Shown: piece by piece, positions 1-36,404 of the stretch | How positions within the stretch are numbered: position 1 is the stretch's first letter | How the letters are laid out: the number at the start of each line of letters is the position of its first letter | DNA from: a virus | Taxonomy: Duplodnaviria > Heunggongvirae > Uroviricota > Caudoviricetes | Strand: one strand, 5' to 3' | Virus record (IMG/VR): IMGVR_UViG_2850756110_000006 | Length of the DNA stretch: 36,404 nt | Translations under genes and position numbers: made by a program | Notes under the pieces: generated by a model | What the model saw: only the letters and a program-made list of their open reading frames with translations | Told to the model about the DNA's origin: nothing | Database searches by the model: none

Positions 1-34
1 TTAATTTCGATTATTTTTCCCGTATGGAAAATTC

Positions 35-50
35 TTAGAAACCGATCACA
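35..50 (+). promoter_or_regulatory. Putative CRP site (TTAGA-N6-TCACA) centred about -42 of cyaR, with a TATCAT -10-like hexamer at 72-77
   Basis: Half-site TCACA with 6-bp spacer, positioned as a class II CRP promoter relative to the inferred cyaR start at 85; cyaR is known to be CRP-activated. Confidence 0.4.
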
Positions 51-84
51 TACAGCTGCATTTATTAAGGTTATCATCCGTTTC

Positions 85-171
85 GCTGAAAAACATAACC
101 CATAAAATGCTAGCTGTACCAGGAACCACCTCCTTAGCCTGTGTAATCTCCCTTACACGGGCTTATTTTTT
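85..171 (+). ncRNA. cyaR: CyaR (RyeE) Hfq-dependent sRNA; its 3' terminator region coincides with the prophage att core
   Basis: Sequence GCTGAAAAACATAACCCATAAAATGCTAGCTGTACCAGGAACCACCTCCTTAGCC... matches recalled CyaR including the CCTCCT anti-SD seed, ending in a hairpin plus T-run. Confidence 0.7.
145..171. repeat. P2 att core copy (27 bp), ogr-proximal prophage junction
   Basis: AATCTCCCTTACACGGGCTTATTTTTT is the reverse complement of the P2 att core; identical copy at 35901-35927. Confidence 0.85.
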
Positions 172-233
172 ACGTACAACAAATTGAAATAAAAGGATTT
201 ATTTCTGGTCACGTCCACACATTGACCACATCG

Positions 234-260
234 ACAAAAAAAGCCCCTCGACTGAGGGGC
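234..260 (-). terminator. Rho-independent terminator downstream of ogr
   Basis: Hairpin GCCCCTC-N4-GAGGGGC followed by a T7 run on the minus strand, 14 bp past the ogr stop. Confidence 0.7.
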
Positions 261-273
261 TTCCTGTTTCTAA

Positions 274-492
274 TTACATCCACATAATTTGCTGCCCTGA
301 CGGCAACGGGTGCGGCCTTACTGCGTGGACTTCTCCCGGCTTCACGATGTATCTCTGTACCGACTCATAAGTGATGAACGTGGCGCTGCAATTCACGTTC
401 TGACACTGGTGATAACGCTCTTTTGTCGTGTCAGTGATATAGCGACTTGTACGCGCATGTGCGGCATGCTGGCATAAAGGACAATGAAACAT
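274..492 (-). CDS. ogr: Late gene transcriptional activator Ogr (zinc finger, 72 aa)
   Basis: MFHCPLCQHAAHARTSRYITDTTKERYHQCQNVNCSATF... matches P2 Ogr; ATG at 492 with GGAAGAGG SD; track ORF is a 5' over-extension. Confidence 0.95.
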   Translation of the reverse strand: MFHCPLCQHAAHARTSRYITDTTKERYHQCQNVNCSATFITYESVQRYIVKPGEVHAVRPHPLPSGQQIMWM

Positions 493-572
493 CGCGAGCA
501 CCTCTTCCGGTTTTGTTGATGGTGCCATTTTAGTTAATTTACCCTTATAAAACAAACAGATAAAACAAAACA

Positions 573-1736
573 TCACTCATCATCTTCTGTTTCGTACTCC
601 ACATCAGAAAGCCTGACCTCAAGCTCTAAGGACGTCGTGAAGCCGCTATTATTCAGAAAATGTGTCACCTTAGTGATTGTCCAGTCCTGCTCGTCTATGA
701 CGCGCTTAAAGCCTGATACTTTGACCGGCGTTTCCGTGTAAATATCTGCCCGACCAGTAGCCAGACTGATGGAAAACTCCGCAACGCCCCGTTGCAGCTT
801 ATCCCACTTCGCCTGAGCGGCGCGCATGGCCTGCGCTTTCGTGGCATATACCGTGGTCAGGGCAAAAACGTTGTCAGCCTCACCTGCCATGTATTCACCT
901 TCGCGCGCTTCCGGTACTTTTGGCGTTTTCTTCTGCGTGACCGGTTTCGCTTTCGGGTGCTCCAGTGCGCGCAGGTGTTTCTCTTTCTTTTTGCGTTTCA
1001 GTTTTACCTTCTGCTTTTGTGGCTTCGGGTCTTTGGTGTGTAACCACTTTGCTGTTACGCCGGTATAGGCTCCACGGTCAGCAATCGCAAAATGATGGCG
1101 GTCGCCGTCGCTGCGGGTTATGGTGACCTGCGGGATTTTTTTACCACTGGCCGTCACCCCCTGCCCCGCTTTGAGAAACAACAGTTTTCCCATTTTTACC
1201 GAGACCTCACCGCCGTTGCGTTCTGCAAGACGGGTCAGGAATTTCGCATCAGACTCCTGCGACTGGTCGATGTGCGGGATTTTAATTCCGGCCAGTGACG
1301 GAGCGACACTGGCTTCCAGCCTGTTACGGGAGGCTATCGCCTCAACAATCGCACCGAGCGTGGTGTCATGCCAGGAGCCTTCACGGCGGGAATTGAGCGT
1401 CCCGCGGAAATCTGCACTCCGGGCGCGGATGGTGACCACATCCGGCGCGCCCCGGTGTTCAACCTCATCAACGGTGAATTTCCCTTTGCATACCAGGGCA
1501 AAACCTTTCCAGCCGATATACACCGTCAGGACAGCGCCACGAACCGGCAGCCCGACCTGCCCGTCGGCATCGTTCAGTTCAATATCAAGCTGGTCAGCCT
1601 CAAAGCCCCGGTTATCCGTCAGGGTCATGCTCATCAGACGGTCGCTGATATTGCCGGTAATATCCCTGCTGTCGAGCATCAGCATGTAATCCGGCGTCAG
1701 CGTACTACCTGCATCAAATGTCAGCGCGTCCAGCAT
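573..1736 (-). CDS. D: Tail protein D (387 aa)
   Basis: Length and sequence match P2 gpD; start overlaps U stop (TAATG). Confidence 0.95.
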   Translation of the reverse strand: MLDALTFDAGSTLTPDYMLMLDSRDITGNISDRLMSMTLTDNRGFEADQLDIELNDADGQVGLPVRGAVLTVYIGWKGFALVCKGKFTVDEVEHRGAPDVVTIRARSADFRGTLNSRREGSWHDTTLGAIVEAIASRNRLEASVAPSLAGIKIPHIDQSQESDAKFLTRLAERNGGEVSVKMGKLLFLKAGQGVTASGKKIPQVTITRSDGDRHHFAIADRGAYTGVTAKWLHTKDPKPQKQKVKLKRKKKEKHLRALEHPKAKPVTQKKTPKVPEAREGEYMAGEADNVFALTTVYATKAQAMRAAQAKWDKLQRGVAEFSISLATGRADIYTETPVKVSGFKRVIDEQDWTITKVTHFLNNSGFTTSLELEVRLSDVEYETEDDE

Positions 1737-2215
1737 TATCCCGCCCCCGTCATACCCGTGAATTTAGTCGCCATACTGCCAGCCTTACCGATGAGCGATT
1801 CCGCCTGTTTACCGATATCGCCATAAAGCGCGGCCAGTGATTCATCCACGCGGGTGAGCGACAACGTAAAATCAATTTTCCGGGGTGTGCCGTCTGCAAA
1901 GAAAATACTCCCTGTTTCACTCACCCTGCTGATGACATACATGCCGTAAATCATGCCGGTGCCATCCAGCAACGGCCACGCCCGGCCTTCCTCTGCCATC
2001 AGCCTGAGCGTGGTCATCGTCAGCTTCCCGCCGGTCAGTTCGGGATAAAGCACGCCGGCAAGCGTCATGTTTTCCTCACCCACACCGAGAAACTGAAAGG
2101 CATCCCGTTTACCGATACGGGGATTTGACGGCCAGCGATAATCTGATTCGCGCTGCATGGTCTGGTGTGGCAGCGTCTGGCGCATAAAAACAAACATACC
2201 TAACGCGAGCATCAT
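1736..2215 (-). CDS. U: Tail protein U (159 aa)
   Basis: Matches P2 gpU in sequence and length. Confidence 0.95.
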   Translation of the reverse strand: MMLALGMFVFMRQTLPHQTMQRESDYRWPSNPRIGKRDAFQFLGVGEENMTLAGVLYPELTGGKLTMTTLRLMAEEGRAWPLLDGTGMIYGMYVISRVSETGSIFFADGTPRKIDFTLSLTRVDESLAALYGDIGKQAESLIGKAGSMATKFTGMTGAG

Positions 2216-2229
2216 TTTTCGTCACCTCC

Positions 2230-4677
2230 TTAACCGTCATGCATCATGCTGGCACGGGCGCGCGCACGTTTATCCCGCTCGTATTTTTCGAGCGCATCCT
2301 GTAACTGGCGGTCAGGCTGTGTCCCCGGCGCAGTACCACCCGTCAGGCTGATGTGATATTCGTTTTTACTCTGGTCCACATAAGAGCGGCCAGCCGGTGC
2401 CGTAACCGGCTGATAAGCCTGATAGCCTGCATAAGAGCTGGTCGCCGGAATATAACCACCGGTGCCATACGTGGCGGCATTAGTCCTTGCGGCGGTCTGG
2501 TCAAGTGTGTCTGACTCTTTGTTAATAACACCGAGTTTTTCCAGTACCCAGTCAATACCACTGCGCAGTTTGTTGAACGCATTAAGCGGCAGCATCAACG
2601 CGTCAGCCAGTGCCTGCCCGAACATGACGCCCGTGTCACGGAAACGGTTCAGGGTGTCCTGTGTGGCTTTAACCGGGGCAATCAGGTTTTTAAACCACTG
2701 CCACGCGGCCTGTAACTTTTCGCCCAGCCAGTCAAACACCGGCTTAAGTGGCGTGAACAGTTCCCCCACCGGCGCAAATGCCGCTTTCAGCCCTTCCACC
2801 ACACCGCCAAAGAATGCGCTGACAGGCTCCCAGTATTTACGGATAAGCAACGCCCCGGCGACAATGGCGGCCACCACGGCCACAACCGGCCAGCTAATCG
2901 CTCCAATGGCGGTCATAACAGCACTGCCAACCGTCGTGAAGATTGCCCCCATTGCGCCTGCTGCCGCGATGATGGCATTGATGCCGGTGATAACCGGCCA
3001 GGCTACGAGGCCAATGGCGCCGATGACACCAATCATTGCCAGTGCACCACCGACAATGATGCCGATGGTTGACGCCAGTGATTTGTTTTTCTGGATCCAG
3101 CCGTCGAGTTTTAACACATACTTTGTGGCCGTCTGCGTGAGCTTACGCAGTGCGCCTTCCTGCTGGTCAAACAGGTCAGTCCCCACCGCCTCATAAGCGG
3201 ACTGAAACTCCTTAAAGTCACCGCCGAGGTTGTCCTGCATGATATTTACCAGCTCTGCGGTCTTTCCGTCTGAGGCTTTAAACGCAGCGGTCAGTTTGTC
3301 CAGCTTTCCGGTTGAGGCGGCAGTCATCAGCACGGCGGCGGCTGAACTGGCCTCCTCCCCGAAAATGGTTTTCATGTATTCAGCCTGCTGGGCAGTACCG
3401 AGCCGGTTTTTCTCAAAACTGGCCTGCATTTCTTTCAGAATGGTAAATACTGGTCGGGTGTTTCCCTTACTGTCTGAGGTTTTCACACCAAGCTCTTTGA
3501 GTGCATCCCATGCTTTTCCCGTCGGTGCCTGCAGGCGGCTTAACACGGCACGGCTTCCCGTTCCCGCCATTGAGCCTGTGATTTTTGCATCATGCAGCGC
3601 CCCGACCATTGCGGCGGTTTCTTCAATGCTGACACCGGCATTTTTTGCCACAGGTGCGGCATAGGTCAGCGCATCGCTCATGCCGTCAAAATCGGCGGCG
3701 GTTTTGTTCATCGTCATGGAGAGAACATCCCCGATATGAGCGACCTTATCGTTTGAAAGCTGAAAGGCGGATTTCATCCCCATCAGCAGGGCGGCGTTTT
3801 CTTCCATCGTGCGACGGTTCGCCAGCGCCATATTCAGCGTGACCGGCGTTGCCGCCTGAATGGCATCAACATCCCCACCGGCTTTCGCAATAATAATCTG
3901 CGCACCAGCTGCATCATCTGCCGAGGCTGCGGTATTGTCGCCGAGCTGACGCGCCTGCTTGCGTAGTGCAGCCATTTCGGCGGAGTCTTTTACCACTCCG
4001 AGCACGGCCTGCAATTCTGAGTTTTTCTGCGCAAACTCATAACCGGGCATCAGCAGCTTAACTCCGGCCATCGTTCCCGCCGCCGCAATCCCCACACCGG
4101 CAGCGCCCACCGAGGCCATATTTCCGGCCAGTTCCTTTCCGGCCTGATAACGCTGTTTTACTGCGTTAAGTTTTGCCTGTTGTGCACTGACACGCGCCAG
4201 CGCGTCGCGCTGACGGTTAAGCTGTGCGGTGGTTTCACTGATACGGTTTTTCAGTCCCTGCTCATCATGTGCAAGATTGCGGGTATTAATTCCCACAGCG
4301 GCCAGTTCCCGCTGCTGGCGTTTAACGGAATCTGTCAGGCGGTTATATTTCGCCTGTAAGTCCTCCGCCGCACGCTTTGCGGATTCCAGCACTTTCGCCT
4401 GAGCACGGGTCGGACGTTCGGTGTTTTTAAACTGTGTGGCAAGGGCTTCGGCCTCCTGCCGTGCCTTTTCAAGTGCATGACCAGTCACGGCGAGCTGTGC
4501 ACTGGTCTTGCGGAATCCCTCAATACGGGATGCCTGACCGTTCAGCTCGCGCAGTGATTTTTGTGTTTCCCGGATATCCCCCGACAGCGATTTGCTCGCT
4601 GTGCGGATGGATTTAAACGGGCGGGATGCCTGGTCAACAGCCCTGAGCAATACCTGTAATTTTACATTGTTACTCAT
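2230..4677 (-). CDS. T: Tail tape measure protein T (815 aa)
   Basis: 815 aa, hydrophobic Gly/Ala-rich central region, P2 gpT position and length; ATG overlaps E' stop. Confidence 0.95.
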   Translation of the reverse strand: MSNNVKLQVLLRAVDQASRPFKSIRTASKSLSGDIRETQKSLRELNGQASRIEGFRKTSAQLAVTGHALEKARQEAEALATQFKNTERPTRAQAKVLESAKRAAEDLQAKYNRLTDSVKRQQRELAAVGINTRNLAHDEQGLKNRISETTAQLNRQRDALARVSAQQAKLNAVKQRYQAGKELAGNMASVGAAGVGIAAAGTMAGVKLLMPGYEFAQKNSELQAVLGVVKDSAEMAALRKQARQLGDNTAASADDAAGAQIIIAKAGGDVDAIQAATPVTLNMALANRRTMEENAALLMGMKSAFQLSNDKVAHIGDVLSMTMNKTAADFDGMSDALTYAAPVAKNAGVSIEETAAMVGALHDAKITGSMAGTGSRAVLSRLQAPTGKAWDALKELGVKTSDSKGNTRPVFTILKEMQASFEKNRLGTAQQAEYMKTIFGEEASSAAAVLMTAASTGKLDKLTAAFKASDGKTAELVNIMQDNLGGDFKEFQSAYEAVGTDLFDQQEGALRKLTQTATKYVLKLDGWIQKNKSLASTIGIIVGGALAMIGVIGAIGLVAWPVITGINAIIAAAGAMGAIFTTVGSAVMTAIGAISWPVVAVVAAIVAGALLIRKYWEPVSAFFGGVVEGLKAAFAPVGELFTPLKPVFDWLGEKLQAAWQWFKNLIAPVKATQDTLNRFRDTGVMFGQALADALMLPLNAFNKLRSGIDWVLEKLGVINKESDTLDQTAARTNAATYGTGGYIPATSSYAGYQAYQPVTAPAGRSYVDQSKNEYHISLTGGTAPGTQPDRQLQDALEKYERDKRARARASMMHDG

Positions 4678-5097
4678 TCGTGTTTCCGCTTCGCCGGAGC
4701 GCCTTTTCGCGCCATGTGATGAGTTCGGTCAGGCTCATGGGATACAGTTCTGATGGCGGCCAGTGAAATATCACTGCCACATCCGCCATCAGGTCATCGA
4801 CCGAGAGATTTTTCGGAAACGTCACTGCACCGAGTTCGGCGACAAAAAACCGACCACCTTACCGGCCAGCGCCACAAGGTCAGGCAGTTCCAGCGCGGCG
4901 ACTTCCTGCTCGGTCAGCATCGGTGCCGTCATGCGCGGCAGCACCTTAATCAGTGCATCGACTTCAGAGTTCGCGACCGCAGCCAGACTGACACCGCGCA
5001 GCGTCCCGGCACTGGGTTTCATCAGCGTGACCTGTTCGATGACCTGCTCACCACGCTTGACCGGATTGTCCAGGGTAATCACATTTTCTTTGTTCAT
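4670..5097 (-). CDS. E+E': E+E' frameshift-extended tail chaperone (-1 frameshift at TTTTTTG, + coordinates 4843-4849)
   Basis: Hand translation of the -1 frame after the T6G heptamer gives VAELGAVTFPKNLSVDDLMADVAVIFHWPPSELYPMSLTELITWREKALRRSGNTNE, stop TAA at 4670-4672 overlapping the T start. Confidence 0.85.
4822..5097 (-). CDS. E: Tail assembly chaperone E (91 aa)
   Basis: Matches P2 gpE; ends ...GFLSPNSVQ. Confidence 0.95.
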   Translation of the reverse strand: MNKENVITLDNPVKRGEQVIEQVTLMKPSAGTLRGVSLAAVANSEVDALIKVLPRMTAPMLTEQEVAALELPDLVALAGKVVGFLSPNSVQ

Positions 5098-5154
5098 GGT
5101 TTTCTCACTTCTGAATCGGGGGTTAACCGGTCAGCCTGGCTGACCGGATGAAAA

Positions 5155-5673
5155 TCACAGGCCGATATTGCGGCGGTGTTGCTCCAGCCGGTCGACGCCG
5201 TTCACCTTCTCAATCATGTTGATGGTGTCGATTTCGACCAGCTCCTTACCGTCCATCGTCAGCCGGAAATAGGTGCAGACCACGGAGATTTTCGACTCGG
5301 TGTCTTCTCCCTGTTTACCCTCGCCGGTGTCGATTTCTTTCTGACGTCCACGCATGACCACCTCGACGGCCACCGTTTCGCCGGTATCGTCGCGCTGGTA
5401 AGAGCCTGCAAAACGAATCGGCACGGCATCCACACCGGTTGCGGCGTAAAGCTCCCAGATAACCGAATCCGGGAAGCCCCCGAGCGACCACTCCATTGAC
5501 AGCGCATCGTCATCAAGGCCGAGGTCTACCGGTGCGCTGCCGTTCATCCCCGCACCTCGATAGTTTTCGAGCTTACGGGTCAGTTTTGGCAGCGTGACGG
5601 ACTTTGCAACGCCCTGATAGCTGTAGCCGTTCAGAAAGACGTTCATTAACTTGAGTTTGCGCGGCATTGCCAT
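5155..5673 (-). CDS. FII: Tail tube protein FII (172 aa)
   Basis: Matches P2 gpFII in sequence and length. Confidence 0.95.
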   Translation of the reverse strand: MAMPRKLKLMNVFLNGYSYQGVAKSVTLPKLTRKLENYRGAGMNGSAPVDLGLDDDALSMEWSLGGFPDSVIWELYAATGVDAVPIRFAGSYQRDDTGETVAVEVVMRGRQKEIDTGEGKQGEDTESKISVVCTYFRLTMDGKELVEIDTINMIEKVNGVDRLEQHRRNIGL

Positions 5674-5685
5674 CGGTCAGGCTCC

Positions 5686-6876
5686 TTAATTGCTGTTAAC
5701 CGAGGTGACCAGATTTGCCAGGTATTTATCGGTGATACGCTGGCGCAGGGTCAGGTTTTCAAGAGGAGGCACCGGGGTATAGTCGTAGTCGATATACAGT
5801 TTTCCGGCCTTGAGGGTTTCCGCATCGTTGGATTCTTCGCTAAACCAGCAGGTCGCATCCACGATATAGCCGTTTGTTTTCAGCTCACGGAATTTGGCAT
5901 TGATGCCGTCAACGATGTCACGAATCAGCGTTGCGGTGATGGGCTTGTCCACCGCCCACATGTGCGCCTCAGCCATCGTGTCGGCCAGTACCTGTGCGGT
6001 GCGGGTGTAGTTTTCAAAGAGGAACAGCGGGTCATCAGAGCAGGTACGGTTACCCCAGAAGCGGAAACCGTCACGGCGAATCAGTGTTGTGACGCCTGAC
6101 TCGTTAAGCAGGTCAGCATCGGTGCCGGACTCCTGCAAATCCCAGAATACAGATGCGCTGATGCCGGTAACACCGTTCACCCCGACGTTGGACAGCGTTT
6201 TATGCCAGCCCTGCTCCTGGTCGATTTTGGCACGCAGACCCAGCGCACGGGCGGTAGCATACGCGGTGGCGGTGGTACTGGTGACCGTATCCCATGCGAG
6301 GAAATCCGGCCAGATGACCATCAGCTCACGCTGGCTGAAATTCTGGCGGTAAGCTTTCACCTCGGAAATGGTTTTACAGCCCCATGCGCTGATATACCCG
6401 AAAGCGCGCAACTTCTGACAGACTGATGCCAGTGCAACAGCCACCTCTTTGGTATCCAGTCCCGGTACGCCGAGAATACGCGGTTTAACACCGGTTACCG
6501 ACTCCGCCGCCAGCAGGGCTTTCAGTCCGGTGTACTGACCGTTTTCGTCGGTGGTGCCGATGATATTGGAAACGGTCTGCGCGAGTTTCGTTTCTTCGTC
6601 GTCGCCGGTGCCGTCTTCCACGCGCACAACAACGGTGACCGGTTTTGACTGGTCAGCGATGGCCTGCAACGATGCCGCCAGCGTGCCTTTTTTACCGGCC
6701 TTTGCAATTGCGCTCTGCACATTGGTAATCAGCACCGGTTTATTGAGGGGGAAGGTTTCCGCATCCGCATCGCTGGCCGTGCAGACCATGCCGACAATGG
6801 CGGTGGATACGGTTGAAATGACGCGGGTGCCGTCGTTAATCTCCAGCACCTGCACGCCGTGATGATAGTCACTCAT
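5686..6876 (-). CDS. FI: Tail sheath protein FI (396 aa)
   Basis: Matches P2 gpFI in sequence and length. Confidence 0.95.
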   Translation of the reverse strand: MSDYHHGVQVLEINDGTRVISTVSTAIVGMVCTASDADAETFPLNKPVLITNVQSAIAKAGKKGTLAASLQAIADQSKPVTVVVRVEDGTGDDEETKLAQTVSNIIGTTDENGQYTGLKALLAAESVTGVKPRILGVPGLDTKEVAVALASVCQKLRAFGYISAWGCKTISEVKAYRQNFSQRELMVIWPDFLAWDTVTSTTATAYATARALGLRAKIDQEQGWHKTLSNVGVNGVTGISASVFWDLQESGTDADLLNESGVTTLIRRDGFRFWGNRTCSDDPLFLFENYTRTAQVLADTMAEAHMWAVDKPITATLIRDIVDGINAKFRELKTNGYIVDATCWFSEESNDAETLKAGKLYIDYDYTPVPPLENLTLRQRITDKYLANLVTSVNSN

Positions 6877-6986
6877 CCGTTTAACTCCGTGGTTAATGGG
6901 TGCAACTATTTTCTGTTGTACAGAGCATGAGACGCTATTTGATCTGTCTGGTCAGTGGATGAAACAACAGATACAGAAAAGGCGGG
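6877..6986 (-). promoter_or_regulatory. Presumed late promoter region for the FI-FII-E-T-U-D operon (P_F), now abutting the IS2 end
   Basis: Position upstream of FI as in P2; no convincing Ogr-site consensus could be verified by eye. Confidence 0.3.
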
Positions 6987-6997
6987 TGGATTTGCCC

Positions 6998-7903
6998 CTA
7001 TATTTCCAGACATCTGTTATCACTTAACCCATTACAAGCCCGCTGCCGCAGATATTCCCGTGGCGAGCGATAACCCAGCGCACTATGCGGATGCCATTCG
7101 TTATAATGCTCGAACGCCTCTGCAAGGTTCTTTGCTGCCGTTAACCCGTCTGGTTTGGGCATGATACTGATGTAGTCACGCTTTATCGTTTTCACGAAGC
7201 TCTCTGCTATTCCGTTACTCTCCGGACTCCGCACCGCCGTGTTCTTCGGTTCAAGTCCCAACATCCGGGCGAACTGGCGTGTTTCATTAGCCCGGTAGCA
7301 TGAACCATTATCCGTCAGCCACTCCACTGGAGACGACGGAAGATCGTTGCCGAAGCGGCGTTCCACCGCTCCCAGCATGACGTCCTGTACTGTTTCACTG
7401 TTGAAGCCGCCGGTAGTCACCGCCCAGTGCAGTGCCTCACGATCACAGCAGTCCAGCGCGAACGTGACACGCAGTCTCTCTCCGTTATCACAGCAGAACT
7501 CGAACCCGTCAGAGCACCATCGCTGATTGCTTTCTTTCACGGCCACTCTGCCTGTATGTGCCCGTTTCGATGGCGGTACAGCAGGTTTTCGCTCAAGCAA
7601 CAGCGCATTCTGGCGCATGATCCGGTAAACACGTTTGGCATTGATCGCAGGCATACCATCAAGTTCTGCCTGTCTGCGAAGCAGCGCCCATACCCGACGA
7701 TAACCATACGTGGGCAGCTCTCCGATAACATGGTGTATACGGAGAAGCACATCCGTATCATCAGTGTGACGACTGCGGCGGCCATCCATCCAGTCATCGG
7801 TTCGTCTGAGAATGACGTGCAACTGCGCACGCGACACCCGGAGACAACGGCTGACTAAGCTTACTCCCCATCCCCGGGCAATAAGGGCGCGTGCGCTATC
7901 CAC
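6998..7903 (-). CDS. insD: IS2 transposase OrfB (InsD, 301 aa)
   Basis: [34 protein letters not shown]... matches IS2 InsD; integrase-like core. Confidence 0.9.
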
Positions 7904-8226
7904 TTTTTTGCCCGTCCATATTCAACGGCTTCTTTGAGGAGTTCATTTTCCATCGTTTTCTTGCCGAGCAGGCGCTGGAGTTCTTTAATCTGCTTCATGG
8001 CGGCAGCAAGTTCAGAGGCAGGAACAACCTGTTCTCCGGCGGCCACAGCAGTAAGACTTCCTTCCTGGTATTGCTTACGCCAGAGAAATAACTGGCTGGC
8101 TGCTACACCATGTTGCCGGGCAACGAGGGAGACCGTCATCCCCGGTTCAAAGCTCTGCTGAACAATTGCGATCTTTTCCTGTGTGGTACGCCGTCTGCGT
8201 TTCTCCGGCCCTAAGACATCAATCAT
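7861..8226 (-). CDS. insC: IS2 OrfA (InsC, 121 aa); an A6G slippery site at + coordinates 7904-7910 would fuse it to InsD
   Basis: [41 protein letters not shown]... matches IS2 InsC; CAAAAAAG on the minus strand just upstream of the insD ATG. Confidence 0.9.
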
Positions 8227-8399
8227 CTGTACTCCAATGACTAGTCTAAAAACTAGTATTAAGACTATCACTTATTTAAGTGATACTGGTTGTCTGGAGA
8301 TTCAGGGGGCCAGTCTAACGGGCAATTCGCCCGCCTGTCCTAGTTTGTACTCACTCATTTTCCGACTGACAATTTACATAGCCAAAACGCTATCAAATC

Positions 8400-8433
8400 T
8401 GACAGTCTGCTTTGAGCGAAAAGCAGACTGTCA
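8400..8433. repeat. Perfect palindrome (14-bp stem, 6-nt loop), motif copy A of a three-member family
   Basis: TGACAGTCTGCTTT-GAGCGA-AAAGCAGACTGTCA read directly; no adjacent T-run. Confidence 0.7.
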
Positions 8434-8548
8434 CGCGTTGAAGTTAATTGTATTACTTAGATAAACACTATCATTTTCCTGACGTTAAGTTGTATCTTTG
8501 ATAGGATTAAAAAACGTATAGATAGCTTATGCTACTGAGGGAATAAAA

Positions 8549-9358
8549 ATGACGAAAATTAGTGAACGATGGAAGCACAATGGCATTACTGAAGGTTATT
8601 GCAATATTTGTGGGAAATATGGCTTGCTCACAAAAGATCATGTTCCTCCAAAGTGCGCCATAACCTTAGGCCCTGTTTTGCAGAAAACAGTTAGCGAATT
8701 TTTTGGTATTCAGGAACCAGTTAAACCATTAAATGCTAAAAATGGCTCTTATTTCAGAACCATTTGCAGCCACTGTAACAATAAGGTATTAGGTGGGCTC
8801 GATGTTGCAATTGAAAATGTAACAAAGTCCTTTAAAGAACAGTTAAGTCGATATATGAATGGTATGAATGTATATCCATTCATTAGAATACCTTTTGATA
8901 GCATATCTTTCACTAAGGCTATGATTGGGCACGTGCTATCAGCAACTTCAGTTGAAGATTGTAAAAAAGAACCCGTAGATAGCCCCTTCTATACACCTTT
9001 AAAGGATTATGTTTTGGGTAAAAATTCAAGTTTTGAGGAAACTCATGATATTTACTACTGGTTTTACCCACACAGAATGCACATATCCGCTCAAAGTGTA
9101 GCATTTATGAACGAAGGACATGTGGCATTTATTTGTGCTTTACATTTTTTTCCTATCGGTTTTATTATCACAATGAAAAATGAAGGAACATACCCTGCCC
9201 ACTCTACAAAATTAGAACTTGAAGATAAATTCCTTACATTTAATATGACCTCTATAAATTATGAGTATACGACATTTCCATTTGTAAATCTTAAGGGAAA
9301 CCAAATGTATGCGATAAGCAACGGTCATACTTGTGTGAGTTATCCAATAATTAAGTGA
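8549..9358 (+). CDS. AT-rich accessory protein (269 aa) with N-terminal HNH/His-Me-finger-like motif (CxxC...DHVPP...CSHCNNK) and an unrecognised C-terminal domain
   Basis: Intact ORF with GAGGGA SD 7 nt before the ATG; C18-x2-C21, D30-H31, C-x2-C-N-N-K spacing resembles HNH nucleases; base composition far more AT-rich than flanking phage genes. Confidence 0.75.
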   Translation: MTKISERWKHNGITEGYCNICGKYGLLTKDHVPPKCAITLGPVLQKTVSEFFGIQEPVKPLNAKNGSYFRTICSHCNNKVLGGLDVAIENVTKSFKEQLSRYMNGMNVYPFIRIPFDSISFTKAMIGHVLSATSVEDCKKEPVDSPFYTPLKDYVLGKNSSFEETHDIYYWFYPHRMHISAQSVAFMNEGHVAFICALHFFPIGFIITMKNEGTYPAHSTKLELEDKFLTFNMTSINYEYTTFPFVNLKGNQMYAISNGHTCVSYPIIK

Positions 9359-9412
9359 CGGCTAAATCATACAATCTACGCATGTTCACTTTCTACATAT
9401 ACCATCTATAAT

Positions 9413-9437
9413 GTCCGCTGTTGGCACAAAGCAGACG
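9413..9437. repeat. Imperfect palindrome, motif copy B, between the convergent 269-aa and 425-aa genes
   Basis: GTCCGCTGTT-GGCAC-AAAGCAGACG, related to copies A and C. Confidence 0.55.
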
Positions 9438-9498
9438 CCCACTCTCACGCGAATGCTTTGCCCTTGACTTGCCAACAACCGTATCGCTTGCTCCGCAA

Positions 9499-10776
9499 CT
9501 ATGGTTTTTTATTAGAATCTTCGCCACTAAATAAATTATAATAAATTGATTTTATTAGATATCTGTCAGAATCTATATGGTCAGCACGAGTAGCATGCTC
9601 TAATGTTTCAAATGCTAGGGTTTGTGCGGCTTCAGCAAAAATTCCAGGCCAACCCTTACTCAGCATCGACAGTCCTTTAAGGACCCTTATCTGAATTTCC
9701 CTCATACTGGCACCATCGCGCGCAACAGGTGAGAAAAAGTCTTCAAGTAGATCGTTATTCTGAAGTGGTGCAACATGTACAGAAGGATATTTCACTTCTA
9801 TTTCATCAGATTTATTCTGCGCGTAAGCGGAAAGTATACGTACACCTCTGCCAATGACATCAATGGCGGTTCCAGGATCGTTCACTGCGGGGGAAAGGGC
9901 TCGGCAGGCTATTTCGGCCATGACGCTAAGACAAAATCGGGGGTCCTGAGCAAATGAACGTACATCCGAGACAATAATCGTCTCAAGTAAATCGGTGCTG
10001 ATTGATGACTCCTGGCCCTGACTCAGGTACAAAACTGGCGTGGACGGATGTATGAAACTGCCCGGCTGCGCCACGAGGTATACATGACGGGGATCATTGG
10101 TCAGCAGCTTGCTGAGTTTCACCATATCAACATATTCAACATAGCCAATCTTTTTCGGATAAACTGCAACCGTTCCTTTCGGCTGTTCATTGTTCTCAAG
10201 CCATGGATATCCGCCGAGACAGGGATTTCTTGCTCTCGCAATAAATGTTTCGATGGCCGCCTGTTCTACTTTTGCCGTTGTCTCACCAACCCTCCCCAGA
10301 GAGGTCAAATGCTGTATCCAGCGAAGCAATGTGATGAGGATTAAGGCAATGACAACCAGTGTTACAATGAATAAAATGACTCTCCCCCTTTCTCCATAAG
10401 CTCCCATATTGAGGGCAATAATCCCTACCAGACTGAAGAGAAAAGAACCGATGAAGGTGGCCAGTACATTTTGTGTGGTGACGTCTTCAACAACTAAACG
10501 AGTAGCTCTGGGAGTCACATTAGTAGTGGCTGAACCGTAGGCTGTGACCATGATGCTCAGCGAAAATGTGGTCACTGCCAGCATACTCGATGCCAGTATG
10601 TTCAGAATGTTATCGACTGCTTCCGCACCAACCTTCACGGAAACCGACTCAGGTATCATTGATTTAAAAAGAATTGATAAAAGGGCCGTTATTATTGCGA
10701 CAATTGCGAATAACGTTGCCCTGAACCATAGTTTTTTAAATGTCTGCTTCAGCATCCATTTCCAGCGTGAAATCAT
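9499..10776 (-). CDS. Membrane protein of unknown function (about 425 aa): four predicted N-terminal TM helices plus a roughly 270-aa soluble C-terminal domain; possibly DUF2254-like
   Basis: Intact ORF; start chosen at the second ATG (10776), which has a GAGGGA SD, the track start at 10791 does not; hydrophobic segments ATLFAIVAIITALLSILF, ILASSMLAVTTFSLSIMV, VLATFIGSFLFSLVGIIAL, VILFIVTLVVIALILITLL; family assignment from memory only. Confidence 0.7.
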   Translation of the reverse strand: MISRWKWMLKQTFKKLWFRATLFAIVAIITALLSILFKSMIPESVSVKVGAEAVDNILNILASSMLAVTTFSLSIMVTAYGSATTNVTPRATRLVVEDVTTQNVLATFIGSFLFSLVGIIALNMGAYGERGRVILFIVTLVVIALILITLLRWIQHLTSLGRVGETTAKVEQAAIETFIARARNPCLGGYPWLENNEQPKGTVAVYPKKIGYVEYVDMVKLSKLLTNDPRHVYLVAQPGSFIHPSTPVLYLSQGQESSISTDLLETIIVSDVRSFAQDPRFCLSVMAEIACRALSPAVNDPGTAIDVIGRGVRILSAYAQNKSDEIEVKYPSVHVAPLQNNDLLEDFFSPVARDGASMREIQIRVLKGLSMLSKGWPGIFAEAAQTLAFETLEHATRADHIDSDRYLIKSIYYNLFSGEDSNKKP

Positions 10777-10839
10777 TCTGCATTCCCTCATATTGCAGCC
10801 GGGATAAATAAATGCCGCCTCTGTGGCGGCATGTTGCTG

Positions 10840-12840
10840 TTAACGAACCAGATGCAGGAAGTGCAGGTGTTTTTCGTACTGGTCCAGTATGTCATTAATC
10901 AGCTGTTCCTGATTCCAGCCCATTACATCATAATTTTGGCCGCCCTCTTTGAGATAGACTTCAGCGCGATAATATCGATGTTGTTCACTCTGCTGCTCAT
11001 CATTATCCAGCGCAGCGAGCGCGAAGGTCGGTGAGTTATACCCGCGAAGCCTCACTTCATATATATAATTCAGCTCGTTGCCCAAATCGACTTCAAGGCG
11101 AATACGATCCTCGGCGGCGTCACTGATGTGGCTTATCGTTCCCTGCTTGTTAAGTTCCTCCTGAACCAGCGTCATGGCGGGTTGGATAATGTCGTCCATA
11201 AAACGTTTCACAAGAGAGCGCTTCGGCAAATACGCGATATTGCGTAACCTTCTCTGCCAGGGAATTGGGTTACGTGCAGCCGTAGGAGCAATAGTCGCCA
11301 TGCTAAGGCTTTCACGCTTGGTCAAATCCCGACGCAGGGCTTTTAACAGTCCGTATATGGATATTAATAAGATAACTGAGAAGGGCAATGCACTCGCTAT
11401 CGTTACGGTTTGCAACGCACTCAGCCCCCTGCGATCAGCAGGGCAATAGCAACAACGCCCATGAGCAATGCCCAGAAAATTCGCTGCCAGACGGGCGTGT
11501 TTGCCACCCCACCTGATGCCAGAGTATCCACAACCATTGCCCCGAATCAGCAGACGTTACAAAGAAGACGATGACCATCGCCATTGCAATGAATGACAGC
11601 ACGGAAGAGAACGGGAAATGCTCCAGGAAATTAAACAGGGCAAGCGCAACATCCTGCTGAACGGTATTGGCGAGGTCAGTGGCGCCCTGGTTCATGATGA
11701 GATAGATGGCGCTGTTTCCAAACACCGTCATCCACATGAGCGTAAAGCCGGCGGGAACAAACAACACGCCAGTCACGAACTCACGAATTGTCCTGCCGCG
11801 GGAAACGCGTGCAATGAACATACCTACAAACGGCGACCATGAAAGCCACCATCCCCAGTATAATAATGTCCAGCCCCCAGCCAGTTGCTCGACTTGGGTT
11901 CATACGCGTAAAGGTTGAACGTTTTACTCACCAGTTCCGACAGATAACCACCCGTATTTTCCACAAATGACTTCAGCAGAAGCACAGTGGGACCCAGGCA
12001 CAAGACCAGCGCCAGGAGCAACACCGCCAGGCCCAGATTAAGCTCAGACAGGATGCGTATTCCCTTGTCCAGGCCGGACACCACCGAAATCGTCGCTAAC
12101 CCCGTGATGACCACGATCAAAATGACCTGTACCGTTTCATTGATGGGCACGCCGAAAAGATGGTTCAAACCGGCATTCACCTGCAATACACCGTAACCCA
12201 GCGATGTTGCAACGCCAAAGACAGTGCCTATCACGGCGAAGATATCAACCGCGTGGCCTATAGGCCCGTAAATGCGATCGCCGATAATGGGATAGAGCGC
12301 AGAACGCAGCGTTAAAGGCAGACCGTGACGGTAACTGAAAAAGGCCAGAATCAGCGCCACGATGGCATAAATTGCCCATGCGTGCAGACCCCAGTGGAAG
12401 AACGTCAGGCGCATGGCTTCCTTCGCTGCCGCAACGGTCTCTGGAGTGCCGACAGGTGGCGAAAGATAATGCATCACAGGTTCGGCAACGCCAAAGAACA
12501 TCAGGCCGATCCCCATCCCTGCCGAAAAAAGCATCGCGAACCAGGAGTGGTAGCTGAAATCAGGCTGCGCATGGTCTGGGCCCAGCTTTATATCACCGTA
12601 ACGTGAGAGTCCAAGGAACGTGACGCTCAGTAAAATCAGGGCCACAGCAAGTATGTAGAACCAGCTGGCATTCGTGAAGATTTGTTGCTGAAGTAGTTTA
12701 AAATTTTTGTCGGCGACATCCGGGAATACGGCGGCAAAGGCGACAAGAAGGAAAATTAGCAAAGCAGATGTAAAGAATACCGCTTTGTTAACCTGGCTTG
12801 TAGACTTCTTTGGGGTTGTATCATTTTCACTCATAATCAT
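10840..12840 (-). pseudogene. BCCT-family (BetT-like) betaine/choline transporter gene broken by at least three frameshifts
   Basis: Fragments 11824-12840, 11435-11821 and 10840-11415 carry consecutive BCCT segments, including [32 protein letters not shown] recovered only by switching frame near 11880; further shifts near 11510 and 11425. Confidence 0.8.
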
Positions 12841-13082
12841 TTATTCCATTAATTAAATCCGCACTGGATAGAAGGTACTACCTCTCACAGAGTAGCAAAG
12901 TTCAACTGGCTATGCGGGATTAATCGGAATGCATGGTGGAATGAGTGCCGATACAAATCATCCTATATTCTAAGGAGTTTTAAGTTACTCAGCCTGCCAA
13001 TTACTGGGGCATTTAATTTGTATGATCTGTATCAAAGCTGGGATATAAGTTAAGTGAAGTATATTAGGCACGAATTACCAGC

Positions 13083-13112
13083 GTCTGCTCTTGGCACAGA
13101 GCGGACTGTCAG
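13083..13112. repeat. Imperfect palindrome, motif copy C, between the transporter pseudogene and G
   Basis: GTCTGCTCT-TGGCAC-AGAGCGGACTGTCAG, related to copies A and B. Confidence 0.55.
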
Positions 13113-13155
13113 ATTAGACTTTACTCTGTGCTATAGGTATGTCAGCTCATACAAC

Positions 13156-13683
13156 TTATTGCGGCATTTCCGGCCATTCAGGATTTGCAGGATCCACACG
13201 ACTGACCAGAACGCTGTAGCGTTCCCATGCTTCCAGTCGGCTGCGCTCCTCATCTGTTGCCATATTCAGCCTGACAGCGCGCTCCAGCGGCAAAATCACG
13301 GATTCAGCTTCGGAAAGTAAAGTTGCCTTTTGTGATTCTGCCAGTTGCTGCTGTTCGTCTGCCGTATAAATCCGCTTAATCACGGCACCATCCTTAAACA
13401 TCCATTTACCTGAGTCATCAGCACGTCGGTTGGCGGTAATATCAGGAACCTCGACAACGCTAAAACCTTCAGGGTTAAGCGTTGAAGCATCTCTGGTGAT
13501 GCCGACAATTATATTATTCTCGTCGTAAACAATCTTTATCGTGTCTTCCTGAAAATTACTTACTTCCTCATACCAGTTTTTTCCGTCTTCAGACCATAAC
13601 CAGATAACATCAAAATTTTTTGTCAGTTGATATTGGGCAACAGTTTTGGGATTACCCGCAGTAATATTTTTTAAATGCTGCAT
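13156..13683 (-). CDS. G: Tail fibre assembly protein G (175 aa)
   Basis: Matches P2 gpG in length and sequence. Confidence 0.9.
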
Positions 13684-13686
13684 AAA

Positions 13687-15777
13687 TTACACCTGTGCGA
13701 CGTTATACCATGTGCCATTAATGTATTTTTGTATTGGTCTGAATACTGCCGGATCATCGCCATCAACTTCGCCGACAATGCCAAGCCCTGTAATTACATG
13801 GCCTGATTTCTCATACATCACGCCTTTTTGCATGGTCTGAACAACACGCGTACCCAGGCGAACATCTTTCACATAGCGGGAATCAAAATTTCCGTAATCT
13901 GATGGGTTAACACGTCCAGTAACACTCAGGCCATGCCCCATTGACACTCCGCCATTGGCGTTATTGATAGTCAGCGGTCTTAAACCGTTCCATGTTCCAA
14001 ATTTATCGCCAGAGGCCGTCAGCATTAAATATGTGCTGCCGCCATCATTCCTGATAAAGAATCCATAATTGCCATAAGCAATGCGCAGACCATTAGCACT
14101 GAGCGATGTAATTTCACCTCTTGAACGAAGACCATAAGCAGAGCTGAGTGATAATTCTTCCTGAGCATCAGTATTACCTGTCGCCCAGCGAATTACCCCG
14201 CCCTGTACTGTTTCATGCCAGATAGTGTCTCCTTCTCCACCACGAAACTTTCTGAGATATTTTTTGCCGCCTCTGGTGCCGGAACATAAGGCCGTAGACA
14301 TATAGGCATTCTGGCTTCCACTATCCTGATTAATAGTTCCAGACATAGAATCGCCGTAACGGTTCCAGTCACGCCGCCAGCCAGGAGCATAGTTGTCCCC
14401 GTGGTTAATATAAGTAAATTGCGCGCTTGTAGCGCCCCCACCGCTTGATGTTGTTGGTGTGGTAATACGAATAGTCATTGCAGACTTTATGCCCATTACC
14501 TCAATAACAGCGCCAGCAAGATGAATATTGCCACAGCCAGTATCCGTAATGATTTTGTTATTTGCATATGACCAGGAGCCTTTGCACATCCAGTACGGAT
14601 GATTAAATGCACCACGGGAATCCAGCCATTCAATAAACTGAGCGGTTGTCCAGTTTCCGGCTTCAGTGCTCAAAGCGCCGCTATAAGCACGACAGGCACC
14701 GATATTTTTCGTGAAGGTATCCTTTCCCGGAATATCCGCACCGTTCTGATCTTTCTGAAGACGTTTTTCAGCATTGTCATAGGCAGACTTCACCGCCTTT
14801 GGCGTTGCAGCCTGCGTTTCAGAATCACTGTTGGTGGCGCTACTGAGCTGGACAAGACCTTTTCGCGCCGTGGTGGCATCCTGTGCAGTGTATTTCCCGT
14901 TAGCAAGGTCATATGCTGTCTTAACCGCCTTTGGCGTTGCCGCAAGCGTTTCAGAATCGCTGTTGGTGGCGCTACTGAGCTGAACAAGGCCTTTTCGCGC
15001 TGTTGTGGCATCCTGTGCAGTGTATTTCCCGTTAGCAAGGTCATATGCTGCCTTTACCGCTTTCGGCGTTGCGGCGAGCGTTTCAGACGTGCTGTTAGTC
15101 GCACTACTGAGCTGAACAAGGCCTTTTCGCGCGGTGGTAGCGTCCTGTGCGGTATATTTCCCGTTAGCAAGGTCATATGCGGCCTTAACCGCTTTCGGAG
15201 TTGCAGCCAGTGTTTCAGACGTGCTGTTGGTCGCACTGCTTAACTGAGTAAAACCTTTTGCGGTCAGCGAGGCGTCAGGGTGACGTCGTGACTGTTCATG
15301 TTCTGCAATTTTGTCATCAACGTAATCCTGCGTTGCCATCACCGTTGTGGTGTCAATGGTCAGCTCCACTGAGGCCACACTGCTGACGATGATGACCATG
15401 CGGCAGGTCTGCGAACGCCCTGAGCCTTCGGCAAGGGCTGGCTTATAACTTTCGGCCATGTTCGCCACGGCAATTAGCGTTCCCGCATCATCGTACAGGC
15501 CAAGTTCACGCATCCAGAAACCGCCCACCTCCGGCGGAATAACCAGCTCTGCGATAATATAATTACTGTTTCGTTTGTCCTGGCTGATTTTGTTCAGCGC
15601 ATGTCGCCAGACTTCATGGATAAGCCCGGTCTGTCCGGCATCCGGGACAGGCAATTTACCACCGCCATCCCCGACGGCCATCGTGGTAATGTTGACCTTC
15701 CGCCCTCCCGGTGCGGTTGCCGCTGCCAGCTTTGCTGCACCGGCAGTGGTGATAACGGTTTTGAATTTTGTGCTCAT
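13687..15777 (-). CDS. H: Tail fibre protein H (696 aa) with internal tandem repeats and a variable C-terminal receptor-binding region
   Basis: Conserved P2 H N-terminus MSTKFKTVITTAGAAKLAAA...; about four 44-aa repeats (QLSSATNSxSETLAATPKAVKAAYDLANGKYTAQDATTARKGLV). Confidence 0.9.
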   Translation of the reverse strand: MSTKFKTVITTAGAAKLAAATAPGGRKVNITTMAVGDGGGKLPVPDAGQTGLIHEVWRHALNKISQDKRNSNYIIAELVIPPEVGGFWMRELGLYDDAGTLIAVANMAESYKPALAEGSGRSQTCRMVIIVSSVASVELTIDTTTVMATQDYVDDKIAEHEQSRRHPDASLTAKGFTQLSSATNSTSETLAATPKAVKAAYDLANGKYTAQDATTARKGLVQLSSATNSTSETLAATPKAVKAAYDLANGKYTAQDATTARKGLVQLSSATNSDSETLAATPKAVKTAYDLANGKYTAQDATTARKGLVQLSSATNSDSETQAATPKAVKSAYDNAEKRLQKDQNGADIPGKDTFTKNIGACRAYSGALSTEAGNWTTAQFIEWLDSRGAFNHPYWMCKGSWSYANNKIITDTGCGNIHLAGAVIEVMGIKSAMTIRITTPTTSSGGGATSAQFTYINHGDNYAPGWRRDWNRYGDSMSGTINQDSGSQNAYMSTALCSGTRGGKKYLRKFRGGEGDTIWHETVQGGVIRWATGNTDAQEELSLSSAYGLRSRGEITSLSANGLRIAYGNYGFFIRNDGGSTYLMLTASGDKFGTWNGLRPLTINNANGGVSMGHGLSVTGRVNPSDYGNFDSRYVKDVRLGTRVVQTMQKGVMYEKSGHVITGLGIVGEVDGDDPAVFRPIQKYINGTWYNVAQV
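14773..15261. repeat. Tandem 132-bp coding repeats (about 3.7 copies) inside H; coordinates approximate
   Basis: 44-aa period in the H protein; repetitive shadow ORFs on other frames (14599-15243, 14790-15044). Confidence 0.8.
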
Positions 15778-15787
15778 TATTCCTCAC

Positions 15788-16318
15788 TTATCCGGGGTAA
15801 ACCGTAATTACATCGCCGTCGTAAGCCACACCACCGGCGAACAGGTAGCCGGGAATATCCCGGGTAATGTTCAGGCCAATAAGATGACGGCTTGCAGGTT
15901 TGGCATCAGCAATAAGCCGTTCCATTTCCTGATACATTGCCTCTGTGATGCCGCTTTCCAGTACGCCAATATCAAGCCGGAAGGTGCCTGGCGGGTCACT
16001 GGTTTCCCACCACTCCGTCACGTTGATGAGATAGCCCAGCGGCTCCACCACACGCCGGATTGCACCTATAGTGCCTTTATGACAGTGGATGAAATAGGCA
16101 TCGCGAATAACGGCGCGTTTGGTCGCTTCCGGCCACTTTTCATCCCACCTGTCGACCGAAAACGCCCACGCCAGCCACGGCAGCAGATTTGCCGGACAGG
16201 TATCCGGGTTCCACAGATCACGAATACTGACCGGCGTTTTTTCAATTTCCGCACAGGCTTTTGCGGCGGCGACTTCAAGCGGTGATGAGCCGGTCGGCAG
16301 CAGGCGCGAATCACTCAT
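15788..16318 (-). CDS. I: Baseplate assembly protein I (176 aa)
   Basis: Matches P2 gpI. Confidence 0.95.
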   Translation of the reverse strand: MSDSRLLPTGSSPLEVAAAKACAEIEKTPVSIRDLWNPDTCPANLLPWLAWAFSVDRWDEKWPEATKRAVIRDAYFIHCHKGTIGAIRRVVEPLGYLINVTEWWETSDPPGTFRLDIGVLESGITEAMYQEMERLIADAKPASRHLIGLNITRDIPGYLFAGGVAYDGDVITVYPG

Positions 16319-17219
16319 CCGAGCCTCCGGTCACGACGCGGTATTCGGTACAGAAAGACGCCTGCGTACTGTTGAGCACAATGTCGGCCAGTGGTGCAGC
16401 CAGTTCGACACGCTGCACGCCTTCCACATGCAAAGCGGCATAAATGGCAGACAGACGGATGTCGCGCCCCAGCCGGTGCTGTGCCGTGATGTACGCTTCC
16501 AGTTTTTTCACGGCGGCAGCGCGGATGGGTTCGCTTTCGGGACCAGGGTAAAGGTAAAGCGTGGCGTTTATCTGGTATTCAACGATGGCGGCAGACTGCA
16601 CGGTCACGCGGTCGGCTACCGGCCTGACGTCCTCGCCATTAAGGGCGTTACGCACCACCGCCAGCAGGTCTTCGGATGCGACACCGTTATTTTCACGTGA
16701 CAGCACAGAGATGGTGACGCAGGCCGGAGAAGGACTGGTGACAGAGATATCTGCGACACGCCCGTCGGCACTTCGACCATGATACTGATAGGCCCCCACC
16801 GACCCGGCGACGCTTAAACCTTCAAACGCCTGCTGAATACGCAGACGATAATCGGTGTCAGATTCCATCTCGGCCGGTGTCGGCGGGAGGGTCGAATCAT
16901 CTGCCGGGGTGATAATCAGGCGCGCGGTGTTGTAATTGGCACCAATCACATCAAGGTCATTACCGGCAGCACAGGCCAGCATCACCGCCCGTGCGGCCTC
17001 ATTCACACGCTGACGCCAGATAAGCTCACGATAAGCATTTTCCTCCAGCAGTTTGACGAGAGGCTCAGATTCAAGCGTCAGGGTACGGGCGACCGCCTCC
17101 TGCTGGTCTTCCGGGTAAAGGGAAATCAGTGTCGCCTTGCGTTCGGCAAGAATGGTTTCAAAGTCCAGCTCCTCGACCACATCCGGTGCGGGTAGCTGGT
17201 TCAGGTCGATAATCGGCAT
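16311..17219 (-). CDS. J: Baseplate assembly protein J (302 aa)
   Basis: Matches P2 gpJ. Confidence 0.95.
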   Translation of the reverse strand: MPIIDLNQLPAPDVVEELDFETILAERKATLISLYPEDQQEAVARTLTLESEPLVKLLEENAYRELIWRQRVNEAARAVMLACAAGNDLDVIGANYNTARLIITPADDSTLPPTPAEMESDTDYRLRIQQAFEGLSVAGSVGAYQYHGRSADGRVADISVTSPSPACVTISVLSRENNGVASEDLLAVVRNALNGEDVRPVADRVTVQSAAIVEYQINATLYLYPGPESEPIRAAAVKKLEAYITAQHRLGRDIRLSAIYAALHVEGVQRVELAAPLADIVLNSTQASFCTEYRVVTGGSDE

Positions 17220-17223
17220 GGTT

Positions 17224-17571
17224 TCAACTCACAGGGATGGTTAACGAAAGTGGCTGGCCGGTGTCGTTGTGCTGACCGGTTAACGTGACCGTCATTCGCC
17301 CGTCAAAACTGCGCGCCGTGGTGACGGATGACAGGGTGACGCGGGGTTCCCATTTCAGCACTGCCATGTAACAGGCGACCTTAATCTGCAACTCAAGCGC
17401 CGGGGTCTGCGGCTGGTCAATCATTGATGCCAGCAACGAGCCGTAATCACGACGCATCACCCGTGAGCCGACCGGTGTGCGCAGGATATCGCCGATACTC
17501 TGGCTGATATGCTCAAGGTCAGTGACCGTCAGGCCATCACTGCGATTCATTCCGAGATAACGCGCTGTCAT
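17224..17571 (-). CDS. W: Baseplate protein W (115 aa)
   Basis: Matches P2 gpW. Confidence 0.95.
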   Translation of the reverse strand: MTARYLGMNRSDGLTVTDLEHISQSIGDILRTPVGSRVMRRDYGSLLASMIDQPQTPALELQIKVACYMAVLKWEPRVTLSSVTTARSFDGRMTVTLTGQHNDTGQPLSLTIPVS

Positions 17572-18197
17572 AGAGGACTCCCGGTTGTGCCGCCGCTGTC
17601 GCCGGGGTGTTTATGGGTATGCAGTACCTTCCCGTTTGATGAAAGTTCACCGCCGGTGTGTTCAATGTTGCCGCGCATCGTCCCGCCCTTCTGCACTTCC
17701 AGCGTGCCGGTAATCAGCTTGTTGGTGCAGACCACCTCCGGTGTGTCCAGGGTGACGCGGGTTGATGCTTTCACCATGACCACCGGCACCGTGGCAGTAA
17801 CAGAATCAGAAGCCGTCACGCTGGCCGTTTTAATTCCGCTTACCGTGAGTGCACTGGTTTCAGGTTCATACTCAATCACCGCCCCGTCAGGGAAACGGAT
17901 ATGCAGGGCATCCGCCGACGCCGACGGCGCGGGGTTATCGCCGGAATAAATCCCCGGCAGAACGAACGCCGTGTCGAGTTCACCGCCCACGGCCAGAATC
18001 AGCACCTGTTCCCCCACGGAAGGTGCCCACCATGTGCGCGAACGACCGGCGCGATGGGTCAGCCACTGAAGCCAGTCGGTGCACATGCCGCCGGTCTGCA
18101 CACGGCAGCGACCGGCATTAAGGTCGGTTTCGACGATAATGCCAGTGCGAATCATATTGCGTATAAAGCGAAGAATTTCATTGTATTGTGCATTCAT
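17568..18197 (-). CDS. V: Baseplate spike protein V (about 210 aa); N-terminal ~15 residues differ from P2
   Basis: From ...RNMIRTGIIVETDLNAGRCRVQTGG onward matches P2 gpV; ATG at 18197, the track ORF starts at an upstream TTG. Confidence 0.9.
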   Translation of the reverse strand: MNAQYNEILRFIRNMIRTGIIVETDLNAGRCRVQTGGMCTDWLQWLTHRAGRSRTWWAPSVGEQVLILAVGGELDTAFVLPGIYSGDNPAPSASADALHIRFPDGAVIEYEPETSALTVSGIKTASVTASDSVTATVPVVMVKASTRVTLDTPEVVCTNKLITGTLEVQKGGTMRGNIEHTGGELSSNGKVLHTHKHPGDSGGTTGSPL

Positions 18198-18283
18198 TCG
18201 ATAATAATGATTCTGTACAATCTCGAAGTAAATCACACCACGATTTCTGGTGCACAGAACAACAAGGGACAACAAAATCCATT

Positions 18284-18949
18284 ATGAGTACTTACTTTTT
18301 CTCGTCAGAAACAATGAAAGAATTGTTCAAAGATTATCTGGTCTTTTTGAACACGCTGACTCCCGGCACAAACTTTGAATCAAGCAGAAACAAAATAATT
18401 GCTCAAGCAATAAACTTCATTTCCGAAAACCCTGAAGATTGGGACAAAAAATCCCAGTACAACATTGCTATGATTGGCGACACCTTTAAAAGTTTCTTAA
18501 GAGAAAAGGGAGAAGATAACAACAGCATCAACCTTATATTCACTTGCTTTTTTAGATTTATCATTGAACCAAGCATTCTCTCTCCGGAAATAGAGTCTCA
18601 CTTTTCACCACTAAGAACCATCAAGGATTTTGCTCTGTATAACTATAATGAATTCGATGAGCGGAGCAGAGCACAGATAGACTTTTCTCTTAGAGAACTG
18701 CCATTAGCAATGGTTAAAGAAGTTTTAAGCTCCAGCAATGTTGACACATATAAAAAATACATTGATAGTTTAAACGAAGGGCGTCAATTTTTCGAAAAGT
18801 GCGACTCCTTCTTAAAGGAGCAACATGCCAAAATAGAGTCAATCAAAGAGTCATTAAAAGGGTATGAGGTCGCATTTAATTTTGTTGGATTGTTTGAAGG
18901 CTTTAATTCACTTGGCAAAAAGAAAGTGAAATCATGCTATCAAGAATAA
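18284..18949 (+). CDS. Hypothetical protein (221 aa), first gene of an AT-rich cassette inserted between V and S
   Basis: Intact ORF with AAGGGA SD-like sequence upstream of the ATG at 18284; strongly AT-rich; no recognisable motif; the track start at 18188 lies inside V and is rejected. Confidence 0.65.
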   Translation: MSTYFFSSETMKELFKDYLVFLNTLTPGTNFESSRNKIIAQAINFISENPEDWDKKSQYNIAMIGDTFKSFLREKGEDNNSINLIFTCFFRFIIEPSILSPEIESHFSPLRTIKDFALYNYNEFDERSRAQIDFSLRELPLAMVKEVLSSSNVDTYKKYIDSLNEGRQFFEKCDSFLKEQHAKIESIKESLKGYEVAFNFVGLFEGFNSLGKKKVKSCYQE

Positions 18950-19353
18950 TTCTTATCATCTTGGCTATAATCATTCCCTCCCCGCTGATATACTATGGAA
19001 TGCATAAATTACCAGCTCTCGAAACGACAAATGCTGCCACATATTTTATGTCAGCACTACCTTTTGCATCAGTTACATTGATTTTCATGTATTACTTTAG
19101 AGTTGTACTGCTAAATCATATATCGTTACGAACTCAGATTATGCAAATAGAACTCAGAAAGAGCCTTTGTCAGTTCATTCAGAGTTATAGCGACTATTCC
19201 TCAGAGATAAGGAAAAACAATCCGGAAGCGCTTTCAAAATTCGAAGACGTAGTATTTTCAAACATCATGCTATCCGATGATAAGATACCATCTACATTTG
19301 ATGGCATTGAGCAAATAGCATCGTTAATCAATTCATTAAAAAATGGAAAGTAA
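18934..19353 (+). CDS. Small membrane protein (139 aa, two predicted N-terminal TM helices), overlapping the preceding gene by 16 nt
   Basis: ATG at 18934 overlaps the upstream stop at 18947-18949; hydrophobic MLSRIILIILAIIIPSPLIYYG and YFMSALPFASVTLIFMYYFRVVLL. Confidence 0.65.
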   Translation: MLSRIILIILAIIIPSPLIYYGMHKLPALETTNAATYFMSALPFASVTLIFMYYFRVVLLNHISLRTQIMQIELRKSLCQFIQSYSDYSSEIRKNNPEALSKFEDVVFSNIMLSDDKIPSTFDGIEQIASLINSLKNGK

Positions 19354-19356
19354 TGA

Positions 19357-19384
19357 TAAAAGGCCAATAACTGGCCTTTTATTT
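19357..19384. terminator. Bidirectional rho-independent terminator between the cassette and S
   Basis: AAAAGGCCA-ATAAC-TGGCCTTTT flanked by an A-run on one side and a T-run on the other. Confidence 0.7.
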
Positions 19385-19455
19385 ATTAACATGAAAATTC
19401 AAAATAAATTATGCTAATCAATTGATTTCTATCTTATATTCTCAGATGATTAAAG

Positions 19456-19908
19456 CTAACGATTCAGGTGAGCCAGGATAATCTCTTCAATCATCTGCAC
19501 ATCCTCACCGGTAAAGCCGAGCAGAGGACGCGCCGGATATTCAATTTTCTTACCGTCTTTCCGGGTTTCTTCCGACAGACCGAACTGATGCACACTGGCT
19601 ATTTTCGGTGACTTCCCGCCGTAAAACTCCATTGATGCCTGTTCAGGGCTGGCGCGGATATGCAAAAAACGACTGGTGATAAGTTTCGCAAACATTTTTC
19701 GCTTAACGCGACCGGTCTTTTTTCTGGCGCTCTGCTGCTGGCGTGGTGCGTAGGGTGTGCCGTCCGGGGCTTTCTGTGCCATCACCCGACGCTGCTGACT
19801 CTGACGCAGACGTTTCGCCAGTTCGGCGCTCAGTCGCCGACGCCCTGACGGTGACAGCGACTCAATCAGTCCGGTCAGCCTGTCTTCAAAACGCTTAAAC
19901 TCATTCAT
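19456..19908 (-). CDS. S: Tail completion protein S (150 aa)
   Basis: Matches P2 gpS. Confidence 0.95.
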   Translation of the reverse strand: MNEFKRFEDRLTGLIESLSPSGRRRLSAELAKRLRQSQQRRVMAQKAPDGTPYAPRQQQSARKKTGRVKRKMFAKLITSRFLHIRASPEQASMEFYGGKSPKIASVHQFGLSEETRKDGKKIEYPARPLLGFTGEDVQMIEEIILAHLNR

Positions 19909-20368
19909 CCCACTTACTCACCAGTTCGCCATTGATATAAAGCTCCATCGGGCGGGTGACCGGCTCCGGCGGCGGAGGTTCCGGGATATTCTTCACATGC
20001 AGCGCGCCGTCCACCTCACTGACCAGCGTGCGCTCGGTCAGCATCAGGCTGATGCTGATATCAAAGCTGCTGTCATTGTTGATGTCTGCATAAAACGTGA
20101 AGCCCTTTTTCTGGCCTTCGTCGGTGGTCATGATGTCGGGCTGATTTTCCCGCAGCCACGCCAGCACCGGCACGATGAGCAGGTCAAAATCACCGGTAAA
20201 GTCGGTCACAATGACATTGAGCGTGTAACGCTTTTCGAACGACAGCGACGTCGCCAGTGTGGAGGCAATACTCCCGTTATCCACGAATATCCGCAGCATA
20301 TCGGGGTTAGTTTTCAGCACCGTGACGGCATCAGTCAGCGCCCTGCGCAGGCTGTCGGGTTTGAGCAT
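19901..20368 (-). CDS. R: Tail completion protein R (155 aa)
   Basis: Matches P2 gpR. Confidence 0.95.
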   Translation of the reverse strand: MLKPDSLRRALTDAVTVLKTNPDMLRIFVDNGSIASTLATSLSFEKRYTLNVIVTDFTGDFDLLIVPVLAWLRENQPDIMTTDEGQKKGFTFYADINNDSSFDISISLMLTERTLVSEVDGALHVKNIPEPPPPEPVTRPMELYINGELVSKWDE

Positions 20369-20621
20369 CGTTTTCGTCCTGACAGTGTTTAATCATTTTT
20401 ACCTGGCTGGCACAGCGTGCCAGCGCGTTCTCAAGCTGCCGGATATCGGCACTTAAATCGCCGTTCTTCTGCGGGTCACTGCCCGGCATCGGGCAAAGGC
20501 TCACTTTCGGGCAGGCGTTGGCGACAATCACTGGCGTCAGTGCAGGCCGGACGCTGGTGCAACCGGCGCACAGCATCAGGCAGGTCAGCGCCATACCAGC
20601 GGCGGAAATCCTCGTTTTCAT
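20331..20621 (-). CDS. lysC: LysC, outer-membrane spanin lipoprotein (Rz1-like, 96 aa), embedded in the lysB reading region
   Basis: MKTRISAAGMALTCLMLCAGC lipobox; ATG at 20621 with GAGG SD; out-of-frame overlap with lysB. Confidence 0.85.
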   Translation of the reverse strand: MKTRISAAGMALTCLMLCAGCTSVRPALTPVIVANACPKVSLCPMPGSDPQKNGDLSADIRQLENALARCASQVKMIKHCQDENDAQTRQPAQGAD

Positions 20622-20901
20622 TAAGTAACCTCGTGATGGTTTTCTCGCGCAGTGCTTCACGCTTCGCGGCGTTCTCCAGTTCCTGACGCAGTGCCACCTG
20701 CGCCAGCTCGTTTTTGTCTGCCCTGGTGAGTGCAACATGAAGCTGATTTTTCAGCATGGTGATGGTCGTCTGCTGCCCGCTGGCGACGCTGTTCGCCCTG
20801 TCCAGTGAGGTGCGCAGGCTGGCATTTTCATGCTTCACCAGAAACAGCCCCGGCACCGCCAGTGATAACAACACAACCAGCACAATCATCAGCTTTGACA
20901 T
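20476..20901 (-). CDS. lysB: LysB, inner-membrane spanin (Rz-like, 141 aa)
   Basis: N-terminal TM helix then coiled-coil; matches P2 LysB. Confidence 0.9.
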   Translation of the reverse strand: MSKLMIVLVVLLSLAVPGLFLVKHENASLRTSLDRANSVASGQQTTITMLKNQLHVALTRADKNELAQVALRQELENAAKREALREKTITRLLNENEDFRRWYGADLPDAVRRLHQRPACTDASDCRQRLPESEPLPDAGQ

Positions 20902-21314
20902 GGTTCCCGCCCCTCAAAACGCTGACGGCAGGCCGTACGTATCAGCCGGAAGAACACCGACGCCACAAGATAAATCAGCGCGGTAAAAATCCACCCGGCA
21001 GCGACCAGCGCGATAAACGTCGCCACCATCACCACCAGAGCCGCCGCCCGTCTGCGCCACGGCACCGGCTGCAAAAACAGCGACGTGACAATCTTCACGG
21101 CCAGCGATTCCGGCGGCAGCTCCCGCCCGTAGCGTTCCAGCACATACTCAGTGGCATACACCCCGACACCACCGGTAACCACACAGATAACCGTCGCCAG
21201 AATCGCCCAGGCGGCGACAAAATTGACGGCCACGCTCTGCGGGTAAATCAGGGACAGTGCCAGCATCAGCGCCAGCGACACGTTCAGCATCTGTGAAAGG
21301 GATAATTTCTTCAT
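20889..21314 (-). CDS. lysA: LysA, lysis timing/antiholin-like membrane protein (141 aa)
   Basis: Multi-TM 141-aa protein in the P2 lysA position. Confidence 0.85.
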   Translation of the reverse strand: MKKLSLSQMLNVSLALMLALSLIYPQSVAVNFVAAWAILATVICVVTGGVGVYATEYVLERYGRELPPESLAVKIVTSLFLQPVPWRRRAAALVVMVATFIALVAAGWIFTALIYLVASVFFRLIRTACRQRFEGREPCQS

Positions 21315-21328
21315 GGTGTTTACTCCGT

Positions 21329-21826
21329 TTAAGCCGGTACGCCGCCAGCGGTACGCCAGACGGTGACCAGTTTTTCCAGTGAATGCTCACGCTGACCGTA
21401 ACCGGCACCCGGCAGGGACGCCCAGATATTGCGACAGCGTGAAATGGCGCGCTCAATACGTCCCGCCCGGATGTCATCCAGCGCACCGCGTTCGCGGATC
21501 AACTGAATGGCGAGTCTGTCCTGTGACAACGGACTGAAATCCGGCAGGGCAAGCTGTTTGCGGTAATGCGGCCAGAACAGGTAAAGCTGCTGATAGCGAC
21601 CGGAGGCCGTGGATTTTTCACCGCGACGGTTAAACACCTTCGCCGGTCGGCCATGTGCGAACGGGTGGTCACTGTAGTCGGTGAAAATTTCCGGCTTTCC
21701 GTCCAGTCCGGTGACTATCACGTCATAGCCCCGGTTTTTCGTCAGCGGATGGTTCGCCGTCCCTTCGGACACGGCCAGCATGTCGAGAAAGGCGGCGATA
21801 TTCTGATGCGTGTTAATAACCGGCAT
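21329..21826 (-). CDS. K: Endolysin K (lysozyme, 165 aa)
   Basis: Matches P2 gpK. Confidence 0.95.
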   Translation of the reverse strand: MPVINTHQNIAAFLDMLAVSEGTANHPLTKNRGYDVIVTGLDGKPEIFTDYSDHPFAHGRPAKVFNRRGEKSTASGRYQQLYLFWPHYRKQLALPDFSPLSQDRLAIQLIRERGALDDIRAGRIERAISRCRNIWASLPGAGYGQREHSLEKLVTVWRTAGGVPA

Positions 21827-22107
21827 TACGGTTTCCCCCTGCCCTTAAAGCGGCGCTGAATGGCAATCTCAATCACCTGATAACCGGCGATACCCAGCAT
21901 GGAGCCGATGCCGCACACCGCAGGCAATGACAGGTCAGGAAACTGCACCAGAACAACACCGGCAACCATCGAGACAAAACCACCGAGCAACATGCGCCCG
22001 ATAAACAGACGCGGGGTGATGGGTTCACCACCGGCAAGCACCTTGCCGACAACAATCAGCACCCCAATCATGAAAAGCGACAGGACGCTTTTTTCTTCTG
22101 CTGTCAT
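21826..22107 (-). CDS. Y: Holin Y (93 aa)
   Basis: Matches P2 gpY; TM-rich. Confidence 0.9.
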   Translation of the reverse strand: MTAEEKSVLSLFMIGVLIVVGKVLAGGEPITPRLFIGRMLLGGFVSMVAGVVLVQFPDLSLPAVCGIGSMLGIAGYQVIEIAIQRRFKGRGKP

Positions 22108-22110
22108 GCG

Positions 22111-22314
22111 TTACTCCCACAGATTGACAGTTTCAGCCACGGGCGCGGTCTGAACGTCGGGCAGTTCGACGGCGGTGCCGTGCGGCAGCACCGCGCCCAG
22201 TTCAGCCAGTCCCGGATTTGCGGCGAGCACGGTCTCAACCACGCCCTCAGTGCGCCCGTAATACCGGACACAAATGGCGTCGAGCGTGTCGCCCTGTAGC
22301 GCAAAGGTCTTCAT
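22111..22314 (-). CDS. X: Tail protein X (67 aa, LysM-like)
   Basis: MKTFALQGDTLDAICVRYYGRTEGVVETVLAANPGLAELG... matches P2 gpX; ATG overlaps L stop (ATGA). Confidence 0.9.
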   Translation of the reverse strand: MKTFALQGDTLDAICVRYYGRTEGVVETVLAANPGLAELGAVLPHGTAVELPDVQTAPVAETVNLWE

Positions 22315-22823
22315 CAGATTTGACTCACGATGCAGCGCGGCTTGTCCTGGATGCGCGCCACCGCCCAGCGCATATCCCGCCACAGCTCATCAATGGTGCT
22401 GTCAATGCTGTCAGCCTTCTTGTCGCCTTTCGCACTGGCATCCACGCCGCGATAACGCTCATACAGCGACGCGGTCGCCATCGCACACACGGCGCGCTCG
22501 TAGTAAAAAACCCTGATGCTTTCACCGTCGATGTCGTCCGCCGGGACGTCCGCCAGACGCGTAAAACCGGCGGCAATTTTCTGTTCGCGGTACTCGTACA
22601 GCTCCGCATTTGTTTCCGCCATGCCTGACTTGATGGCCTCACGCAGACGGGCGGGGGCGACAGTCTGCTCAAGGCGCATACGTTCCCGGACGCGCTTCGG
22701 GTCGATATCGGGAAAAAAGAACGTGTTTTTAATCACCGGCTCGTCGCCTGCCGGTTGCGGGATGACCACCGTACCCTCACCGGACACGGGAGCCTCCTTT
22801 CGCGGAATAATCAGCGTCATCAT
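22314..22823 (-). CDS. L: Head completion protein L (169 aa)
   Basis: MMTLIIPRKEAPVSGEG... matches P2 gpL; GAGG SD before the ATG at 22823. Confidence 0.9.
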   Translation of the reverse strand: MMTLIIPRKEAPVSGEGTVVIPQPAGDEPVIKNTFFFPDIDPKRVRERMRLEQTVAPARLREAIKSGMAETNAELYEYREQKIAAGFTRLADVPADDIDGESIRVFYYERAVCAMATASLYERYRGVDASAKGDKKADSIDSTIDELWRDMRWAVARIQDKPRCIVSQI

Positions 22824-22922
22824 GACTACCTCTGAAAAGTCGGGCGGTGGACGCCGGTGCAGTGTCAGATGATTCACCCTCACTGACCGGCGTGCCGCCC
22901 TGGCGCGGGGCGCATTCGGTTG

Positions 22923-23672
22923 TTAACTGGCTTTCTTTTTCGGGCGTCCACGTTTTGCCGGTGTCACGCTCCGGGTCTTACGCGGGGTACGGGTGGCCGC
23001 TTTTGGCTGCGGCTGCGGCTCCGGCTTCGGTTTCAGCTCCCGCTCCAGTCGTTCAATCTCTTTTTTGACGCCTGCCTGACAGTCGAGCTGTGTCGCACGT
23101 TGCAGGTGCGCCAGCGCACCGGCGGCATCACCACCGTCACGCAGAAACAGACCGGTGATTTTGTGCAGCTTTGCGCGCACTTCATCAGGCATGTCAGCAG
23201 CGGCAGTCAGTTCAAGGGTCTCCGTCAGCAGGCGGGTATCCACAGACTCACCGGCAGCGTGGGCACGCATGGCCGCAAGCGCGACCTCCTCGGTGAACAT
23301 GTACGGCGGGGTGCGGCGGTGTTTACCCGGCATGGTCAGACCGTACTTCAGGGCATAACGGGCAATCTCCAGCGCACCGGCAATATCGCCGGTATCCAGA
23401 CGCCACAGCATGACCGTCATCAGAATGTCATCCTGTGCACCTTTGCCCTGCTCCAGCACGCCGTTCACCCACGGCAACCAGAACGGCAGCAGTTCGCGTT
23501 TTTTCGCGGCCTTCAGCTCTTTTGAATAAATCGCTTTCAGTGTGCGCTGGTCTGCGGCGAGCTTAACCAGCATCTGCTCATAGACAGTTGCATGTCGCAG
23601 CGGGGCGGCTTCCCGCTGCGCGGTCATCGCTGCCGAGACCCGCATCATGTGGCGCTGTGCGGGACTCGTCAT
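22923..23672 (-). CDS. M: Terminase small/endonuclease subunit M (249 aa)
   Basis: Matches P2 gpM. Confidence 0.9.
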   Translation of the reverse strand: MTSPAQRHMMRVSAAMTAQREAAPLRHATVYEQMLVKLAADQRTLKAIYSKELKAAKKRELLPFWLPWVNGVLEQGKGAQDDILMTVMLWRLDTGDIAGALEIARYALKYGLTMPGKHRRTPPYMFTEEVALAAMRAHAAGESVDTRLLTETLELTAAADMPDEVRAKLHKITGLFLRDGGDAAGALAHLQRATQLDCQAGVKKEIERLERELKPKPEPQPQPKAATRTPRKTRSVTPAKRGRPKKKAS

Positions 23673-23675
23673 CGG

Positions 23676-24749
23676 TTACGCTCCCGGCTCTGCGGTCGCT
23701 TTAGCCGGTGTGGAGAAGTCACCGACCTTGATTTTTTCCACCAGACAACCGGCGGCGTAGTCTTCCACCACGTAATCAATGTTCATTGACTCGTAGTTCT
23801 CCACGCGGTCGAGTTTCGGGTTTTCCACAATCACGCGGCGATGGCTGTCATCCATGTAGTAGATGGACAGGTTTTCCAGCTTCGTGATGAGCATCGCATC
23901 CGCCGGGAAGTACGGGACGCGCACTGCCGGCAGGTTACCGATGCGTTTCTGGCTGATGATGACGTCAGCGGCCAGCATCTCGCTGTTGTCCTGCTCCTTG
24001 TTGACGATGGGGAAATACTTGTCCGCCAGTAGCTGACGCCCCACAATCACCACAAGGTCAGGGTCTTCCTGATACCACGGCTCAATCAGGTTGTTGGTCG
24101 CATCCATCACCAGTGCATCGAGGCTGGCATAATCACCGCCCTTACCCACGCGGATGACCTCAGAGGTCGTGTGACCTTCCTCGTCAGTAACCTTGCTCAT
24201 CACGCGCGCCGGGGCTTCATTGCGGTATTTCTGCAGCCAGCCGACCGCCACATCCTGCAGCATCTGGTTACTGCTGCGGTCAGAGGTTTCGGCACGCCTC
24301 ACGCCGTTAAAACCGGCCATGATTAAATCAAGGGACTGGCGTTTGATAATGGCGTTACGGACACGGAGCTGGAAATCCTGATAACGCGCCCACAGGTCCA
24401 GCGTTTTGTAGCGGATATAAAAATCGAAGTTAATCTGGTCGCATTCGTACTTGTTTGACGCCAGCTTCGAGAAGTCCTTCGGCTGACGCTCGGTGCCACC
24501 GGCGGTGTCGGTGGTGCTGGCGATGGAGCCGGTGACACCAATACCAATTTTTTCCCCTTTCATTTCGCTGACCGGCACAATGTTGATGCGGGTCAGAAAG
24601 TCAGAGGACTCCTGCATGGTGTTCATCAGGGTCTGGGTGACCGACGGTTCAACGGTGAATTTTTTCGACACATCACCGGCGTCGATGCCGTTCAGTTCGG
24701 CAACACGGGACAGGTAGGCATTAAATTTAAAGCGGGTTTCCTGGCGCAT
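23676..24749 (-). CDS. N: Major capsid protein N (357 aa)
   Basis: Matches P2 gpN. Confidence 0.95.
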   Translation of the reverse strand: MRQETRFKFNAYLSRVAELNGIDAGDVSKKFTVEPSVTQTLMNTMQESSDFLTRINIVPVSEMKGEKIGIGVTGSIASTTDTAGGTERQPKDFSKLASNKYECDQINFDFYIRYKTLDLWARYQDFQLRVRNAIIKRQSLDLIMAGFNGVRRAETSDRSSNQMLQDVAVGWLQKYRNEAPARVMSKVTDEEGHTTSEVIRVGKGGDYASLDALVMDATNNLIEPWYQEDPDLVVIVGRQLLADKYFPIVNKEQDNSEMLAADVIISQKRIGNLPAVRVPYFPADAMLITKLENLSIYYMDDSHRRVIVENPKLDRVENYESMNIDYVVEDYAAGCLVEKIKVGDFSTPAKATAEPGA

Positions 24750-24807
24750 AGTTTTTCCTGAAATTAAGGGTTAATCGTGAAGGTTTTCCCGGACTGACTG
24801 ACGCCGG

Positions 24808-25662
24808 TCAGCAGTTCGTCATCAGGGCGTCACCGCCACCACCGGTGGCCTTGCTGCGGCGCTGCTGGGTCAGACTTTCGGTGTTGTCGAGACTGTTTTT
24901 CAGGCGGCTGAATGCCTGACTGGTTTCATCCGCCCTGTCAGTCACCTCCTGCTTAAGTGCGGAAAAGGCGGTTTCCACCTCAGCGAGGCGCTGCTCAGTG
25001 GCGCTCAGTTTTTCCTGCACATGTTCAGCAACAGCGGTCACCGCTTCATGCACGTCATTCAGACGGGCGTCATCGCTGGCCTGTTTGCGGCCAAAAATGG
25101 ATTTCACCTTTTCGGTCAGGGCGGTGAACACGGTTTCAGGCAGGTCTTCAAATTCCAGCTCAACGGGCGTTGCCACTGAAATCAGGTTTTCAGGGCTTAA
25201 TTTGAAGCGGTTCAGGGGGTTGTGTTTTGCCGTGCGGCAGAATTCCAGGTATTCCGTGCCGAGGCTTGCCGGGTCATCGGTGACGGCCAGCCCCACCAGA
25301 TAACATTTGCCGGTGTTGGCAAAGTTCGGCTGAATTTCCATTGAGGTGTAGACCTTCTGCGCGGCCTTGTTCATCGCGATAAGGTCATCGGTCGGGGTGA
25401 TTTTCGCAAACAGCGCCCATTTGCCTTTCAGCGCCGAATCGTCATCAATCTTTTCGGCCTTCAGTTCGACCACATCGCCATAACGTTTAAAAATACCGTC
25501 AGGCAGGATGCCGCGCAGATGTTCCAGGTTAATGCGGCAACCGTAGACACGCGGGTCAAAGGTTTCGGCCATTTCCTGAATATCCTGCGCACTGATGACA
25601 CGCCCGTCACAGGTGTCACCCTCAACGCCGATACGAAAGAATTTTGAGACTTTTTTTGCCAT
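24808..25662 (-). CDS. O: Capsid scaffold/protease O (284 aa)
   Basis: MAKKVSKFFRIGVEGDTCDGRVISAQDIQEMAETFDP... matches P2 gpO; track start is an upstream extension. Confidence 0.9.
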   Translation of the reverse strand: MAKKVSKFFRIGVEGDTCDGRVISAQDIQEMAETFDPRVYGCRINLEHLRGILPDGIFKRYGDVVELKAEKIDDDSALKGKWALFAKITPTDDLIAMNKAAQKVYTSMEIQPNFANTGKCYLVGLAVTDDPASLGTEYLEFCRTAKHNPLNRFKLSPENLISVATPVELEFEDLPETVFTALTEKVKSIFGRKQASDDARLNDVHEAVTAVAEHVQEKLSATEQRLAEVETAFSALKQEVTDRADETSQAFSRLKNSLDNTESLTQQRRSKATGGGGDALMTNC

Positions 25663-25835
25663 TGTCAGGAGTCCTGAATAGTGATTAGAGGAGTCACATG
25701 TCGGCATCAGTTTCCCGACGATGCGCATCCTCCGCCATCAGTCCCGGATGGCTTATCACTGACACAACAGCACCTTAGCGAATCGCGGGGCGCGACTCAG
25801 TAGCCTTGCCGTGTATTCATCACGGCGAGGTATTC
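25663..25835. promoter_or_regulatory. Divergent late promoter region between O and P
   Basis: Intergenic position between divergently transcribed late operons as in P2; no site consensus verified. Confidence 0.4.
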
Positions 25836-27608
25836 ATGACCATCACCACAGACACCACTCTTTTACACGACCCGCGTCGTCAGGCGGCGCTGCTGTACTG
25901 GCAGGGATTTTCCGTGCCGCAGATTGCCGCCATGTTGCAGATGAAACGCCCGACGGTGCAGAGCTGGAAGCAGCGCGACGGCTGGGACAGCGTTGCCCCC
26001 ATCAGCCGTGTCGAAATGAGTCTGGAAGCGCGGCTGACCCAGCTCATCATCAAACCGCAGAAAACCGGCGGTGACTTCAAGGAAATTGACCTGCTCGGAC
26101 GCCAGATTGAACGACTGGCACGGGTCAACCGTTACAGTCAGACCGGCAACGAGGCAGACCTTAATCCGAACGTCGCTAACCGCAACAAAGGCGGGCGTCG
26201 CAAACCGAAAAAGAATTTTTTCAGTGACGAGGCCATCGAAAAGCTGGAGCAGATTTTCTTTGAGCAGTCTTTCGACTATCAGTTGCACTGGTATCGCGCC
26301 GGGCTTGAGCACCGCATCCGCGATATCCTGAAATCCCGCCAGATTGGCGCGACGTTTTATTTTTCCCGCGAGGCGCTGCTGCGCGCCCTGAAAACCGGCC
26401 ATAACCAGATTTTTCTGTCGGCCAGTAAAACGCAGGCGTATGTGTTCCGTGAATACATCATCGCCTTTGCCCGTCTGGTTGACGTTGACCTTACCGGTGA
26501 CCCGATTGTCCTGGGCAATAACGGCGCAAAACTGATTTTTCTCGGCACCAACTCCAACACCGCACAGAGCCATAACGGCGACCTGTACGTCGATGAGATT
26601 TTCTGGATCCCGAATTTTCAGGTACTGCGTAAGGTGGCATCAGGTATGGCCTCACAGAGCCACCTGCGCTCGACCTATTTCTCCACCCCGTCCACGCTGG
26701 CGCACGACGCCTACCCGTTCTGGTCGGGTGAACTGTTCAACCGGGGACGCGCCAGCGCCGCCGAACGCGTGGAAATCGACGTCAGTCATAACGCCCTTGC
26801 CGGAGGTCTTCTCTGTGCGGACGGCCAGTGGCGGCAGATTGTCACCATTGAGGACGCCCTGAAAGGCGGCTGCACGCTGTTCGACATTGAGCAGCTCAAA
26901 CGCGAAAACAGCGCCGACGATTTTAAAAACCTGTTCATGTGTGAATTTGTTGACGACAAGGCATCGGTGTTCCCGTTCGAGGAGCTGCAACGCTGCATGG
27001 TCGACACGCTGGAAGAATGGGAAGACTATGCACCCTTTGCCGCCAATCCGTTCGGCTCCCGCCCGGTATGGATTGGTTACGACCCGTCACACCGTGGCGA
27101 CAGTGCCGGATGCGTGGTGCTGGCACCGCCGGTGGTGGCCGGTGGCAAATTCAGAATACTTGAGCGTCACCAGTGGAAAGGCATGGACTTTGCCACCCAG
27201 GCTGAATCCATCCGCAAACTCACCGAAAAATATAACGTCGAATACATCGGTATTGATGCCACCGGCCTCGGTGTCGGCGTGTTCCAGCTCGTGCGCTCGT
27301 TCTATCCTGCCGCGCGCGATATCCGCTACACACCGGAAATGAAAACCGCAATGGTGCTCAAGGCAAAAGACGTTATCCGCCGTGGCTGTCTGGAATATGA
27401 CGTCAGCGCCACCGACATCACCAGCTCGTTTATGGCTATCCGCAAGACCATGACCAGCAGCGGACGCATCGCCACCTATGAGGCCAGCCGCAGCGAGGAA
27501 GCCAGCCACGCCGACCTCGCCTGGGCGACCATGCACGCCCTGTTAAATGAGCCACTCACCGCCGGTATCAGCACCCCGCTGACATCCACCATTCTGGAGT
27601 TTTACTGA
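25836..27608 (+). CDS. P: Terminase large subunit (ATPase) P (590 aa)
   Basis: MTITTDTTLLHDPRRQAALLYWQGFSVPQIAAML... matches P2 gpP; GGCGAGG SD; stop overlaps the Q start (TGATG). Confidence 0.95.
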   Translation: MTITTDTTLLHDPRRQAALLYWQGFSVPQIAAMLQMKRPTVQSWKQRDGWDSVAPISRVEMSLEARLTQLIIKPQKTGGDFKEIDLLGRQIERLARVNRYSQTGNEADLNPNVANRNKGGRRKPKKNFFSDEAIEKLEQIFFEQSFDYQLHWYRAGLEHRIRDILKSRQIGATFYFSREALLRALKTGHNQIFLSASKTQAYVFREYIIAFARLVDVDLTGDPIVLGNNGAKLIFLGTNSNTAQSHNGDLYVDEIFWIPNFQVLRKVASGMASQSHLRSTYFSTPSTLAHDAYPFWSGELFNRGRASAAERVEIDVSHNALAGGLLCADGQWRQIVTIEDALKGGCTLFDIEQLKRENSADDFKNLFMCEFVDDKASVFPFEELQRCMVDTLEEWEDYAPFAANPFGSRPVWIGYDPSHRGDSAGCVVLAPPVVAGGKFRILERHQWKGMDFATQAESIRKLTEKYNVEYIGIDATGLGVGVFQLVRSFYPAARDIRYTPEMKTAMVLKAKDVIRRGCLEYDVSATDITSSFMAIRKTMTSSGRIATYEASRSEEASHADLAWATMHALLNEPLTAGISTPLTSTILEFY

Positions 27609-28642
27609 TGAGCAAGAAAAAAGGGAAAACACCGCAACCTGCGGCAAAAAAAATGACCGCCAGCGCCCCGAAAATGGAGGCATTCACCTTTGGTGAGCCG
27701 GTGCCGGTACTCGACCGCCGTGACATTCTGGATTACGTCGAGTGCATCAGTAACGGCAGATGGTATGAGCCACCGGTCAGCTTTACCGGTCTGGCAAAAA
27801 GTCTGCGTGCTGCCGTGCATCACAGCTCACCGATTTACGTTAAACGCAATATTCTGGCCTCGACATTTATCCCGCATCCGTGGCTTTCCCAGCAGGATTT
27901 CAGCCGCTTTGTGCTGGATTTTCTGGTGTTCGGTAATGCGTTTCTGGAAAAGCGATACAGCACCACCGGTAAGGTCATCAGACTGGAAACCTCACCGGCA
28001 AAATATACCCGCCGTGGTGTGGAGGAGGATGTTTACTGGTGGGTACCGTCCTTCAACGAGCCGACACCTTTCACGCCCGGCTCCGTATTTCACCTGCTGG
28101 AGCCCGATATTAATCAGGAGCTGTACGGCCTGCCGGAATATCTCAGCGCCCTTAACTCTGCCTGGCTGAATGAATCGGCCACGCTGTTCCGCCGCAAGTA
28201 TTACGAAAACGGCGCACATGCCGGATACATCATGTACGTCACCGATGCCGTGCAGGATCGCAACGATATCGAAATGCTCCGCGAAAACATGGTGAAGTCG
28301 AAAGGCCGCAACAACTTTAAAAACCTGTTTCTCTATGCCCCACAGGGGAAAGCCGACGGCATTAAAATTATCCCGCTCAGTGAAGTGGCAACGAAGGACG
28401 ATTTTTTTAATATCAAAAAAGCCAGCGCCGCTGACCTGCTGGACGCGCACCGCATCCCCTTTCAGTTGATGGGCGGCAAGCCGGAGAACGTCGGGTCGCT
28501 GGGCGATATTGAGAAAGTGGCAAAGGTCTTTGTCCGCAATGAGCTTATCCCGCTACAGGACAGGATCCGCGAGATAAACGGCTGGCTCGGCCAGGAAGTC
28601 ATCCGCTTTAAAAACTACTCACTGGACACTGACAACAGCTGA
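27608..28642 (+). CDS. Q: Portal protein Q (344 aa)
   Basis: Matches P2 gpQ. Confidence 0.95.
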   Translation: MSKKKGKTPQPAAKKMTASAPKMEAFTFGEPVPVLDRRDILDYVECISNGRWYEPPVSFTGLAKSLRAAVHHSSPIYVKRNILASTFIPHPWLSQQDFSRFVLDFLVFGNAFLEKRYSTTGKVIRLETSPAKYTRRGVEEDVYWWVPSFNEPTPFTPGSVFHLLEPDINQELYGLPEYLSALNSAWLNESATLFRRKYYENGAHAGYIMYVTDAVQDRNDIEMLRENMVKSKGRNNFKNLFLYAPQGKADGIKIIPLSEVATKDDFFNIKKASAADLLDAHRIPFQLMGGKPENVGSLGDIEKVAKVFVRNELIPLQDRIREINGWLGQEVIRFKNYSLDTDNS

Positions 28643-28647
28643 ACATC

Positions 28648-28668
28648 GCCGCCTGCGGGCGGCTTTTT
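28648..28668 (+). terminator. Rho-independent terminator after Q
   Basis: GCCGCC-TGC-GGGCGGC followed by TTTTT. Confidence 0.7.
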
Positions 28669-28811
28669 ACACCCCGTCATCACGCCCTCATACGCTCACC
28701 ACCGCACAAAACACCCCGCAGACACACCAACGGCCCCGGCGAACAATCTAAACGCCATCACGACGCGCTCAGACGCTGAAAAAATAAAATCAGCACCACC
28801 GCCAGCGCGCA

Positions 28812-28830
28812 GTGCTTTCCCCGCCTCGCC
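28812..28830. other. cos: cos site (19-nt cohesive-end sequence)
   Basis: GTGCTTTCCCCGCCTCGCC is the reverse complement of the recalled P2 cohesive end GGCGAGGCGGGGAAAGCAC. Confidence 0.75.
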
Positions 28831-29045
28831 CGCCCGCTTTATGGGTCGGTTTTAATGCAGGTGCACGAATACACCGGAGGCGCGCCGGCACTGGTGGCGC
28901 TCAGACGCAACAGGGGAGGAAAACGCATGCAATTGAATGCATTTCTAGGCACACCTAAAAATGAAAAAATGTTATGACAATTAATCATTTTAAACACACT
29001 GATTAAGGGTAGAATTCTCCTAGTAAAATCATAGAAAAACCGCTA

Positions 29046-29974
29046 TCAAACCAGGCTTTTGCCTTGCTTCATTTTTTTAGATGAGTCTAAAAATTTGAAA
29101 TTATCATTAGATGAAAATATTCTTTCTGCGGTATGCCGAATGACTGAAGTATTGAAGACCGCAGCCTGCTCCTCATTACAACTGAATACACCCTCATGAC
29201 CATCAAACTCGCCCGCCAAAAGAAGGTTTTTTGATACTGGGAACAAAACTAAAGTGTCTTTTACACCAAACCCGGGGAATAAGGGCCTCGTGCTAATTCA
29301 GGATTAGTCCACATTAAGCAAACTGGGTTATCTGAAGTTATAAATGACCCTTGCCCATCAGATATGGTCATAAGTGACCAGTTGCGTTGATGCAACAACT
29401 TGGTGATAACAGGTACACATTTCATTTCCATATCTATCATGAACTCTCTGATTACATTGATTTCGAAATTATCCCCATCCACAAAATTTTTAATTTTTTC
29501 GTAAGCGAGATCATATGGCAAAGACTCACCCATTTCTTTCTCATAAGCTAATTTGCAATCGTCCCAACGCTCAGCCGAACTAACTGAGGATTTCATGATA
29601 AACTTTGCTATTTGTTTCAATGGAGATGATAAATGTTCTCGCTGAGCAGGCGTACGTATTGCCAATAAGGAAATAAACTCCAGAATAACATCTTTGGTTT
29701 CGCCTGAAAACTCGCCCCCTCCTCAAGTTTTCTTAAATGAGTAGCGACACTGCCTTCAAACTCTGCAAGAGAACTCTCGAGATAGTTTGGGTCAACTCCA
29801 TCCAATTCTAATCGGTTGAAATCTCTAACCCCCCCCGACATTGCGAGTATTACTCTCAAAGGTTTTGCGCTCCTTTAAATCTATTACAGTTAATTTTGAT
29901 TTTTTCCCCCCATTACTTGTAAACCCTTTCAAATAACATTGGGATAAAAAATGATGATGCCTTGCAACACTCAT
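29046..29974 (-). pseudogene. AT-rich DUF4238-like gene at the tin/old position, split into four frame-shifted fragments
   Basis: N-terminus MSVARHHHFLSQCYLKGFTS resembles the DUF4238 HxxPQFYLKxF motif (from memory); frame breaks at a G8/C8 run (29829-29836), near 29617-29665 and near 29246-29261. Confidence 0.65.
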
Positions 29975-30077
29975 ACTCAGCTCCGTTATGGCTATAATCG
30001 CATAAATAATAAGCACTTATATTGCAATCATCTAGTTAAATACACAATATTTATGACTCCGAAATTTCATTAAATCA

Positions 30078-32249
30078 CTATTGATAGGTTTTACCAATTA
30101 GTGCCAGCTCGAAATGGATGCGTGGAATCTGCGAACGTTCAGCCTTTGTCATCCGCCCTGATGGCGCTATCTGGTACGGTTTTAATGGTTCGCAGTTTCT
30201 TTGTTGCCAATTCGGTCTCGGTGCACCATGTTTTAATGCACTCCTGAGCACCGTCACAACTTCCGGGTCATCCCATCCGATAACACCACTATCAACCAGA
30301 TTTAACACCGCTGCGGCATGCTCAGACGGTGTAGGGTGCATAACCGGAACGTCACCGCCGGTGAACTTTCCACAGTTATTGACAGGACTCCGAGGCGCGG
30401 CGATGCCGCTTTTTAAAGTCAAAGGCTCAACGACCGGCACTTTCGGCACAATGCGCCAGTCCGTCGTTCTGGTGATATGAATATGACGCGCGCCGAGATG
30501 CGGCGCGTAAATGCCGACCACTCTCTCGACTTCTTCCTCGTACTCGTTAACTTCATCCGACGGGCTACGGGCGACCCTGACAGTCTGACAATCGCGCGGG
30601 ACATTTGCCCCACCCTGCGCGCTGATATACAACGCAAAATCACCACTGTCTGCGGCGGCGCGAGCAGCCTCGACGCGCTCGTCAAACTCATCAGCAATGC
30701 TGACGCCGCGCGGCAATTTGCGTAGTTCACGGTAAGCCCCCATTGTCGGCAGACCAACCGTTTTAAATTGTGGGATGCGCCACGTTGACGCCCATGCGGT
30801 AACAGCCGCGGCAGTATCTTTAAGCGGCTTACCGGTATCGTTATCGAGCTGACCATCCAGTGCATAGCCGTCGATATTTTTTGAGATGTATTTCGCGATA
30901 TACCCCGCAGCACCGCCCCGGTTAAGGTGTTTCGCCTGAAAACGGTTTCGCGCAGCTCCTCTTTCGTCGCCATCCTCTTTGAGCGCATAGCGACGCATGA
31001 TTTCGATAATCTGGTTACGCTGGCGCGGATTACAAAAAAGCATCATATGCCAGTGCGGCGTTCCGTCGTGGTGTGGCTCGACGACACGCAAACCGTAGAC
31101 CTGTAAATCATTATCCTTGAATGCCGTGCGCATCAGGCTCCAGATACGGCAGAGATAACGCTGCGCATCCTTTGGATTAAATGCCTCATCGTTCCAGCCG
31201 TGATTTAGCTGGACGGTTTTACTTTCGCCTTTTCTGACCTGACGTGTCGGGTGATACTTTGACGGCGCGGTCAGCGTGATAAACATCCCCACATCACCCT
31301 CTGCTGCGGCGTAACGCTCAATACCGGCAATGGTGTTCATCAGCTCCATCCGGCGAATTTCAGGATTAGAAATACTGCCCATCACCTTACTGATAAGGTC
31401 GATGCGCTCGCCGGTTTCCCTGTTTTCAAGGTCACATGATTTAAGAAATTCCAGATTTGCCTGGCGGCGCGCACGCACATCACGAATGGCATGTTTACTG
31501 GCATAAGGAGAACGGTCTTTATTGACCTCCCCGACAGCTATCAGTAACGCCTCATGCCAGCGCATACGCTGGCCTTTAAGCTGATGAGTCCACCACTCAT
31601 CGTTAAACAGGCGGGCAATGGCAGAATATGCCTGCCTCGTGGTCATCTGTCCTTTACGGTATTTTTTCCAGTAGAGCGGGGAAATATTGAAAGCACGTGC
31701 AGCGCCAGCAACATGACCATAAAGGTGAGCCTGCGCCTCATCCGTAAACAGCGATTCTTTTTCGCCATGTGCATCAACCCAGGCATCGCAGAGTTCCTCA
31801 TACATCATGAAAAGCTGCGATGAGATACGGGCAGCAAACTTTTTCAGCTCCTTGTCATTCATTCCCGGCAGGCGCGCATAGTGGTCACGCTCTGCCAGAA
31901 ACAGCAACGACGCGTCGGTGTTCATTTCATGGCGCTGATTCACACGCTCAATGCGCGGCCATAAACGACGCTGAAAAGTGGATGTGAGGAAATAAAACCC
32001 GTGCACCGGGCTTTTATTGCGCCGGATGTAGTCATAACGTGAAGTAAACAGCGAGCGCAAAAAGTAAGGCAGGCGGTTAATCGTGGATAAAACACCTTGC
32101 ACCTGACGCATCTCGTCACGTGTAAGGGGTCTTTCGCGCCCGACAGCCTCGCGTGGCGCGTTCCATGCATAAGCACCGGTAAACGTCTTACCGGTGCCTG
32201 CGGCAAATGCTGACGGAGGGACAAAACGCCCGGAGGCTTTAACGGCCAT
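30078..32249 (-). CDS. A: Replication initiation protein A (rolling-circle nickase, about 723 aa)
   Basis: MAVKASGRFVPPSAFAAGTGK... matches P2 gpA; HHDGTPHWHMML HUH-like motif and YIAKYISK tyrosines; track ORF starts at an upstream TTG. Confidence 0.9.
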   Translation of the reverse strand: MAVKASGRFVPPSAFAAGTGKTFTGAYAWNAPREAVGRERPLTRDEMRQVQGVLSTINRLPYFLRSLFTSRYDYIRRNKSPVHGFYFLTSTFQRRLWPRIERVNQRHEMNTDASLLFLAERDHYARLPGMNDKELKKFAARISSQLFMMYEELCDAWVDAHGEKESLFTDEAQAHLYGHVAGAARAFNISPLYWKKYRKGQMTTRQAYSAIARLFNDEWWTHQLKGQRMRWHEALLIAVGEVNKDRSPYASKHAIRDVRARRQANLEFLKSCDLENRETGERIDLISKVMGSISNPEIRRMELMNTIAGIERYAAAEGDVGMFITLTAPSKYHPTRQVRKGESKTVQLNHGWNDEAFNPKDAQRYLCRIWSLMRTAFKDNDLQVYGLRVVEPHHDGTPHWHMMLFCNPRQRNQIIEIMRRYALKEDGDERGAARNRFQAKHLNRGGAAGYIAKYISKNIDGYALDGQLDNDTGKPLKDTAAAVTAWASTWRIPQFKTVGLPTMGAYRELRKLPRGVSIADEFDERVEAARAAADSGDFALYISAQGGANVPRDCQTVRVARSPSDEVNEYEEEVERVVGIYAPHLGARHIHITRTTDWRIVPKVPVVEPLTLKSGIAAPRSPVNNCGKFTGGDVPVMHPTPSEHAAAVLNLVDSGVIGWDDPEVVTVLRSALKHGAPRPNWQQRNCEPLKPYQIAPSGRMTKAERSQIPRIHFELALIGKTYQ

Positions 32250-32514
32250 ATGAGCCAAAAGCCTCTGAACAACGCCTGCTGAGTTGCTCAACCTGCGCGT
32301 TTAAATCAGCAAAAGACTTTGCGCTTCCGGTCAGAATATCGTGATGCATCAGGCCGGAAACGAGCTGGCTTAATTTCGGGTAATAACCAACCACCGCCAG
32401 CCATTCCTGACCGGCGTTTTTACCGCTTTCCGCTCTCTTTTTCTCGTGGAGAATAAACTGAAAGCTGTCACTGGTAACGACATAACGTTCGCCAATTTCA
32501 ATACGAATGCTCAT
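32239..32514 (-). CDS. Hypothetical early protein (91 aa, orf83 position)
   Basis: Intact ORF in the A-B interval, coupled to neighbours by overlapping stop/start. Confidence 0.7.
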   Translation of the reverse strand: MSIRIEIGERYVVTSDSFQFILHEKKRAESGKNAGQEWLAVVGYYPKLSQLVSGLMHHDILTGSAKSFADLNAQVEQLSRRCSEAFGSYGR

Positions 32515-32735
32515 GCCATTCTCCGGTAATGTTTGTTTTTTGCTTCAAAGACTGACTGACAGGAAACACAACGCGTGGCTGACGGATAAGCCGCACGACG
32601 GGCAGCAGGTATTGGCGCGTCACACTCTTCGCAAACCAGCGAAGAAACACCGCAATGTTTTACCCTTGCCGCGTTAATCTGGCGCTCCAGTAATTCAGTC
32701 TGTTGTTCCTGAATAAAATCTACGTTGTCCGGCAT
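32511..32735 (-). CDS. TraR/DksA-like C4 zinc-finger protein (74 aa, orf82 position)
   Basis: CGVSSLVCEECDAPIPAARRAAYPSATRCVSCQ: Cx2C...Cx2C motif. Confidence 0.75.
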   Translation of the reverse strand: MPDNVDFIQEQQTELLERQINAARVKHCGVSSLVCEECDAPIPAARRAAYPSATRCVSCQSVFEAKNKHYRRMA

Positions 32736-33040
32736 TACCAGTTCCTTTTGTCGTTCAGTTTTTTAAATTCATCAGCGCAATAGCTGGCAAGTTCTGTCGT
32801 TAATTTTGTCAGTTCATCCACTGAGGAAATTTGCTTGTGGAATACAGCGCGTTTAACAAGTAAATTGACCACATCAGACAGGAGGTTTAATTCGTTCTGA
32901 TAAATCGCGATAACAGACTCAGTTATTTCGCGTTTTTCTTTATCAAGACCAAGTTGAATAAGAGACAAATCGCCATTTTTCATAACGGCGATTTTTAAGG
33001 CGTTATTCAGTAATACAACTGAACGAGAACAGGACATCAA
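32735..33040 (-). CDS. Hypothetical early protein (101 aa, orf81 position)
   Basis: Intact ORF overlapping neighbours by start/stop. Confidence 0.65.
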
Positions 33041-33261
33041 AGCACCTCCCCGCGAGACAATCCGATATTGTGAAATTTTTCCGACTCCTGACTGAGCAGC
33101 TCGACTATCTCCACGCGGGATAACTCCGCCTTTGTGATGTGGCGAATCATGGCATCAAGATGAGAAGAAAAGCGCGTCGCAGCGTCGGCCTGTGCTTCGG
33201 TTCTGGCCTGTTGCAGCAGTAATGCGTATTTACCGCACTGATTTTCAGAAACTGTATGCAT
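33037..33261 (-). CDS. Hypothetical early protein (74 aa, orf80 position)
   Basis: Intact ORF in conserved position. Confidence 0.65.
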
Positions 33262-33324
33262 AACTTTCTCCAGGCAAAAAGAAGCCCCGCACGATTAAGT
33301 GCGTTAAAAACTCTGGTTAATTAC

Positions 33325-33825
33325 TTAATGCAGATATTGCTCTGGTTTTACCGACGTCAGAATTGTCGGTGCATACTCAAACAGGCTGAATAATTCACGT
33401 AATGCACGGAATAAAGCATCACGCCAGTAACATGACTCTTCATTAATTCGCCAGTATGGCTGGTTGAATTCTTTTTCAGTCAATCCGGCATGCATAAATA
33501 AAGTACGACGCTGACTGACTGTTAAAAAACTAATATATGCATACTCACTTGCGCCAACCTGACGGCGTTTTGAGAATGCCCCACGCAATTCATCAATTGC
33601 ACATACCAGTCGTTCACGTTCGACATCATTCATTTCTTCAAAACGCATCGTTGCGTGACGCTGTTTTAACTGCGCATGGAAGCAAACCGTTAGCCGTTCA
33701 CGTTCCATCATCTGATTATAATAATCGCATGTCTCCTGCCAGCGAGGGACGGCCAGATGCTTACCAATTATCCGGCGCATAGCTGCTGGCTGTTTTTCAA
33801 CAAGATTGAGCGTCATCACTGTCAT
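33325..33825 (-). CDS. B: Replication protein B (helicase loader-like, 166 aa)
   Basis: Length and sequence consistent with P2 gpB. Confidence 0.85.
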   Translation of the reverse strand: MTVMTLNLVEKQPAAMRRIIGKHLAVPRWQETCDYYNQMMERERLTVCFHAQLKQRHATMRFEEMNDVERERLVCAIDELRGAFSKRRQVGASEYAYISFLTVSQRRTLFMHAGLTEKEFNQPYWRINEESCYWRDALFRALRELFSLFEYAPTILTSVKPEQYLH

Positions 33826-34016
33826 TTCCAGACCCTCCGACTTTTCAGAAAGGTCAGAGCCTTCTTTAACGGACTCTGTTTTTTGGTGCGGATAATGATT
33901 CCCTTGCGTCCCTTACCGTGGGTAATGGTGAAGTCAATCGCCCTGGGGCTTTCGTTACGCAGTAACTGAGCAATACAACGAGGCTCATTCATACGGTTCT
34001 CCTTAACGTGGTTCAC
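33822..34016 (-). CDS. Hypothetical small protein (64 aa, orf78 position)
   Basis: ORF between cox and B overlapping both. Confidence 0.55.
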   Translation of the reverse strand: MNHVKENRMNEPRCIAQLLRNESPRAIDFTITHGKGRKGIIIRTKKQSPLKKALTFLKSRRVWK

Positions 34017-34278
34017 CGAGACCTAACCACATCAACCAGCCGTCACGAATCTCTTTAGGGCGGCTTTCATAAGCCAGTTTTAGTCCGTTATTCCATGCCG
34101 GAAGGTATACCCAATATTCACCTGCACGACCTGAAGCTGATTGTGGATCGGTCATATCAATTACAGGCAGCTTTCCTTTATCGATCATCCGACGAACCGC
34201 TCCTGTCGATTTTCCTATTAGTTTTGCGAACTCCTGATAAGGAATCGCATCAGTCATGAGTGTTACTTGCTTGCTCAT
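34003..34278 (-). CDS. cox: Cox excisionase / early-operon regulator (91 aa)
   Basis: MSKQVTLMTDAIPYQEFAKLIGKSTGAVRRMIDKGKLPVIDM... matches P2 Cox. Confidence 0.95.
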   Translation of the reverse strand: MSKQVTLMTDAIPYQEFAKLIGKSTGAVRRMIDKGKLPVIDMTDPQSASGRAGEYWVYLPAWNNGLKLAYESRPKEIRDGWLMWLGLGEPR

Positions 34279-34392
34279 GTCGTCCTCCAGCCCTCATGAA
34301 TTGCGTTTAATGCCTTATAATGCCTTTTAGTGCCCACATCCAAGCACTAAACAATCTACATCTAAACTAAATACTATTGAGATCTAAACACT
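34279..34392. promoter_or_regulatory. Divergent early (Pe)/repressor (Pc) promoter-operator region
   Basis: Intergenic between divergent cox and C; direct repeats of TCTAAAC and AATGCCTT visible, plausible C/Cox binding sites. Confidence 0.6.
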
Positions 34393-34692
34393 ATGTCAAA
34401 CACGATAAGCGAGAAGATAGTCTTAATGCGAAAATCTGAGTATTTGAGCAGACAACAACTTGCTGATTTAACAGGGGTTCCGTATGGCACGCTGAGTTAC
34501 TATGAAAGTGGTCGTTCAACACCTCCAACAGATGTCATGATGAACATCCTGCAGACCCCACAATTCACCAAATACACTTTATGGTTCATGACAAATCAGA
34601 TCGCTCCTGAGTCCGGGCAAATTGCGCCCGCTCTCGCACACTTTGGGCAAAACGAAACAACGTCGCCCCACTCCGGTCAAAAGACTGGTTAA
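34393..34692 (+). CDS. C: Immunity repressor C (99 aa)
   Basis: MSNTISEKIVLMRKSEYLSRQQLADLTGVPYGTLSYYESGRSTPP... matches P2 C. Confidence 0.95.
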   Translation: MSNTISEKIVLMRKSEYLSRQQLADLTGVPYGTLSYYESGRSTPPTDVMMNILQTPQFTKYTLWFMTNQIAPESGQIAPALAHFGQNETTSPHSGQKTG

Positions 34693-34807
34693 CAATTTAT
34701 CGTGAATATATTCATCACAAGTGCCTACTATTGGTGGCTAAATTTCAGCCACCACGAAAAAAGCGATTAGTAGTAGCAAAAAAAAGTACCACTCGGAGGG
34801 TTTTCTG

Positions 34808-35821
34808 ATGGCAATCAAAAAACTCGATGATGGTCGATATGAAGTGGACATCCGCCCTACTGGACGTAACGGAAAACGCATCCGTAGGAAGTTTGATAAG
34901 AAAAGCGAAGCTGTCGCTTTCGAAAAATACACGTTGTACAACCACCACAATAAAGAATGGCTATCAAAACCAACAGACAAACGACGTCTGTCGGAACTGA
35001 CACAGATCTGGTGGGATTTAAAGGGTAAACACGAAGAGCATGGGAAATCTAATCTTGGAAAAATTGAAATCTTCACAAAAATAACGAATGACCCATGCGC
35101 ATTTCAAATCACGAAATCCCTTATCAGCCAGTACTGCGCCACCCGAAGAAGTCAGGGTATTAAACCTTCGAGTATCAATCGTGATTTAACATGTATTAGC
35201 GGCATGTTTACAGCCCTGATTGAAGCGGAGTTATTCTTTGGTGAGCACCCTATCAGAGGGACAAAGAGGCTTAAGGAGGAAAAACCAGAAACAGGCTATC
35301 TCACACAGGAAGAAATTGCCTTACTGCTTGCAGCACTTGACGGCGACAATAAAAAGATTGCGATTCTTTGCCTGAGTACAGGAGCACGTTGGGGAGAAGC
35401 AGCTCGTTTGAAAGCAGAAAATATCATCCATAACCGCGTCACGTTTGTTAAAACGAAAACAAACAAACCACGCACCGTCCCGATCTCAGAGGCTGTTGCC
35501 AAAATGATCGCGGATAACAAACGAGGTTTTTTATTCCCTGATGCTGATTACCCTCGCTTCAGACGAACAATGAAAGCAATAAAACCGGATTTGCCAACGG
35601 GGCAAGCCACACATGCACTAAGGCACAGCTTTGCCACTCATTTCATGATTAATGGAGGAAGTATTATCACGCTACAACGGATACTAGGTCACACGCGGAT
35701 TGAGCAAACTATGGTTTACGCTCATTTTGCGCCAGAGTACCTTCAGGACGCCATTTCTCTTAATCCGCTAAGAGGTGGTACTGAGGCCGAGAGTGTCCAC
35801 ACAGTGTCCACAGTAGAGTAA
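34808..35821 (+). CDS. int: Tyrosine integrase (337 aa)
   Basis: Matches P2 Int; catalytic signature ...HALRHSFATH...LGHTRIEQTMVYAH. Confidence 0.95.
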   Translation: MAIKKLDDGRYEVDIRPTGRNGKRIRRKFDKKSEAVAFEKYTLYNHHNKEWLSKPTDKRRLSELTQIWWDLKGKHEEHGKSNLGKIEIFTKITNDPCAFQITKSLISQYCATRRSQGIKPSSINRDLTCISGMFTALIEAELFFGEHPIRGTKRLKEEKPETGYLTQEEIALLLAALDGDNKKIAILCLSTGARWGEAARLKAENIIHNRVTFVKTKTNKPRTVPISEAVAKMIADNKRGFLFPDADYPRFRRTMKAIKPDLPTGQATHALRHSFATHFMINGGSIITLQRILGHTRIEQTMVYAHFAPEYLQDAISLNPLRGGTEAESVHTVSTVE

Positions 35822-35900
35822 CGTTTAAGGGCTTTCAGTGGTAATTTATGCCGCTCAAACCCGCATTGTACCGTTGAAAGCCCCTACTGGTGACACCCTA

Positions 35901-35927
35901 AATCTCCCTTACACGGGCTTATTTTTT
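35901..35927. repeat. P2 att core copy (27 bp), int-proximal prophage junction
   Basis: Exact direct repeat of 145-171. Confidence 0.85.
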
Positions 35928-36086
35928 TATGCATAAGCCCTATCTCTGGTAACCGTCTTCCATTGACCACATCGATAGAATCCTCCTTCATAGCACGATG
36001 CCTTTCACTTATCGGCATCGTGCTCCCACAGGTTCCGGCTACGCACAGCCAGAACGCGCATATTTGACGCTTACCAAAAAATATTC

Positions 36087-36404
36087 TCACTCTCCACATT
36101 TGAATGTCAGACGAGCGACACCATGTAATCCTACACCTTCTGTCTTCAGCTCAACTATTTGCATTTTTTTGCCCTGAGTAACACAGAAATGAGTTGCATC
36201 ATTTTTTACTATATTTTCTGCACCAGATATTCTACCCCTGGCTAAAGAAGCTTCGGCTTCGGTGTAGTATTGGTTATCGAGTTTACGCTGAATATTACTT
36301 TTATATGCAAGACCAAATTTACCGATACTTGTCTCATCATTATGCACAGCACAACCAGACATAATAAAAATACTAATTAATGATATAGCAGCTATCTTTT
36401 TCAT
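36087..36404 (-). CDS. Host lipoprotein (105 aa); position and length are consistent with E. coli yegR, not sequence-verified
   Basis: Signal peptide with lipobox MKKIAAISLISIFIMSGC; ATG is the last three bases of the window; lies outside the att repeat. Confidence 0.75.
   Translation of the reverse strand: MKKIAAISLISIFIMSGCAVHNDETSIGKFGLAYKSNIQRKLDNQYYTEAEASLARGRISGAENIVKNDATHFCVTQGKKMQIVELKTEGVGLHGVARLTFKCGE

Follow-up and report, generated by a model that had tools for sequence, protein, structure and literature searches.

Our analysis indicates, with a probability of roughly 93%, that a P2-family prophage is integrated at the 3′ end of the small RNA gene cyaR in the 36,404-nt stretch of viral DNA studied here (IMG/VR record IMGVR_UViG_2850756110_000006, hereafter the window), and that recombination in a core shared by phage and host rebuilds the CyaR terminator. 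A tyrosine integrase would have inserted the complete prophage at the 3′ end of this CRP-dependent sRNA gene through a 27-bp core common to attP and attB, which extends over the loop, 3′ arm and U-tract of the terminator. With recombination inside the core, the cyaR promoter, body and 5′ stem arm would stay host DNA, and the host 5′ arm would be joined to a phage-borne 3′ arm and U-tract, giving a full-length terminator with its Hfq-binding tail at attL. The displaced host copy of the core would come to lie at attR, 35.7 kb away beside yegR, where it would lack a 5′ arm and form no terminator.

The 27-bp sequence AATCTCCCTTACACGGGCTTATTTTTT is present in exactly two copies, the attL core (145–171) and the attR core (35901–35927), with 100% identity that goes no further in either direction; by chance, 3.9e-8 exact 27-mer repeat pairs would be expected in the window. 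The P2 GenBank record annotates attP as exactly the same 27 bp, with the Int P′ arm and Cox sites on one side and IHF, the Int P arm, the ogr terminator and ogr on the other. Mapped from this annotation, the phage P arm lies at 170–234 (IHF site at about 170–203, Int arm-type sites at about 207–234) and differs from that of P2 by one substitution and one A indel, and the P′ arm Int site and Cox sites lie at 35787–35884 with 100% identity to P2. On the int side, the 100% identity to P2 stops exactly at 35927, and on the left, most of the 5,424 Escherichia coli genomes with cyaR cease to match the window at 171/172. Empty yegQ-cyaR-yegR sites with a single core exist, for example in strain SF-166, and RM14721 matches the attB that can be reconstructed from the window at 100% identity. 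A five-way alignment of attL, the empty attB of SF-166, the K-12-type remnant, P2 attP and attR displays the reciprocal relation of integrative recombination. The locus combines features of a P2-type attachment site, namely a core repeat at both ends, an adjacent tyrosine integrase with arm-type, IHF and Cox sites, and an unoccupied attB.

The host flank of attB at 35928–35985, which is also found in empty sites, contains a decayed P2-like P arm. This flank (compare 172–239; locus L002, 2673–2730) reads TATGCATAAGCCC..TATCTCTGGTAACCGTCTTCCATTGACCACATCGA, and its positions 35941–35980 are 75% identical to 200–239; one arm-type Int repeat (TGACCACA) is intact and the IHF region is missing. Because the decayed arm is present even in sites classed as empty, the attB of today looks like a scar left by a P2-like insertion of much greater age.

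The prophage body runs from ogr to int over about 35.7 kb, and its limits for annotation are 172–35900, between the two 27-bp cores. The gene order in the ORF map (ogr-D ... tail ... head ... A ... cox-C-int) is collinear with P2, and the prophage is approximately 96% identical to P2, pro147, WPhi and others over 66–85% of its length; this P2 gene order with high nucleotide identity places it in Peduovirus. The first prophage gene beside cyaR is that of the late-gene activator ogr (274–492, minus strand; identified from the P2 annotation and recorded as ogrK in E. coli entries), and at the opposite end lies the tyrosine integrase gene int (34808–35821, plus strand), with Pfam Int_N and Phage_integrase domains and a 3′ end 100% identical to P2 int. 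Judging from the ORF map, the essential prophage genes look intact, with an IS3 insertion and split cargo genes confined to variable regions.

Approximately 6 kb of cargo (6998–12840) separates FI (tail sheath) from G (tail-fibre assembly). It comprises an IS3-family element (orfA 7861–8271, orfB 6998–7903), a 269-aa ORF at 8549–9358, a DUF2254 membrane protein gene at 9499–10791, one 191-aa ORF and a BCCT-family transporter gene split into 11435–11821 and 11824–12840, which is probably a pseudogene. Between the portal gene Q and the replication gene A, the position of the P2 old/tin variable region, a DUF4238 gene (29261–29859) is split between two overlapping ORFs, apparently by a frameshift. 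PADLOC, applied to the cargo ORFs, returned only a split DUF4238 candidate, which matches the candidate defence family 'DUF4238-Pers' (1e-92). Three tandem 132-bp units (80–88% identical) were also observed at 14770–15259 within a 696-aa tail-fibre gene (13687–15777, minus strand).

The integration target is identified as cyaR (ryeE), an 87-nt sRNA gene at 85–171 on the plus strand, by its Rfam family, its fold and its position directly 3′ of yegQ. CyaR_RyeE (RF00112) is the sole Rfam match in the window, at 83–168 on the plus strand, with 100.7 bits against a gathering threshold of 47 (E-value 3.5e-19), and the match spans the full model (positions 1–85 of 85) with no truncation. A scan of the whole window for tRNA and tmRNA genes detected none, so the insertion site is not of the tRNA type. 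The RNA encoded at 85–171 (GCUGAAAAAC...GGGCUUAUUUUUU) is predicted to fold into the two expected hairpins and a U-tail, with a minimum free energy of −19.8 kcal/mol (z = −3.0), and displays ACCACC in the loop of the short second hairpin. Alignment to SF-166 and to a K-12-like strain places window position 1 at the base after the yegQ stop codon, so that cyaR here occupies its conserved genomic position 3′ of yegQ, and the host gene at the far side of the site is yegR (36087–36404, minus strand).

The upstream region presents sequence elements expected of a CRP-activated promoter. CRP-dependent promoters of this kind have a CRP site near −41.5 and a −10 box, and lack a −35 element. A CRP-like site (TTAGAA-N4-GATCACA, TTAGAAACCGATCACA) lies at 35–50 on the plus strand, fitting the CRP consensus TGTGA-N6-TCACA at 8 of 10 specified positions, and its centre falls at about −42.5 relative to G85, a class II position. 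The candidate −10 box TATCAT (72–77, plus strand) lies 7 nt upstream of G85, and a scan of the cyaR promoter for a sigma-70 −35/−10 pair detected none, as expected for an activator-dependent promoter. In an alignment of loci from 118 Enterobacterales species, both CRP half-sites (35–40 and 44–50) are at least 90% conserved with variable spacers, as are T72, A73, A76 and T77 of the −10 box. None of the promoter positions counted as conserved was fixed by the pattern that collected the loci; conservation at 121–135, 137–139 and 145–154 was imposed by that search pattern and was discounted as evidence. These results agree with the proposal of the first-pass annotation that the cyaR promoter, with a CRP-like site, lies intact at 35–84, and CRP control of CyaR is stated in published work (PMC3333887).

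The geometry of the core within the CyaR intrinsic terminator (136–171, plus strand) determines what the phage can contribute. The terminator consists of an 11-bp stem (136–146/153–163), a loop (147–152) and the tail TATTTTTT, and a simple terminator scan recovered the same hairpin at 136–163 followed by UAUUUUUU. The core comprises the last 2 nt of the 5′ arm (145–146), the loop, the entire 3′ arm and the T-tract, while positions 136–144 of the 5′ arm lie outside it and are host-only, so the phage lacks a full terminator of its own. In agreement with this, the terminator fold has −15.9 kcal/mol at attL and only −3.5 kcal/mol at attR or attP, where the int-side flank precedes the core. The phage thus carries no complete terminator, and one forms only once the host 5′ arm joins the core. 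The first-pass annotation had described a prophage integrated in the 3′ end of cyaR, with an att core that overlaps the terminator hairpin and T-tract and supplies the sRNA terminator. The Rfam match and the pair of cores bracketing the 35.7-kb P2-family prophage bear out the integration, the overlap of 145–171 with the hairpin and tail is as described, and alignment to unlysogenised E. coli, in which the empty site of SF-166 matches, puts the att repeat inside the sRNA gene. The supply of the terminator has to be narrowed to the 3′ arm and U-tract, since 136–144 is host-only and the core without it folds at just −3.5 kcal/mol.

The attL and attR cores of the window are identical, and the phage-derived bases are not readable directly from them. 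Variants were therefore sought in cyaR loci, with one genome per species, and in att-core loci from IMG/VR. Core alleles differ at positions 13 and 15, being ACACGGGC (the E. coli/P2 type), ACGCAGGC or ACGCGGGC, and three lysogens combine them informatively. The first is the Escherichia albertii lysogen IMGVR_UViG_2713896897_000015, whose flanks are 98.6–98.9% identical to an E. albertii reference in which cyaR carries ACGCAGGC and is followed by a remnant; in the lysogen, the P2 allele ACACGGGC and a P2 arm adjoin cyaR, and the host allele ACGCAGGC is found at attR beside the resident remnant. The second is the E. coli type strain ATCC 11775 (NZ_CP033092.2), which has ACGCAGGC at attL and the native ACACGGGC at attR, 35.8 kb apart (reverse strand, positions 453 and 36276 of the extracted locus); the hybrid attL of this strain recurs at ≥99% identity in 24 E. 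coli genomes. In the third, an Enterobacter lysogen, the host 5′ arm GCCUGCGU is joined to a P2 3′ arm, leaving a C.A mismatch. Stem mismatch as such was rejected as weak proof of phage origin, as at least one unpaired position, mostly in the outermost pair, also occurs in 13 of 111 native sites that lack a P2 arm.

The most economical reading of all three lysogens is that the bases at positions 13 and 15 stay linked to the flank on their right. By parsimony across these other lysogens, the crossover probably lies within core positions 1–12 (145–156 in the window), to the left of position 13, and we infer that it had the same position in the window itself. The phage contributes core sequence only rightward of the crossover, so window positions 157 onward would be phage-derived. 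In the natural variant lysogens, sequence comparison identifies the CyaR 3′ arm and U-tract as evidently phage-derived, and the suggestion that integration preserves the 3′ end of the sRNA with phage sequence finds its support in the ATCC 11775, E. albertii and Enterobacter cases rather than in the identical cores of the window.

A first alternative is that integration is not neutral, the phage-borne 3′ end altering how efficiently CyaR terminates, how it binds Hfq or how much transcription continues into the prophage, and we consider this unlikely. Integration leaves the RNA sequence the same as far as the U-run. At attL the T-run is six residues followed by A (166–172), compared with seven at attR (35922–35929); the attB reconstructed from the window consequently has T7, lysogeny shortens the encoded CyaR U-tail by one, and the RNA may not end at exactly the same sequence in lysogenised and unlysogenised cells. 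However, T6 and T7 alleles both occur in unoccupied sites and T6 is common there, for example in SF-166 and the K-12 type, so T6 at attL falls within normal CyaR variation. As the CyaR terminator was leaky in a reporter, with 41% read-through, and U-tails of at least 7 favour Hfq binding (PMC9765468), a small quantitative effect of T6 versus T7 on CyaR is conceivable and may exist. Integration also changes the downstream context and can give other hosts a different or mismatched 3′ arm, as in the Enterobacter lysogen, where the chimeric hairpin has −12.0 kcal/mol compared with −17.4 kcal/mol for the native one; in E. coli, by contrast, the stems are equally stable with either 3′-arm allele (−15.9 and −16.2 kcal/mol). 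In the lysogen, transcripts that escape termination would run into the P arm and reach the ogr/F-operon terminator hairpin at 241–262, known from the P2 annotation and recovered by the terminator scan. This hairpin is terminator-like on the plus strand too (AAGCCCCTCGACTGAGGGGCTT followed by CCTGTTTCTA) and could halt cyaR transcripts before they run antisense into ogr. The reading we prefer is still that recombination rebuilds the terminator, with CyaR probably made normally in this lysogen.

A crossover at the far right of the core or beyond would leave the attL terminator entirely host-derived, with the phage adding nothing functional to the sRNA. The window, with its identical cores, holds nothing that contradicts such a crossover, and the variant lysogens make it highly improbable. 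An opening for it is ATCC 11775, whose attL ACGCAGGC could be a host allele: three E. coli genomes carry ACGCAGGC, a non-E. coli 3′-arm allele, at an empty site, and free phages in INPHARED with the same P arm carry ACACGGGC, with no exact match in that database to a free phage with a ACGCAGGC attP allele (best 97.6%). The few empty-site genomes leave the host-allele explanation some room, but it is disfavoured by the yegQ-side (cyaR-side) flank of ATCC 11775, which shows 100% identity to the flank in SF-166, a strain with ACACGGGC at its empty site; the empty-site ACGCAGGC genomes belong to another lineage that differs from the ATCC 11775 flank at approximately 30 of 1,460 nt. The empty-site ACGCAGGC genomes include 510016 and LH13-b (about 3001–3141 of the extracted loci), and their allele may be the footprint of a past phage visit or of recombination with other Escherichia. 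A far-right crossover would further require, in the E. albertii lysogen, a host allele and a phage allele that have both escaped sampling, and in Enterobacter a natively mismatched host allele unseen in that genus.

That the repeat is coincidental, or that cyaR is phage cargo rather than a targeted host gene, has next to no probability: adjacency itself and nothing more speaks for it, and it is already refuted by the chance expectation given above for the repeat, by the distribution of cyaR and by P2, which carries only the 27-bp core. We found cyaR in 5,424 of 5,426 complete E. coli genomes, about 4,200 of which have an uninterrupted site, and in the 120 Enterobacterales species genomes returned by the pattern scan, and it adjoins yegQ in every genus or species checked (E. 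coli, E. albertii and Enterobacter). The 5,426 genomes include 808 with the int-attR-yegR junction, corresponding to a prophage at this site in approximately 15%, and 1,123 with ogr beside cyaR, a count that includes the K-12-type ogrK-D′ remnant. Outside E. coli, a P2-like P arm directly follows cyaR in Citrobacter youngae, E. albertii, one Enterobacter species, a Buttiauxella MAG and others; tblastn recovered Ogr/D homologues in only three of these species loci, because the 8-kb loci are often incomplete. Among the records collected, NZ_CP083887.1 ('plasmid unnamed3' of E. coli NDM2, 43,140 bp, labelled circular) carries yegI′, IS1, a frameshifted yegQ, cyaR and a P2-like prophage, and is probably a mis-assembled or mis-circularised chromosomal segment and not a real plasmid.

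The attachment site in the window is presumably locI, the preferred attB of P2. The 27-nt core, locI and the K-12 remnant were reportedly defined by Yu et al. in 1989 and by Barreiro & Haggard-Ljungquist in 1992. The system shares with P2 attP and E. coli attB the 27-bp core, the Int/IHF/Cox layout, the int 3′ end and the placement of ogr at cyaR and int at yegR, and the prophage differs from P2 in being a mosaic relative of 35.7 kb, compared with 33.6 kb, with other cargo in the variable regions. The K-12 ogrK-D′ remnant and the P2-type prophages of E. coli W and B show the same junction of cyaR, core, P arm and ogr; K-12 keeps only ogr and a D fragment, whereas the prophage described here is complete, with int and attR. 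Table 2 of the E. coli W genome paper (PMC3032704) places Wphi2 (P2 type), the K-12 ogr-D′ element and P2*B at the insertion site 'cyaR RNA', and Bobay et al. (PMC3603311) state that ryeE in E. coli was previously known as a phage target, citing Wassarman 2001. This is the classical preferred P2 attachment site, already described, and the finding is correct but ordinary. Our literature search returned nothing explicit on the overlap between the att core and the CyaR terminator, and a 2026 NAR paper on P2/P4 hotspots leaves cyaR unmentioned.

Integration into the 3′ ends of tRNA, tmRNA and sRNA genes is known from phage 186 (tRNA-Ile), Fels-2/SopEPhi (ssrA), P2-like elements at rybB and the sdsR/ryeB locus (PMC3448106, PMC3603311, PMC3333887). 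As in those cases, the phage duplicates the 3′ portion of a structured RNA gene, and the gene remains intact upon insertion. At cyaR, in contrast to tRNA-like targets, the duplicated part belongs to the intrinsic terminator of an Hfq-dependent sRNA and amounts to only 27 bp, and the 5′ stem arm is not phage-borne, so that arm mismatches are possible in heterologous hosts. The inferred position of the crossover, to one side of the core, and the occasional natural chimeric terminators are the only mildly new points, and both are minor additions. They suggest minor follow-ups on a crossover apparently located in the loop-side half of the core, on the tolerance of mismatch at positions 13 and 15, and on chimeric CyaR terminators in heterologous lysogens.

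Rather speculatively, and with more doubt than conviction, P2-family phages might be viewed as carriers of alternative CyaR 3′-end alleles, such that prophage gain and loss would tune termination and Hfq loading. If so, lysogeny would give a conserved regulatory RNA a replacement 3′ stem arm and U-tail, usually silently and occasionally with a change in stem stability (in Enterobacter, −12.0 versus −17.4 kcal/mol) or in the U-tail (7 to 6), and the rare empty-site ACGCAGGC alleles of E. coli would be footprints of past phage visits. More securely, the arrangement at this locus is a textbook case of phages that target the 3′ ends of structured RNA genes and bring a replacement copy with them, and rebuilding of the terminator from a host 5′ arm and a phage-borne 3′ arm would explain why the prophage spares a conserved, CRP-controlled sRNA.

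Follow-up and report, generated by a model that had tools for sequence, protein, structure and literature searches.

Why should the att cores of a P2-type prophage be accompanied by a second short repeat, of which one copy lies within the prophage and the other beyond its end, in the DNA of the host? The question arises in the window (that is, the whole stretch of 36,404 nucleotides analysed here), in which approximately 35.7 kb separates two full 27-bp att cores and the prophage has ogr at one end and int at the other. A preliminary description of this DNA had offered two readings of the repeat, as extended att homology and as the scar of an older P2-type remnant. Both appear to be correct, and the first because of the second: the repeat is quite probably an arm-type site of the P2 integrase (Int), working in the prophage and fossil beside attB, where it was left by an older P2-type element. 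The relevant features are as follows, with the strand given for genes.

83-168, plus strand: cyaR (RyeE) sRNA gene (Rfam RF00112, 100.7 bits, model positions 1-85 of 85)
145-171: left 27-bp att core, AATCTCCCTTACACGGGCTTATTTTTT, duplicated at 35901-35927 and identical to the annotated P2 attP core
170-203: predicted IHF-binding region of the phage P arm (P2 'IHF' protein_bind feature, one mismatch)
207-234: predicted Int P-arm binding site, GGTCACGTCCACACATTGACCACATCGA (28 of 28 bases equal to the P2 'Int, P arm' protein_bind feature, AF063097)
220-234: phage copy of the 15-nt repeat, comprising the core-distal arm-type repeat plus flanking bases (the distal half of the Int P-arm footprint)
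224-231: TGACCACA, inside the phage copy and also in the host copy
241-262: terminator hairpin of ogr and the F operon (P2 annotation, terminator scan)
274-492, minus strand: ogr, late-gene activator (sequence reading; P2 and K-12 annotations)
34808-35821, plus strand: int, P2-type tyrosine integrase of 337 aa (ORF extraction; 3' end identical to P2)
35787-35813: predicted Int P' arm binding site, two TGTCCACA repeats, identical to P2 'Int, P' arm'
35811-35884: predicted region of Cox binding in the P' arm (P2 'Cox' protein_bind feature, no mismatch)
35901-35927: right 27-bp att core, exact duplicate of the left core
35928-35980: probable fossil P arm of an older P2-type element (alignment statistics; fuller relic alleles; left end of the yegR islet)
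35961-35975: host-flank copy of the 15-nt repeat (in empty sites and approximately 5400 E. coli genomes)
36087-36404, minus strand: yegR, a small lipoprotein-like ORF of 105 aa, probable islet cargo (RefSeq annotation)

The exact repeat, CATTGACCACATCGA, is 15 nt long and occupies 220-234 and 35961-35975. The preliminary description was thus right that a short repeat flanks the att copies, and placed its left start (at 218) 1-2 nt too far to the left; the 16-nt form on the phage side, ACATTGACCACATCGA (219-234), differs by one mismatch from the 16-mer given there, and the corresponding form on the host side is CCATTGACCACATCGA (35960-35975). The two copies share strand and core side: the phage copy starts 48 nt past the first core, the host copy 33 nt past the second. 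When up to two mismatches are allowed, shuffled versions of the window would be expected to contain such a pattern 0.02 times, and the window itself contains it twice. Gapped similarity furthermore extends in the 5' direction to approximately 36 nt, pairing 199-234 (TATTTCTGGTCA-CGTCCACACATTGACCACATCGA) with 35940-35975 (TATCTCTGGTAACCGTCTTC-CATTGACCACATCGA) at a local score of 46, as compared to a best score of 33 in 2000 shuffles (0/2000).

The phage copy is part of a mapped site of P2. The att core itself is the intrinsic terminator of cyaR (terminator stem, 136-163), and the first prophage gene inside the P arm is ogr. Read on the minus strand, the P-arm site at 207-234 consists of TGTGGTCA, then ATG, then TGTGGACG, forming direct repeats 11 nt apart that sit beyond the IHF region at the P2 distance from the core. 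Both repeats fit tgTGGaCa, the published arm consensus (PMC3448106). The site is predicted to be bound by the prophage's own integrase, given that the 3' end of int and both arms match those of P2.

The host copy, in turn, holds one arm-type repeat, the reverse complement of TGTGGTCA at 35964-35971, which is the same as the distal repeat of the phage and likewise fits tgTGGaCa. At the position of the proximal unit the host has GAAGACGG (minus strand) where the phage has TGTGGACG, the two differing by a 1-nt indel, and no pair of repeats 11 nt apart is present. Beyond the 15-nt run, homology between the P arm and post-core DNA was found in three comparisons: against E. coli post-core DNA the P arm scores 46, against the allele of EC2257 it scores 44 with an added match (GGATTGATCCCAGGTGACCG), and against L106 it scores 57.5 with the IHF region included (0/2000 shuffles in each case). 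The relic is fuller in some alleles (EC2257, LH85a) and in a sister lineage, L106. The fossil arm matches other P arms perfectly over 17-20 nt and its similarity to P arms extends over 36-46 nt; outside the perfect run of 15-17 nt, the relic is approximately 60-70% identical. Its IHF region is mostly deleted, being gone in most alleles, partly kept in EC2257 and kept in L106, and the 33 nt between core and repeat depart from the P2-like spacing of 48 nt seen in the phage arm. No promoter or terminator signal was found in a scan at the host copy. The flank after the second core is, on these comparisons, a decayed P2 P arm, and the suggestion that 35928-36086 might align with the end of P2-type prophages is borne out for its first 50 or so nucleotides; the remainder matches no genuine phage sequence, and blastn of the whole interval against 50,697 phage records returned just the core, plus two records with E. 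coli host flank.

A feature specific to lysogens can be rejected. Comparison with K-12 and with empty sites, as the preliminary description had proposed, located the host copy in K-12, directly 3' of the cyaR terminator and att core in the empty site of EcN, and in 5403-5418 of the 5426 complete E. coli genomes; the absence that, according to that description, would have pointed to chance identity was not observed. Of 5414 genomes, 5236 (97%) have a perfect copy of the surrounding 31-mer, which is invariant in eight diverse alleles, though adjacent bases vary. The K-12-type ogrK/D' remnant, whose junction (ogr, a cut gene D and a cut right core, TACACGGGCTTATTTTTTT) was found in 357 of 5426 genomes and is seen in L001, is indeed absent from this window, as had been noted earlier, and a full prophage occupies the site instead.

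The DNA that carries the second copy, which was previously taken as host DNA, is itself anciently inserted, yegR included. Of 120 enterobacterial species compared, 63 (Escherichia sp. E1V33 among them) have the start of yegS only 74-145 nt beyond the cyaR terminator; in nearly all E. coli the interval is instead an islet of 0.8-1.0 kb that contains yegR, and among the 120 species yegR was found in E. coli-type loci only. The islet runs past the end of the window to a candidate decayed core approximately 770 nt after 35927. In a short yegQ segment the islet-free E1V33 appears closest to the islet-bearing L106, and the history of the islet therefore needs precise loss or transfer, leaving the polarity of gain and loss ambiguous. 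Searches of E. coli islets for int homology (by tblastn) or ogr homology returned none, YegR has no Pfam match and no genuine phage homologue (its PHROG and tblastn matches trace to prophage-derived records with host flank), and no homology to phages was found for the islet interior between yegR and yegS; this lack of phage traces tells against the fossil reading.

At the right edge of the islet, the alignment of the ancestral spacer runs into a candidate decayed core at the predicted position, in which 18-19 of 27 bases match without gaps. In three alleles a score this good is reached by 1-15 of 957 control windows taken from real sequence; in the O157 allele it is reached by 135 of 957, which is not significant. 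A chained alignment of P' arm and core beats 2000 of 2000 shuffles; for the P' arm alone, an equal or better score arose in 7 shuffles out of 2000 and in 3 of the 300 controls drawn from real sequence. The candidate P' arm relic (p approximately 0.004-0.025) contains one long gap, corresponding to an extra 75-85 nt relative to P2. On sequence comparison, P-arm homology at the left end of the islet is strongly supported and a P' arm relic at its right end weakly to moderately so; the decayed P arm at the one end and the candidate second core at the other support the reading of the locus as an older P2-type scar. A P2-type origin of the islet as a whole, for which the evidence at the right end is moderate, is probable.

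Better-preserved islets in other species display a similar arrangement. In 15 of the 120 species P-arm-like DNA comes after the cyaR core, and L098, L010, L028, L080 and L106 have second cores 79-94 nt ahead of yegS. An islet in Enterobacter (L114) retains a decayed P arm and an int fragment spanning aa 202-328 (79.5% identity, E 7e-65), as well as a second core matching at 22 of 22 bases and a P' arm that is still intact.

The following series of events would account for these observations. In the present prophage, the repeat would serve as the distal half of the P-arm site that P2 integrase binds through its N-terminal domain; the P-arm repeats, the IHF site and the core would together build the attP intasome for integration, and after integration the P arm would form the cyaR-side junction that is used for excision. 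An earlier P2-type element would have entered the cyaR terminator and then lost nearly everything by deletion and mutation, leaving as its residue an intact core, a decayed P arm, yegR, a decayed P' arm and a decayed core, followed by the ancestral spacer and yegS. The left core would have stayed intact because it is the cyaR terminator, and the present prophage would have entered that surviving core, so that the fossil P arm now lies just outside the right end of the prophage. Two prophage generations at P2 locI would then represent tandem accretion at a single att site. In these terms the repeat is an ordinary prophage scar and calls for no new mechanism.

An unlikely alternative is that the host copy belongs to a functional, extended attB, in which it has been kept as an accessory arm-type Int site beside the core. 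Were that the case, it could aid the capture of locI by P2 Int and thereby explain site preference, or alternatively could modulate excision at the int-side junction, where, in lysogens, arm sites lie on both sides of the core. The perfect run within an otherwise 60-70% identical relic is somewhat unexpected under neutral decay (by a rough estimate, p approximately 0.03-0.2), the invariance of the surrounding 31-mer points the same way, and in several other relics the core of the distal repeat, TGACCAC, outlasts the proximal repeat. However, non-coding parts elsewhere in the islet contain invariant runs of 57, 32 and 28 nt, and conservation of the host copy is not exceptional because such equal or longer runs lie nearby. 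Only one of the two direct repeats is left, most alleles have lost the IHF region, the host repeat lies 15 nt nearer to the core than in attP, the L106 lineage has lost the repeat altogether, and there is no obvious benefit to the host. P2 recombination in vitro also works with an attB of core size. No evidence of function was found for the host copy, which is probably a fossil without function. As a quite improbable extension, the surviving arm site in the attB flank may give P2-type integrases a second foothold for their arm domain, biasing them toward locI or altering how integration and excision are balanced at the junction beside int; the small att-flanked islets at cyaR in many Enterobacteriaceae might similarly be hitchhikers that keep arm sites and are moved in trans by P2-type integrases.

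It is far less probable that the phage captured host DNA, such that the P2 P arm was derived from the E. coli flank by aberrant excision of an ancestor and the host copy is the original. The location of both copies on the same side of the core is what capture of the specialised-transduction type would give, but such capture would also give contiguous homology from the core onward, whereas the intervening sequences differ in both content and length (48 versus 33 nt). Among IMG/VR contigs, P arms with the 15-mer are conserved beside at least three unrelated cores, and the phage therefore did not take the 15-mer from the host; one such IMG/VR P arm, at an unrelated core, matches the host copy over 20 nt. 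The arm is, moreover, common to P2-like phages of Klebsiella, Yersinia and Salmonella, and the host copy resides on an islet that is absent from most Enterobacteriaceae.

A chance match of a short oligomer beside the two att copies, for which one might cite the recurrence of the 15-mer in very large collections (85 of 118 IMG/VR matches viewed in full context have no adjoining proximal arm repeat, so that most of those viewed are not P arms), has a negligible probability and is rejected by the shuffles, the shared strand and core side, the extended homology and the existence of fuller relic alleles.

If the repeat is, as preferred here, a P2 Int arm site that is fossil beside attB, then the 'naive' P2 site of E. 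coli (locI, the cyaR terminator) would itself form the left-hand junction of a P2-type fossil element, and yegR would be cargo of that fossil as opposed to ancestral chromosome. Similarity to the phage arm runs approximately 50 bp past the true end of the prophage, which matters for the annotation of prophage boundaries, and the arrangement bears both on the reading of P2 site-preference experiments and on how sRNA terminators that serve as att sites gather small islets. Literature searches on cyaR with P2 att, yegR and ogrK turned up no account of the fossil, although the 1992 work on the P2 attachment site may hold an earlier notice.

Several known systems provide points of comparison. The P-arm integrase site of P2 was reportedly mapped by Yu and Haggard-Ljungquist in 1993. 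The window at 207-234 is base-for-base equal to that site in P2 attP (AF063097, NC_001895), and this prophage also agrees with P2 in the adjoining IHF site, core, P' arm and Cox region; compared with the P2 site, the host copy has one of two repeats and no IHF site, and lies nearer to the core by 15 nt.

The cryptic P2 remnant of K-12 (ogrK and the gene D fragment yegZ), which is said to have been described by Barreiro and Haggard-Ljungquist in 1992, lies at the same att site (cyaR/yegR) in the same orientation. Like the putative fossil element, it is a P2-type prophage that has shrunk by deletion and kept its cyaR-side core and P arm. It is nevertheless young, with a P arm and ogr nearly identical to those of P2, whereas nearly every E. 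coli carries the fossil, which has decayed much further. The remnant lies upstream of the fossil, and K-12 has both, in that this same fossil P arm comes after its cut right core.

Remnants of the CIME type, which are flanked by att sites and arise in the tandem accretion of ICEs, are known in Streptococcus thermophilus; there, as proposed for this locus, a decayed element lies between att-core repeats and a newcomer in the surviving core gives rise to a tandem array. Unlike that case, the elements considered here are P2-type phages at an sRNA terminator, and the yegR islet would not now be mobilisable because the decay of its old right core and P' arm has gone too far.

Finally, the arm sites of lambda-type phages (P1, P'1-3) are also distant from the core and bound by the N-terminal domain of the integrase, with bending by IHF between them, but they belong to another sequence family and have another geometry. 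The attB of the lambda paradigm lacks arm-type sites, whereas the flank of the cyaR attB of E. coli holds what is in all likelihood a fossil one.

The window consisted of a P2-type prophage with short stretches of host DNA at either end, and the repeat noted near both junctions in the preliminary description was borne out: 15 exact nucleotides were common to positions 220-234, inside the prophage, and 35961-35975, in the host flank; chance alone would give approximately 0.02 such matches in the window. The two copies lay on the same strand and on the same side of the core, at distances of 48 nucleotides (phage copy) and 33 nucleotides (host copy), and their similarity extended 5' to approximately 36 nucleotides with one small indel pair (score 46, versus a maximum of 33 among 2000 shuffles). 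The features of the two junctions were as follows.

83-168: cyaR sRNA gene (Rfam RF00112, 100.7 bits), the left core copy being its terminator
145-171 and 35901-35927: 27-bp att core, AATCTCCCTTACACGGGCTTATTTTTT
170-203: IHF site, by correspondence to the P2 annotation
219-234: phage copy of the repeat, ACATTGACCACATCGA
241-262: ogr terminator, by correspondence to the P2 annotation
35787-35813: 'Int, P' arm' site, by correspondence to the P2 annotation
35811-35884: Cox region, by correspondence to the P2 annotation
within 35901-35990: arm-type stretch TGACCACA, the repeat unit of a putative fossil P arm
35960-35975: host copy of the repeat, CCATTGACCACATCGA

The T-run of the core comprised six T residues at the left junction (165-171) and seven at the right junction (35921-35928), and either length was found in empty-site alleles. 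At 35915-35940, GGGCTTAT-N10-ATAAGCCC formed an inverted repeat peculiar to the bacterial site; it encompassed the core end and the first 13 nucleotides of the flank, and was disrupted in the EC2257 and DS566 alleles.

The identity of the phage copy was established by comparison with the P2 reference record, in which the mapped protein-binding sites of attP are annotated; P2 usage names the ogr side the P arm and the int side the P' arm. The 'Int, P arm' feature of that record, GGTCACGTCCACACATTGACCACATCGA, was identical to positions 207-234, and its end coincided exactly with the end of the repeat. On the minus strand, the site contained two direct repeats, TGTGGTCA and TGTGGACG, positioned 11 nucleotides apart, that agree with the published P2-type arm consensus, tgTGGaCa (PMC3448106); the 15-nucleotide repeat therefore corresponds to the core-distal arm-type unit of the integrase P-arm site. 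From this identity to a mapped P2 site, we infer that the phage copy would act as an integrase arm site.

The setting of the host copy was addressed by a cyaR seed scan of one genome per species, which provided 120 loci that were classified by tblastn. The distance from the cyaR terminator to the start of yegS was 74-145 nucleotides in 63 species, Escherichia sp. E1V33 among them, and yegR was found only in E. coli and one sister lineage (L106); the 0.8-1.0 kb islet that separates the core from the ancestral cyaR-yegS spacer in E. coli is therefore an insert. Alignment against the P arm identified the left edge of that islet as a decayed P arm: (i) the EC2257 allele retains an additional 12-15 nucleotides, GACGGATTGATCCCAGGTGACCG, that match the P-arm stretch AAAGGATTTATTTCTGGTCACG (score 44, 0 of 2000 shuffles); (ii) the LH85a allele displays ACGCGTAA after the core, as does the P arm of the K-12 remnant; and (iii) the sister lineage has kept the IHF region and lost the arm repeats (score 57.5, 0 of 2000 shuffles). 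These comparisons are strong evidence pointing to a P2-type origin at the left end.

At the right edge, the alignment of the ancestral spacer continued into a decayed core, AATCCTCCATACTTGAACTGACTTTTT, which lay exactly where predicted and matched 18-19 of 27 bases without gaps. For three alleles, just 1-15 of 957 control windows of real sequence were as good; for the O157 allele 135 of the 957 were, which is not significant. The sequence preceding the decayed core resembled the P' arm and not the body of cyaR, and a chained alignment of P' arm and core was better than all 2000 shuffles. The P' arm alone was equalled by 7 of 2000 shuffles and by 3 of 300 real-sequence controls, in an alignment that requires approximately 75-85 nucleotides of extra DNA. 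The evidence suggesting a P2-type origin at this end is moderate.

No trace of a phage gene was found in the E. coli islet, and its interior gave no genuine phage match, the sole matches being to phage records that contain host flank. YegR (36087-36404) gave a full-length match to PHROG 21109 (E 4e-71); it is encoded by just two phage records, ON470606 and AY639599, both prophage-derived with E. coli flank, and the PHROG and tblastn searches yielded no phage homologue other than such records. Host contamination probably accounts for this phage family. In the interval from the fossil P arm to the stop codon of yegR, an indel of approximately 170 bp was present in EcN, ST131 and the sister lineage (locus L002 of EcN, about 1657-1826, and loci L127 and L106), and was absent from the window (between 36075 and 36087), K-12 and O157; it may harbor a small reading frame on the yegR strand, of 51 residues from a GTG or 41 from an internal ATG. 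The region downstream of yegR (35928-36090, minus strand) folded far better than shuffles (z = -5.4), with two strong hairpins (35992-36024 and approximately 36031-36054) and no T-run terminator; across eight alleles the stem of the former was conserved except for a G-to-A change in ST131, and its loop was polymorphic.

We propose that an old P2-type element inserted into the cyaR terminator, and that its left core was kept, because it is an sRNA terminator, while the remainder eroded. Later P2-type phages, including the prophage of the window, would have integrated into that surviving core, thereby placing the fossil P arm just outside the int-side junction of the new prophage. Extended att homology and the scar of an older P2-type remnant had both been offered initially as readings of the repeat; the latter is supported and extended here.

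The fossil copy itself is very probably inert, because its partner repeat has decayed, its IHF region is gone and its spacing from the core is altered. A 31-mer around it nonetheless had a perfect match in 5236 of 5414 genomes and did not vary across eight diverse alleles, and a perfect run of 15-20 nucleotides is mildly surprising in a decayed relic that is otherwise 60-70% identical, which leaves a slim chance of an accessory role. That the copy is functional and held by selection is nevertheless improbable: equally long or longer invariant non-coding runs (57, 32 and 28 nucleotides) are present elsewhere in the islet, such that conservation of the 31-mer is not unique, and the sister lineage L106 lacks the arm repeat site. 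Among the Escherichia lineages compared, E1V33, which lacks the islet, appeared closest on a short yegQ segment to L106, which has it.

A host copy specific to lysogens is ruled out by the EcN empty site, where ATGCATAAGCCCTATCTCTGGTAACCGTCTTCCATTGACCACATCGATAG comes immediately after the core, by K-12, which carries both copies (one within the P arm of the ogrK/D' remnant and one after a truncated right core), and by the near-universal flank (35928-36404), which 5418 of the 5426 complete E. coli genomes contained, at most 4218 with a contiguous empty junction and 357 with the K-12-type junction. Capture of the repeat by phage from the host is ruled out by the association of 15-mer P arms, with adjoining proximal repeat and IHF region, with at least three unrelated cores among IMG/VR contigs, and by a P arm common to P2-like phages of Klebsiella, Yersinia and Salmonella. 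One IMG/VR contig (L133) contained two complete 15-mer P arms, 1.55 kb apart (4683-4697 and 6234-6248), each adjoining a different core sequence, and may represent another tandem remnant.

The cyaR-yegS gap was an insertion hot spot across Enterobacteriaceae (loci L005-L124, downstream of cyaR), with inserts that measure 634 nucleotides in many Enterobacter and 1.9-2.2 kb in others, those of Salmonella and Raoultella being 3.3 and 4.4 kb long, respectively; a second core copy closes several of the inserts. One 2-kb Enterobacter islet (L098) encoded two membrane-like proteins and no integrase; in E. albertii (L059) a P2-type P arm was cut just past its first arm repeat, approximately 45 nucleotides after the core, by an apparent IS end (TGTAAGTATCCC...), beyond which the sequence was transposase-like.

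Where inserts in other species terminated in a second core, it lay 79-94 nucleotides before yegS, matching at 22 of 22 positions in L098 and L114 and remaining recognisable in L010, L028, L080 and L106. The 2.2-kb Enterobacter islet at L114 harbored an intact P' arm in which both TGTCCACA repeats persist, along with a decayed P arm, a second core and an int fragment (residues 202-328, 79.5% identity to the Int of the window, E 7e-65), and by these sequence features is plainly recognisable as a P2-type remnant; locus L017 retained a faint int trace. P-arm-like DNA followed the cyaR core in 15 of the 120 species, and intact Citrobacter and Scandinavium arms, together with one viral contig, carried CATTGACCACATCGATA(GAA), which matches the E. 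coli fossil over 17-20 nucleotides, longer than P2's own match. The full prophage of the window, the K-12 ogrK/D' remnant, L114, L017 and the E. coli yegR islet form, in that order, a decay series. No description of a fossil arm site was found in the literature searched, which did not include the original 1992 report on the attachment sites of P2; such a site is an ordinary outcome of the repeated reuse of one att site, and is apparently an undescribed example of a known phenomenon.

Follow-up and report, generated by a model that had tools for sequence, protein, structure and literature searches.

Results

The G-FI slot and its borders

The window analysed here is a 36,404-nucleotide stretch of viral DNA (IMG/VR record IMGVR_UViG_2850756110_000006), the whole of which was collinear with a P2-like prophage at yegQ/yegR in Escherichia coli strain S10. 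The slot under study comprises positions 6877–13155, because the tail sheath gene FI has its start at 6876 and the tail fibre assembly gene G its stop at 13156. Both borders were identified by Pfam and lie where the original prediction had placed them; the counterpart of FI in the S10 prophage is annotated as a phage tail sheath protein. The following features were found.

5686–6876, minus strand: tail sheath gene FI, left border of the slot (Pfam Phage_sheath_1, Phage_sheath_1C, Gp18_domIII_N)
6987–8317, minus strand: IS2, 1331 bp, 110 bp upstream of the FI start (Pfam rve, HTH_Tnp_1)
8405–8428, no strand: site A, GTCTGCTTT-GAGCGA-AAAGCAGAC, left boundary of cassette 1
8549–9358, plus strand: cargo of cassette 1, gene for a 269-aa protein, intact ORF (phrog_21495 match)
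9413–9436, no strand: site B, GTCCGCTGT-TGGCAC-AAAGCAGAC, junction of cassettes 1 and 2
9499–10776, minus strand: gene 2 of cassette 2, DUF2254 membrane protein of 425 aa, intact (PF10011, E = 1.6e-92)
10812–10832, no strand: GC-rich hairpin between the BCCT stop and the DUF2254 start, a putative, terminator-like match
10840–12840, minus strand: gene 1 of cassette 2, BetT-subfamily BCCT transporter (Pfam BCCT), split into three ORFs
13083–13106, no strand: site C, GTCTGCTCT-TGGCAC-AGAGCGGAC, right boundary of cassette 2, just past the G stop
13156–13683, minus strand: tail fibre assembly gene G, right border of the slot (Pfam Caudo_TAP, E = 9e-35)

The Z/fun accessory hotspot of P2-like phages consists of variable DNA between G and FI, and such DNA was present here. 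Published descriptions of this hotspot, including a 2026 NAR study, bear out the claim that the slot is a recognised variable and defence locus. The hotspot studied in the experiments of Rousset 2022 was the other one of P2, A-Q.

With regard to content, IS2, the intact 269-aa gene, the intact multi-transmembrane (multi-TM) DUF2254 gene and three palindromes were present as predicted, but the description of the transporter as decayed is doubtful. The statement that all of this DNA is more AT-rich than the backbone (GC 0.55) held for the 269-aa cassette (0.34) and DUF2254 (0.45), but not for IS2 (0.53) and the BCCT gene (0.51), which are close to the backbone. An Rfam scan of the slot returned no RNA family. 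A promoter scan of the slot was not enriched over shuffled sequence, and therefore no promoter is claimed; a search of the region upstream of FI for the TGT-N12-ACA late-promoter motif was also negative.

The insertion sequence matched IS2 (IS3 family) in length, ends and terminal inverted repeats, was 99.8% identical to annotated IS2 and kept both transposase ORFs intact. Its left junction reads GCGGG followed by TGGATTTGCC, and its right junction CCAGTCTA followed by ACGGG, giving an imperfect 5-bp target duplication. IS2 was absent from the otherwise 99.95% identical prophage of S10. It is a later insertion, and this hit would be unrelated to the cassettes.

Three palindromic sites delimit two cassettes

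Three matches to one site motif were found in the window, compared with 0.01 expected by chance, so the predicted set of three related palindromes was confirmed. Each site is 24 bp long and consists of 9-bp inverted arms (GTCYGCTNT / ANAGCRGAC) around a 6-bp spacer. The sites delimit two units, cassette 1 running from GAGCGA to TGGCAC and cassette 2 from TGGCAC to TGGCAC. When only the arms were scanned for and any spacer was allowed, just GAGCGA and TGGCAC were recovered in the first set of loci, and the 9-6-9 layout was kept across 13 aligned sites despite divergent flanks. A TGGCAC-type site was present in 106 viral contigs, usually in the layout GAGCGA site, cargo, TGGCAC site, and the cargo of these contigs formed 44 clusters.

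Each cassette was found alone or recombined in P2-like phages, lambdoid prophages, the Rac region and qnrS1 plasmids, and sequence identity broke at arm/spacer boundaries in every compared replicon. At site A, homology with plasmids and lambdoid prophages began exactly at the boundary between left arm and spacer; at site C, plasmid homology stopped at 13109. In the lambdoid prophages the cassettes lie between a DUF977 gene and hokD, and the first site is itself a mosaic: its left flank and arm match the Rac site, whereas the spacer, right arm and onward sequence match site A. Phage pro147 carried only cassette 1, ending in a single hybrid B/C site. Rac carried only cassette 2, beginning at site B; ahead of it lies another cassette (MFS, GGCT, LysR), the start of which is marked by a GAGCGA site. 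In plasmid CP145658, a 2.7-kb segment carrying a recombinase was inserted exactly at site B, with the site duplicated. Plasmids CP020517 and CP145658 held the same three segments in permuted order, a difference explicable by one excision at GAGCGA sites and one integration at a TGGCAC site. The replicons joined at these junctions had no common flanking homology. Inverted arms, a 6-bp overlap and mosaic junctions at arm/spacer boundaries together make up the core-site layout of tyrosine recombinases.

Soil Alphaproteobacteria and Nitrosomonadaceae contain many scattered copies of this motif, and most of the 8-kb stretches analysed around them lack a recombinase gene; for this reason the sites could be REP-like repeats that merely attract recombination. 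Copies in Alpha- and Betaproteobacterial genomes sit between ordinary transport genes. The palindromes would then be REP-like or terminator hairpins, with cargo swapped by homologous or illegitimate recombination ending there, and it fits this account that hairpins can form at sites A and C, that the fold of site A is much stronger than those of shuffled controls (z = -5.2) and that site C lies directly 3' of the G stop. However, folding of site B was no better than that of shuffled sequence (z = 0.41) although its arms are conserved, which indicates that sequence, not structure, is kept; on the same ground, folded attC-like hairpins and terminators were rejected as identities for the sites. 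Repeats of 24 bp are too short for efficient RecA-dependent exchange. Junctions at arm/spacer boundaries between replicons lacking shared flanks, the restriction to two spacer classes exchanged like with like, and the consistent presence of sites around close recombinase homologues (see below) also speak against REP-like elements, which we regard as a distinctly unlikely explanation.

A small tyrosine recombinase is the candidate enzyme

From comparative evidence throughout, we infer that recombination occurs at the sites. The candidate enzyme, a tyrosine recombinase of 200 aa with the PF00589 catalytic domain, is usually encoded between such sites elsewhere. Homologues of at least 82% identity were present at 18 viral loci, 16 of which had a TGGCAC- and/or GAGCGA-type site within about 3 kb. 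These flanking sites were usually one per side, compared with one background site in a 153-kb control. The recombinase was present in 16% of E. coli genomes. The window contained no homologue of it, and no PF00589-type gene was found inside or adjoining the slot; since it is not encoded in the window, the recombinase would act on the slot in trans. The cassettes may move as circles through conservative site-specific recombination inside the 6-bp spacer, like with like. Literature searches found no description of these sites or of this recombinase.

Cassette 1 carries a putative nuclease gene

The 269-aa gene is the sole gene of cassette 1. Its product has an HNH/His-Me-finger-like N-terminal part and an uncharacterised beta-rich C-terminal part. 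In the homologue alignment, C21, D30-H31, C73, C76, N77, D85 and H128 were invariant, and C18 was nearly so. The designation "HNH-like" was supported by this conserved Cys4/Asp-His motif but not by profile scores, because all Pfam matches were sub-threshold: HNH_5 reached 11.6 bits against a cut-off of 27.5. Weak HNH_5 matches were obtained for 37 of 52 homologues and Endonuclease_7 matches for five, and the best HNH-type E-value among the 52 (0.0023) was still sub-threshold. The 269-aa protein had nothing above threshold in Pfam, NCBIfam or PADLOC, and phmmer and profile searches against PDB sequences gave no match. Structure prediction, proposed earlier as a check, yielded an AlphaFold2 model with a pLDDT of 85 and a pTM of 0.87, but no PDB fold match. 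The order of motifs resembles that of HNH/His-Me finger nucleases with a Cys4 zinc site, HNH_5 and Endonuclease_7 (CxxC, DH at a predicted strand end, CxxCN at a helix start); the differences are about 40 residues inserted between DH and the second CxxC, and a C-terminal domain of about 160 residues without known relatives. Source annotations call the protein "chaperonin" or "metal-binding protein". A second 269-aa ORF, beside the recombinase in strain Ecol_244, was considered as a paralogue and rejected as unrelated (49 identical positions in 314 alignment columns).

The 269-aa family comprises 1744 clusters at 50% identity, has no Pfam model and no solved relative, and was the commonest cargo between sites among the phage contigs sampled; the gene occurs in 141 of 5426 E. 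coli genomes. PADLOC models matched six of 10 other common cargo proteins between the same site types, including the PD-T7-1 model. The location of the 269-aa gene therefore argues for a defence role, as originally predicted, although the protein itself has no PADLOC match. The gene is a plausible single-gene candidate for phage exclusion; in this reading cassette 1 would encode a His-Me-finger nuclease, stabilised by zinc and expressed in the lysogen, that keeps out other phages or foreign DNA.

A protein without a defence role, such as a selfish homing-type or packaging-associated HNH nuclease, a helper of cassette mobility or a metal-binding regulator, is somewhat unlikely in our estimate. 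HNH proteins assist cos cleavage in some phages, and one homologue adjoins terminase genes in an Enterobacter prophage; the missing PADLOC match and the source names are also compatible with such a function. However, no terminase was near the homologue in the other contexts, namely an inovirus-flanking island, a serine-recombinase island, the end of a P2-like tail-gene remnant and, in Plesiomonas, an integron-like array with HEPN_AbiU2, a PLD-like gene and an SduA_C-domain gene. Moreover, the 269-aa gene is transcribed opposite to the tail genes, its own upstream region travels along with it, and sister cassettes are rich in defence-type genes. Being large, uncharacterised and the commonest cargo, the family is therefore a sensible next candidate for defence screening.

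Cassette 2 carries a BetT-like transporter gene and a DUF2254 gene

The DUF2254 protein matched PF10011 with 310.6 bits (cut-off 28.8) over profile positions 3–366 of 368 and was identical to WP_000625667.1; an alternative ATG at 10791 gives 430 aa. A DUF2254 profile search against PDB found nothing, and the literature on DUF2254 covered knot topology only. PADLOC-DB v2.0 gave no match for the 269-aa protein, DUF2254 or the BCCT fragments. The transporter belongs to the BetT subfamily, as the intact S10 allele scored 751.8 against the cut-off of 695 for NCBIfam NF007399 (choline transporter BetT). Like E. coli BetT, this allele passes the cut-off at full length, including the C-terminal extension. 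It differs in being a second, mobile copy, located in phages, plasmids and islands, unlinked to betIBA and in every case with a DUF2254 gene next downstream.

In the contexts examined, the DUF2254 gene was always directly downstream of the BCCT gene. Of 5426 complete E. coli genomes, 1966 (36%) contained the pair, as did about 1,500 plasmids; so wide a distribution most likely reflects an operon for osmoprotectants or nutrients and not a defence system. In Leclercia it forms a conserved two-gene unit in an ordinary chromosomal context, and an E. coli copy adjoins fec. Occurrence in many unrelated chromosomal contexts, which the original prediction had named as evidence against itself, was thus largely observed for the multi-TM gene and the transporter. 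Cassette 2 would represent a captured choline/osmoprotectant uptake operon (a BetT-type transporter with its DUF2254 partner) of metabolic benefit to the lysogen.

The original prediction had treated the intact genes as candidates for one system. In favour of a single island in which the 269-aa gene acts together with the multi-TM gene, and perhaps also the transporter, as one anti-phage or superinfection-exclusion system, the genes are adjacent in a recognised hotspot, defence systems include pairings of a nuclease with a membrane protein, and the full trio travels together on some plasmids. However, a recombination site separates the genes, and their GC contents differ (0.34 vs 0.48). The 269-aa gene occurs without the pair in phage pro147, in P2-like prophages of 94.5% identity and in lambdoid prophages; conversely, the pair occurs without the 269-aa gene in Rac, next to fec, in Enterobacter, in Leclercia and on Klebsiella plasmids. 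Five distant 269-aa homologues had unrelated neighbours, none of them DUF2254 or BCCT, and neither protein had a PADLOC match. A single system is very improbable and already largely refuted by these distributions; the three-gene version was rejected on the ground that the distributions are independent of one another.

The transporter frameshifts are probably errors

No uninterrupted BCCT reading frame was found in the window, where the fragments match PF02028 profile positions 1–302, 321–415 and 456–485. Compared with the intact 665-aa allele, the gene lacks a single C at each of three positions, 11424, 11539 and 11873, in runs of C6, C5 and C6, and is otherwise the same. The splitting into three ORFs agrees with the earlier description of a decayed transporter, but losses confined to C-runs and unique among 407 near-identical copies do not. 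A DUF4238 gene elsewhere in the window showed the same homopolymer-only damage, including a C7 to C8 gain, with no substitutions. Because of these three observations sequencing error is suspected, and the frameshifts are probably sequencing or assembly errors.

True decay of the BetT-like gene in the lysogen through C-run slippage is a rather doubtful alternative. The three frameshifts do stand in the sequence, core phage genes had no indels relative to S10, and a 4-bp deletion at 18918, outside any homopolymer, breaks another accessory gene. By contrast, the aligned 8.4-kb block (window positions 8319–16700) differed from S10 by one substitution, at 16056, and the BCCT gene by none, yet three indels fall inside that gene in a stretch of 450 bp. 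In addition, both G/C runs of at least 6 in the reference prophage are shortened here whereas most runs of 5 are spared, which also points to error rather than slippage.

Discussion

The G-FI gap is probably a cassette-acceptor locus rather than a single defence island. The 'Z-region' inserts of P2-like coliphages (AJ512683) and Z/fun of P2 occupy the same position between G and FI. The AJ512683 record labels these flanking palindromes as left and right inverted repeats, the site A counterpart as 'inverted repeat', and a P2 isolate likewise has its own cargo flanked by GAGCGA and TGGCAC sites. The slot described here differs in carrying the 269-aa gene and a transporter operon instead of fun(Z) or ORF1, and in holding two tandem cassettes plus IS2. 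Reportedly, the title of a 2004 paper by Nilsson, Karlsson and Haggard-Ljungquist already proposes site-specific exchange for Z-region inserts.

Integrons also carry units of one or two genes with recombination sites at their ends; these units can be arrayed in series, pass from replicon to replicon and rely on a tyrosine recombinase. The Plesiomonas homologue of the 269-aa protein lies in an apparent integron-type array. The slot, however, contained no IntI, attI or attC array. Its sites, in contrast to the long folded attC, are short double-stranded 9-6-9 palindromes of two spacer classes, and site B does not fold; the candidate recombinase has just 200 aa and itself lies between two such sites; and the cassettes carry their own upstream regions and occur in either orientation. 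The pdif modules of Acinetobacter plasmids are small gene modules bounded by XerC/XerD sites with two arms and a 6-bp spacer, and they are likewise present in different plasmids with junctions at the sites. The arms found here do not resemble dif (GGTGCGCATAA-N6-TTATGTTAAAT), so host XerCD acting at dif-like sites was rejected. A dedicated small candidate recombinase in place of host XerCD, and modules in phages as well as plasmids, are further differences.

Our full explanation, in which the gap accepts cassettes, mobility is site-specific, the cargo has the roles proposed above, IS2 came later and the frameshifts are errors, appears probable from the comparisons of sequence presented here. 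A bolder proposal is possible rather than probable: the palindromes would belong to an apparently undescribed, integron-like but distinct cassette-exchange system served by tyrosine recombinases of about 200 aa, and the 269-aa gene would be a new single-gene nuclease defence. Such a system would pair TGGCAC with GAGCGA spacers in enterobacterial elements and with TGACCC spacers in Alpha- and Betaproteobacteria, and would shuttle cassettes of one or two genes (defence genes, transporters) among P2-like phages, lambdoid prophages, plasmids and chromosomal arrays.

Two false leads are removed by this analysis, as the DUF2254/BetT pair is an ordinary widespread operon and the decay of the transporter is probably an assembly artefact. 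The slot was already recognised as a hotspot; the useful new leads are the site architecture and the candidate recombinase. Few elements in E. coli carry anti-phage genes as often as P2-like prophages do. According to the 2026 NAR study, the mechanism by which hotspot cargo is swapped so rapidly, even with plasmids whose flanks are not homologous, 'still need[s] to be elucidated'. If true, the exchange system would supply this missing mechanism, and for the Z/fun slot the 24-bp sites, two spacer classes, arm/spacer junctions and candidate recombinase offer a concrete, testable answer.

Gene content of the FI-G interval

The window represents a complete P2-like prophage that is collinear with the near-identical prophage of E. 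coli S10, with identities of 97.5-99.96% over aligned blocks. The S10 relative is inserted between yegQ and yegR. The interval between FI and G spans 6.3 kb, and the following features were identified in and around it.

5686-6876, - strand, FI, tail sheath gene
6987-8317, IS2
8549-9358, + strand, ORF of 269 aa
9499-10776, - strand, DUF2254 gene
10840-12840, - strand, BetT-like BCCT gene, appearing as three ORFs
13156-13683, - strand, G, tail fibre assembly gene

The island is also present in the S10 prophage, where IS2 is absent and the transporter is intact (665 aa). The original prediction had placed one accessory island between G and FI; its inventory and coordinates were confirmed by the gene calls and the S10 comparison.

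The IS2 insertion lies 110 bp ahead of the start codon of FI (window 6877-6990) and has an imperfect target duplication (GCGGG/ACGGG). Adjoining the expected position of the late promoter P_F, the element might alter tail-gene expression. Outside the interval, direct repeats of ~132 bp with 87% identity occur inside the tail fibre gene H (14770-15262) and encode repeated 'ATNS.SETLAATPKAVK' segments. A third accessory gene lies between the tail genes S and V (18188-19353, + strand) and is one 347-aa ORF in S10; a 4-bp deletion at 18918 divides the window's copy into ORFs of 253 and 139 aa, and a PADLOC search of this gene gave no match.

Palindromic sites delimit two cassettes

Three related 24-bp palindromic sites were found in the interval, each composed of 9-bp inverted arms around a 6-bp spacer.

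8405-8428, site A, GTCTGCTTT-GAGCGA-AAAGCAGAC
9413-9436, site B, GTCCGCTGT-TGGCAC-AAAGCAGAC
13083-13106, site C, GTCTGCTCT-TGGCAC-AGAGCGGAC

The site pattern matched three times in the window, against a chance expectation of 0.01. When the first set of related loci was scanned with the arms only, allowing any spacer, GAGCGA and TGGCAC were the only spacers recovered. The sites delimit two cassettes: cassette 1 (8429-9412), with the 269-aa gene and the gene's own upstream region, is bounded by GAGCGA and TGGCAC, and cassette 2, with the DUF2254 and BCCT genes, by TGGCAC on both sides. The alignment of 13 sites showed a conserved 24-bp core with mosaic flanks, each left arm belonging to the DNA upstream of its site and each right arm to that downstream of it. 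Site B folded no better than shuffled sequence; therefore, it is the sequence that is conserved, as for protein-binding arms, and not a hairpin. On the other strand of sites B (9413-9436) and C (13083-13106), the spacer and the next base read GTGCCAA, which would correspond to the 7-bp crossover core of the sfx sites on which the tyrosine recombinase Rci acts in the R64 shufflon.

The cassettes were then compared with those in other replicons. Cassette 1 alone occupies the FI-G slot of phage pro147 and of a group of P2-like prophages, and each of these slots ends with one site that is a hybrid of B and C. Lambdoid prophages have an identical cassette 1 (protein WP_000161640.1) flanked by hokD and a DUF977 gene, and there too GAGCGA and TGGCAC sites enclose it. 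In the Rac region, cassette 2 occurs alone and follows another cassette, with MFS transporter, gamma-glutamylcyclotransferase, and LysR genes, that begins at a GAGCGA site. Between qnrS1 plasmids and the window, homology extends from the left-arm/spacer boundary of site A to 3 bp beyond site C. Judged from these sequence comparisons, cassettes 1 and 2 are independent, with junctions at arm/spacer boundaries.

A candidate recombinase is associated with the sites

Two qnrS1 resistance plasmids, CP020517 (locus L004, 3251-6020) and CP145658 (locus L002, 8336-11105), carry arrays in which the window's cassettes are accompanied by an ORF of 476 aa and by the candidate recombinase (WP_001752951.1), a protein of 200 aa with PF00589, the catalytic domain of tyrosine recombinases. 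The three site-bounded segments are permuted between the plasmids (a-b-c versus c-b-a), and segment b, which holds the recombinase, is unchanged. One excision between GAGCGA sites and one integration at a TGGCAC site would account exactly for this permutation.

Variants of the recombinase gene with ~89-100% DNA identity were found in 877 of 5426 complete E. coli genomes. Among 18 viral-contig loci with homologues at ≥82% identity, 16 had a TGGCAC-type and/or GAGCGA-type site within ~3 kb, usually one per side of the recombinase; the background check gave one site in a 153-kb control. For homologues at ~60% identity, the flanking sites share these arms and have other spacers. The window itself lacks a recombinase homologue; therefore, cassette mobility here would require an enzyme in trans, and the candidate recombinase would act in this manner on the window's sites. 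A chromosomal recombinase copy in E. coli Ecol_244 (locus L134, 1344871-1359529) lies among GAGCGA and TGGCAC sites, and its neighbours are annotated as a dynamin family protein, an RdcB family protein, and a patatin-like phospholipase.

The motif was also traced beyond Enterobacterales when one genome was scanned for each species. Among the matches listed, the TGGCAC-type motif was mostly found in soil Alphaproteobacteria and Nitrosomonadaceae (at least L294, L208, L221, and ~115 other loci). At these loci, again among the matches listed, a TGACCC-spacer site lies 45 or 90 bp from the TGGCAC-type site, the motif recurs every 1-2.5 kb at several places per chromosome, and the genes between sites encode solute-binding proteins, transporters, and regulators; in only 2 of 120 cases did the 8-kb stretch covered contain a recombinase homologue. 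The motif in these groups is either an old, widespread cassette system or a REP-like repeat exploited by enterobacterial elements, and its wide distribution tempers the cassette-recombination model.

Cassette 1 encodes a conserved 269-aa protein

The 269-aa protein received no assignment in Pfam, NCBIfam, or PADLOC. A word search placed its family in 93 clusters and a profile search in 1744 clusters at 50% identity, with members all of ~270 aa. The alignment showed that C21, D30, H31, V32, P33, P34, C73, C76, N77, D85, H128, W171, Y173, F200, and P202 are invariant. The structure model was confident (pLDDT 85, pTM 0.87), with DH predicted at a strand end and CxxCN at a helix start; structure and profile comparison found no similar solved structure. 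Weak HNH_5 matches were obtained for 37 of 52 homologues.

Distant homologues are the solitary cargo of other mobile elements. The Vibrio homologue adjoins an inovirus prophage, the Pseudomonas homologue lies within a serine-recombinase island, the Serratia homologue is at the end of a remnant of P2-like tail genes, and the one in an Enterobacter prophage is next to the terminase genes. The Plesiomonas homologue resides in an integron-like array with HEPN_AbiU2, PLD-like, and SduA_C-domain genes. The motif, location, and company of the protein tentatively point, at slightly less than an even chance, to a putative single-gene, zinc-stabilised His-Me-finger nuclease for exclusion.

Cassette 2 resembles an uptake operon

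The intact BCCT transporter exceeds the NCBIfam BetT cut-off, and the order of the BCCT and DUF2254 genes and their spacing of ~63 bp were constant in every context examined. These contexts were a plain chromosomal neighbourhood in Leclercia (73% identity), a prophage end in Enterobacter, and a position adjoining fec in E. coli (94% DNA identity). The pair was detected in 1966 of 5426 E. coli genomes and on 1533 plasmids, for the most part from Klebsiella. Such a pattern is that of an uptake operon with broad usefulness rather than of a defence system. A GC-rich hairpin in the gap from the BCCT stop to the start of DUF2254 (window 10812-10832) could be an attenuator or terminator inside the cassette.

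The original prediction had regarded the transporter as decayed. Compared with the intact gene, the sole differences in the window's transporter were three single-C losses in runs of C6, C5, and C6 (11424, 11539, and 11873), present in no other of 407 near-identical copies. The two length-6 G/C runs of the S10 prophage are both among those shortened in the window. In the A-Q hotspot of the window (29000-29900, - strand), a DUF4238 defence gene (PADLOC DUF4238-Pers, 1e-92) is broken into at least two ORFs; its sole departures from an intact copy are G5→G4, C6→C5, and C7→C8 (positions 29273, 29714, and 29829). Since the differences are confined to homopolymers, are unique among the copies, and follow the same pattern in the DUF4238 gene, sequencing error appears about twice as likely as real decay. 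About half of the original interpretation held: its hotspot and its 269-aa candidate stood, whereas the single system and the decayed transporter did not.

The island is a new cargo combination in a known hotspot

TGGCAC-type sites were present in 106 IMG/VR viral contigs, usually in the order GAGCGA site, 1-4 kb of cargo, and TGGCAC site. The 92 cassette instances on these contigs formed 44 clusters, of which the 269-aa gene was the commonest. PADLOC models matched 6 of the 10 next most common cargo proteins, namely, PD-T7-1 (7e-157) and the candidate families PDC-S15, PDC-S33, PDC-S39, PDC-S64, and PDC-M68A. The same two sites enclose the own cargo of a P2 isolate and are labelled inverted repeats in GenBank AJ512683.

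Z/fun is a known hotspot in the literature, and the island is a new cargo combination within it. The tests of Rousset 2022 covered A-Q only, the other P2 hotspot, and a 2026 study stated that the mechanism of such cargo exchange, plasmids included, is unresolved. With a defined site architecture and a candidate recombinase, this stated question on cargo exchange becomes directly testable.

Follow-up and report, generated by a model that had tools for sequence, protein, structure and literature searches.

We analyzed a 36,404-nt window, by which we mean the whole stretch of DNA under study, and found that it carries a P2-like prophage (Peduovirus), recognizable by genes in the order of P2, by proteins of the P2 type, and by a repeated 27-bp att core. 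The att core, AATCTCCCTTACACGGGCTTATTTTTT, occurs at 145-171 and again at 35901-35927, giving a prophage of 35,756 bp, including one insertion sequence of the IS2 type. E. coli S10 harbors this P2-like prophage too, likewise between yegQ and yegR in its chromosome, with 99.96% identity to the window over positions 1-6986 and 99.4% over 8319-28864. Ogr and all structural, lysis, replication, and regulatory proteins retain their full length, with 94-100% identity to those of the S10 prophage, and ogr itself (277-492) is 100% identical to OgrK of E. coli S10. FI, encoding the tail sheath, is the first gene of the F operon and occupies 5686..6876 on the minus strand (ATG at 6876), its product matching that of the IS-free prophage at 100% identity. 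On the other side of IS2, the nearest gene upstream of FI is a cargo gene of 269 aa (8549..9358, plus strand), which points away from FI and gave no match in Pfam or PADLOC; its start codon is 231 bp from IS2. Two other cargo genes in the same prophage, a BCCT gene and a 347-aa gene, are frameshifted.

The element between this cargo gene and FI is a complete 1331-bp copy of IS2 (6987..8317, minus strand), the sole IS2 in the window, with IRR at the 6987 end facing FI and IRL at the 8317 end. Its termini read TGGATTTGCCCC... at 6987 (IRR) and ...GGGGGCCAGTCTA at 8317 (IRL). Assignment to IS2 follows from the length of 1331 bp, from the terminal inverted repeats (IRL TAGACTGGCCCCC... and IRR ...GGGGCAAATCCA), and from an orfA (HTH) and an orfB (DDE/rve) that overlap at an A6G programmed -1 frameshift window (AAAAAAG, 7903..7909, minus strand), a feature of IS2 that has been described previously (PMC3299598). 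The first of these genes, orfA (insC; 7861..8226, minus strand), encodes 121 aa with an HTH_Tnp_1 domain and is also called in locus L170, and the second, orfB (insD; 6998..7903, minus strand), encodes 301 aa with HTH_21, rve, and rve_3 domains and has its stop codon 11 nt from the IS end. The window copy is 100% identical to many E. coli copies annotated 'IS3-like element IS2 family transposase', and this identity suggests that it is presumably active. The initial annotation had drawn the feature at 6976-8330, which corresponds to IS2 plus a few flanking bases on each side, and had described IS2 as reading toward FI, in agreement with our finding that orfA, the A6G site, orfB, and FI all lie on the minus strand.

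The element is flanked by the pentamers GCGGG on the IRR side (6982..6986) and ACGGG on the IRL side (8318..8322), which match at four of five bases, the single difference having already been pointed out in the initial annotation. Removal of IS2 together with the ACGGG copy yields ...CAGAAAAGGCGGGCAATTCGCCCGCCTGTCC..., and a reconstruction query of 800 nt, made by joining 400 nt of each flank in this manner, was 100% identical to the IS-free alleles of E. coli S10, Res13-Lact-ER01-35, and d1-58. The empty site reads AAAAGGCGGGCAATTCGCCCGCC; therefore, the target pentamer was GCGGG, which equals the IRR-side copy, and the IRL-adjacent copy carries a G-to-A change, the same base being found in L170. 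Alignments of S10 with the two sides of the window overlap by 4 bases, CGGG, and comparison with the empty site confirms a duplication of 5 bp, or of 4 bp with one foreign base added. Five IS2 copies inspected by hand all had perfect 5-bp duplications, as did 54 copies in two surveys covering 30 informative and 42 distinct complete IS2 copies. Approximately 19 copies in the same surveys lay between unrelated flanks, a sign of recombination among IS2 copies, and irregular duplications were seen at L129 (one mismatch, central in the duplication), L186 (C replaced by GT adjoining IRL), and L127 (an extra TG adjoining IRR). The simplest account of the mismatch in the window is a G-to-A point mutation, or an error made during repair at the IRL junction. 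IS2 minicircles carry a spacer of 1 bp (90% of cases) or 2 bp that derives from the IRL flank of the donor (PMC3299598), and a retained spacer base from the minicircle junction would give just such an IS-adjacent irregularity; with so few cases, this is at most suggestive. The irregular duplication offers a small lead on IS2 junction repair.

In the IS-free allele, the minus strand reads AGGCGGGCGAATTGCCCGCCT followed by TTTCTGTATC, that is, a G+C-rich stem-loop with a U tract immediately after it on the transcribed strand. A terminator pattern scan called this hairpin with 9 pairs, 7 of them G-C, ahead of TTTCTGTATC, and its fold of -21.3 kcal/mol (z = -4.67) was matched by none of 200 shuffles. 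It occupies the 3' end of a transcription unit, lying after gene G or downstream of cargo. The initial annotation had reconstructed such a hairpin and T-rich tract on the minus strand by removing IS2 and had proposed a comparison with an IS-free allele; exact IS-free alleles exist and carry the reconstructed hairpin, so that the structure is real. The observation that IS2 sits inside the stem of a predicted terminator upstream of the tail sheath operon is likewise confirmed.

We fetched 80 loci encoding FI relatives from IMG/VR, which provided approximately 60 distinct P2-family upstream regions, and most of these possessed the hairpin and T tract at the same position. The T tract always follows the hairpin on the late-gene strand, and more distant relatives (L083, L085, L086, and L082) display different hairpin sequences with T tracts at the same place, exemplified by L083, in which AACGGGCC-CC-GGCCCGTT precedes eight T. 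Such constancy of place and hairpin-plus-T-tract architecture among different stems is hard to reconcile with the notion that the palindrome is not a terminator and instead represents a protein-binding or recombination site at the right border of the cargo slot that IS2 has disrupted, a reading that we regard as highly improbable, even though in cargo-bearing relatives many kinds of cargo module end just to the left of the hairpin, between it and gene G. The weak covariation could also be taken in its favor: 91.6% of cells pair, compared with 39-62% in slid controls, with only one double-sided change, and shuffle controls were not exceeded. The formal covariation test of the hairpin did not reach significance, as the sequences vary too little; most single changes, however, are compatible with G-U pairing, and L012 holds a compensatory pair, GACGGGC/GCCCGTC. 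The P2 reference, for its part, annotates a different putative rho-independent V-operon terminator right after G (NC_001895, 15639-15666), a further point for that reading, but in cargo-less relatives the hairpin itself begins 5-6 nt past the TAA that ends gene G (tail-fibre assembly) and is the only hairpin after G there.

Because of this placement directly behind the G stop codon, we assign the hairpin to the end of the V-G late operon, and the case for a terminator is built on positional conservation and architecture rather than on covariation statistics. The comparative data support a predicted rho-independent terminator that would end both the tail-fibre (V-G) late operon and the cargo slot, immediately before PF, the late promoter of the F operon, and agree with the initial suggestion that the hairpin is a plausible terminator of the V..G/cargo transcript, its position being kept among relatives. 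They further identify the hairpin as the putative ancestral terminus of the V-G operon of P2, just in front of which the cargo modules were inserted. In the window, the 269-aa gene is divergent from FI, and the transcripts that the terminator could stop are therefore putatively read-through from DUF2254/BCCT or antisense RNA. The hairpin nevertheless appears dispensable, since it is degraded in the P2 reference (GGTGAGC/GCCCGCC, -11.3 kcal/mol, z -0.08) and entirely absent from one class of relatives, those with an invertase gene upstream of FI. Upstream of the terminator, the conserved backbone also includes a second inverted repeat (8401..8432) with a 13-14-bp stem, GACAGTCTGCTTT...AAAGCAGACTGTC, and a weak T tract, only the right half of which is conserved in P2 and most relatives. 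A conserved segment of approximately 95 nt upstream of the hairpin was considered as a structured RNA and rejected, given an RNAalifold covariation term of only -0.23 and no Rfam matches.

The consequences of the insertion for the terminator can be read at both ends of IS2. The pentamer that was duplicated belongs to the 3' arm of the hairpin, and the stem and T tract now lie 1.3 kb apart. At the IRL side, a distal remnant (8318..8336, minus strand) retains the 5' arm (AGGCGGGC) and the GAATT loop as well as a duplicated 3' arm (GCCCGU), in the form GGCGGGC-GAATT-GCCCGU, which can still fold (fold of 8290-8350, minus strand), with IS2 next to it in place of the U tract. At the IRR side, a proximal remnant (6973..6986, minus strand) consists of a partial 3' arm, CCCGCC, and the T tract TTTTCTGT, without a 5' arm. 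A minus-strand terminator scan of the IS2-bearing window from 6600 to 8700 found none. With a hairpin left on the IRL side and the T tract on the IRR side, the predicted intrinsic terminator is, judging from its sequence, abolished by IS2. A new hairpin formed by the inner IRR and the flank was considered as a replacement terminator and was not credible (z -1.86, no U tract).

The promoter that lies between IS2 and FI escaped the insertion. We recognized PF by a TGT-N12-ACA-type partial dyad near -55, by homology to the P2 start and -10, and by the presence of ogr, using the P2 annotation of NC_001895 (pF activator site at 17555-17583, F-operon start at 17626-17628, FI at 17652). On the minus strand of the window, the equivalent of the activator (Ogr/delta) binding site of P2 pF, placed by homology to this annotation, is intact at 6944..6972 and contains a TGT-N12-CCA dyad (6966-6949) that spans -65 to -48 and whose motif is conserved in relatives. 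The consensus of P2 late promoters is TGT-N12-ACA (PMC3931495), and P2 pF itself has the same TGT-N12-CCA form as the window. Homology to P2 further places a -10-like hexamer, GAAAAT, at 6913-6908 and a probable transcription start, CAC, at 6902-6900 (near 6901), and a GGAG ribosome-binding site mapped from the P2 reference lies at 6888-6885. The IS end is located at approximately -86 relative to the PF start, 14 bp upstream of the activator site, and 110 nt upstream of the FI ATG. The predicted PF activator site, -10-like hexamer, and start site, as well as every phage gene, are intact, and Ogr-dependent expression of the tail genes should therefore persist, which makes loss of PF function unlikely.

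The close approach of the insertion to the activator site nonetheless raises the question of whether IS2 has crippled a decaying prophage, either because the displaced upstream DNA lowers PF activation or because the added 1.34 kb exceeds the packaging limit. The prophage measures 35,756 bp compared with 33,593 bp for P2, and the frameshifts already present in the BCCT and 347-aa cargo genes suggest a host lineage that accumulates lesions. Set against this are the untouched annotated activator site, -10, and start site, the full length of every structural, lysis, replication, and regulatory protein, and the occurrence of relatives with unrelated sequence upstream of PF, such as the end of an invertase gene, from which we infer that PF functions independently of its upstream context. 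Moreover, an IS-carrying P2-like phage of 37.2 kb is viable (PMC3091744). Taken together, a crippled prophage seems quite unlikely.

The initial annotation had also proposed that IS2 could alter termination and late FI-FII expression. The first part stands, in that the terminator is lost, whereas a change in expression did not find support, since PF is intact and no junction promoter is present. Altered FI/FII expression, as predicted from this arrangement, is possible but unsupported, and the expression consequence of the insertion is probably small. In its strongest form, the proposal would be that the lost terminator, together with transposase read-out or a hybrid promoter, renders FI-D expression constitutive or raised in the lysogen. 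The orientation of IS2 toward FI would favor this, as would the end of orfB 11 nt short of the IS boundary: a transcript would run through just 122 untranslated nt before the FI ATG, and no minus-strand intrinsic terminator lies between the two genes. In IS2, the -35 of the promoter formed at the minicircle junction lies within IRR (PMC3299598), and IS2 fusion promoters have been documented at ampC, acrEF, and neoR (PMC9330008, PMC3299598). However, a promoter scan of the junction between IRR and the flank found none, and no combination spanning it reached 8/12. The hexamers located 15-19 nt past the TGGAAA of IRR (ACCCGC, CCCGCC, CCGCCT, CGCCTT, and GCCTTT) match TATAAT at only 0-1 of 6 positions, and a hybrid promoter at this junction was rejected for want of a usable -10 at 16-18 bp from the outward -35. 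Read-out from within the element is similarly disfavored, as the IS2 promoter PIRL is weak and repressed by OrfA (PMC3299598), and the 150-bp right end of IS2 proved devoid of detectable promoter activity in a reporter study, which used it for that reason (PMC12095673). Promoters located more than approximately 150 bp deep in an IS3-family element likewise gave no detectable output (PMC12095673). We accordingly consider raised or constitutive tail-operon expression unlikely.

A more elaborate possibility concerns ogr, the next gene downstream of FI-D, which in P2 we take to be co-transcribed with the F operon. The hairpin beside PF would, on this view, act as an insulator that shields FI-D and ogr from transcripts made in the lysogen. 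The scan called no intrinsic terminator between D and ogr. Bursts of IS2 transposase transcription could then leak through FI-D into ogr past the lost insulator hairpin, and the little Ogr so produced might activate the late genes partially and feed back positively on its own synthesis; we judge this chain of events to be very unlikely.

The distribution of the insertion bears on its age. None of 5,426 complete E. coli genomes carried the same insertion, nor did IMG/VR or the JGI metagenomes. An exact look-up of the tape-measure protein allele returned five contigs, among them two places that carry the insertion. CP026805.1 matches the window at 100% identity along 9,677 bp that take in both IS2 and the duplication mismatch; a Logan contig likewise has the insertion at its end with 100% identity, stopping 28 nt into IRR at this junction. 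Megablast alignments extending 4-25 nt past IS2 into the flanks were considered as shared junctions and discarded as chance matches among approximately 24,000 IS2 places. The narrow distribution and the identity of the IS copy to other IS2 copies indicate a recent insertion in a narrow lineage comprising CP026805.1 and at least one read-based assembly.

Considering these observations jointly, we favor with reasonable confidence the explanation that a recent IS2 insertion in a narrow lineage has destroyed a conserved PF-proximal terminator while sparing PF and the phage genes, and that it is neutral to mildly deleterious. A complete IS2 has inserted into the 3' arm of the conserved predicted rho-independent terminator of a P2-like prophage, which normally would end the V-G late operon together with the adjoining cargo slot, just before the Ogr-dependent PF of FI-FII-E-T-U-D. 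The 5-bp target duplication has stranded a hairpin without its U tract at IRL and the U tract with a partial 3' arm at IRR. IS2 is classically polar, as known from the older literature, and since upstream transcription would have to cross 1.3 kb of this element, the insulation of PF is probably largely retained. The weak, OrfA-repressed PIRL may send a little transcription through IRR into FI, because no intrinsic terminator remains between them. The net effect would most likely consist of approximately 4% of extra genome length and the loss of a non-essential terminator.

The insertion is of little importance beyond this lineage. It does, however, provide a clean natural example of an IS within a conserved prophage regulatory hairpin that spares an adjacent activator-dependent promoter, and the IS-free alleles, in E. 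coli S10 and others, constitute a ready isogenic comparison for the insulation of the tail operon and ogr from cargo transcription. Recognition of the hairpin as the end of the V-G operon should be useful for annotating P2-family prophages.

Nothing at this locus falls outside known kinds: IS2, its target duplication, its polarity, and its hybrid promoters are textbook matters, the late promoters of P2 have been mapped, and the case is in this sense ordinary. The polar gal insertions and the ampC hybrid promoter (Jaurin and Normark 1983) involve the same element with the same ends, and in the documented hybrid-promoter cases IRR faces the downstream gene, as it does here (PMC9330008). Unlike in those cases, no -10 is found at 16-18 bp from the IRR -35, and the promoter downstream, which depends on an activator, has been spared; since the insertion lies upstream of that promoter and not inside the operon, polarity in the classical sense does not apply to FI. 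The V-operon terminator annotated in P2 has the same role, ending late or cargo transcription before PF, whereas the hairpin hit in the window is a second one that adjoins pF and is unannotated and degraded in P2. The closest phage precedent is the viable P2-like Burkholderia phage KS5, whose ISBmu23 resembles the window IS2 in being intergenic beside the tail operon, in disrupting no ORF, and in having a 5-bp duplication (PMC3091744); it differs in being IS4-like, in lying between a cargo gene and D, and in that no regulatory element was reported to be hit. Among E. coli, the P2-like prophages of ST130 and GN03139/GN03551 carry IS2 in the G-FI interval in the same orientation toward FI. In ST130 the element lies 163 nt upstream of FI with the perfect duplication TCAGG, and in GN03139 it lies inside a cargo ORF with the perfect duplication CAAGC, the terminator not being hit in either.

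The ~95-nt backbone segment at 8336-8432 (CGCTCAAAGCAGACTGTCAGATTTGATAGC...TTGTCAGTCGGAAAATGAGTGAGTACAAA), which lies ~100 nt upstream of the hairpin (the terminator upstream of FI that IS2 splits in the window) in the fetched loci L009-L077, was conserved among P2-like elements carrying unrelated cargo. It returned no Rfam match, and covariation within it was not convincing. In the window prophage, the left end of this segment forms a hairpin of 13-14 bp (8401-8432), with a folding energy of -24.6 kcal/mol and a z-score of -4.9. A weak sigma-70-like match, ATGATA-16-TACAAT (9/12), was located nearby on the minus strand at 8447-8474, oriented toward the hairpins and the tail sheath gene FI, and the IS-free allele carries it too. 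Shuffled sequence yielded matches this good equally often.

Our comparison with the IS-free copy of the prophage in E. coli S10 revealed damage in two cargo genes. The gene encoding a BCCT-family transporter (10843-12834, minus strand) has been split into three or more reading-frame fragments in the window, whereas its S10 counterpart is intact at 665 aa, and the final 212 residues share just 93% identity with S10. A palindromic terminator-like hairpin (ATGCCGCC...GGCGGCAT) occupies 10812-10832, between this pseudogene and the DUF2254 gene; a search for a terminator on the minus strand after DUF2254 detected none. The second damaged gene, a hypothetical cargo gene of 347 aa between S and V (18314-19350, plus strand), carries a frameshift near 18916-18925 and is intact in S10.

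No alignment to S10 was obtained for the segment at 28864-30247, where S10 has an ATP-dependent nuclease gene, and the C-terminal end of the neighboring replication endonuclease, A, was unlike that of S10 as well. Within this segment, an ORF of 134 aa (29264-29665) matched the PADLOC model DUF4238-Pers (E 1e-92) while covering only positions 104-236 of the 309 in the model, and is a truncated candidate defence gene. The prophage resides between yegQ and yegR, and both of its borders are marked by a 27-bp direct repeat, AATCTCCCTTACACGGGCTTATTTTTT, at 145-171 and 35901-35927, which constitutes the att core.

IS2 has also inserted independently between G and FI in the P2-like prophages of E. coli ST130 (2953-4283 of locus L003) and GN03139 (3720-5050 of locus L004); both copies have perfect duplications, and both are oriented toward FI, as is the copy in the window; this uniform orientation (three of three) was not significant. 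Irregular junctions were displayed by two further IS2 copies, L186 and L127, drawn from IMG/VR and E. coli ECMA0423. In L186 (...CCATC[IS2]GTCATC...), the first duplicated base adjoining IRL, the left end of IS2, is replaced by GT, and in L127 (...TCCGC-TG[IS2]TCCGC...), an additional TG adjoins the right end, IRR. The irregularities in these two copies are the same size as the 1-2-bp spacer of the IS2 minicircle junction.

Follow-up and report, generated by a model that had tools for sequence, protein, structure and literature searches.

Palindromic sites at a P2-like phage hotspot as probable core sites for the exchange of gene cassettes

The stretch of viral DNA analysed here (36,404 nucleotides in full, hereafter the window) carries three related palindromes that probably delimit exchangeable gene cassettes, as the core sites of a conservative site-specific recombination. 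Based on sequence comparison, we assign this reading a probability of about 0.7. The sites appear to behave as crossover points at which self-contained cassettes are swapped among prophages and plasmids of E. coli that are otherwise unrelated. Site-specific exchange of this kind would make the unexplained turnover of cargo at phage hotspots directly testable.

A search of the 36.4 kb with the pattern GTCYGCTNTT-N6-RAGCRGAC, permitting no more than two mismatches, identifies exactly three places (A, B and C), whereas shuffled sequences yield an expectation of 0.03 and none of 100 shuffles reaches the observed number. These values exclude chance palindromes and confirm the three copies located in a preliminary description of this DNA. 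No further copies were found in a looser scan of the window, including the old/tin hotspot. The sites and their surroundings are organized as follows.

8319..8404, no strand assigned: G-FI (Z/fun) hotspot, conserved backbone flank on the left (pF/FI) side; 90-97% identical across P2-like loci
8405-8428, + strand: site A, class A; backbone outer arm GTCTGCTTT (8405-8413), spacer GAGCGA (8414-8419), inner arm AAAGCAGAC (8420-8428)
8420..9421, + strand: cassette 1, with the inner arms of A and B at its two ends
8549-9358, + strand: 269-aa ORF in cassette 1
9413-9436, + strand: site B, hybrid class C; left arm GTCCGCTGT (9413-9421), spacer TGGCAC (9422-9427), right arm AAAGCAGAC (9428-9436)
9428..13091, - strand: cassette 2, with a DUF2254 gene and a BCCT transporter pseudogene (Pfam)
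9499-10791, - strand: DUF2254 gene (Pfam)
10840-11415, 11435-11821 and 11824-12840, - strand: three fragments of the BCCT pseudogene (Pfam)
13083-13106, + strand: site C, class C; spacer TGGCAC (13092-13097) between inner arm GTCTGCTCT (13083-13091) and outer arm AGAGCGGAC (13098-13106)
13107..13155, no strand assigned: right backbone flank, ending at the G stop codon; mean majority fraction 0.96
13156-13683, - strand: tail-fibre assembly gene G (Pfam Caudo_TAP)

Site A extends to a perfect palindrome at 8400-8433, with the 14-bp stem noted previously and a 6-nt loop, and site C extends to 13111. The earlier view of B and C as imperfect versions of the sequence that is perfect in A is too simple, as the spacer is GAGCGA in A and TGGCAC in B and C. 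Comparison of site sequences thereby resolves two classes, with class A on the FI side of the hotspot and class C on the G side. Both share a 12-6-12 geometry in a full site of about 30 bp, wherein a 12-nt arm (AAY GTCYGCTYY) and an inverted 12-nt arm (RRAGCRGAC RTT) enclose the 6-nt spacer. The collection of sites was assembled with a pattern that fixes the spacer, and the invariance of the spacer is therefore partly a product of the search. The classes are mutually inverted, such that A corresponds to an inverted C with two of six spacer bases changed, and cassettes are bounded either by an A and a C site or by two C sites.

The proposal that cargo swaps in other P2-like prophages break at these sites was tested with a positive outcome. 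Specifically, 43 of 44 occupied P2-like G-FI hotspots carry a class A site 84 nt from the pF side, a class C site 72-84 nt from the G stop, or both. In these hotspots the outer arm and spacer remain with the backbone and the inner arm travels with the cargo. Across 30 unique P2 contexts of site A, the outer arm and spacer do not change, the inner arm varies and the sequence past it is unrelated; across 31 of site C, spacer, outer arm and flank stay the same and the inner arm again varies. Conservation falls in steps, from 0.94-0.99 in the backbone flank and outer arm to 0.78-0.84 in the inner arm and 0.42-0.48 in the cargo (the left flank averages a majority fraction of 0.94 up to site A). Furthermore, the right and left flanks together form an imperfect inverted repeat (36 nt, 83%), and in P2 itself fun(Z) is flanked by an A copy, which is degenerate, and by a C copy. 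These comparative data support the preliminary reading of the palindromes as recombination or cassette-boundary sites.

The cassettes of the window can be traced individually. Cassette 1, whose 269-aa ORF has no match in Pfam, NCBIfam or PADLOC, carries the inner arm of A and the left arm of B with it. The segment at 8404-9445 is 99.3-99.5% identical in four Rac-like lambdoid loci (L129, L145, L164 and L187), all with the same site-to-site distance of 1008 nt, and the cassette is also present in the P2-like loci L011 and pro147. Cassette 2 owns the right arm of B and the inner arm of C, the outer arm of C belonging to the P2 backbone. At its start it has 17 linker-like nt followed by TGCTTTG (9454-9460), an A-type arm that is truncated, and the segment from 9410/9411 to 13109/13131 is 99.5-99.8% identical in plasmid pCRST047, the PKF8 chromosome and IMG/VR loci L104, L123, L130, L136 and L167. 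The left arm of site B is identical to the arm of cassette 1 in L011 and the Rac-like loci, and its right arm to that of cassette 2 in seven other contexts. Window positions 8319-9436 match L011 at 99.3%, after which the alignment jumps to 13083 onward, so that the single C site of L011 aligns with both B and C. As judged from this alignment, the window is an L011-type P2-like arrangement with a precise 3,670-bp DUF2254-BCCT insertion at C and a duplicated site. An ancestor with the order A, cassette 1, C would have gained the second cassette by recombination between two C sites, which would have left the hybrid B alongside C.

Sites of this type are not confined to P2-like phages. Cassettes bounded by the motif are present as well in lambdoid hotspots, Rac-like and other, in Qin of E. 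coli K-12 and on plasmids, and cassettes 1 and 2 both recur at >99% identity among Rac-like prophages, a plasmid and chromosomes. At the left end of cassette 2, all copies have TGGCAC-AAAGCAGAC in common and differ in the left arm (GTCCGCTGT, GGCTGCTCC, GTCCGCTTC, GTTTGCTTT and others); at the right end, GTCTGCTCT-TGGCAC is common, and the right arm and the DNA beyond differ. Homology begins and stops within the sites, in every case inside the spacer. Eleven loci have the Qin-like site GGCTGCTCC-TGGCAC-AAAGCGGAC in its empty form; in pCRST047 it is precisely occupied and nothing else is altered. A census yielded 119 unique contexts for class C (87 left by 42 right flank clusters) and 91 for class A (29 by 75), with the P2 backbone joined to 30 cargo-end clusters at C (23 + 7) and to 29 at A.

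The best-surviving alternative, albeit an unlikely one, is that the sites are short conserved linkers and that exchange is driven by homology, through RecA or phage annealing of the Red/RecET/Erf type, with no dedicated recombinase. Sites and linkers do supply 24-66 bp of near-identity between otherwise unrelated DNAs, Rac-type prophages encode RecET, and the candidate recombinase described below is rare. Moreover, the spacer is the longest perfectly identical stretch between sites, and recombination through short homology would be biased to the same place. However, in all 21 junctions where both parental arms are distinguishable, the crossover falls within the central 7-11 nt (positions 10-16 in class C, the spacer-containing interval in class A), and none of them has a chimeric arm. 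Insertions are precise and conservative, and cassette pairs sharing at least 300 nt keep strictly to one orientation relative to the sites (53 the same, none inverted). Homology would also leave as coincidences the inverted 12-6-12 arms and a recombinase gene framed by both spacers.

Exchange at the palindromes is probably carried out by a small uncharacterised tyrosine recombinase. The candidate, a 200-aa protein consisting only of a catalytic domain (PF00589), has the invariant residues R51, K79, H148, R151, H174 and Y183. It is neither XerC nor XerD (scores of 45 and 28 bits, where the cut-offs are 335 and 330) and, at 200 aa, falls far below the cut-offs for integron integrases. In enteric homologues, the gene is preceded at a fixed distance by TCGCTC, which is the A spacer in reverse complement, and followed by GTGCCA, the C spacer in reverse complement. 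The distal arms and flanks of these sites vary, and the gene-proximal arms (AGGGCTGCT and GTCCCTTAT) deviate from the arm consensus. Idiomarina and Cycloclasticus-like homologues retain the downstream site, and the gene for an alphaproteobacterial homologue (56% identical) lies between inverted TGGCAC and GTGCCA sites. The gene is absent from this window and was found in one of 80 P2-like loci (truncated), one of 117 other site-carrying viral loci and 773 of 5,426 complete E. coli genomes (~14%). Given this absence and its rarity in site-carrying viral loci, action in trans must be assumed. Exact 24-mers are, moreover, scattered as REP-like repeats behind housekeeping genes of Alphaproteobacteria and Nitrosomonadaceae, which hints at another or additional role, or at another enzyme.

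The comparisons place strand exchange in the spacer, the cargo-side arm leaving with the cargo and the outer arm staying with the backbone. The two classes appear to be heterospecific; we infer their incompatibility solely from the absence of inverted cassettes. If A and C do not recombine with each other, a cassette between them would be neither excised nor inverted, and could be swapped against any other cassette flanked in the same way, including those of lambdoid prophages. The system would then amount to natural recombinase-mediated cassette exchange, most likely catalysed in trans by the 200-aa enzyme, whose own gene is a module with a C spacer on one side and an A spacer on the other.

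It is considerably less probable that the palindromes act as single-stranded hairpins, cut near or in the loop by HUH-type enzymes (RAYT/IS200-like or rolling-circle Rep-like) or folded like attC. Breakpoints do lie in the loop, and C and A sites separated by 16-18 nt form inverted doublets similar to REPINs. Replication of P2 is of the rolling-circle type and is initiated by an HUH protein. In addition, many dispersed alphaproteobacterial copies have the same arms with other loops, as in REPs. Against hairpins, no Y1/HUH transposase was found near any site, the sole associated enzyme being PF00589, strand asymmetry is not consistent between the classes, and direct reading reveals no attC boxes (GTTRRRY). 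Sequence rather than structure is conserved, as half-sites follow a consensus without covariation (7.11 versus 6.98 and 6.19 versus 6.13 pairs of 9 for real and shuffled partners). Predicted folding is strong for A on both strands (-25.5 kcal/mol, z = -5), moderate for C (-16.1 kcal/mol, z = -2.2) and poor for the hybrid B (-6.1 kcal/mol, z = +0.4). The lack of covariation and the poor folding of B fit a protein acting on duplex DNA rather than a selected hairpin.

The strong fold of A, the location of alphaproteobacterial copies directly after stop codons and a terminator annotated in this region of the P2 record could indicate terminators, RNA-stabilising hairpins or insulators, with the boundary position a by-product, yet this explanation is very doubtful. 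As noted in the preliminary description, no T-tract lies downstream of A, B or C, and a terminator scan likewise gave no match at any of the three, such that intrinsic terminators can be rejected. The terminator annotated in P2 corresponds to another hairpin, B does not fold stably, no Rfam family was found for the sites, cargo genes point either way with respect to them (68 to 32), and precise exchange at the spacer would go unexplained. Operators of a shared regulator of cargo expression, also raised previously, are scarcely credible despite the palindromic geometry and the position of A upstream of the 269-aa ORF, given sites at both cassette ends whatever the gene orientation, sites between convergent genes, unrelated regulators in the P2-like and lambdoid phages concerned, and no conserved regulator gene alongside.

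The proposed exchange sites resemble several known systems. The preliminary description did not recognise the motif for P2-like hotspots, but a 2022 review (PMC8987985) cites Nilsson, Karlsson and Haggard-Ljungquist (2004) for inverted repeats that flank fun(Z) at the same G/FI locus of P2-like coliphages and enable repeat-flanked cargo to be exchanged with bacterial genomes by site-specific recombination. Because the 2004 study is represented here by that citation, we equate its repeats with the present sites from their location. With the same proviso, the literature consulted contained no description of the enzyme, the two spacer classes, the lambdoid and plasmid spread or the tandem arrays, and the repeats go unmentioned in hotspot papers published between 2022 and 2026.

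The pdif sites of Acinetobacter plasmids (XerC/XerD) are likewise arm-6-arm elements of ~28-30 bp in alternating inverted orientation, with the same modules in many contexts and breakpoints at the sites. In contrast, the present sites are unrelated in sequence to dif, have two spacer classes and a candidate enzyme other than XerC/XerD, occur in temperate phages of enterics, and lie between modules not as one shared site but as a doublet whose linker is 16-18 nt long. Integron cassettes (IntI, attI, attC) share the tandem arrays of one to four small cassettes, many with defence genes, and precise integration at a recombination site by a tyrosine recombinase. They differ in having attC boxes, where here sequence and not structure is conserved, and an adjacent integrase-attI-Pc platform; the cargo here lies in both orientations, and the candidate recombinase has 200 aa.

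REP/REPIN elements with RAYT are also short palindromes occurring as singles, inverted doublets and clusters, in many copies in some genomes, with a putative enzyme gene framed by the same palindromes. However, the present enzyme belongs to the PF00589 integrase family and not to the HUH Y1 transposases, and the enteric sites bound cassettes rather than being dispersed between core genes. In the hyperplastic regions of T4-type phages, the promoter-stem-loop elements (PeSLs) are likewise short stem-loop-containing boundary elements that flank mobile accessory genes. PeSLs, which include an early promoter, have been proposed to work by homology-driven exchange; the crossover here, in contrast, is confined to the spacer, and a recombinase is associated.

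The shufflon recombinase Rci is about twice as long as the 200-aa candidate and solely inverts DNA, whereas no inversion is seen for the present cassettes. Its site in R64, sfx, has a 7-bp spacer, GTGCCAA (PMC4176322), equal to the minus-strand class C spacer GTGCCA(A/G), a match that could be due to chance. In both systems just one arm is well conserved beside the recombinase gene, but the arms are unrelated (TCCGGTACGTGG versus RRAGCGGACRTT). Finally, laboratory RMCE with heterospecific lox or FRT sites likewise flanks a cassette with sites of the same arms and different spacers, an arrangement that keeps the cassette stable in place and yet exchangeable against one flanked alike. The present system, with its apparent incompatibility of A and C, would be a natural rather than an engineered counterpart.

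The window is an E. coli P2-like prophage, and its A-B-C region is the Z/fun hotspot of P2. The order of features is as follows.

5686-6876, minus strand: tail sheath gene FI
6987-8317: IS3-family element, IS2-like, inserted between the hotspot and the pF promoter region; its minus-strand ORFs are 7861-8271 and 6998-7903
Between sites A and B: 269-aa ORF with no family match (cassette 1)
Between sites B and C, both minus strand: DUF2254 gene, then a broken BCCT transporter gene (cassette 2)
13156-13683, minus strand: G, after site C and followed by H

The three palindrome copies placed here by the preliminary description were borne out at their positions by direct reading of the sequence. Searching for the consensus with up to two mismatches returned these three matches only in 36.4 kb, against 0.03 expected. 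A looser motif scan of the window found no further copy, and hence none at the old/tin hotspot. The IS3-family insertion splits a terminator-like hairpin between GGCGGG and CAATTCGCCCGCC, which is unbroken in other P2-like phages. The BCCT gene of cassette 2 (10840-12840) is likewise split, into three ORFs of 191, 128 and 338 aa; its copies in the comparison loci L123, L084 and L085 are intact and encode a 666-667-aa protein.

To place these sites among related phages, 80 IMG/VR loci were gathered via FI, and 48 of these, including P2, Wphi, pro147 and the window, were anchored on both FI and G. The motif, which the earlier reading had proposed to look for at other P2-like hotspot boundaries, is present in 43 of the 44 occupied G-FI hotspots, whereas the whole hotspot region is missing from the 4 empty loci among the 48. 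Inverted repeats flank the cargo between G and FI in P2, Wphi, pro147 and 43 of the 44 occupied loci. Specifically, the class-A site (GTCTGCTTT-GAGCGA-RRAGCRGAC) starts 84 nt past the pF-side hairpin in P2-like loci, and the class-C site (GTCYGCTYY-TGGCAC-AGAGCGGAC) sits 72-84 nt ahead of the G stop. A conserved AAY before and RTT after the arms extend this to a 12-6-12 site. In the same loci the majority fraction is 0.94-1.0 across the flank, outer (backbone-side) arm and spacer, 0.78-0.84 in the inner (cargo-side) arm and 0.42-0.48 in the DNA beyond. In P2 itself (AF063097, L001), a degenerate A at about 1583-1606 and a C at 3684-3707 lie around fun(Z).

Compared with window 8383-8473, pro147 (L002/L066) has cassette 1 and has lost site A through an 80-bp deletion between direct repeats AAACRCTATCA. 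Loci L010, L035, L033 and L073 are without the entire hotspot, including both conserved flanks, so that G ends 19-66 nt from the pF-side hairpin. In the window, each of these flanks (8319-8404 and 13107-13155) is an imperfect inverted copy of the other (36 nt, 83%). Because the flanks are absent together and mutually inverted, the hotspot 'landing pad' seems to have been acquired itself. On the 3′ side of class-C sites, the backbone flank (13107-13145) contains an inverted copy of TGGCACAG (CTGTGCCA, about 20 nt off), which is found in both P2-like and Rac-like backbones. A promoter-like pair on the minus strand of this flank (13145-13118; -35 CTGACA, -10 TAAAGT) is directed into the cargo.

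The history of the present arrangement is indicated by a P2-like relative, L011, which matches window 8319-9436 at 99.3% identity and resumes at window 13083; B and C of the window both align to the one C site of L011. At 99.5-99.8% identity the intervening 3,670 bp are shared with plasmid pCRST047, several IMG/VR contigs and the PKF8 chromosome, where they adjoin a Rac-like prophage; about 1,400 E. coli chromosomes carry a 94% version. In every case compared, cassette 2 homology begins past differing left arms at TGGCAC-AAAGCAGAC and stops at GTCTGCTCT-TGGCAC, ahead of differing right arms. Site B is therefore a hybrid consisting of the cassette 1 arm, the spacer and the cassette 2 arm. In pCRST047 the cassette occupies a Qin-like site; 11 other loci among the matches listed have this site empty, and the insertion is the sole difference between the two forms. 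The initial view of the copies as recombination or cassette-boundary sites is supported, in that homology breaks inside the spacer and the same cassettes recur in several contexts. Directly after B (9437-9460) stand 17 linker-like nt and then TGCTTTG, a truncated class-A left arm whose remnant is also present in the 94% chromosomal version (L086). Linker and remnant suggest how the DUF2254-BCCT segment may first have been captured.

A pattern scan of IMG/VR recovered at least 120 loci, at least 93 of which, among the matches listed, are not P2-like. A Rac-like hotspot adjoining a DUF977/ydaW gene repeats the A...C layout, with outer arms of its own, and holds cassette 1 at 99.3-99.5% identity with identical 1008-nt spacing. 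Other lambdoid phages carry arrays of 2-4 cassettes between replication gene P and the nin region, with junctions of the form C, 16-18 nt, A. Many of these arrays (L190 2462-4587, L089, L105, L121, L156 and others) open with the same conserved left flank, which in L190 adjoins a reverse-transcriptase gene; there follow TTCCGCTCT-TGGCAC-AGAGCGGAC, an 18-nt linker, GTCTGCTTC-GAGCGA and then variable cargo. In K-12 Qin (MG1655; L398 15982-16005 and 16973-16996, equal to 1645981-1646004 and 1646972-1646995), flxA lies between a class-C site, within the annotated ydfV ORF, and a degenerate class-A site with spacer GAGCAA, and for this reason looks like one of these cassettes. No site is found in K-12 Rac.

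A census of unique contexts, its counts being samples from the matches listed, gave at least 119 for C (87 x 42 flank clusters) and at least 91 for A (29 x 75 flank clusters), with flanks clustered crudely at a Hamming distance of 8 or less in 40 nt. Arms go with their own flank in this census. At all 21 junctions where the parental arms can be told apart on both sides (among the matches listed), the crossover falls within the spacer-containing interval, although spacer invariance is partly by construction because the site collection fixed the spacer. No cassette is inverted relative to the sites, versus 53 pairs in the same orientation, and cargo ORFs occur in either orientation (68 vs 32), both among the matches listed. 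Many cargo proteins have defence-type domains (SMODS, TIR, SAVED, AAA_15/21, DUF4435, patatin). As judged from these alignments, the sites mark cassette ends, and exchange at them is conservative and precise, preserves orientation and stays within the spacer interval. The same comparisons show that P2-like phages, lambdoid prophages, plasmids and chromosomes exchange the same cassettes among themselves. The main rival explanation is short-homology recombination, which would draw on the conserved sites themselves; site-specific recombination, the reading we prefer, has a candidate enzyme on its side.

The sites themselves have the character of duplex half-sites. A corresponds to C inverted, with two of six spacer positions changed (GAGCGA vs the reverse complement GTGCCA). 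Sequence is conserved at the sites with no covariation, and the arms of real sites are no more complementary than shuffled partners. Folding is uneven: A (8400-8433) forms a 14-bp stem free of mismatches (-25.5 kcal/mol, z = -5), C is moderately stable (-16.1 kcal/mol) and B barely folds (-6.1 kcal/mol, z = +0.4). The lack of excess complementarity, together with the poor fold of B, argues for a protein-bound half-site consensus in duplex DNA and not for a selected hairpin. A single-strand hairpin mechanism is less likely. Its strand-specific form, resting on a G.T wobble asymmetry, was rejected because the asymmetry flips between A and C, as inverted sites predict, and because real arm pairs show no excess complementarity over shuffled ones. 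An RNA role, for which the stem of A would be the attraction, is also less likely; no Rfam family is matched by the window or by seven site-rich loci, and a known RNA family was rejected as the identity of the sites. Direct reading confirmed that A, B and C have no T-tract, and all three are absent from the terminator-like matches in a scan of window 6800-13800; with B failing to fold as well, an intrinsic (Rho-independent) terminator was rejected. Likeness to a sigma-54 promoter (TGGCAC-N5-TTGC), IHF, dif, attC or hix/gix sites was dropped by eye, as the second element or an arm misfits.

Three cargo proteins, pinpointed by an active-site regular expression, match Phage_integrase (best PF00589 E = 4.3e-26, a value not assigned to an individual protein); a Pfam search of 20 guessed cargo candidates gave no Phage_integrase. 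Two of the three (335 and 707 aa) are encoded by adjacent genes in one cassette of L146 (2887-6671), by a UmuD/HumD-like gene, and were set aside as probably a separate mobile element nested in the cassette. The third, a 200-aa protein in L099, is encoded exactly between a C-type and an A-type site, in the usual place of the 16-18-nt linker. Its relatives are encoded in 68 IMG/VR loci. In the enteric relatives, TCGCTC lies 52-57 nt ahead of the ATG and GTGCCA about 30 nt past the stop, with conserved gene-proximal arms and variable distal arms and flanks. Idiomarina and Cycloclasticus-like homologues (77-84% identical, one by ars genes) keep the downstream site, and one homologue of 56% identity, in an alphaproteobacterial chromosome, is framed by TGGCAC and GTGCCA sites in inverted orientation. 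In L393-L396, from marine Gammaproteobacteria, an 84%-identical homologue stands beside an arsenic-resistance cluster and IS elements, and the family is therefore not limited to phages.

Membership of the tyrosine recombinase superfamily is indicated by the precomputed PF00589 match of all homologues and by the R-K-H-R-H/W-Y residues, with R51, K79, H148, R151, H174 and Y183 unchanged across 15 sequences, the most distant of them 54% identical. Members of this very large family go only by the names 'site-specific integrase' or 'tyrosine-type recombinase'. Model scores are far under the cut-offs for XerC (44.7 vs 335 bits) and XerD (27.6 vs 330). The best NCBIfam match, NF040815 (XerA/integron-integrase), reaches 54.6 bits against a cut-off of 220, and the integron-integrase model TIGR02249 gives no match at E <= 0.001. 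Size and active-site residues suit a FimB/FimE-type invertase, a catalytic-domain-only enzyme of about 200 aa, but the PRK09871 model gives 27.5 bits where the cut-off is 222. The nearest solved relative is XerD (E = 0.004). The recombinase is present in 773 of 5,426 complete E. coli genomes, seldom shares a hotspot with the sites, and is absent from the window and from K-12 Rac and Qin; ydfW (intK) was rejected as a fragment of it.

Exact copies of the 24-mer are also found in Serratia, Pantoea, Klebsiella, Citrobacter, Enterobacter, Leclercia, Mixta, Rahnella and Pseudomonas, and in many copies in Pseudolabrys, Xanthobacteraceae, Hyphomicrobiales and Nitrosomonadaceae genomes. In the soil genomes it follows stop codons of ordinary genes and is accompanied by hairpins with the same arms and other loops, so that the dispersed copies look REP-like. 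At L205, L214, L229, L314 and many other genome loci (Pseudolabrys, Xanthobacteraceae, Hyphomicrobiales), a hairpin with loop TTGGCACA follows stop codons, and 16-18 nt past it are hairpins with the same arms and loops atGTCCGCTTTCGGGGGTAAAGCGGACat and atGTCCGCTTATGACCCAAAGCGGAC, forming REP/BIME-like clusters. An enzyme encoded beside the sites in soil bacteria was rejected, the only enriched neighbour being an abundant ABC substrate-binding paralogue, and no transposase cluster lies near the sites in 120 genome loci.

In the mechanism that we propose, a tyrosine recombinase would cut on either side of the 6-nt spacer, A and C would be incompatible so that cassettes are exchanged without excision, and the 200-aa protein would be that recombinase, acting in trans. 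The system would then be an undescribed and widespread one in which this recombinase acts on two heterospecific spacer classes, a natural RMCE shuttling defence and accessory genes among P2-like phages, lambdoid prophages, plasmids and chromosomes. In Alphaproteobacteria, REP-like solo sites would have arisen from this recombinase and its sites, in parallel to the RAYT/REPIN relationship but with an enzyme of the integrase family. We give this reading as a whole slightly less than an even chance (about 0.45).

The G-FI (Z/fun) hotspot is a main reservoir of anti-phage systems, and its cargo turns over faster than core genes. A 30-bp site, a crossover interval and a named candidate enzyme make the question of its recombination testable by a few plasmid assays. 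If correct, the proposal would account for identical defence cassettes in unrelated phage families, and its sequence rule for delimiting cassettes, by which flxA in K-12 Qin emerges as one, would also be a rule for finding new defence genes. It would further supply genetic engineering with a compact natural recombinase for cassette exchange whose two spacers are orthogonal.

The idea of exchange at this locus is not new, and the boundary repeats probably are not either, since a review (PMC8987985) cites Nilsson et al. (2004) for inverted repeats flanking fun(Z) and site-specific exchange. Neither repeats nor a recombinase are mentioned in Rousset 2022, the iLund4u preprint or the 2026 'Shuttling, swapping and mixing' paper, the last of which states that the recombination processes 'still need to be elucidated'. 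The site sequence strings were not found in the literature searched.

Among known systems, the R64 shufflon sfx spacer GTGCCAA equals the minus-strand class-C spacer, but the conserved right arm of sfx, TCCGGTNNNTGG, is not matched by the arms here, and the shufflon is inversion-only whereas none of the 53 pairs among the matches listed has an inverted cassette. The attC boxes (RYYYAAC ... GTTRRRY) are absent from the sites by direct reading; sequence is conserved here, and structure in attC. Integrons place the integrase next to attI and a promoter, with co-oriented cassettes, unlike the cargo ORFs here (68 vs 32). REP/REPIN elements share with these sites the dispersed palindromes and inverted doublets (here C and A separated by 16-18 nt, and copies after stop codons), but their cognate enzyme is an HUH Y1 transposase (RAYT), whereas the site-flanked gene here encodes a PF00589 Phage_integrase protein. 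Xer/pdif modules use XerC/XerD, and the candidate enzyme falls under both cut-offs; the arms GTCYGCTYY and RRAGCRGAC are also unlike the arms of the dif consensus. The architecture is nonetheless that of pdif, in which inverted 11-6-11 sites bound modules: here 12-6-12 sites, with A an inverted C, bound modules that alternate with linkers.

Follow-up and report, generated by a model that had tools for sequence, protein, structure and literature searches.

The 269-residue product of a small gene carried by an Escherichia coli prophage is a candidate single-gene, mobile-element-borne defence nuclease, a reading to which we assign a probability of about 50%. The family to which it belongs pairs a known catalytic module, in the N-terminal half, with a C-terminal fold without known relative, and it resides in proven defence hotspots. 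Roles as a homing endonuclease or in phage DNA processing are less likely than that of a defence nuclease.

An intact gene in the FI-G slot of a P2-like prophage

The window, i.e. the whole stretch of 36,404 nucleotides that was analysed, is an E. coli P2-like prophage. Its minus strand encodes D, U, T, E/E', FII and the sheath protein FI (5686-6876) and, past a variable slot, G (13156-13683), H, I, J and other virion proteins. The gene under study lies in this slot, between the tail sheath gene FI and the tail-fibre assembly gene G and antisense to both, together with an IS2-type element, a gene for a DUF2254 membrane protein and a fragmented BCCT transporter gene (Table 1). The same FI-G arrangement occurs in strain S10 without the IS element and with an intact BCCT gene. 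The inducible P2-like phage pro147 has a copy of 94.8% identity there, and no other gene of notable size separates its sheath and tail-fibre assembly genes. In reference P2, the slot holds fun(Z), antisense to FI and annotated as "cloned gene blocks growth of T5; lysogenic conversion". The prophage in the window also carries a DUF4238 gene fragment in its portal-gpA hotspot. The gene under study is unbroken, and two other cargo genes of the same prophage are broken.

An initial annotation, made from the letters of the DNA, had described an intact, AT-rich ORF of 269 codons with a strong Shine-Dalgarno sequence, and this description holds in each respect. The GC content of the ATG frame is 34.9% (GC3 of 29.7%); that of the adjacent sheath gene is 56% and that of the whole window 51%. 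The product of the frame matches exactly WP_000161640.1 ("hypothetical protein"). A word-indexed search retrieved 93 full-length homologues at E ≤ 1e-16. Against six orthologues, from phage pro147, Kluyvera, Erwinia, Enterobacter, Photorhabdus and Rouxiella, the dN/dS values (Nei-Gojobori) range from 0.02 to 0.18 and are similar for the N- and C-terminal halves. The full-length homologues, the 1,767 sequence clusters of the family (see below) and the low dN/dS exclude a chance ORF; judged by its sequence, the gene is genuine, unbroken and maintained by purifying selection.

Table 1 Features of the cargo gene and its surroundings (window coordinates).
Feature	Position	Strand	Basis or setting
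IS2-type element, transposase ORFs confirmed	~6987-8318		between FI and ORF 8549-9358
Perfect palindrome TGACAGTCTGCTTT-GAGCGA-AAAGCAGACTGTCA, 14-bp stem, -23.3 kcal/mol, left cassette edge	8400..8433	.	
Upstream region travelling with the gene, presumed own promoter and 5'UTR	8434..8548	+	conservation
Shine-Dalgarno GAGGG	8537-8541	+	7 nt 5' of ATG
Complete CDS, 269 aa and stop, ATG start	8549..9358	+	identical to WP_000161640.1, dN/dS
Predicted Zn-braced HNH / His-Me-finger region, residues ~14-103	8588..8857	+	AF2, invariant residues, HNH_5/Endonuclease_7 matches of relatives, GVE2 motif alignment
First CxxC (C18, C21), predicted structural-zinc ligands	8600..8611	+	conservation, 133 sequences
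DHVPP (D30-P34); H31 predicted general base, D30 predicted metal ligand	8636..8650	+	conservation
CSHCN (C73, C76, N77): predicted second zinc pair, then predicted catalytic-metal Asn	8765..8779	+	conservation
C-terminal alpha/beta region, residues 105-269	8861..9355	+	profile/structure searches, alignment
Imperfect palindromes GTCCGCTGT-TGGCAC-AAAGCAGAC and CAAAGCAGACGC...GCGAATGCTTTG, right cassette edge	9413..9460	.	
DUF2254 membrane-protein gene	9499-10791		between ORF 8549-9358 and BCCT gene
Fragmented BCCT transporter gene	10840-12840		between DUF2254 gene and G

A cassette shared by three classes of mobile element

WP_000161640.1 is encoded in P2-like prophages, IncFII (IncF) plasmids and lambdoid prophages, the last being the most frequent setting. 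Among 5,426 complete E. coli genomes the gene is present in 141 (~2.6%), at 120 chromosomal and 29 plasmid places, and the exact protein is indexed in 11,300 assembly blocks; reference P2 lacks it, as do most phages of the P2-like and lambdoid groups. The IncFII plasmid copy lies beside a small integrase, together with DUF2254 and BCCT. The lambdoid copy stands alone, antisense, between hokD/DUF968/RusA and the DUF977/replisome-organiser genes. This hokD-DUF977 slot shows a presence/absence polymorphism of the cassette with conserved boundary sequences, inside which strain A20 has a 245-bp filler and other strains have a QueH gene. The pattern resembles an exchange of cassettes at the conserved borders of the slot. 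Spread across element types is also what has been reported for P2 defence cargo (PMC13586616).

The DNA common to the three contexts at 100% identity spans ~8414-9436 (1.0 kb) and contains the gene under study as its only ORF. It starts inside the left palindrome and stops at ~9436 inside a second, imperfect palindrome; the initial annotation had seen a single module between two palindromes, and the palindromes were found, with the shared DNA between them. The two imperfect palindromes on the right occupy 9413-9436 and 9427-9460, and the 9-mer AAAGCAGAC is present at both cassette edges (left copy at 8420-8428). In the Erwinia aeris copy, a hairpin is kept at the position of the left palindrome through compensatory changes, and in pro147-type copies the downstream palindrome is a perfect 9-bp version. 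The flanking palindromes were also considered as a family-wide mobility signal, an idea that was dropped because they are present only in close relatives.

About 95 nt just 5' of the ATG are conserved among the E. coli, Erwinia, Kluyvera and phage pro147 copies, suggesting that the gene carries its own regulatory region. A possible promoter upstream of the ORF (TGACG-17 nt-TAGGAT) was read by eye only; no consensus promoter or intrinsic terminator was called around it.

A predicted HNH nuclease region in the N-terminal half

The motifs that the initial annotation had read as HNH-like are present as C18-N-I-C21, D30-H31-V-P-P34 and C73-S-H-C76-N77-N-K79, and their order (CxxC, DH, CxxC-N) is that of T4 endonuclease VII. 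When the single protein was used as the query, nothing significant was retrieved from Pfam, NCBIfam, PADLOC or PDB; its own score for HNH_5 (PF14279) was 11.6 bits (E = 0.29) against a cutoff of 27.5, and its PHROGs match was to a family of unknown function (phrog_21495). The evidence from relatives, 133 of which, with 20-40% identity, were aligned and scanned one by one, is stronger. HNH_5 was matched by 65 of these at E ≤ 0.05 (best 1.9e-6) and Endonuclease_7 by six (best 6.5e-4). Invariant in this alignment (n = 133) are C21, H31, C73, C76, N77, G127, W171 and P202, and C18, D30, P33, P34, G66, D85 and H128 are conserved in at least 90% of the sequences. A profile of the N-terminal domain had a single match among PDB sequences, the GVE2 HNH endonuclease, which was non-significant (E = 3.7); the alignment nevertheless pairs the CxxC-DH and CxxCNN elements motif to motif, with ~27 extra residues in the 269-aa family. 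The full family profile had no match among PDB sequences.

The AlphaFold2 (AF2) model of the whole protein, obtained with 48 input sequences, has a pLDDT of 86.4 and a pTM of 0.88. In its N-terminal part, the predicted elements are beta strand 15-17, beta strand 24-32 ending with D30-H31, helix 42-51, beta strand 67-73 and helix 74-103. Helix 42-51 belongs to an insertion of ~27 residues between the two HNH beta strands. C18 and C21 precede the first strand, C73 and C76 are placed at the strand-helix junction, and the long helix opens with C73xxC76-N77, N77 being in its first turn and D85 further along. The predicted structure thus contains a beta-beta-alpha-metal topology with a four-Cys zinc brace, and the features expected of an HNH enzyme, a His closing the first beta strand, an Asp before it and an Asn on the helix, are found in D30-H31 and N77. 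The canonical middle HNH Asn (N65 here) is not conserved among the relatives, and the structural similarity of the model to solved HNH nucleases is non-significant.

Based on conservation and profile matches, the N-terminal half very probably adopts an HNH nuclease fold, and the fold comparison is consistent with this assignment without proving it. The HNH-like N-terminus proposed initially, and the profile or structure search suggested along with it, thus find support in the conservation, in the HNH_5 and Endonuclease_7 matches of the relatives and in the predicted topology, but not in the protein's own Pfam score, which stays below the cutoff, nor in a significant superposition.

A C-terminal half without detectable relatives

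The initial annotation had found nothing familiar in the last ~190 residues, and our profile and structure searches agree, with no relative of residues 105-269 detected. This half is also the more divergent one, the mean identity of relatives to the query being 21%, compared with 33% for the N-terminal half. Its conserved positions are mostly Gly, Pro or aromatic (G127, W171, P202, P244), with H128 as the sole conserved polar residue, which makes a second enzymatic site unlikely. Its pI is near-neutral (6.2; family median 7.2), that of the N-terminal half is basic (9.2). The N-terminal domain modelled by itself has a pTM of 0.60, against 0.88 for the whole protein, a difference suggesting that both halves pack into one body. 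No SRA, PUA, EVE, YTH, winged-helix or iEndoIII reader domain was detected in the C-terminal half, and no sequence-specific DNA-binding module (NUMOD, HTH, AP2 or zinc finger) in the protein as a whole.

The family and its genomic neighbourhoods

An exhaustive profile search assigned 1,767 clusters (at 50% identity) to the family at E ≤ 1e-3, and 340 at E ≤ 1e-30. Nearly all members have 255-300 residues and match end to end, so that the ~270-aa architecture is constant. A 2017 census of His-Me-finger nucleases contains an uncharacterised bacterial group with HNH_5 only (group 8; PMC5714182), which may correspond to the 269-aa family.

Looking for homologues with conserved neighbours, as proposed initially, yielded none: across 35 species-representative gammaproteobacterial genomes, no neighbour gene is conserved, and in these genomes and the viral contigs no cognate methyltransferase and no immunity or antitoxin gene is conserved beside the family. 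The genes found upstream and co-oriented in distant loci are mutually unrelated (RES, GMC oxidoreductase, hsdS, LysR, FMN-binding), indicating that there is no operon partner. The recurrent neighbours in the 35 genomes are small serine recombinases/invertases (9 loci), tyrosine integrases, and SMODS with SLATT (CBASS-like; 5 loci). A recognisable defence gene lies within two ORFs in only about one third of the genome loci, a figure obtained without a control set. In Thiomicrorhabdus, a type I R-M operon holds the family gene between its hsdS and hsdR genes. One neighbour pair elsewhere is an N6-methylase/ResIII set. In Pseudomonas koreensis (locus L023), it sits between a RES-domain gene and Septu PtuA, after which a co-oriented ORF of 242 codons (10539-11264) overlaps the PtuA stop codon by one base and likely encodes a putative PtuB. 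A Septu-like partnership for the family as a whole was considered on account of PtuA-like ATPase matches at neighbours and rejected; one of the ten neighbours scanned individually was PtuA (that of L023), and three other matches were unplaced.

In IMG/VR, 46 viral contigs carry a family member, whose adjacent genes share its strand in 28 cases and are encoded on the other strand in 32. Relatives of ~36% identity occur between the portal gene and GPA of P2-like prophages, where Pfam confirmed GPO, terminase, portal and GPA as flanking genes. This portal-gpA position is the old/tin hotspot, a site for which defence systems have been demonstrated (PMC9122126).

Comparison with known systems

The P2 protein Fun(Z) (NP_046777) is, like the 269-aa protein, the product of a non-essential cargo gene in the G-FI slot with the same antisense orientation to the late operon. 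Only the slot is shared, however: Fun(Z) is an unrelated protein of 528 residues (gene 15675-17261), and a tblastn search of the phage collection with the 269-aa protein did not match P2. Rst_DUF4238, a single-protein defence against T7 encoded in the P2 hotspot (PMC9122126), is a further likeness, as a single protein of ~280-310 residues carried as P2-hotspot cargo. Kinship with DUF4238 was rejected, since hhalign of the 133-sequence profile against an intact DUF4238 protein gave a probability of 0.1% and no DUF4238 match was found in Pfam or PADLOC.

Among HNH proteins, McrA, the type IV modification-dependent enzyme of the e14 prophage, is likewise a prophage-borne single protein without a methylase, but its domain order is reversed (the HNH region is N-terminal in the 269-aa protein) and its non-catalytic domain is different. 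T4 endonuclease VII and Hpy99I (PF02945), as well as the GVE2-type HNH enzymes (PF14279/PF01844), lack the ~27-residue insertion and the 165-residue C-terminal region. Septu PtuB and the effectors of other multi-gene systems use HNH as the killing or cutting module, as predicted for the 269-aa protein, but the family has no ATPase or other partner conserved beside it and no PADLOC match to PtuB. A toxin-immunity or toxin-antitoxin module of the colicin or polymorphic-toxin kind would call for an adjacent conserved small immunity or antitoxin gene, and none was found. The END nucleases (PLD with iEndoIII) are a different family.

Alternative functions

A nuclease serving the phage's own life cycle, either as a terminase-associated HNH enzyme in packaging or as an endonuclease VII-like resolvase of branched DNA, would fit the placement of several relatives. 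Those at loci L081-L088 adjoin a lambda-type large terminase gene, and among the IMG/VR members a lambda-type terminase and an EAL gene are seen as neighbours. Head-morphogenesis genes enclose L052 and L103, and L085 shares the orientation of a nin region, where it follows DUF968; resolvases of the His-Me-finger type abound in the nin regions of lambdoid phages (PMC5714182). In E. coli, however, the gene is accessory, with 141 carriers among 5,426 genomes, and reference P2 and most phages of the P2-like and lambdoid groups lack it. It is AT-rich, runs antisense to every phage gene that flanks it and is preceded by its own conserved upstream region, and it is identical in plasmids and in elements with unrelated packaging and replication; moreover, the family also occurs in non-phage islands. 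We consider this role unlikely. A selfish, free-standing HNH homing endonuclease, which would cut a site in relatives without the cassette and be copied in by repair, was the alternative raised by the initial annotation, and it comes out weakened. I-HmuI and the T4 Mob proteins share with the 269-aa family an HNH motif and a cassette that is present or absent, the 1-kb cassette is discrete, has defined edges and is identical in three element types, the boundaries of the lambdoid hokD-DUF977 slot are conserved with and without it, and one relative lies inside a Mu-like head-gene module. Such enzymes differ, on the other hand, by the NUMOD, HTH, AP2 or zinc-finger module that was not detected here; the C-terminal half is near-neutral and has a fold without known relative. 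The lambdoid slot also receives unrelated cargo between the same boundaries (QueH, the 245-bp filler), which fits recombinational exchange of cassettes rather than nuclease-driven insertion. In addition, the family is widespread outside phages, in chromosomal islands, in plasmids and in an R-M operon, and occupies at least four phage slots and many unrelated sites. Homing endonuclease genes often decay, whereas both halves of this protein are under strong purifying selection across genera. Taken together, homing appears distinctly unlikely.

It could also be asked whether the protein cuts DNA at all. Relatives bear the database names "metal-binding protein" or "chaperonin", and a non-catalytic zinc ribbon with a structural or regulatory role would agree with the sub-threshold Pfam HNH scores of the protein, with the non-significant similarity to solved HNH structures and with the variable N65. 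Yet a purely structural ribbon would not need H31, N77 and D30, of which the first two are invariant and the third is conserved in at least 90% of the 133 sequences, beyond the four cysteines, and half of the relatives match HNH_5. No chaperonin-family signal was found for the protein in Pfam or NCBIfam; on sequence grounds, both names are unsupported for the WP_000161640.1 family and should be replaced. We regard a non-catalytic ribbon as highly improbable. Equally improbable is an endonuclease VII-like enzyme acting on hairpin or cruciform DNA, for instance the palindromes of its own cassette, which would link defence with movement between P2-like prophages, lambdoid prophages and plasmids; its sole support is the presence of palindromes at the cassette edges in close relatives.

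A possible role in defence and its mechanism

The defence-effector idea of the initial annotation is sustained by context and finds no counterpart in the catalogue searched: at E ≤ 10, none of the families in PADLOC-DB 2.0.0, which includes Rst_DUF4238, Septu PtuB and the PDC/HEC candidates, matched the 269-aa protein. In favour of defence are the occupancy of the fun(Z) slot, the portal-gpA relatives, the R-M, Septu and CBASS-like neighbourhoods, the mobility of the cassette and the intactness of the gene amid broken cargo. Against it, cargo slots also hold non-defence genes (DUF2254 and BCCT here, QueH in the lambdoid slot), a recognisable defence gene is close by in only about one third of the genome loci, and some relatives share the orientation of the phage head or nin module around them or adjoin terminase genes. 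The argument from context is one of guilt by association. The protein was not found in the main text or the supplementary files searched of Rousset 2022 and of the DefensePredictor paper, and no mention of WP_000161640 or phrog_21495 was found in the literature; the family may already bear a name in catalogues newer than PADLOC-DB 2.0.0.

As a defence protein, it would be a stand-alone nuclease, the one-gene cargo of a prophage or plasmid, which protects the lysogen, and hence the element itself, from other phages or foreign DNA. Transcription would start in the gene's own conserved upstream region and run antisense to the phage late genes, so that the lysogen presumably makes the protein. D30 and N77 would hold the catalytic metal and H31 would activate the water molecule for DNA cleavage, with C18, C21, C73 and C76 binding a structural zinc. 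The C-terminal 165 residues, which have no conserved catalytic residues of their own, would pack on the long HNH helix and probably gate or target the nuclease, sparing host DNA in a system without methyltransferase or immunity protein. Given that no methyltransferase, immunity gene or ATPase partner accompanies the family, self-sparing would be built into the protein. We favour activation by a cue from the phage or the infection, a sensing step that is pure inference; recognition of foreign DNA, by its modification or structure, is our second choice, and the protein contains no known modified-base reader fold.

More tentatively, and with odds somewhat below even, we propose that the protein founds a widespread, as yet unnamed single-protein immune family of at least 1,700 clusters, in which a new alpha/beta fold would act as the sensor or specificity module of an endonuclease VII-type HNH cutter.

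It is established that the variable slots of P2-like prophages serve as reservoirs of anti-phage systems, and many genes in these slots are unnamed. HNH effectors and unnamed hotspot genes are what specialists would expect. The family described here is large yet has no Pfam model, and it moves between three classes of mobile element. Its E. coli member makes a clean test case, with one small ORF and a predicted catalytic triad of D30, H31 and N77. Should the defence reading be false, hotspot residence alone would be a weak predictor of function. Should it be true, the family would contribute a small nuclease-based system in which a new fold serves regulation or specificity, and would reveal what replaces fun(Z) in many P2-like phages.

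Sequences flanking the HNH gene

An IS2-type element lies upstream of both FI and the HNH ORF in the prophage, ~110 nt from the start of the former and ~230 nt from the latter, and interrupts the GC-rich hairpin GGCGGGCAATTCGCCCGCC. Read on the minus strand, this hairpin is followed by TTTTCTGT, and together they look like a terminator preceding the promoter region of FI, the tail sheath gene. The same site is intact and free of the IS in strain S10.

The palindrome upstream of the HNH gene, at window positions 8400-8433, is retained in the Erwinia aeris copy of the HNH gene (locus L005, ~7853-7884) at an equal distance from the ATG. Since the Erwinia copy keeps the hairpin through compensatory changes (GTCTGC/GCAGAC to GGCAGC/GCTGCC), the sequence comparison suggests that the hairpin is itself functional, either as an insulator/terminator or as a regulatory structure. 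The palindrome is degenerate upstream of the Kluyvera copy, and in the inducible P2-like phage pro147 another GC hairpin takes its place.

Coordinates of the features and of the loci compared.
Feature	Position	Description
IS2-type element	window 6987-8318	minus-strand ORFs with HTH_Tnp_1 and rve
DUF2254 membrane-protein gene and BCCT transporter gene	window 9499-12840	slot between FI and tail-fibre assembly gene G, alongside the HNH gene
Third low-GC insert (~40% GC)	window 18188-19353	between baseplate V and tail-completion S genes
DUF4238 gene	window 28650-30075	portal/gpA hotspot; fragmented into short ORFs
Lambdoid slot, comparison locus L003	7990-8030 and 9000-9040
Lambdoid slot, comparison locus L050	1880-2200
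Lambdoid slot, comparison locus L051	1660-2325

Cargo of the prophage and of the lambdoid slot

The DUF2254 and BCCT (betaine/carnitine/choline-type transporter) genes both encode non-phage membrane proteins. The former is intact in the window; the latter is split into three ORFs (10840-11415, 11435-11821, and 11824-12840), whereas strain S10 has it as one gene of 1,998 nt. IncFII plasmids bear the same trio of HNH, DUF2254, and BCCT genes, with identical proteins.

For the DUF4238 family, protection against T7 has been demonstrated (PMC9122126). The window gene and its copy in CP062901 are 99.7% identical, with a length difference of 2 nt, and the latter gene codes for an unbroken protein of 309 aa; the broken gene in the window reflects either prophage decay or assembly indels. 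The insert between V and S contains two plus-strand ORFs, 253 and 139 aa long, that run antisense to the phage genes and have no match in Pfam; strain S10 has a different gene there, encoding a 347-aa hypothetical protein. The genes of this slot could represent additional cargo or candidates for defence.

Judged by its boundaries, the slot that separates hokD from the DUF977 gene in lambdoid prophages is most probably a swap site. The left (GTCCGCTTTGAGCGAA) and right (TAATGTCCGCTGTTGGCACAAAGCGGAC) boundaries are common to some strains, in which they flank the HNH cassette, and to strain A20, in which a 245-bp filler lies between them. Further strains have a QueH (epoxyqueuosine reductase) gene between hokD and DUF977.

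HNH-family members in other positions

Homologues of the HNH gene are labelled "chaperonin" or "metal-binding protein" in NCBI and UniRef. Pfam, NCBIfam, and fold searches gave no support for "chaperonin", and both labels look like erroneous annotations that have been propagated.

A family member with 29% identity occurs in Thiomicrorhabdus cannonii (locus L037, 5248-12264). Upstream of it, in the same orientation, are an ORF of 524 aa and a confirmed gene for type I specificity (Methylase_S); ORFs of 189 and 943 aa, the latter possibly hsdR, lie downstream. Other defence genes are known to be embedded in type I R-M operons, and this arrangement resembles theirs. Finally, members with ~36% identity are located in the portal/gpA (old/tin) hotspot of P2-like prophages (IMG/VR contigs L096, L097, L099-L102, and L106), and thus both variable slots of P2-like phages have independently captured the HNH family.

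Follow-up and report, generated by a model that had tools for sequence, protein, structure and literature searches.

The window analysed here, a stretch of 36,404 nucleotides from a tailed-virus record (Caudoviricetes; IMG/VR IMGVR_UViG_2850756110_000006), carries on its minus strand three consecutive ORFs, 11824-12840 (338 aa), 11435-11821 (128 aa) and 10840-11415 (191 aa), that together cover one gene for a transporter of the BCCT family. The locus raises the question whether this is a host gene that was captured by a phage and is now decaying, as a sequence-only reading had proposed, or whether the gene belongs where it is found and is intact in the organism. The features of the gene itself are as follows.

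10840-12834, minus strand: BCCT (BetT-subfamily, candidate BetU-like) transporter gene, three ORFs as assembled, 665 aa with three bases restored
10812-10832, minus strand: terminator-like hairpin with a T-rich tail, directly past the BCCT stop codon (consensus match only; promoter and terminator scans overall performed no better than on shuffled controls)

The first ORF matches positions 1-302 of the Pfam BCCT profile (PF02028) and the second positions 321-415, the conserved BCCT motif quoted in the sequence-only reading being the start of the second ORF (11435-11821). Alignment to intact copies located three −1 sites, in accord with the claim that the frame must be changed three times to recover the gene, and restoring one C per site yields a 665-aa product that is 100% identical to WP_005032116.1 of Escherichia coli S10; thus, the BCCT gene is real and not a chance pattern. 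The repaired protein scores 543.6 bits against TIGR00842 (cutoff 407.55), which places it in the BCCT family, and matches solved BCCT structures, those of BetP and CaiT included. The BetT-like assignment also stands, given that the protein reaches 751.8 bits against the BetT subfamily model NF007399 of NCBIfam (cutoff 695; residues 8-665 on profile positions 4-663 of 675) and is 42% identical to E. coli K-12 BetT over its full length, C-terminal extension included. Like BetT, the choline:H+ symporter of E. coli (b0314), the cargo protein is of similar length (665 vs. 677 aa), aligns end to end and has a C-terminal extension of ~160 aa, whereas, unlike betT, its gene is not linked to betIBA, resides on mobile elements and is always accompanied by a DUF2254 gene.

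A further parallel is BetU, a second BCCT osmolyte transporter of E. coli that varies among strains and has been described, for uropathogenic E. coli, as specific for betaine (Ly et al. 2004 via PMC12890032; PMC4411257). Some fragments identical to, or clustered with, those of the cargo gene are annotated at source as 'secondary glycine betaine transporter (BetU)', and these annotation names, on which the assignment stands, provide a lead that the cargo transporter is a candidate BetU. If intact, the protein would be expected to import betaine or choline as an osmoprotectant in the lysogen, with the BetT-like cytoplasmic C-terminal domain regulating the transporter; osmoprotectant uptake for the lysogen is the most likely function of the intact cargo.

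Comparison with intact homologues also bears on the donor. Orthologues with 80-94% identity are common in other genera of Enterobacterales (Serratia, Klebsiella aerogenes, Xenorhabdus, Pantoea and Morganella). The donor of the cargo was probably another member of Enterobacterales, not E. coli. The two alleles found in E. coli are 93% identical in DNA and 98% identical in protein, which indicates that the BCCT gene is under purifying selection.

The position of the gene inside the tail region, correctly noted in the sequence-only reading, does not by itself call for a capture event. The window is a P2-like (Peduoviridae) prophage by its gene order, D-U-T-FII-FI, then the cargo, then G-H-I-J-W-V, and the transporter lies between tail genes, in the gap between G and FI, i.e. 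the Z region, where P2 itself carries fun(Z). The features that flank or share this region are the following.

13156-13683, minus strand: homologue of P2 gene G (tail fibre assembly, Caudo_TAP), flanking the Z region
9499-10776, minus strand: DUF2254 membrane-protein gene, 425 aa (WP_000625667.1), intact, the constant partner of the BCCT gene
8549-9358, plus strand: hypothetical gene, 269 aa (WP_000161640.1), the third cargo gene in the P2 context
6987-8318, minus strand: IS2 insertion (orfA 7861-8271, orfB 6998-7903), separating the sheath gene from the cargo
5686-6876, minus strand: homologue of P2 gene FI (tail sheath), flanking the Z region

Acquired genes of P2-like phages are found in three places, the Z, orf30 and TO regions (PMC3091744), and in this prophage all three are occupied by cargo, so that in this phage family a transporter 'inside the tail operon' is what one would expect. 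Moreover, almost the same prophage occupies this chromosomal location, flanked by yegQ/ogrK and yegR, in E. coli S10 and Res13-Lact-ER01-35, and in both of them the entire G-FI cargo (269-aa gene, DUF2254 gene and BCCT gene) is intact. On gene order and sequence matches, then, the BCCT gene is ordinary accessory ('moron') cargo of the P2 Z region and not a 'captured host gene'; the view that its presence is unusual and reflects capture of chromosomal DNA is not supported, given the known cargo slot, the intact copies in the S10 and Res13 prophages and the occurrence of the same unit, with fixed ends, elsewhere. The cargo resembles fun(Z) of P2 in that it occupies the same G-FI slot, consists of non-essential foreign DNA and is flanked by the same two types of hairpin (PMC3091744), but differs in content: fun(Z) blocks phage T5, whereas the cargo here is a transporter plus two genes without a match to known defence systems. 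A search of PADLOC-DB at E ≤ 0.01 returned no defence-family match for the BCCT, DUF2254 or 269-aa protein, and the last of these also had no match in Pfam or NCBIfam.

The IS2 copy lies ~110 nt upstream of the FI start codon and may cut this gene off from its late promoter; S10, Res13 and two sister Shigella assemblies are without it.

The distribution of the unit extends well beyond P2-like prophages. A megablast search of the region against 50,697 phage records gave no match, so that at this sensitivity the cargo is seen in prophages of bacterial genomes and in plasmids but not in deposited phage genomes; the BCCT-DUF2254 unit was found also in lambdoid prophages, Mu-like prophages and qnrS1 plasmids. 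On plasmids of ~70-130 kb, the module lies alongside genes for a 200-aa tyrosine recombinase and a 476-aa hypothetical protein. In one of these (NZ_CP021681.1, 6001-13451; hereafter L027), it is situated a few kb from qnrS1, ISKpn19 and IS26, so that the transporter travels with a resistance region. The second allele (93% DNA identity, ~1550 E. coli records) is represented in NZ_CP070111.1 (L026, 5739-8137), on an IS-rich chromosomal island near fecABCDE and nanXY, with its DUF2254 partner truncated by an IS911-family element.

If the gene is standing cargo, the breaks still have to be accounted for. In a base-by-base alignment of 2,301 nt, the window differs from intact copies in three positions, all of them losses of a single C, with no substitutions.

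11874-11878, plus-strand C run: frameshift site 1, C6 to C5, after 11873; a G run on the coding strand, at about codon 320
11540-11543, plus-strand C run: frameshift site 2, C5 to C4, after 11539
11425-11429, plus-strand C run: frameshift site 3, C6 to C5, after 11424

On the coding strand, these are two G6 to G5 contractions and one G5 to G4 contraction. Site 1 directly precedes the most conserved stretch of the transporter, site 2 is private to the window assembly among three sister Shigella assemblies, and the run at site 3 is the one most frequently contracted in other assemblies. All three breaks had been attributed to short G/C runs, which agrees with the run lengths of six, five and six C in the intact copies; of the proposed break positions, those near 11880 and 11425 were right, but the one near 11510 was about 30 nt off, the true run being 11540-11543.

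We consider it most probable that the three frameshifts are consensus errors of a long-read (PacBio-type) assembly, in which undercalling of G/C homopolymers may have removed one base at each of the three runs, and that the BCCT gene is intact in the organism. Sequencing error had been mentioned as a caveat in the sequence-only reading, and the comparison across assemblies makes it the likelier explanation than decay. Among 5,426 complete E. coli genomes searched with megablast, 1,959 contain the BCCT region, and 408 records, chromosomes as well as plasmids, match at ≥99% identity; these are annotated with an intact 'BCCT family transporter' (665 aa, WP_005032116.1) adjoining a 'DUF2254 domain-containing protein'. 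A 524-nt query spanning the three sites was found at ≥99% identity in 407 RefSeq complete E. coli records, and a contraction was shared by one of them (NZ_CP024269.1); among the other records listed, all three runs were of full length. Similarly, in a census of exact sequences, at least 1000 contigs had the intact 665-aa protein, as against 1-22 for each of the fragments.

The source of the window sequence points in the same direction. Over the 12.6 kb compared (window 4840-17415), it is 100.000% identical to GenBank CP026805.1. The accession CP026832, from the same block, is described as a PacBio sequence of S. dysenteriae 14 ATCC 49346, one of a historical Shigella strain set (PMC10132075), from which we infer that the platform of CP026805.1 is PacBio-type as well. 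The same prophage is present in CP026872.1 and CP026832.1 with 0-3 substitutions over ~19.7 kb. The G6 contractions at sites 1 and 3 are common to all three Shigella assemblies, and each of the other two has −1 contractions of its own at G5/C5 runs: in CP026872.1 in baseplate gene V, in the tail tube gene and twice in the DUF2254 gene, and in CP026832.1 once, in the DUF2254 gene. Beyond these, in the 3.5-kb BCCT-DUF2254 module of ~20 assemblies that carry fragments, all changes in runs of at least five bases are contractions and none is an expansion; these assemblies were found via the fragment proteins, but at least 22 of the contractions played no part in the selection. They span P2, lambdoid, Mu-like and plasmid contexts and both alleles. 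Such a graded, one-directional and assembly-specific pattern fits homopolymer undercalling and is hard to obtain by mutation.

Comparison of the window with the Res13 prophage shows a dependence on run type and length: four of the five G/C runs of six or more differ, as do two of the 21 G/C runs of five and two of ~62 A/T runs of six or more, and no substitution occurs in the 1-kb blocks that contain the changed G/C runs of at least six bases. A test for concentration of changes in the BCCT gene (for G/C runs of five, 1/1 changed inside vs. 1/21 outside) carries little weight, because the DNA aligned to S10 has no C6 runs apart from two in that gene and because slippage has the same dependence on run length. 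In one respect the pattern departs from expectation: a run in a neighbouring cargo gene, DUF4238, is longer in the window (C7 to C8), and pure undercalling does not predict expansion. Overall, the breaks are like known long-read indel errors in being single-base deletions in runs, worst in G/C, that vary among near-identical assemblies and split genes into adjacent ORFs; the platform here is deduced from a neighbouring accession.

The foremost alternative is recent pseudogenisation, whereby the transporter would be dispensable in this Shigella lineage and the two G6 runs, perhaps along with the G5 run, would have slipped in replication, as part of the gene loss in Shigella. In E. coli, no runs mutate more readily than those of G/C, Shigella genomes are known to accumulate pseudogenes, and real replication slippage depends on run length and G/C content just as undercalling does. 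The sharing of both G6 contractions by the three Shigella assemblies is expected of an ancestral mutation, too. Contigs from Logan add to this: those from SRR30896128 and SRR14347927 (L013 and L014) have the two G6 contractions alone, with no other indel in the 3.5-kb module and with neighbouring genes that look intact, so that the contractions would be real there if the runs are Illumina, and over 1,801 nt, site 1 included, the window has an identical match in a contig from SRR31369786. Other cargo of the prophage is broken as well, by the loss of four bases (AAAG) at 18918, a change that does not involve a homopolymer, and by three run changes in DUF4238, and IS2 is inserted beside the cargo in the window. 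However, a decaying gene should differ from its intact relatives in more ways than this one does: there are no substitutions in the 2.3 kb aligned or in the 1-kb blocks around changed runs, and contractions are the only type of change seen. Furthermore, contraction of these same two runs recurs on two alleles and in no fewer than four unrelated genomic contexts, so that pseudogenisation would require repeated parallel mutation, and most of the assemblies that bear the contractions also have private contractions elsewhere, essential phage genes included. Looked for in independent accurate data, the disabling changes were shared, in any part, by the single RefSeq complete record of 407 mentioned above, and signs of relaxed selection (substitutions, mixed indels, truncation) were not found across the 2,301 nt, where every change is a −1 in a G/C run. 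The suggestion that capture was followed by decay is thus at odds with the absence of substitutions, the restriction to −1 changes, the private −1 changes in the sister assemblies and the abundance of the intact form, and we regard recent pseudogenisation as unlikely.

It is far less probable still that the transporter is switched off and on by the G6 runs as a contingency (phase-variable) locus. The same runs do differ between assemblies of different lineages, but no +1 variant was seen in runs of at least five bases among the ~20 fragment-carrying assemblies, the runs are constant in ~400 RefSeq records, and restoring the gene would take joint reversion at three separate sites. Phase-variable tracts are typically longer than 5-6 bases, and their length would be expected to vary in both directions; the runs here have 5-6 bases and, in the ~20 assemblies, showed contractions alone. 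That the broken gene is expressed by programmed ribosomal frameshifting, or as separate functional fragments, has the presence of the ORFs and nothing more in its favour and is hardly credible, given that three compensating shifts would be required, that the first break falls just ahead of the most conserved stretch of the transporter and that the intact single-ORF form is overwhelmingly the commonest.

Misreading of an intact gene, which thus remains the preferred explanation for the BCCT breaks, probably applies to DUF4238 also. This gene of the TO-region cargo (~29045-29973, minus strand) has changes at 29273, 29714 and 29829 (G5 to G4, C6 to C5 and C7 to C8, respectively) and no substitutions in its kilobase; the intact Res13 copy scores 725 bits on the PADLOC model DUF4238-Pers, and a DUF4238 protein from this P2 hotspot has been reported to protect against T7 (PMC9122126). 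The orf30-region cargo presents a different case. A gene for a 347-aa hypothetical protein (18314-19353, plus strand), which matches no family, is broken in two where one unit of an AAAG repeat is missing, at 18918; E. coli S10 and Res13 have it intact, and neither of the two sister Shigella assemblies shows the 4-bp loss, both having one long ORF there (357 aa as called). As a 4-bp loss is untypical of homopolymer error, the frameshift at 18918 may be real. Elsewhere, the intergenic region past the portal gene (28663-28732) has a T6 to T5 change relative to both E. coli prophages and, relative to S10 only, a C5 to C4 contraction and one extra G, and a T6 to T7 expansion occurs at 35922, near the integrase end; these differences fit assembly noise or real divergence alike.

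The remaining question is how the transporter reached the Z region. The borders of the cargo segments coincide with three copies of a 24-nt palindrome.

13083-13106, no strand: palindrome GTCTGCTCT TGGCAC AGAGCGGAC, marking the cargo's G-side end; similarity to other replicons stops at 13106-13109
9413-9436, no strand: palindrome at the junction of the DUF2254-BCCT segment and the 269-aa-gene segment
8405-8428, no strand: palindrome GTCTGCTTT GAGCGA AAAGCAGAC, marking the cargo's FI-side end

The palindrome consists of 9-nt arms and a 6-nt spacer, GTCYGCTnT-(TGGCAC or GAGCGA)-AnAGCRGAC, and its three matches in the window compare with 0.01 expected. The ends of the DUF2254-BCCT segment are identical (window 9410 to 13106-13109) in every replicon examined, and the 269-aa-gene segment extends from 8405/8414 to 9428. 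In plasmid L027, the genes for the 200-aa tyrosine recombinase and the 476-aa protein lie between the two segments, and the 9413 site of the window is an exact hybrid of two sites of this plasmid, with the crossover within TTGGCACA. The same two hairpin types border fun(Z) in phage P2 (L151) and a different Z-region cargo in another P2-like prophage, and these palindromes likewise flank the BCCT-DUF2254 unit where it occurs in lambdoid, Mu-like and plasmid settings. More broadly, the 24-mer is present in over 120 stretches, which come from Alpha-, Beta- and Gammaproteobacteria as well as other phyla and in which it often brackets 1-3 genes; besides the window and L027, the loci comprise L006, L029, L151 and L030-L149.

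Clustering of the genes adjoining the palindrome in Alphaproteobacteria identified them as ordinary housekeeping genes, which favours a dispersed REP-like repeat over a dedicated cassette system. The palindrome therefore looks, from its sequence and distribution, like a dispersed REP-like repeat that may serve as a recombination point. In common with REP/BIME and with dRS3/NIME of Neisseria, it is a short dispersed palindrome that brackets variable gene segments; it differs from these in that the 24-mer of the window spans several phyla and has no associated enzyme identified, and its sequence is not known to be related to E. coli REP. The 200-aa tyrosine recombinase was considered as the enzyme acting on the palindrome and rejected, as it co-occurs at 2 of 120 palindrome loci. 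Window positions 8300-13200 had no match in Rfam at E ≤ 1, a full-text literature search for the palindrome strings found no paper, and comparison of the borders by eye with the consensus sites revealed no resemblance to attC ends (RYYYAAC ... GTTRRRY) or to 11-6-11 XerC/XerD sites.

A more specific proposal, which we put forward tentatively and consider rather doubtful, is that the transporter came not by capture of host DNA but as a cassette bounded by the 24-nt palindrome, and that the palindromes could be recombination points for cargo swaps at the P2 Z-region hotspot and between mobile elements. The mechanism of swapping at P2/P4 hotspots is still to be elucidated, according to a preprint (bioRxiv 10.64898/2026.02.27.708500).

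A transporter at this known P2 hotspot is an ordinary cargo, and the locus is foremost a caution: what appeared to be a captured host gene in decay is most likely an intact gene, common as cargo of prophages and plasmids, that was misread at three short G runs. Pseudogene counts in such long-read assemblies can be inflated, notably in Shigella, where gene loss is a central theme. For the lysogen, the cargo may add an osmoprotectant uptake system, which would be routine lysogenic conversion, and the wider interest of the locus lies in the conserved palindromes that bracket exchangeable cargo at the P2 hotspot.

Follow-up and report, generated by a model that had tools for sequence, protein, structure and literature searches.

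Organization of the prophage and the S–V junction

The window, i.e., the whole 36,404-nucleotide stretch of viral DNA analyzed here, is a complete P2-like prophage. Its late genes lie on the minus strand and are arranged in the order ogr (492..274), D, U, T, E, FII, FI, a cargo block on the Z/fun side, G, H, I, J and W, after which come V, the S/V cargo, S, R, the lysis genes, the capsid genes through Q, the early region and int (Table 1). W is 98.5% identical to its counterpart in P2 (AF063097) and S is 95.8% identical up to its stop codon, beyond which identity drops to ~55%. The remaining late genes are intact and ~97% identical to those of P2, and the late-gene activator Ogr matches its P2 counterpart at 72/72 residues. 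The start of V at 18197 agrees with the PGAP call in related genomes. In the tail-fibre gene H (13687-15777, minus strand), the region at about 14700-15250 holds ~3-4 tandem copies of a ~45-residue unit reading ...KGLVQLSSATNS(T/D)SETLAATPKAVKAAYDLANGKYTAQDATTAR..., and these repeats account for the long antisense ORFs found within H.

Table 1. Coordinates and basis of the features of the window considered in this work.
Feature	Position	Strand	Basis or remark
ogr, late-gene activator	274..492	-	Product identical to P2 Ogr
PF activator site, non-P2 variant	6943..6970	-	Upstream of FI; internal positive control
V (baseplate spike)	17568..18197	-	209 aa, ATG at 18197; ORF and translation
RNMIRTG-coding stretch, where P2 homology restarts	18141..18161	-	Alignments
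Foreign V 5′ end, codons 1-12, MNAQYNEILRFI	18162..18197	-	AT-rich; two codons shorter than in P2
-10-like hexamer CATTAT	18204..18209	-	Position of the family CATCCT; ends 6 nt before the V ATG
-35-like hexamer TTTACT	18227..18232	-	Position of the family ATTGCCG element
Predicted Ogr (activator) site of the variant PV, TTGTTGTTCTGTGCACCAGAAATCGTGG	18238..18265	-	PWM score 16.4, rank 2/72,754
Cargo gene, phrog_9373 (function unknown)	18284..19353	+	C-terminal membrane segments; antisense to the late genes
Bidirectional rho-independent terminator	19356..19382	.	Between the S stop and the cargo stop; terminator scan and RNA fold
S, last gene of the O operon	19456..19908	-	ORF; identity to P2
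PO/PP activator site	25743..25770	-	Identical to the annotated P2 site; internal positive control

The 5′ end of V

When aligned with P2, V resolves into two unequal parts: codons 13-209 (18161..17568) are 96.8% identical (575/594), as compared to 50% (18/36, with gaps) for codons 1-12 (18197..18162) and 54% for the 86-bp spacer between V and the cargo gene (18283..18198). The G+C content is 34.4% across 18162-18283 and 34.3% across the larger interval 18162-19455, whereas the remainder of V has 60.1% and the window as a whole 51.2%. Homology to P2 restarts at CGCAA(T/C)ATGATTCGC, which codes for R13-N-M-I-R, such that 12 codons for MNAQYNEILRFI stand where P2 has 14 codons for MNTLANIQELARAL. 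Judged from these alignments, 18 mismatches in 36 nt directly adjoining 594 nt at 96.8% identity cannot be a product of chance, and recombination on the V side probably took place within the RNMIRTG-coding stretch. The opposite, left edge of the replaced segment is marked in the same comparison by the end of P2-type sequence near the S stop codon.

The new N-terminus is homologous to the N-termini of other gpV proteins in that it retains the E, I/L, R and I/L positions preceding RNMIRTG. The RN(M/L)IR motif recurs in nearly all of ~80 gpV relatives, and the PHROG baseplate families phrog_6142 and phrog_9992 align to V from residue 1. A Buttiauxella prophage encodes a gpV with a similar N-terminus, 19 residues long, but next to unrelated cargo. 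The identity of 96.8% from codon 13, the PHROG alignments from residue 1 and the family pattern together point to homology with gpV along the full length of the protein, including its N-terminal segment. By these comparisons, V is a chimera of P2-type codons 13-209 and foreign codons 1-12. A preliminary description of this DNA had held that V is P2-like from RNMIRTG onward and that its start and the sequence upstream of it are AT-rich and unlike P2; both points are borne out by the precise restart of homology at the RNMIRTG codons and by the steps in identity (50-54% against 96.8%) and G+C content (34% against 60%). It had further put the foreign part of V at ~15 codons; the foreign stretch is real but spans 12 codons, which replace 14 in P2.

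A predicted family-type activator site upstream of V

To place the region upstream of V in the context of its relatives, 80 loci of gpV relatives were taken from bacterial assemblies, one genome per species, and S and V were located in each of them. A position weight matrix (PWM) of 28 columns was then derived from 75 non-redundant V-upstream regions of other P2-like prophages, with the cassette type of the window excluded, and was run over both strands of the window (all 72,754 positions). The highest scores belong, in this order, to the PO/PP site (17.9), a site upstream of V (16.4) and the PF site (14.6). The TGT of the V-upstream site (18259-18261) lies at -64 relative to the V ATG; a TGT is found at -64/-65 in 72/75 of the non-redundant relatives, whether cargo is present or absent. 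In the family, this TGT sits inside a conserved (G)TTGTG(T)CA...CA(C/A)AAAC element, and the annotated PV activator site of P2 has the identical register.

Scores of at least 16.4 arise at ~1e-6 per position in block-shuffled sequence. Both halves of the V site contribute, with 8.4 bits from the left and 8.0 bits from the right, the latter score being reached by 0.06% of background positions. Across ~1 Mb of real flanking sequence, high scores outside PV cluster at fixed positions within one phage subgroup, where they plausibly mark the other late promoters. Once P2 is removed from the training set, the top two matches in the P2 genome are the GenBank-annotated PO/PP and PF activator sites. 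Under the same regime, the experimentally defined PV site of P2 scores only 7.7 (rank 25), and the matrix is therefore imperfect and misses some functional sites. The V site of the window conforms to the family consensus more closely than the PV site of P2 does (16.4 versus 7.7-11.5), and it is conserved in divergent copies of the cassette.

The literal activator consensus TGT-N12-ACA, as quoted in PMC3931495, has 4 matches across the window versus 9.5 expected, and none of them falls at any late promoter, including the region upstream of V. However, the PO (identical to that of P2) and PF sites of the window read TGT-N12-CCA and the PV of P2 reads TGT-N11-ACA; we accordingly rejected the literal pattern as a promoter test, since these window sites and the annotated sites of P2 likewise fail it, and a pattern missing from known sites offers no discriminating criterion. 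Two further candidates at V were also set aside. One is TGTTGTC at -77, which matches the left half of P2 PV at 7/7 positions but is in the wrong register and scores -20.7; it is overlapped by the true match, TTGTTGTTCT..., with its TGT at -64. The other is TGT-N11-CCA anchored at -67, which was superseded by the family alignment. The fourth-best PWM match in the window (13.4-13.5; GTTTTGTTCCCAGTATCAAAAAACC) lies on the minus strand at 29222-29249, next to short ORFs between cos/Q and gene A, where the accessory region is fragmented; it may be a chance occurrence or a relic.

Putative core promoter elements, predicted transcription start and terminator

The -35- and -10-like hexamers downstream of the activator site are 17 nt apart, and their positions are conserved in the family, with T at -35 in 71/76 relatives and T at -7 in 70/76. 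A sigma-70 consensus scan with a threshold of 9 matches did not list TTTACT-17-CATTAT, which has 8/12. The sole match that it returned, CTGACG-16-CATAAT (18308..18281), was rejected as the V promoter, being inside the start of the cargo gene and outside the family register. MAFFT pairs ATTGTaCA of the window with ATTGTgCA of P2 at differing distances from the ATG (-24 vs -19); both motifs more probably represent, in reverse complement, a -10 box (TACAAT or CACAAT) of the divergent cargo promoter.

Neither V ATG (18197 or M15, at 18155) is preceded by a Shine-Dalgarno sequence. The GenBank record of P2 annotates activator sites for PO/PP, PV and PF along with transcription starts, the PV start being the first base of the V ATG, and the annotated PO, PV and PF starts each follow the TGT of the TTGT element by 64-66 nt. 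Late promoters of the P2 type are characterized by a TTGT...(A/C)A activator element centred near -55 and by dependence on Ogr and on the alpha subunit of RNA polymerase. The register of the TGT in the window fits the P2 spacing if the start is conserved. The start predicted from this register lies on the A of the ATG or beside it, which agrees with the lack of a Shine-Dalgarno sequence. On the far side of the cargo gene, the terminator folds into an 11-bp GC-cored stem with A and U runs on its flanks. Such a strong, apparently bidirectional terminator after S would account for a separate promoter of V, and the cargo gene is also antisense to the late genes. The sequence upstream of V appears to offer the features of a P2-type late promoter, namely an activator element and weak core hexamers in register, in a genome that encodes the cognate zinc-finger activator Ogr.

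The cargo gene and its linkage to the V variant

The intact cargo protein has 347-357 residues with hydrophobic C-terminal segments, and searches of it with PADLOC and Pfam gave no significant assignment. In the window, a deletion has removed 4 bp from an AAAG repeat near 18918 (18905-18925) and leaves the gene as two overlapping ORFs; the sequence reads GGCAAAAAGAAAGTG here as against GGCAAAAAGAAAGAAAGTG in an aligned intact copy (CFSAN051542). The other E. coli matches listed also have the 4 extra bases and are annotated as a single hypothetical protein. The break means either that the gene is a pseudogene or that the sequence contains an error.

The 5′ variant of V along with the spacer is present in 60 of 5426 complete E. 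coli genomes, and the identical 60 carry the cargo gene. Likewise, an exact 32-mer from the V 5′ end retrieves 18 IMG/VR contigs, identical to the 18 found with the cargo protein. A search for a donor lineage of the V 5′ variant among E. coli genomes and IMG/VR recovered it only together with this cargo and yielded no donor. None of the isolated plaque-forming phages in the phage collection has the cassette, and we infer its function in a viable phage solely from its persistence in intact-looking prophages. The copies of the cassette fall into several sequence variants. In the most divergent of these, identity to the window is 81% in the cargo gene, 92% in the spacer and 94% in V codons 1-12; this copy retains the activator site, TTTACT and a CAT..AT hexamer, which suggests that the promoter region is under constraint.

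The S/V locus in P2 and related prophages

The gap between S and V is bimodal across the 80 loci, measuring either 53-76 bp (empty) or 800-2700 bp (cargo). The orf30 (S/V) position has been named as a variable region (PMC3091744), and the bimodality confirms the S/V junction as a widely used variable locus. The cassette of the window belongs to this type by its position, its low G+C content (34% vs 51%) and an accessory gene that is not needed for morphogenesis; the latter is indicated by the frameshift of the cargo gene in a prophage whose late genes are intact.

In P2 itself, orf30 lies antisense between S and V and is followed by PV (AF063097: activator site 10239-10266, start 10308). P2 and the window have a common layout: S and a terminator are followed by an AT-rich, non-essential gene in antisense orientation, and a short divergent spacer that contains an activator site then leads to V. 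They also share a V without a Shine-Dalgarno sequence, a TGT 64-65 nt before its ATG and an identical Ogr. They differ in that the cargo of the window is unrelated (phrog_9373, not orf30), the spacer is 54% identical, and the swap runs 12 codons into V, whereas the V N-terminus of P2 is the same as that of cargo-free relatives. The architecture as such, an orf30-type cassette with PV, is that known from P2; the window differs in its cargo, its variant promoter and a joint 12 codons inside V.

Cargo-free S–V junctions with a 66-69 bp spacer are found in L-413C, fiAA91-ss and many P2-like prophages of Enterobacterales. Like the window, they display the TGT at -64/-65 and -35/-10-like elements in register, and their activator element begins right after the S stop. 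Unlike the window, they have no cargo, a P2-type V N-terminus and a GC-rich hairpin where the spacer of the window is AT-rich. In such loci (L002, L008, L028, L036, L047, L049 and others), the entire ~66-bp S–V spacer is the PV promoter, and the hairpin, GCCGCCGG-N5/6-CCGGCGGC, separates the -35-like element from the -10-like one; it may also serve the O operon as an attenuator or terminator that is embedded in the next promoter. Across the ~80 loci (L008-L087), the distance from the TGT to the V ATG is near-invariant (72/75) and no Shine-Dalgarno sequence precedes V. Together with the PV start of P2, the near-invariant register and absent Shine-Dalgarno sequence suggest leaderless translation of V across the whole group.

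The PV sequences of P2 (with orf30) and of the prophage L009 (Escherichia sp. MOD1-EC7003) differ from the empty-site type. In L009, an empty-site activator remnant, TAGTTGTGCCATTCCCGACACC, persists directly after the S stop, ~1308 nt upstream of V, and a second, different PV adjoins V; it seems that the old activator site stayed in place and that a cargo equipped with its own promoter went in downstream of it. Cargo units at the S/V locus hence tend to bring their own PV. A distant P2-like prophage of Pectobacterium zantedeschiae (L038, 1837-2862) encodes a 36%-identical homologue of the cargo protein of the window, antisense just upstream of V, i.e., in the same position and orientation, and the left half of its PV is the same TTGTTGTTCT. 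This cargo family has been associated with the S/V locus for long.

Origin of the cassette and alternative explanations

The explanation that we favor, at a probability of roughly 80%, is that 18162-19455 constitutes one AT-rich cassette, acquired by recombination, whose own variant Ogr-dependent PV drives the V operon. In the direction of late transcription it would comprise the terminator, the antisense cargo gene, the variant PV and the first 12 codons of V. Another P2-like phage is its most likely source, with one recombination joint falling at the end of S and the other among the conserved codons for RNMIRTG in V; this route is suggested by the sharp steps in identity together with an N-terminus that is homologous but divergent. 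The O-operon transcript would end at the terminator after S, and Ogr would bind 18238-18265, recruit RNA polymerase and activate the variant PV. Going by the register and the P2 annotation, the V-W-J-I-H-G transcript would have its 5′ end on the A of the V ATG (18197) or no more than a couple of bases from it, and would be leaderless or nearly so, as the GenBank record annotates for P2.

This picture revises the preliminary description in two respects. It had rightly seen that the start of V and the P2-type sequence ahead of it have given way to DNA that belongs to the AT-rich S–V cargo, a view which the linkage of the parts (60/60 and 18/18) upholds. However, the event is more aptly seen as the exchange of a homologous cassette (terminator, cargo, variant PV and 12 V codons) than as an insertion by which the start of V was destroyed. 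The presumed loss of the V-W-J-I-H-G late promoter is not sustained either: a search for an Ogr-type promoter immediately upstream of 18197 found the family-typical activator site at 18265..18238, with its register kept and -35/-10-like hexamers following it.

Were PV nevertheless lost with the replacement, V-W-J-I-H-G would be transcribed only by read-through from PO or from fortuitous promoters in the cargo. The P2 PV sequence is indeed gone, with the spacer at 54% identity, the strict TGT-N12-ACA pattern is absent, and the weak sigma-70-like CTGACG-16-CATAAT at 18308..18281 could be such a fortuitous promoter. Yet read-through would be faced with the strong bidirectional terminator after S and the antisense cargo gene, and loss of PV sits poorly with a family-typical activator site that is in the family register, ranks second in the window and is kept in copies whose cargo gene has diverged to 81%; we regard this scenario as very unlikely. 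Marginally less unlikely is that the chimeric V or its expression is non-functional, which would make the prophage a tail-defective remnant and the promoter-like elements relics. The frameshifted cargo gene does attest some decay in the window, and the cassette occurs in no isolated phage of the phage collection. Against a remnant, every copy examined, comprising three E. coli sequence variants and the 81% IMG/VR variant, has an intact V with an unchanged start; across these, the 12 codons differ by just one conservative and one synonymous change. Moreover, the V N-terminus keeps the positions conserved in the family and the other late genes are intact at ~97% identity to P2.

The third alternative concerns the start of V: if the true start were the internal ATG M15 (18155), the apparent N-terminus would be an untranslated leader and only promoter and leader would have been swapped. 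The restart of P2 homology two codons before M15 and the lack of a Shine-Dalgarno sequence ahead of either ATG would suit such a boundary. However, all ~80 relatives keep 13-16 open in-frame codons before RNMIR with a shared pattern, M-N/K-x4-(I/L)-x-(E/D)-(I/L)-x-R-x-(I/L)-R-N, despite divergent DNA. The PHROG baseplate profiles align from residue 1, and the annotated transcription start of P2 at the first base of the upstream ATG fits leaderless translation from there. An M15 start is the least probable of the three alternatives, and we give it very little weight.

Extending the favored explanation to the locus as a whole, we tentatively propose, at somewhat less than even odds, that S/V cassettes are self-sufficient exchange units, each with its own copy of the Ogr-responsive PV and sometimes with the first codons of V, that pass between P2-like phages by recombining at the end of S and at RNMIRTG, and that V, given the fixed -64/-65 register in Enterobacterales P2-like prophages and the missing Shine-Dalgarno sequence, is generally translated from a leaderless late mRNA.

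Implications and other hotspots

An exchange of this kind removes the puzzle of how the prophage expresses its baseplate and tail-fibre operon after the apparent loss of PV; on this reading, modules have been exchanged in a commonplace way at a site already known to vary, with no loss of the promoter. It also suggests an annotation rule for P2-like prophages, whereby the late promoter of V is sought as an activator element with its TGT 64-65 nt before the V ATG, even where the sequence is unlike that of P2. Further, swaps of accessory genes at S/V can carry along the promoter and a few codons of V. This has a modest relevance for the engineering of P2/P4 and for the mining of P2 hotspots for defence genes, because the boundaries of a cassette may include essential regulatory sequence.

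The Z/fun and TO regions of P2-like phages have been described as hotspots of horizontal transfer and defence (PMC3091744, PMC9122126, PMC13586616), and they share with S/V the swapping of AT-rich accessory genes between otherwise near-identical phages; the promoter of the S/V locus and chimeric V N-termini are not discussed in these papers. In the window, the PF region (6877-7000, minus strand, upstream of FI) is non-P2 from just upstream of the transcription start and adjoins the large cargo block on the Z/fun side (about 6998-12840). It keeps an activator-type site (6970..6943; TGT-N12-CCA), with TTGT at -66 from the P2-equivalent start. From its sequence, PF is a second instance in this prophage of a hotspot swap in which a late promoter gave way to a working-looking variant.
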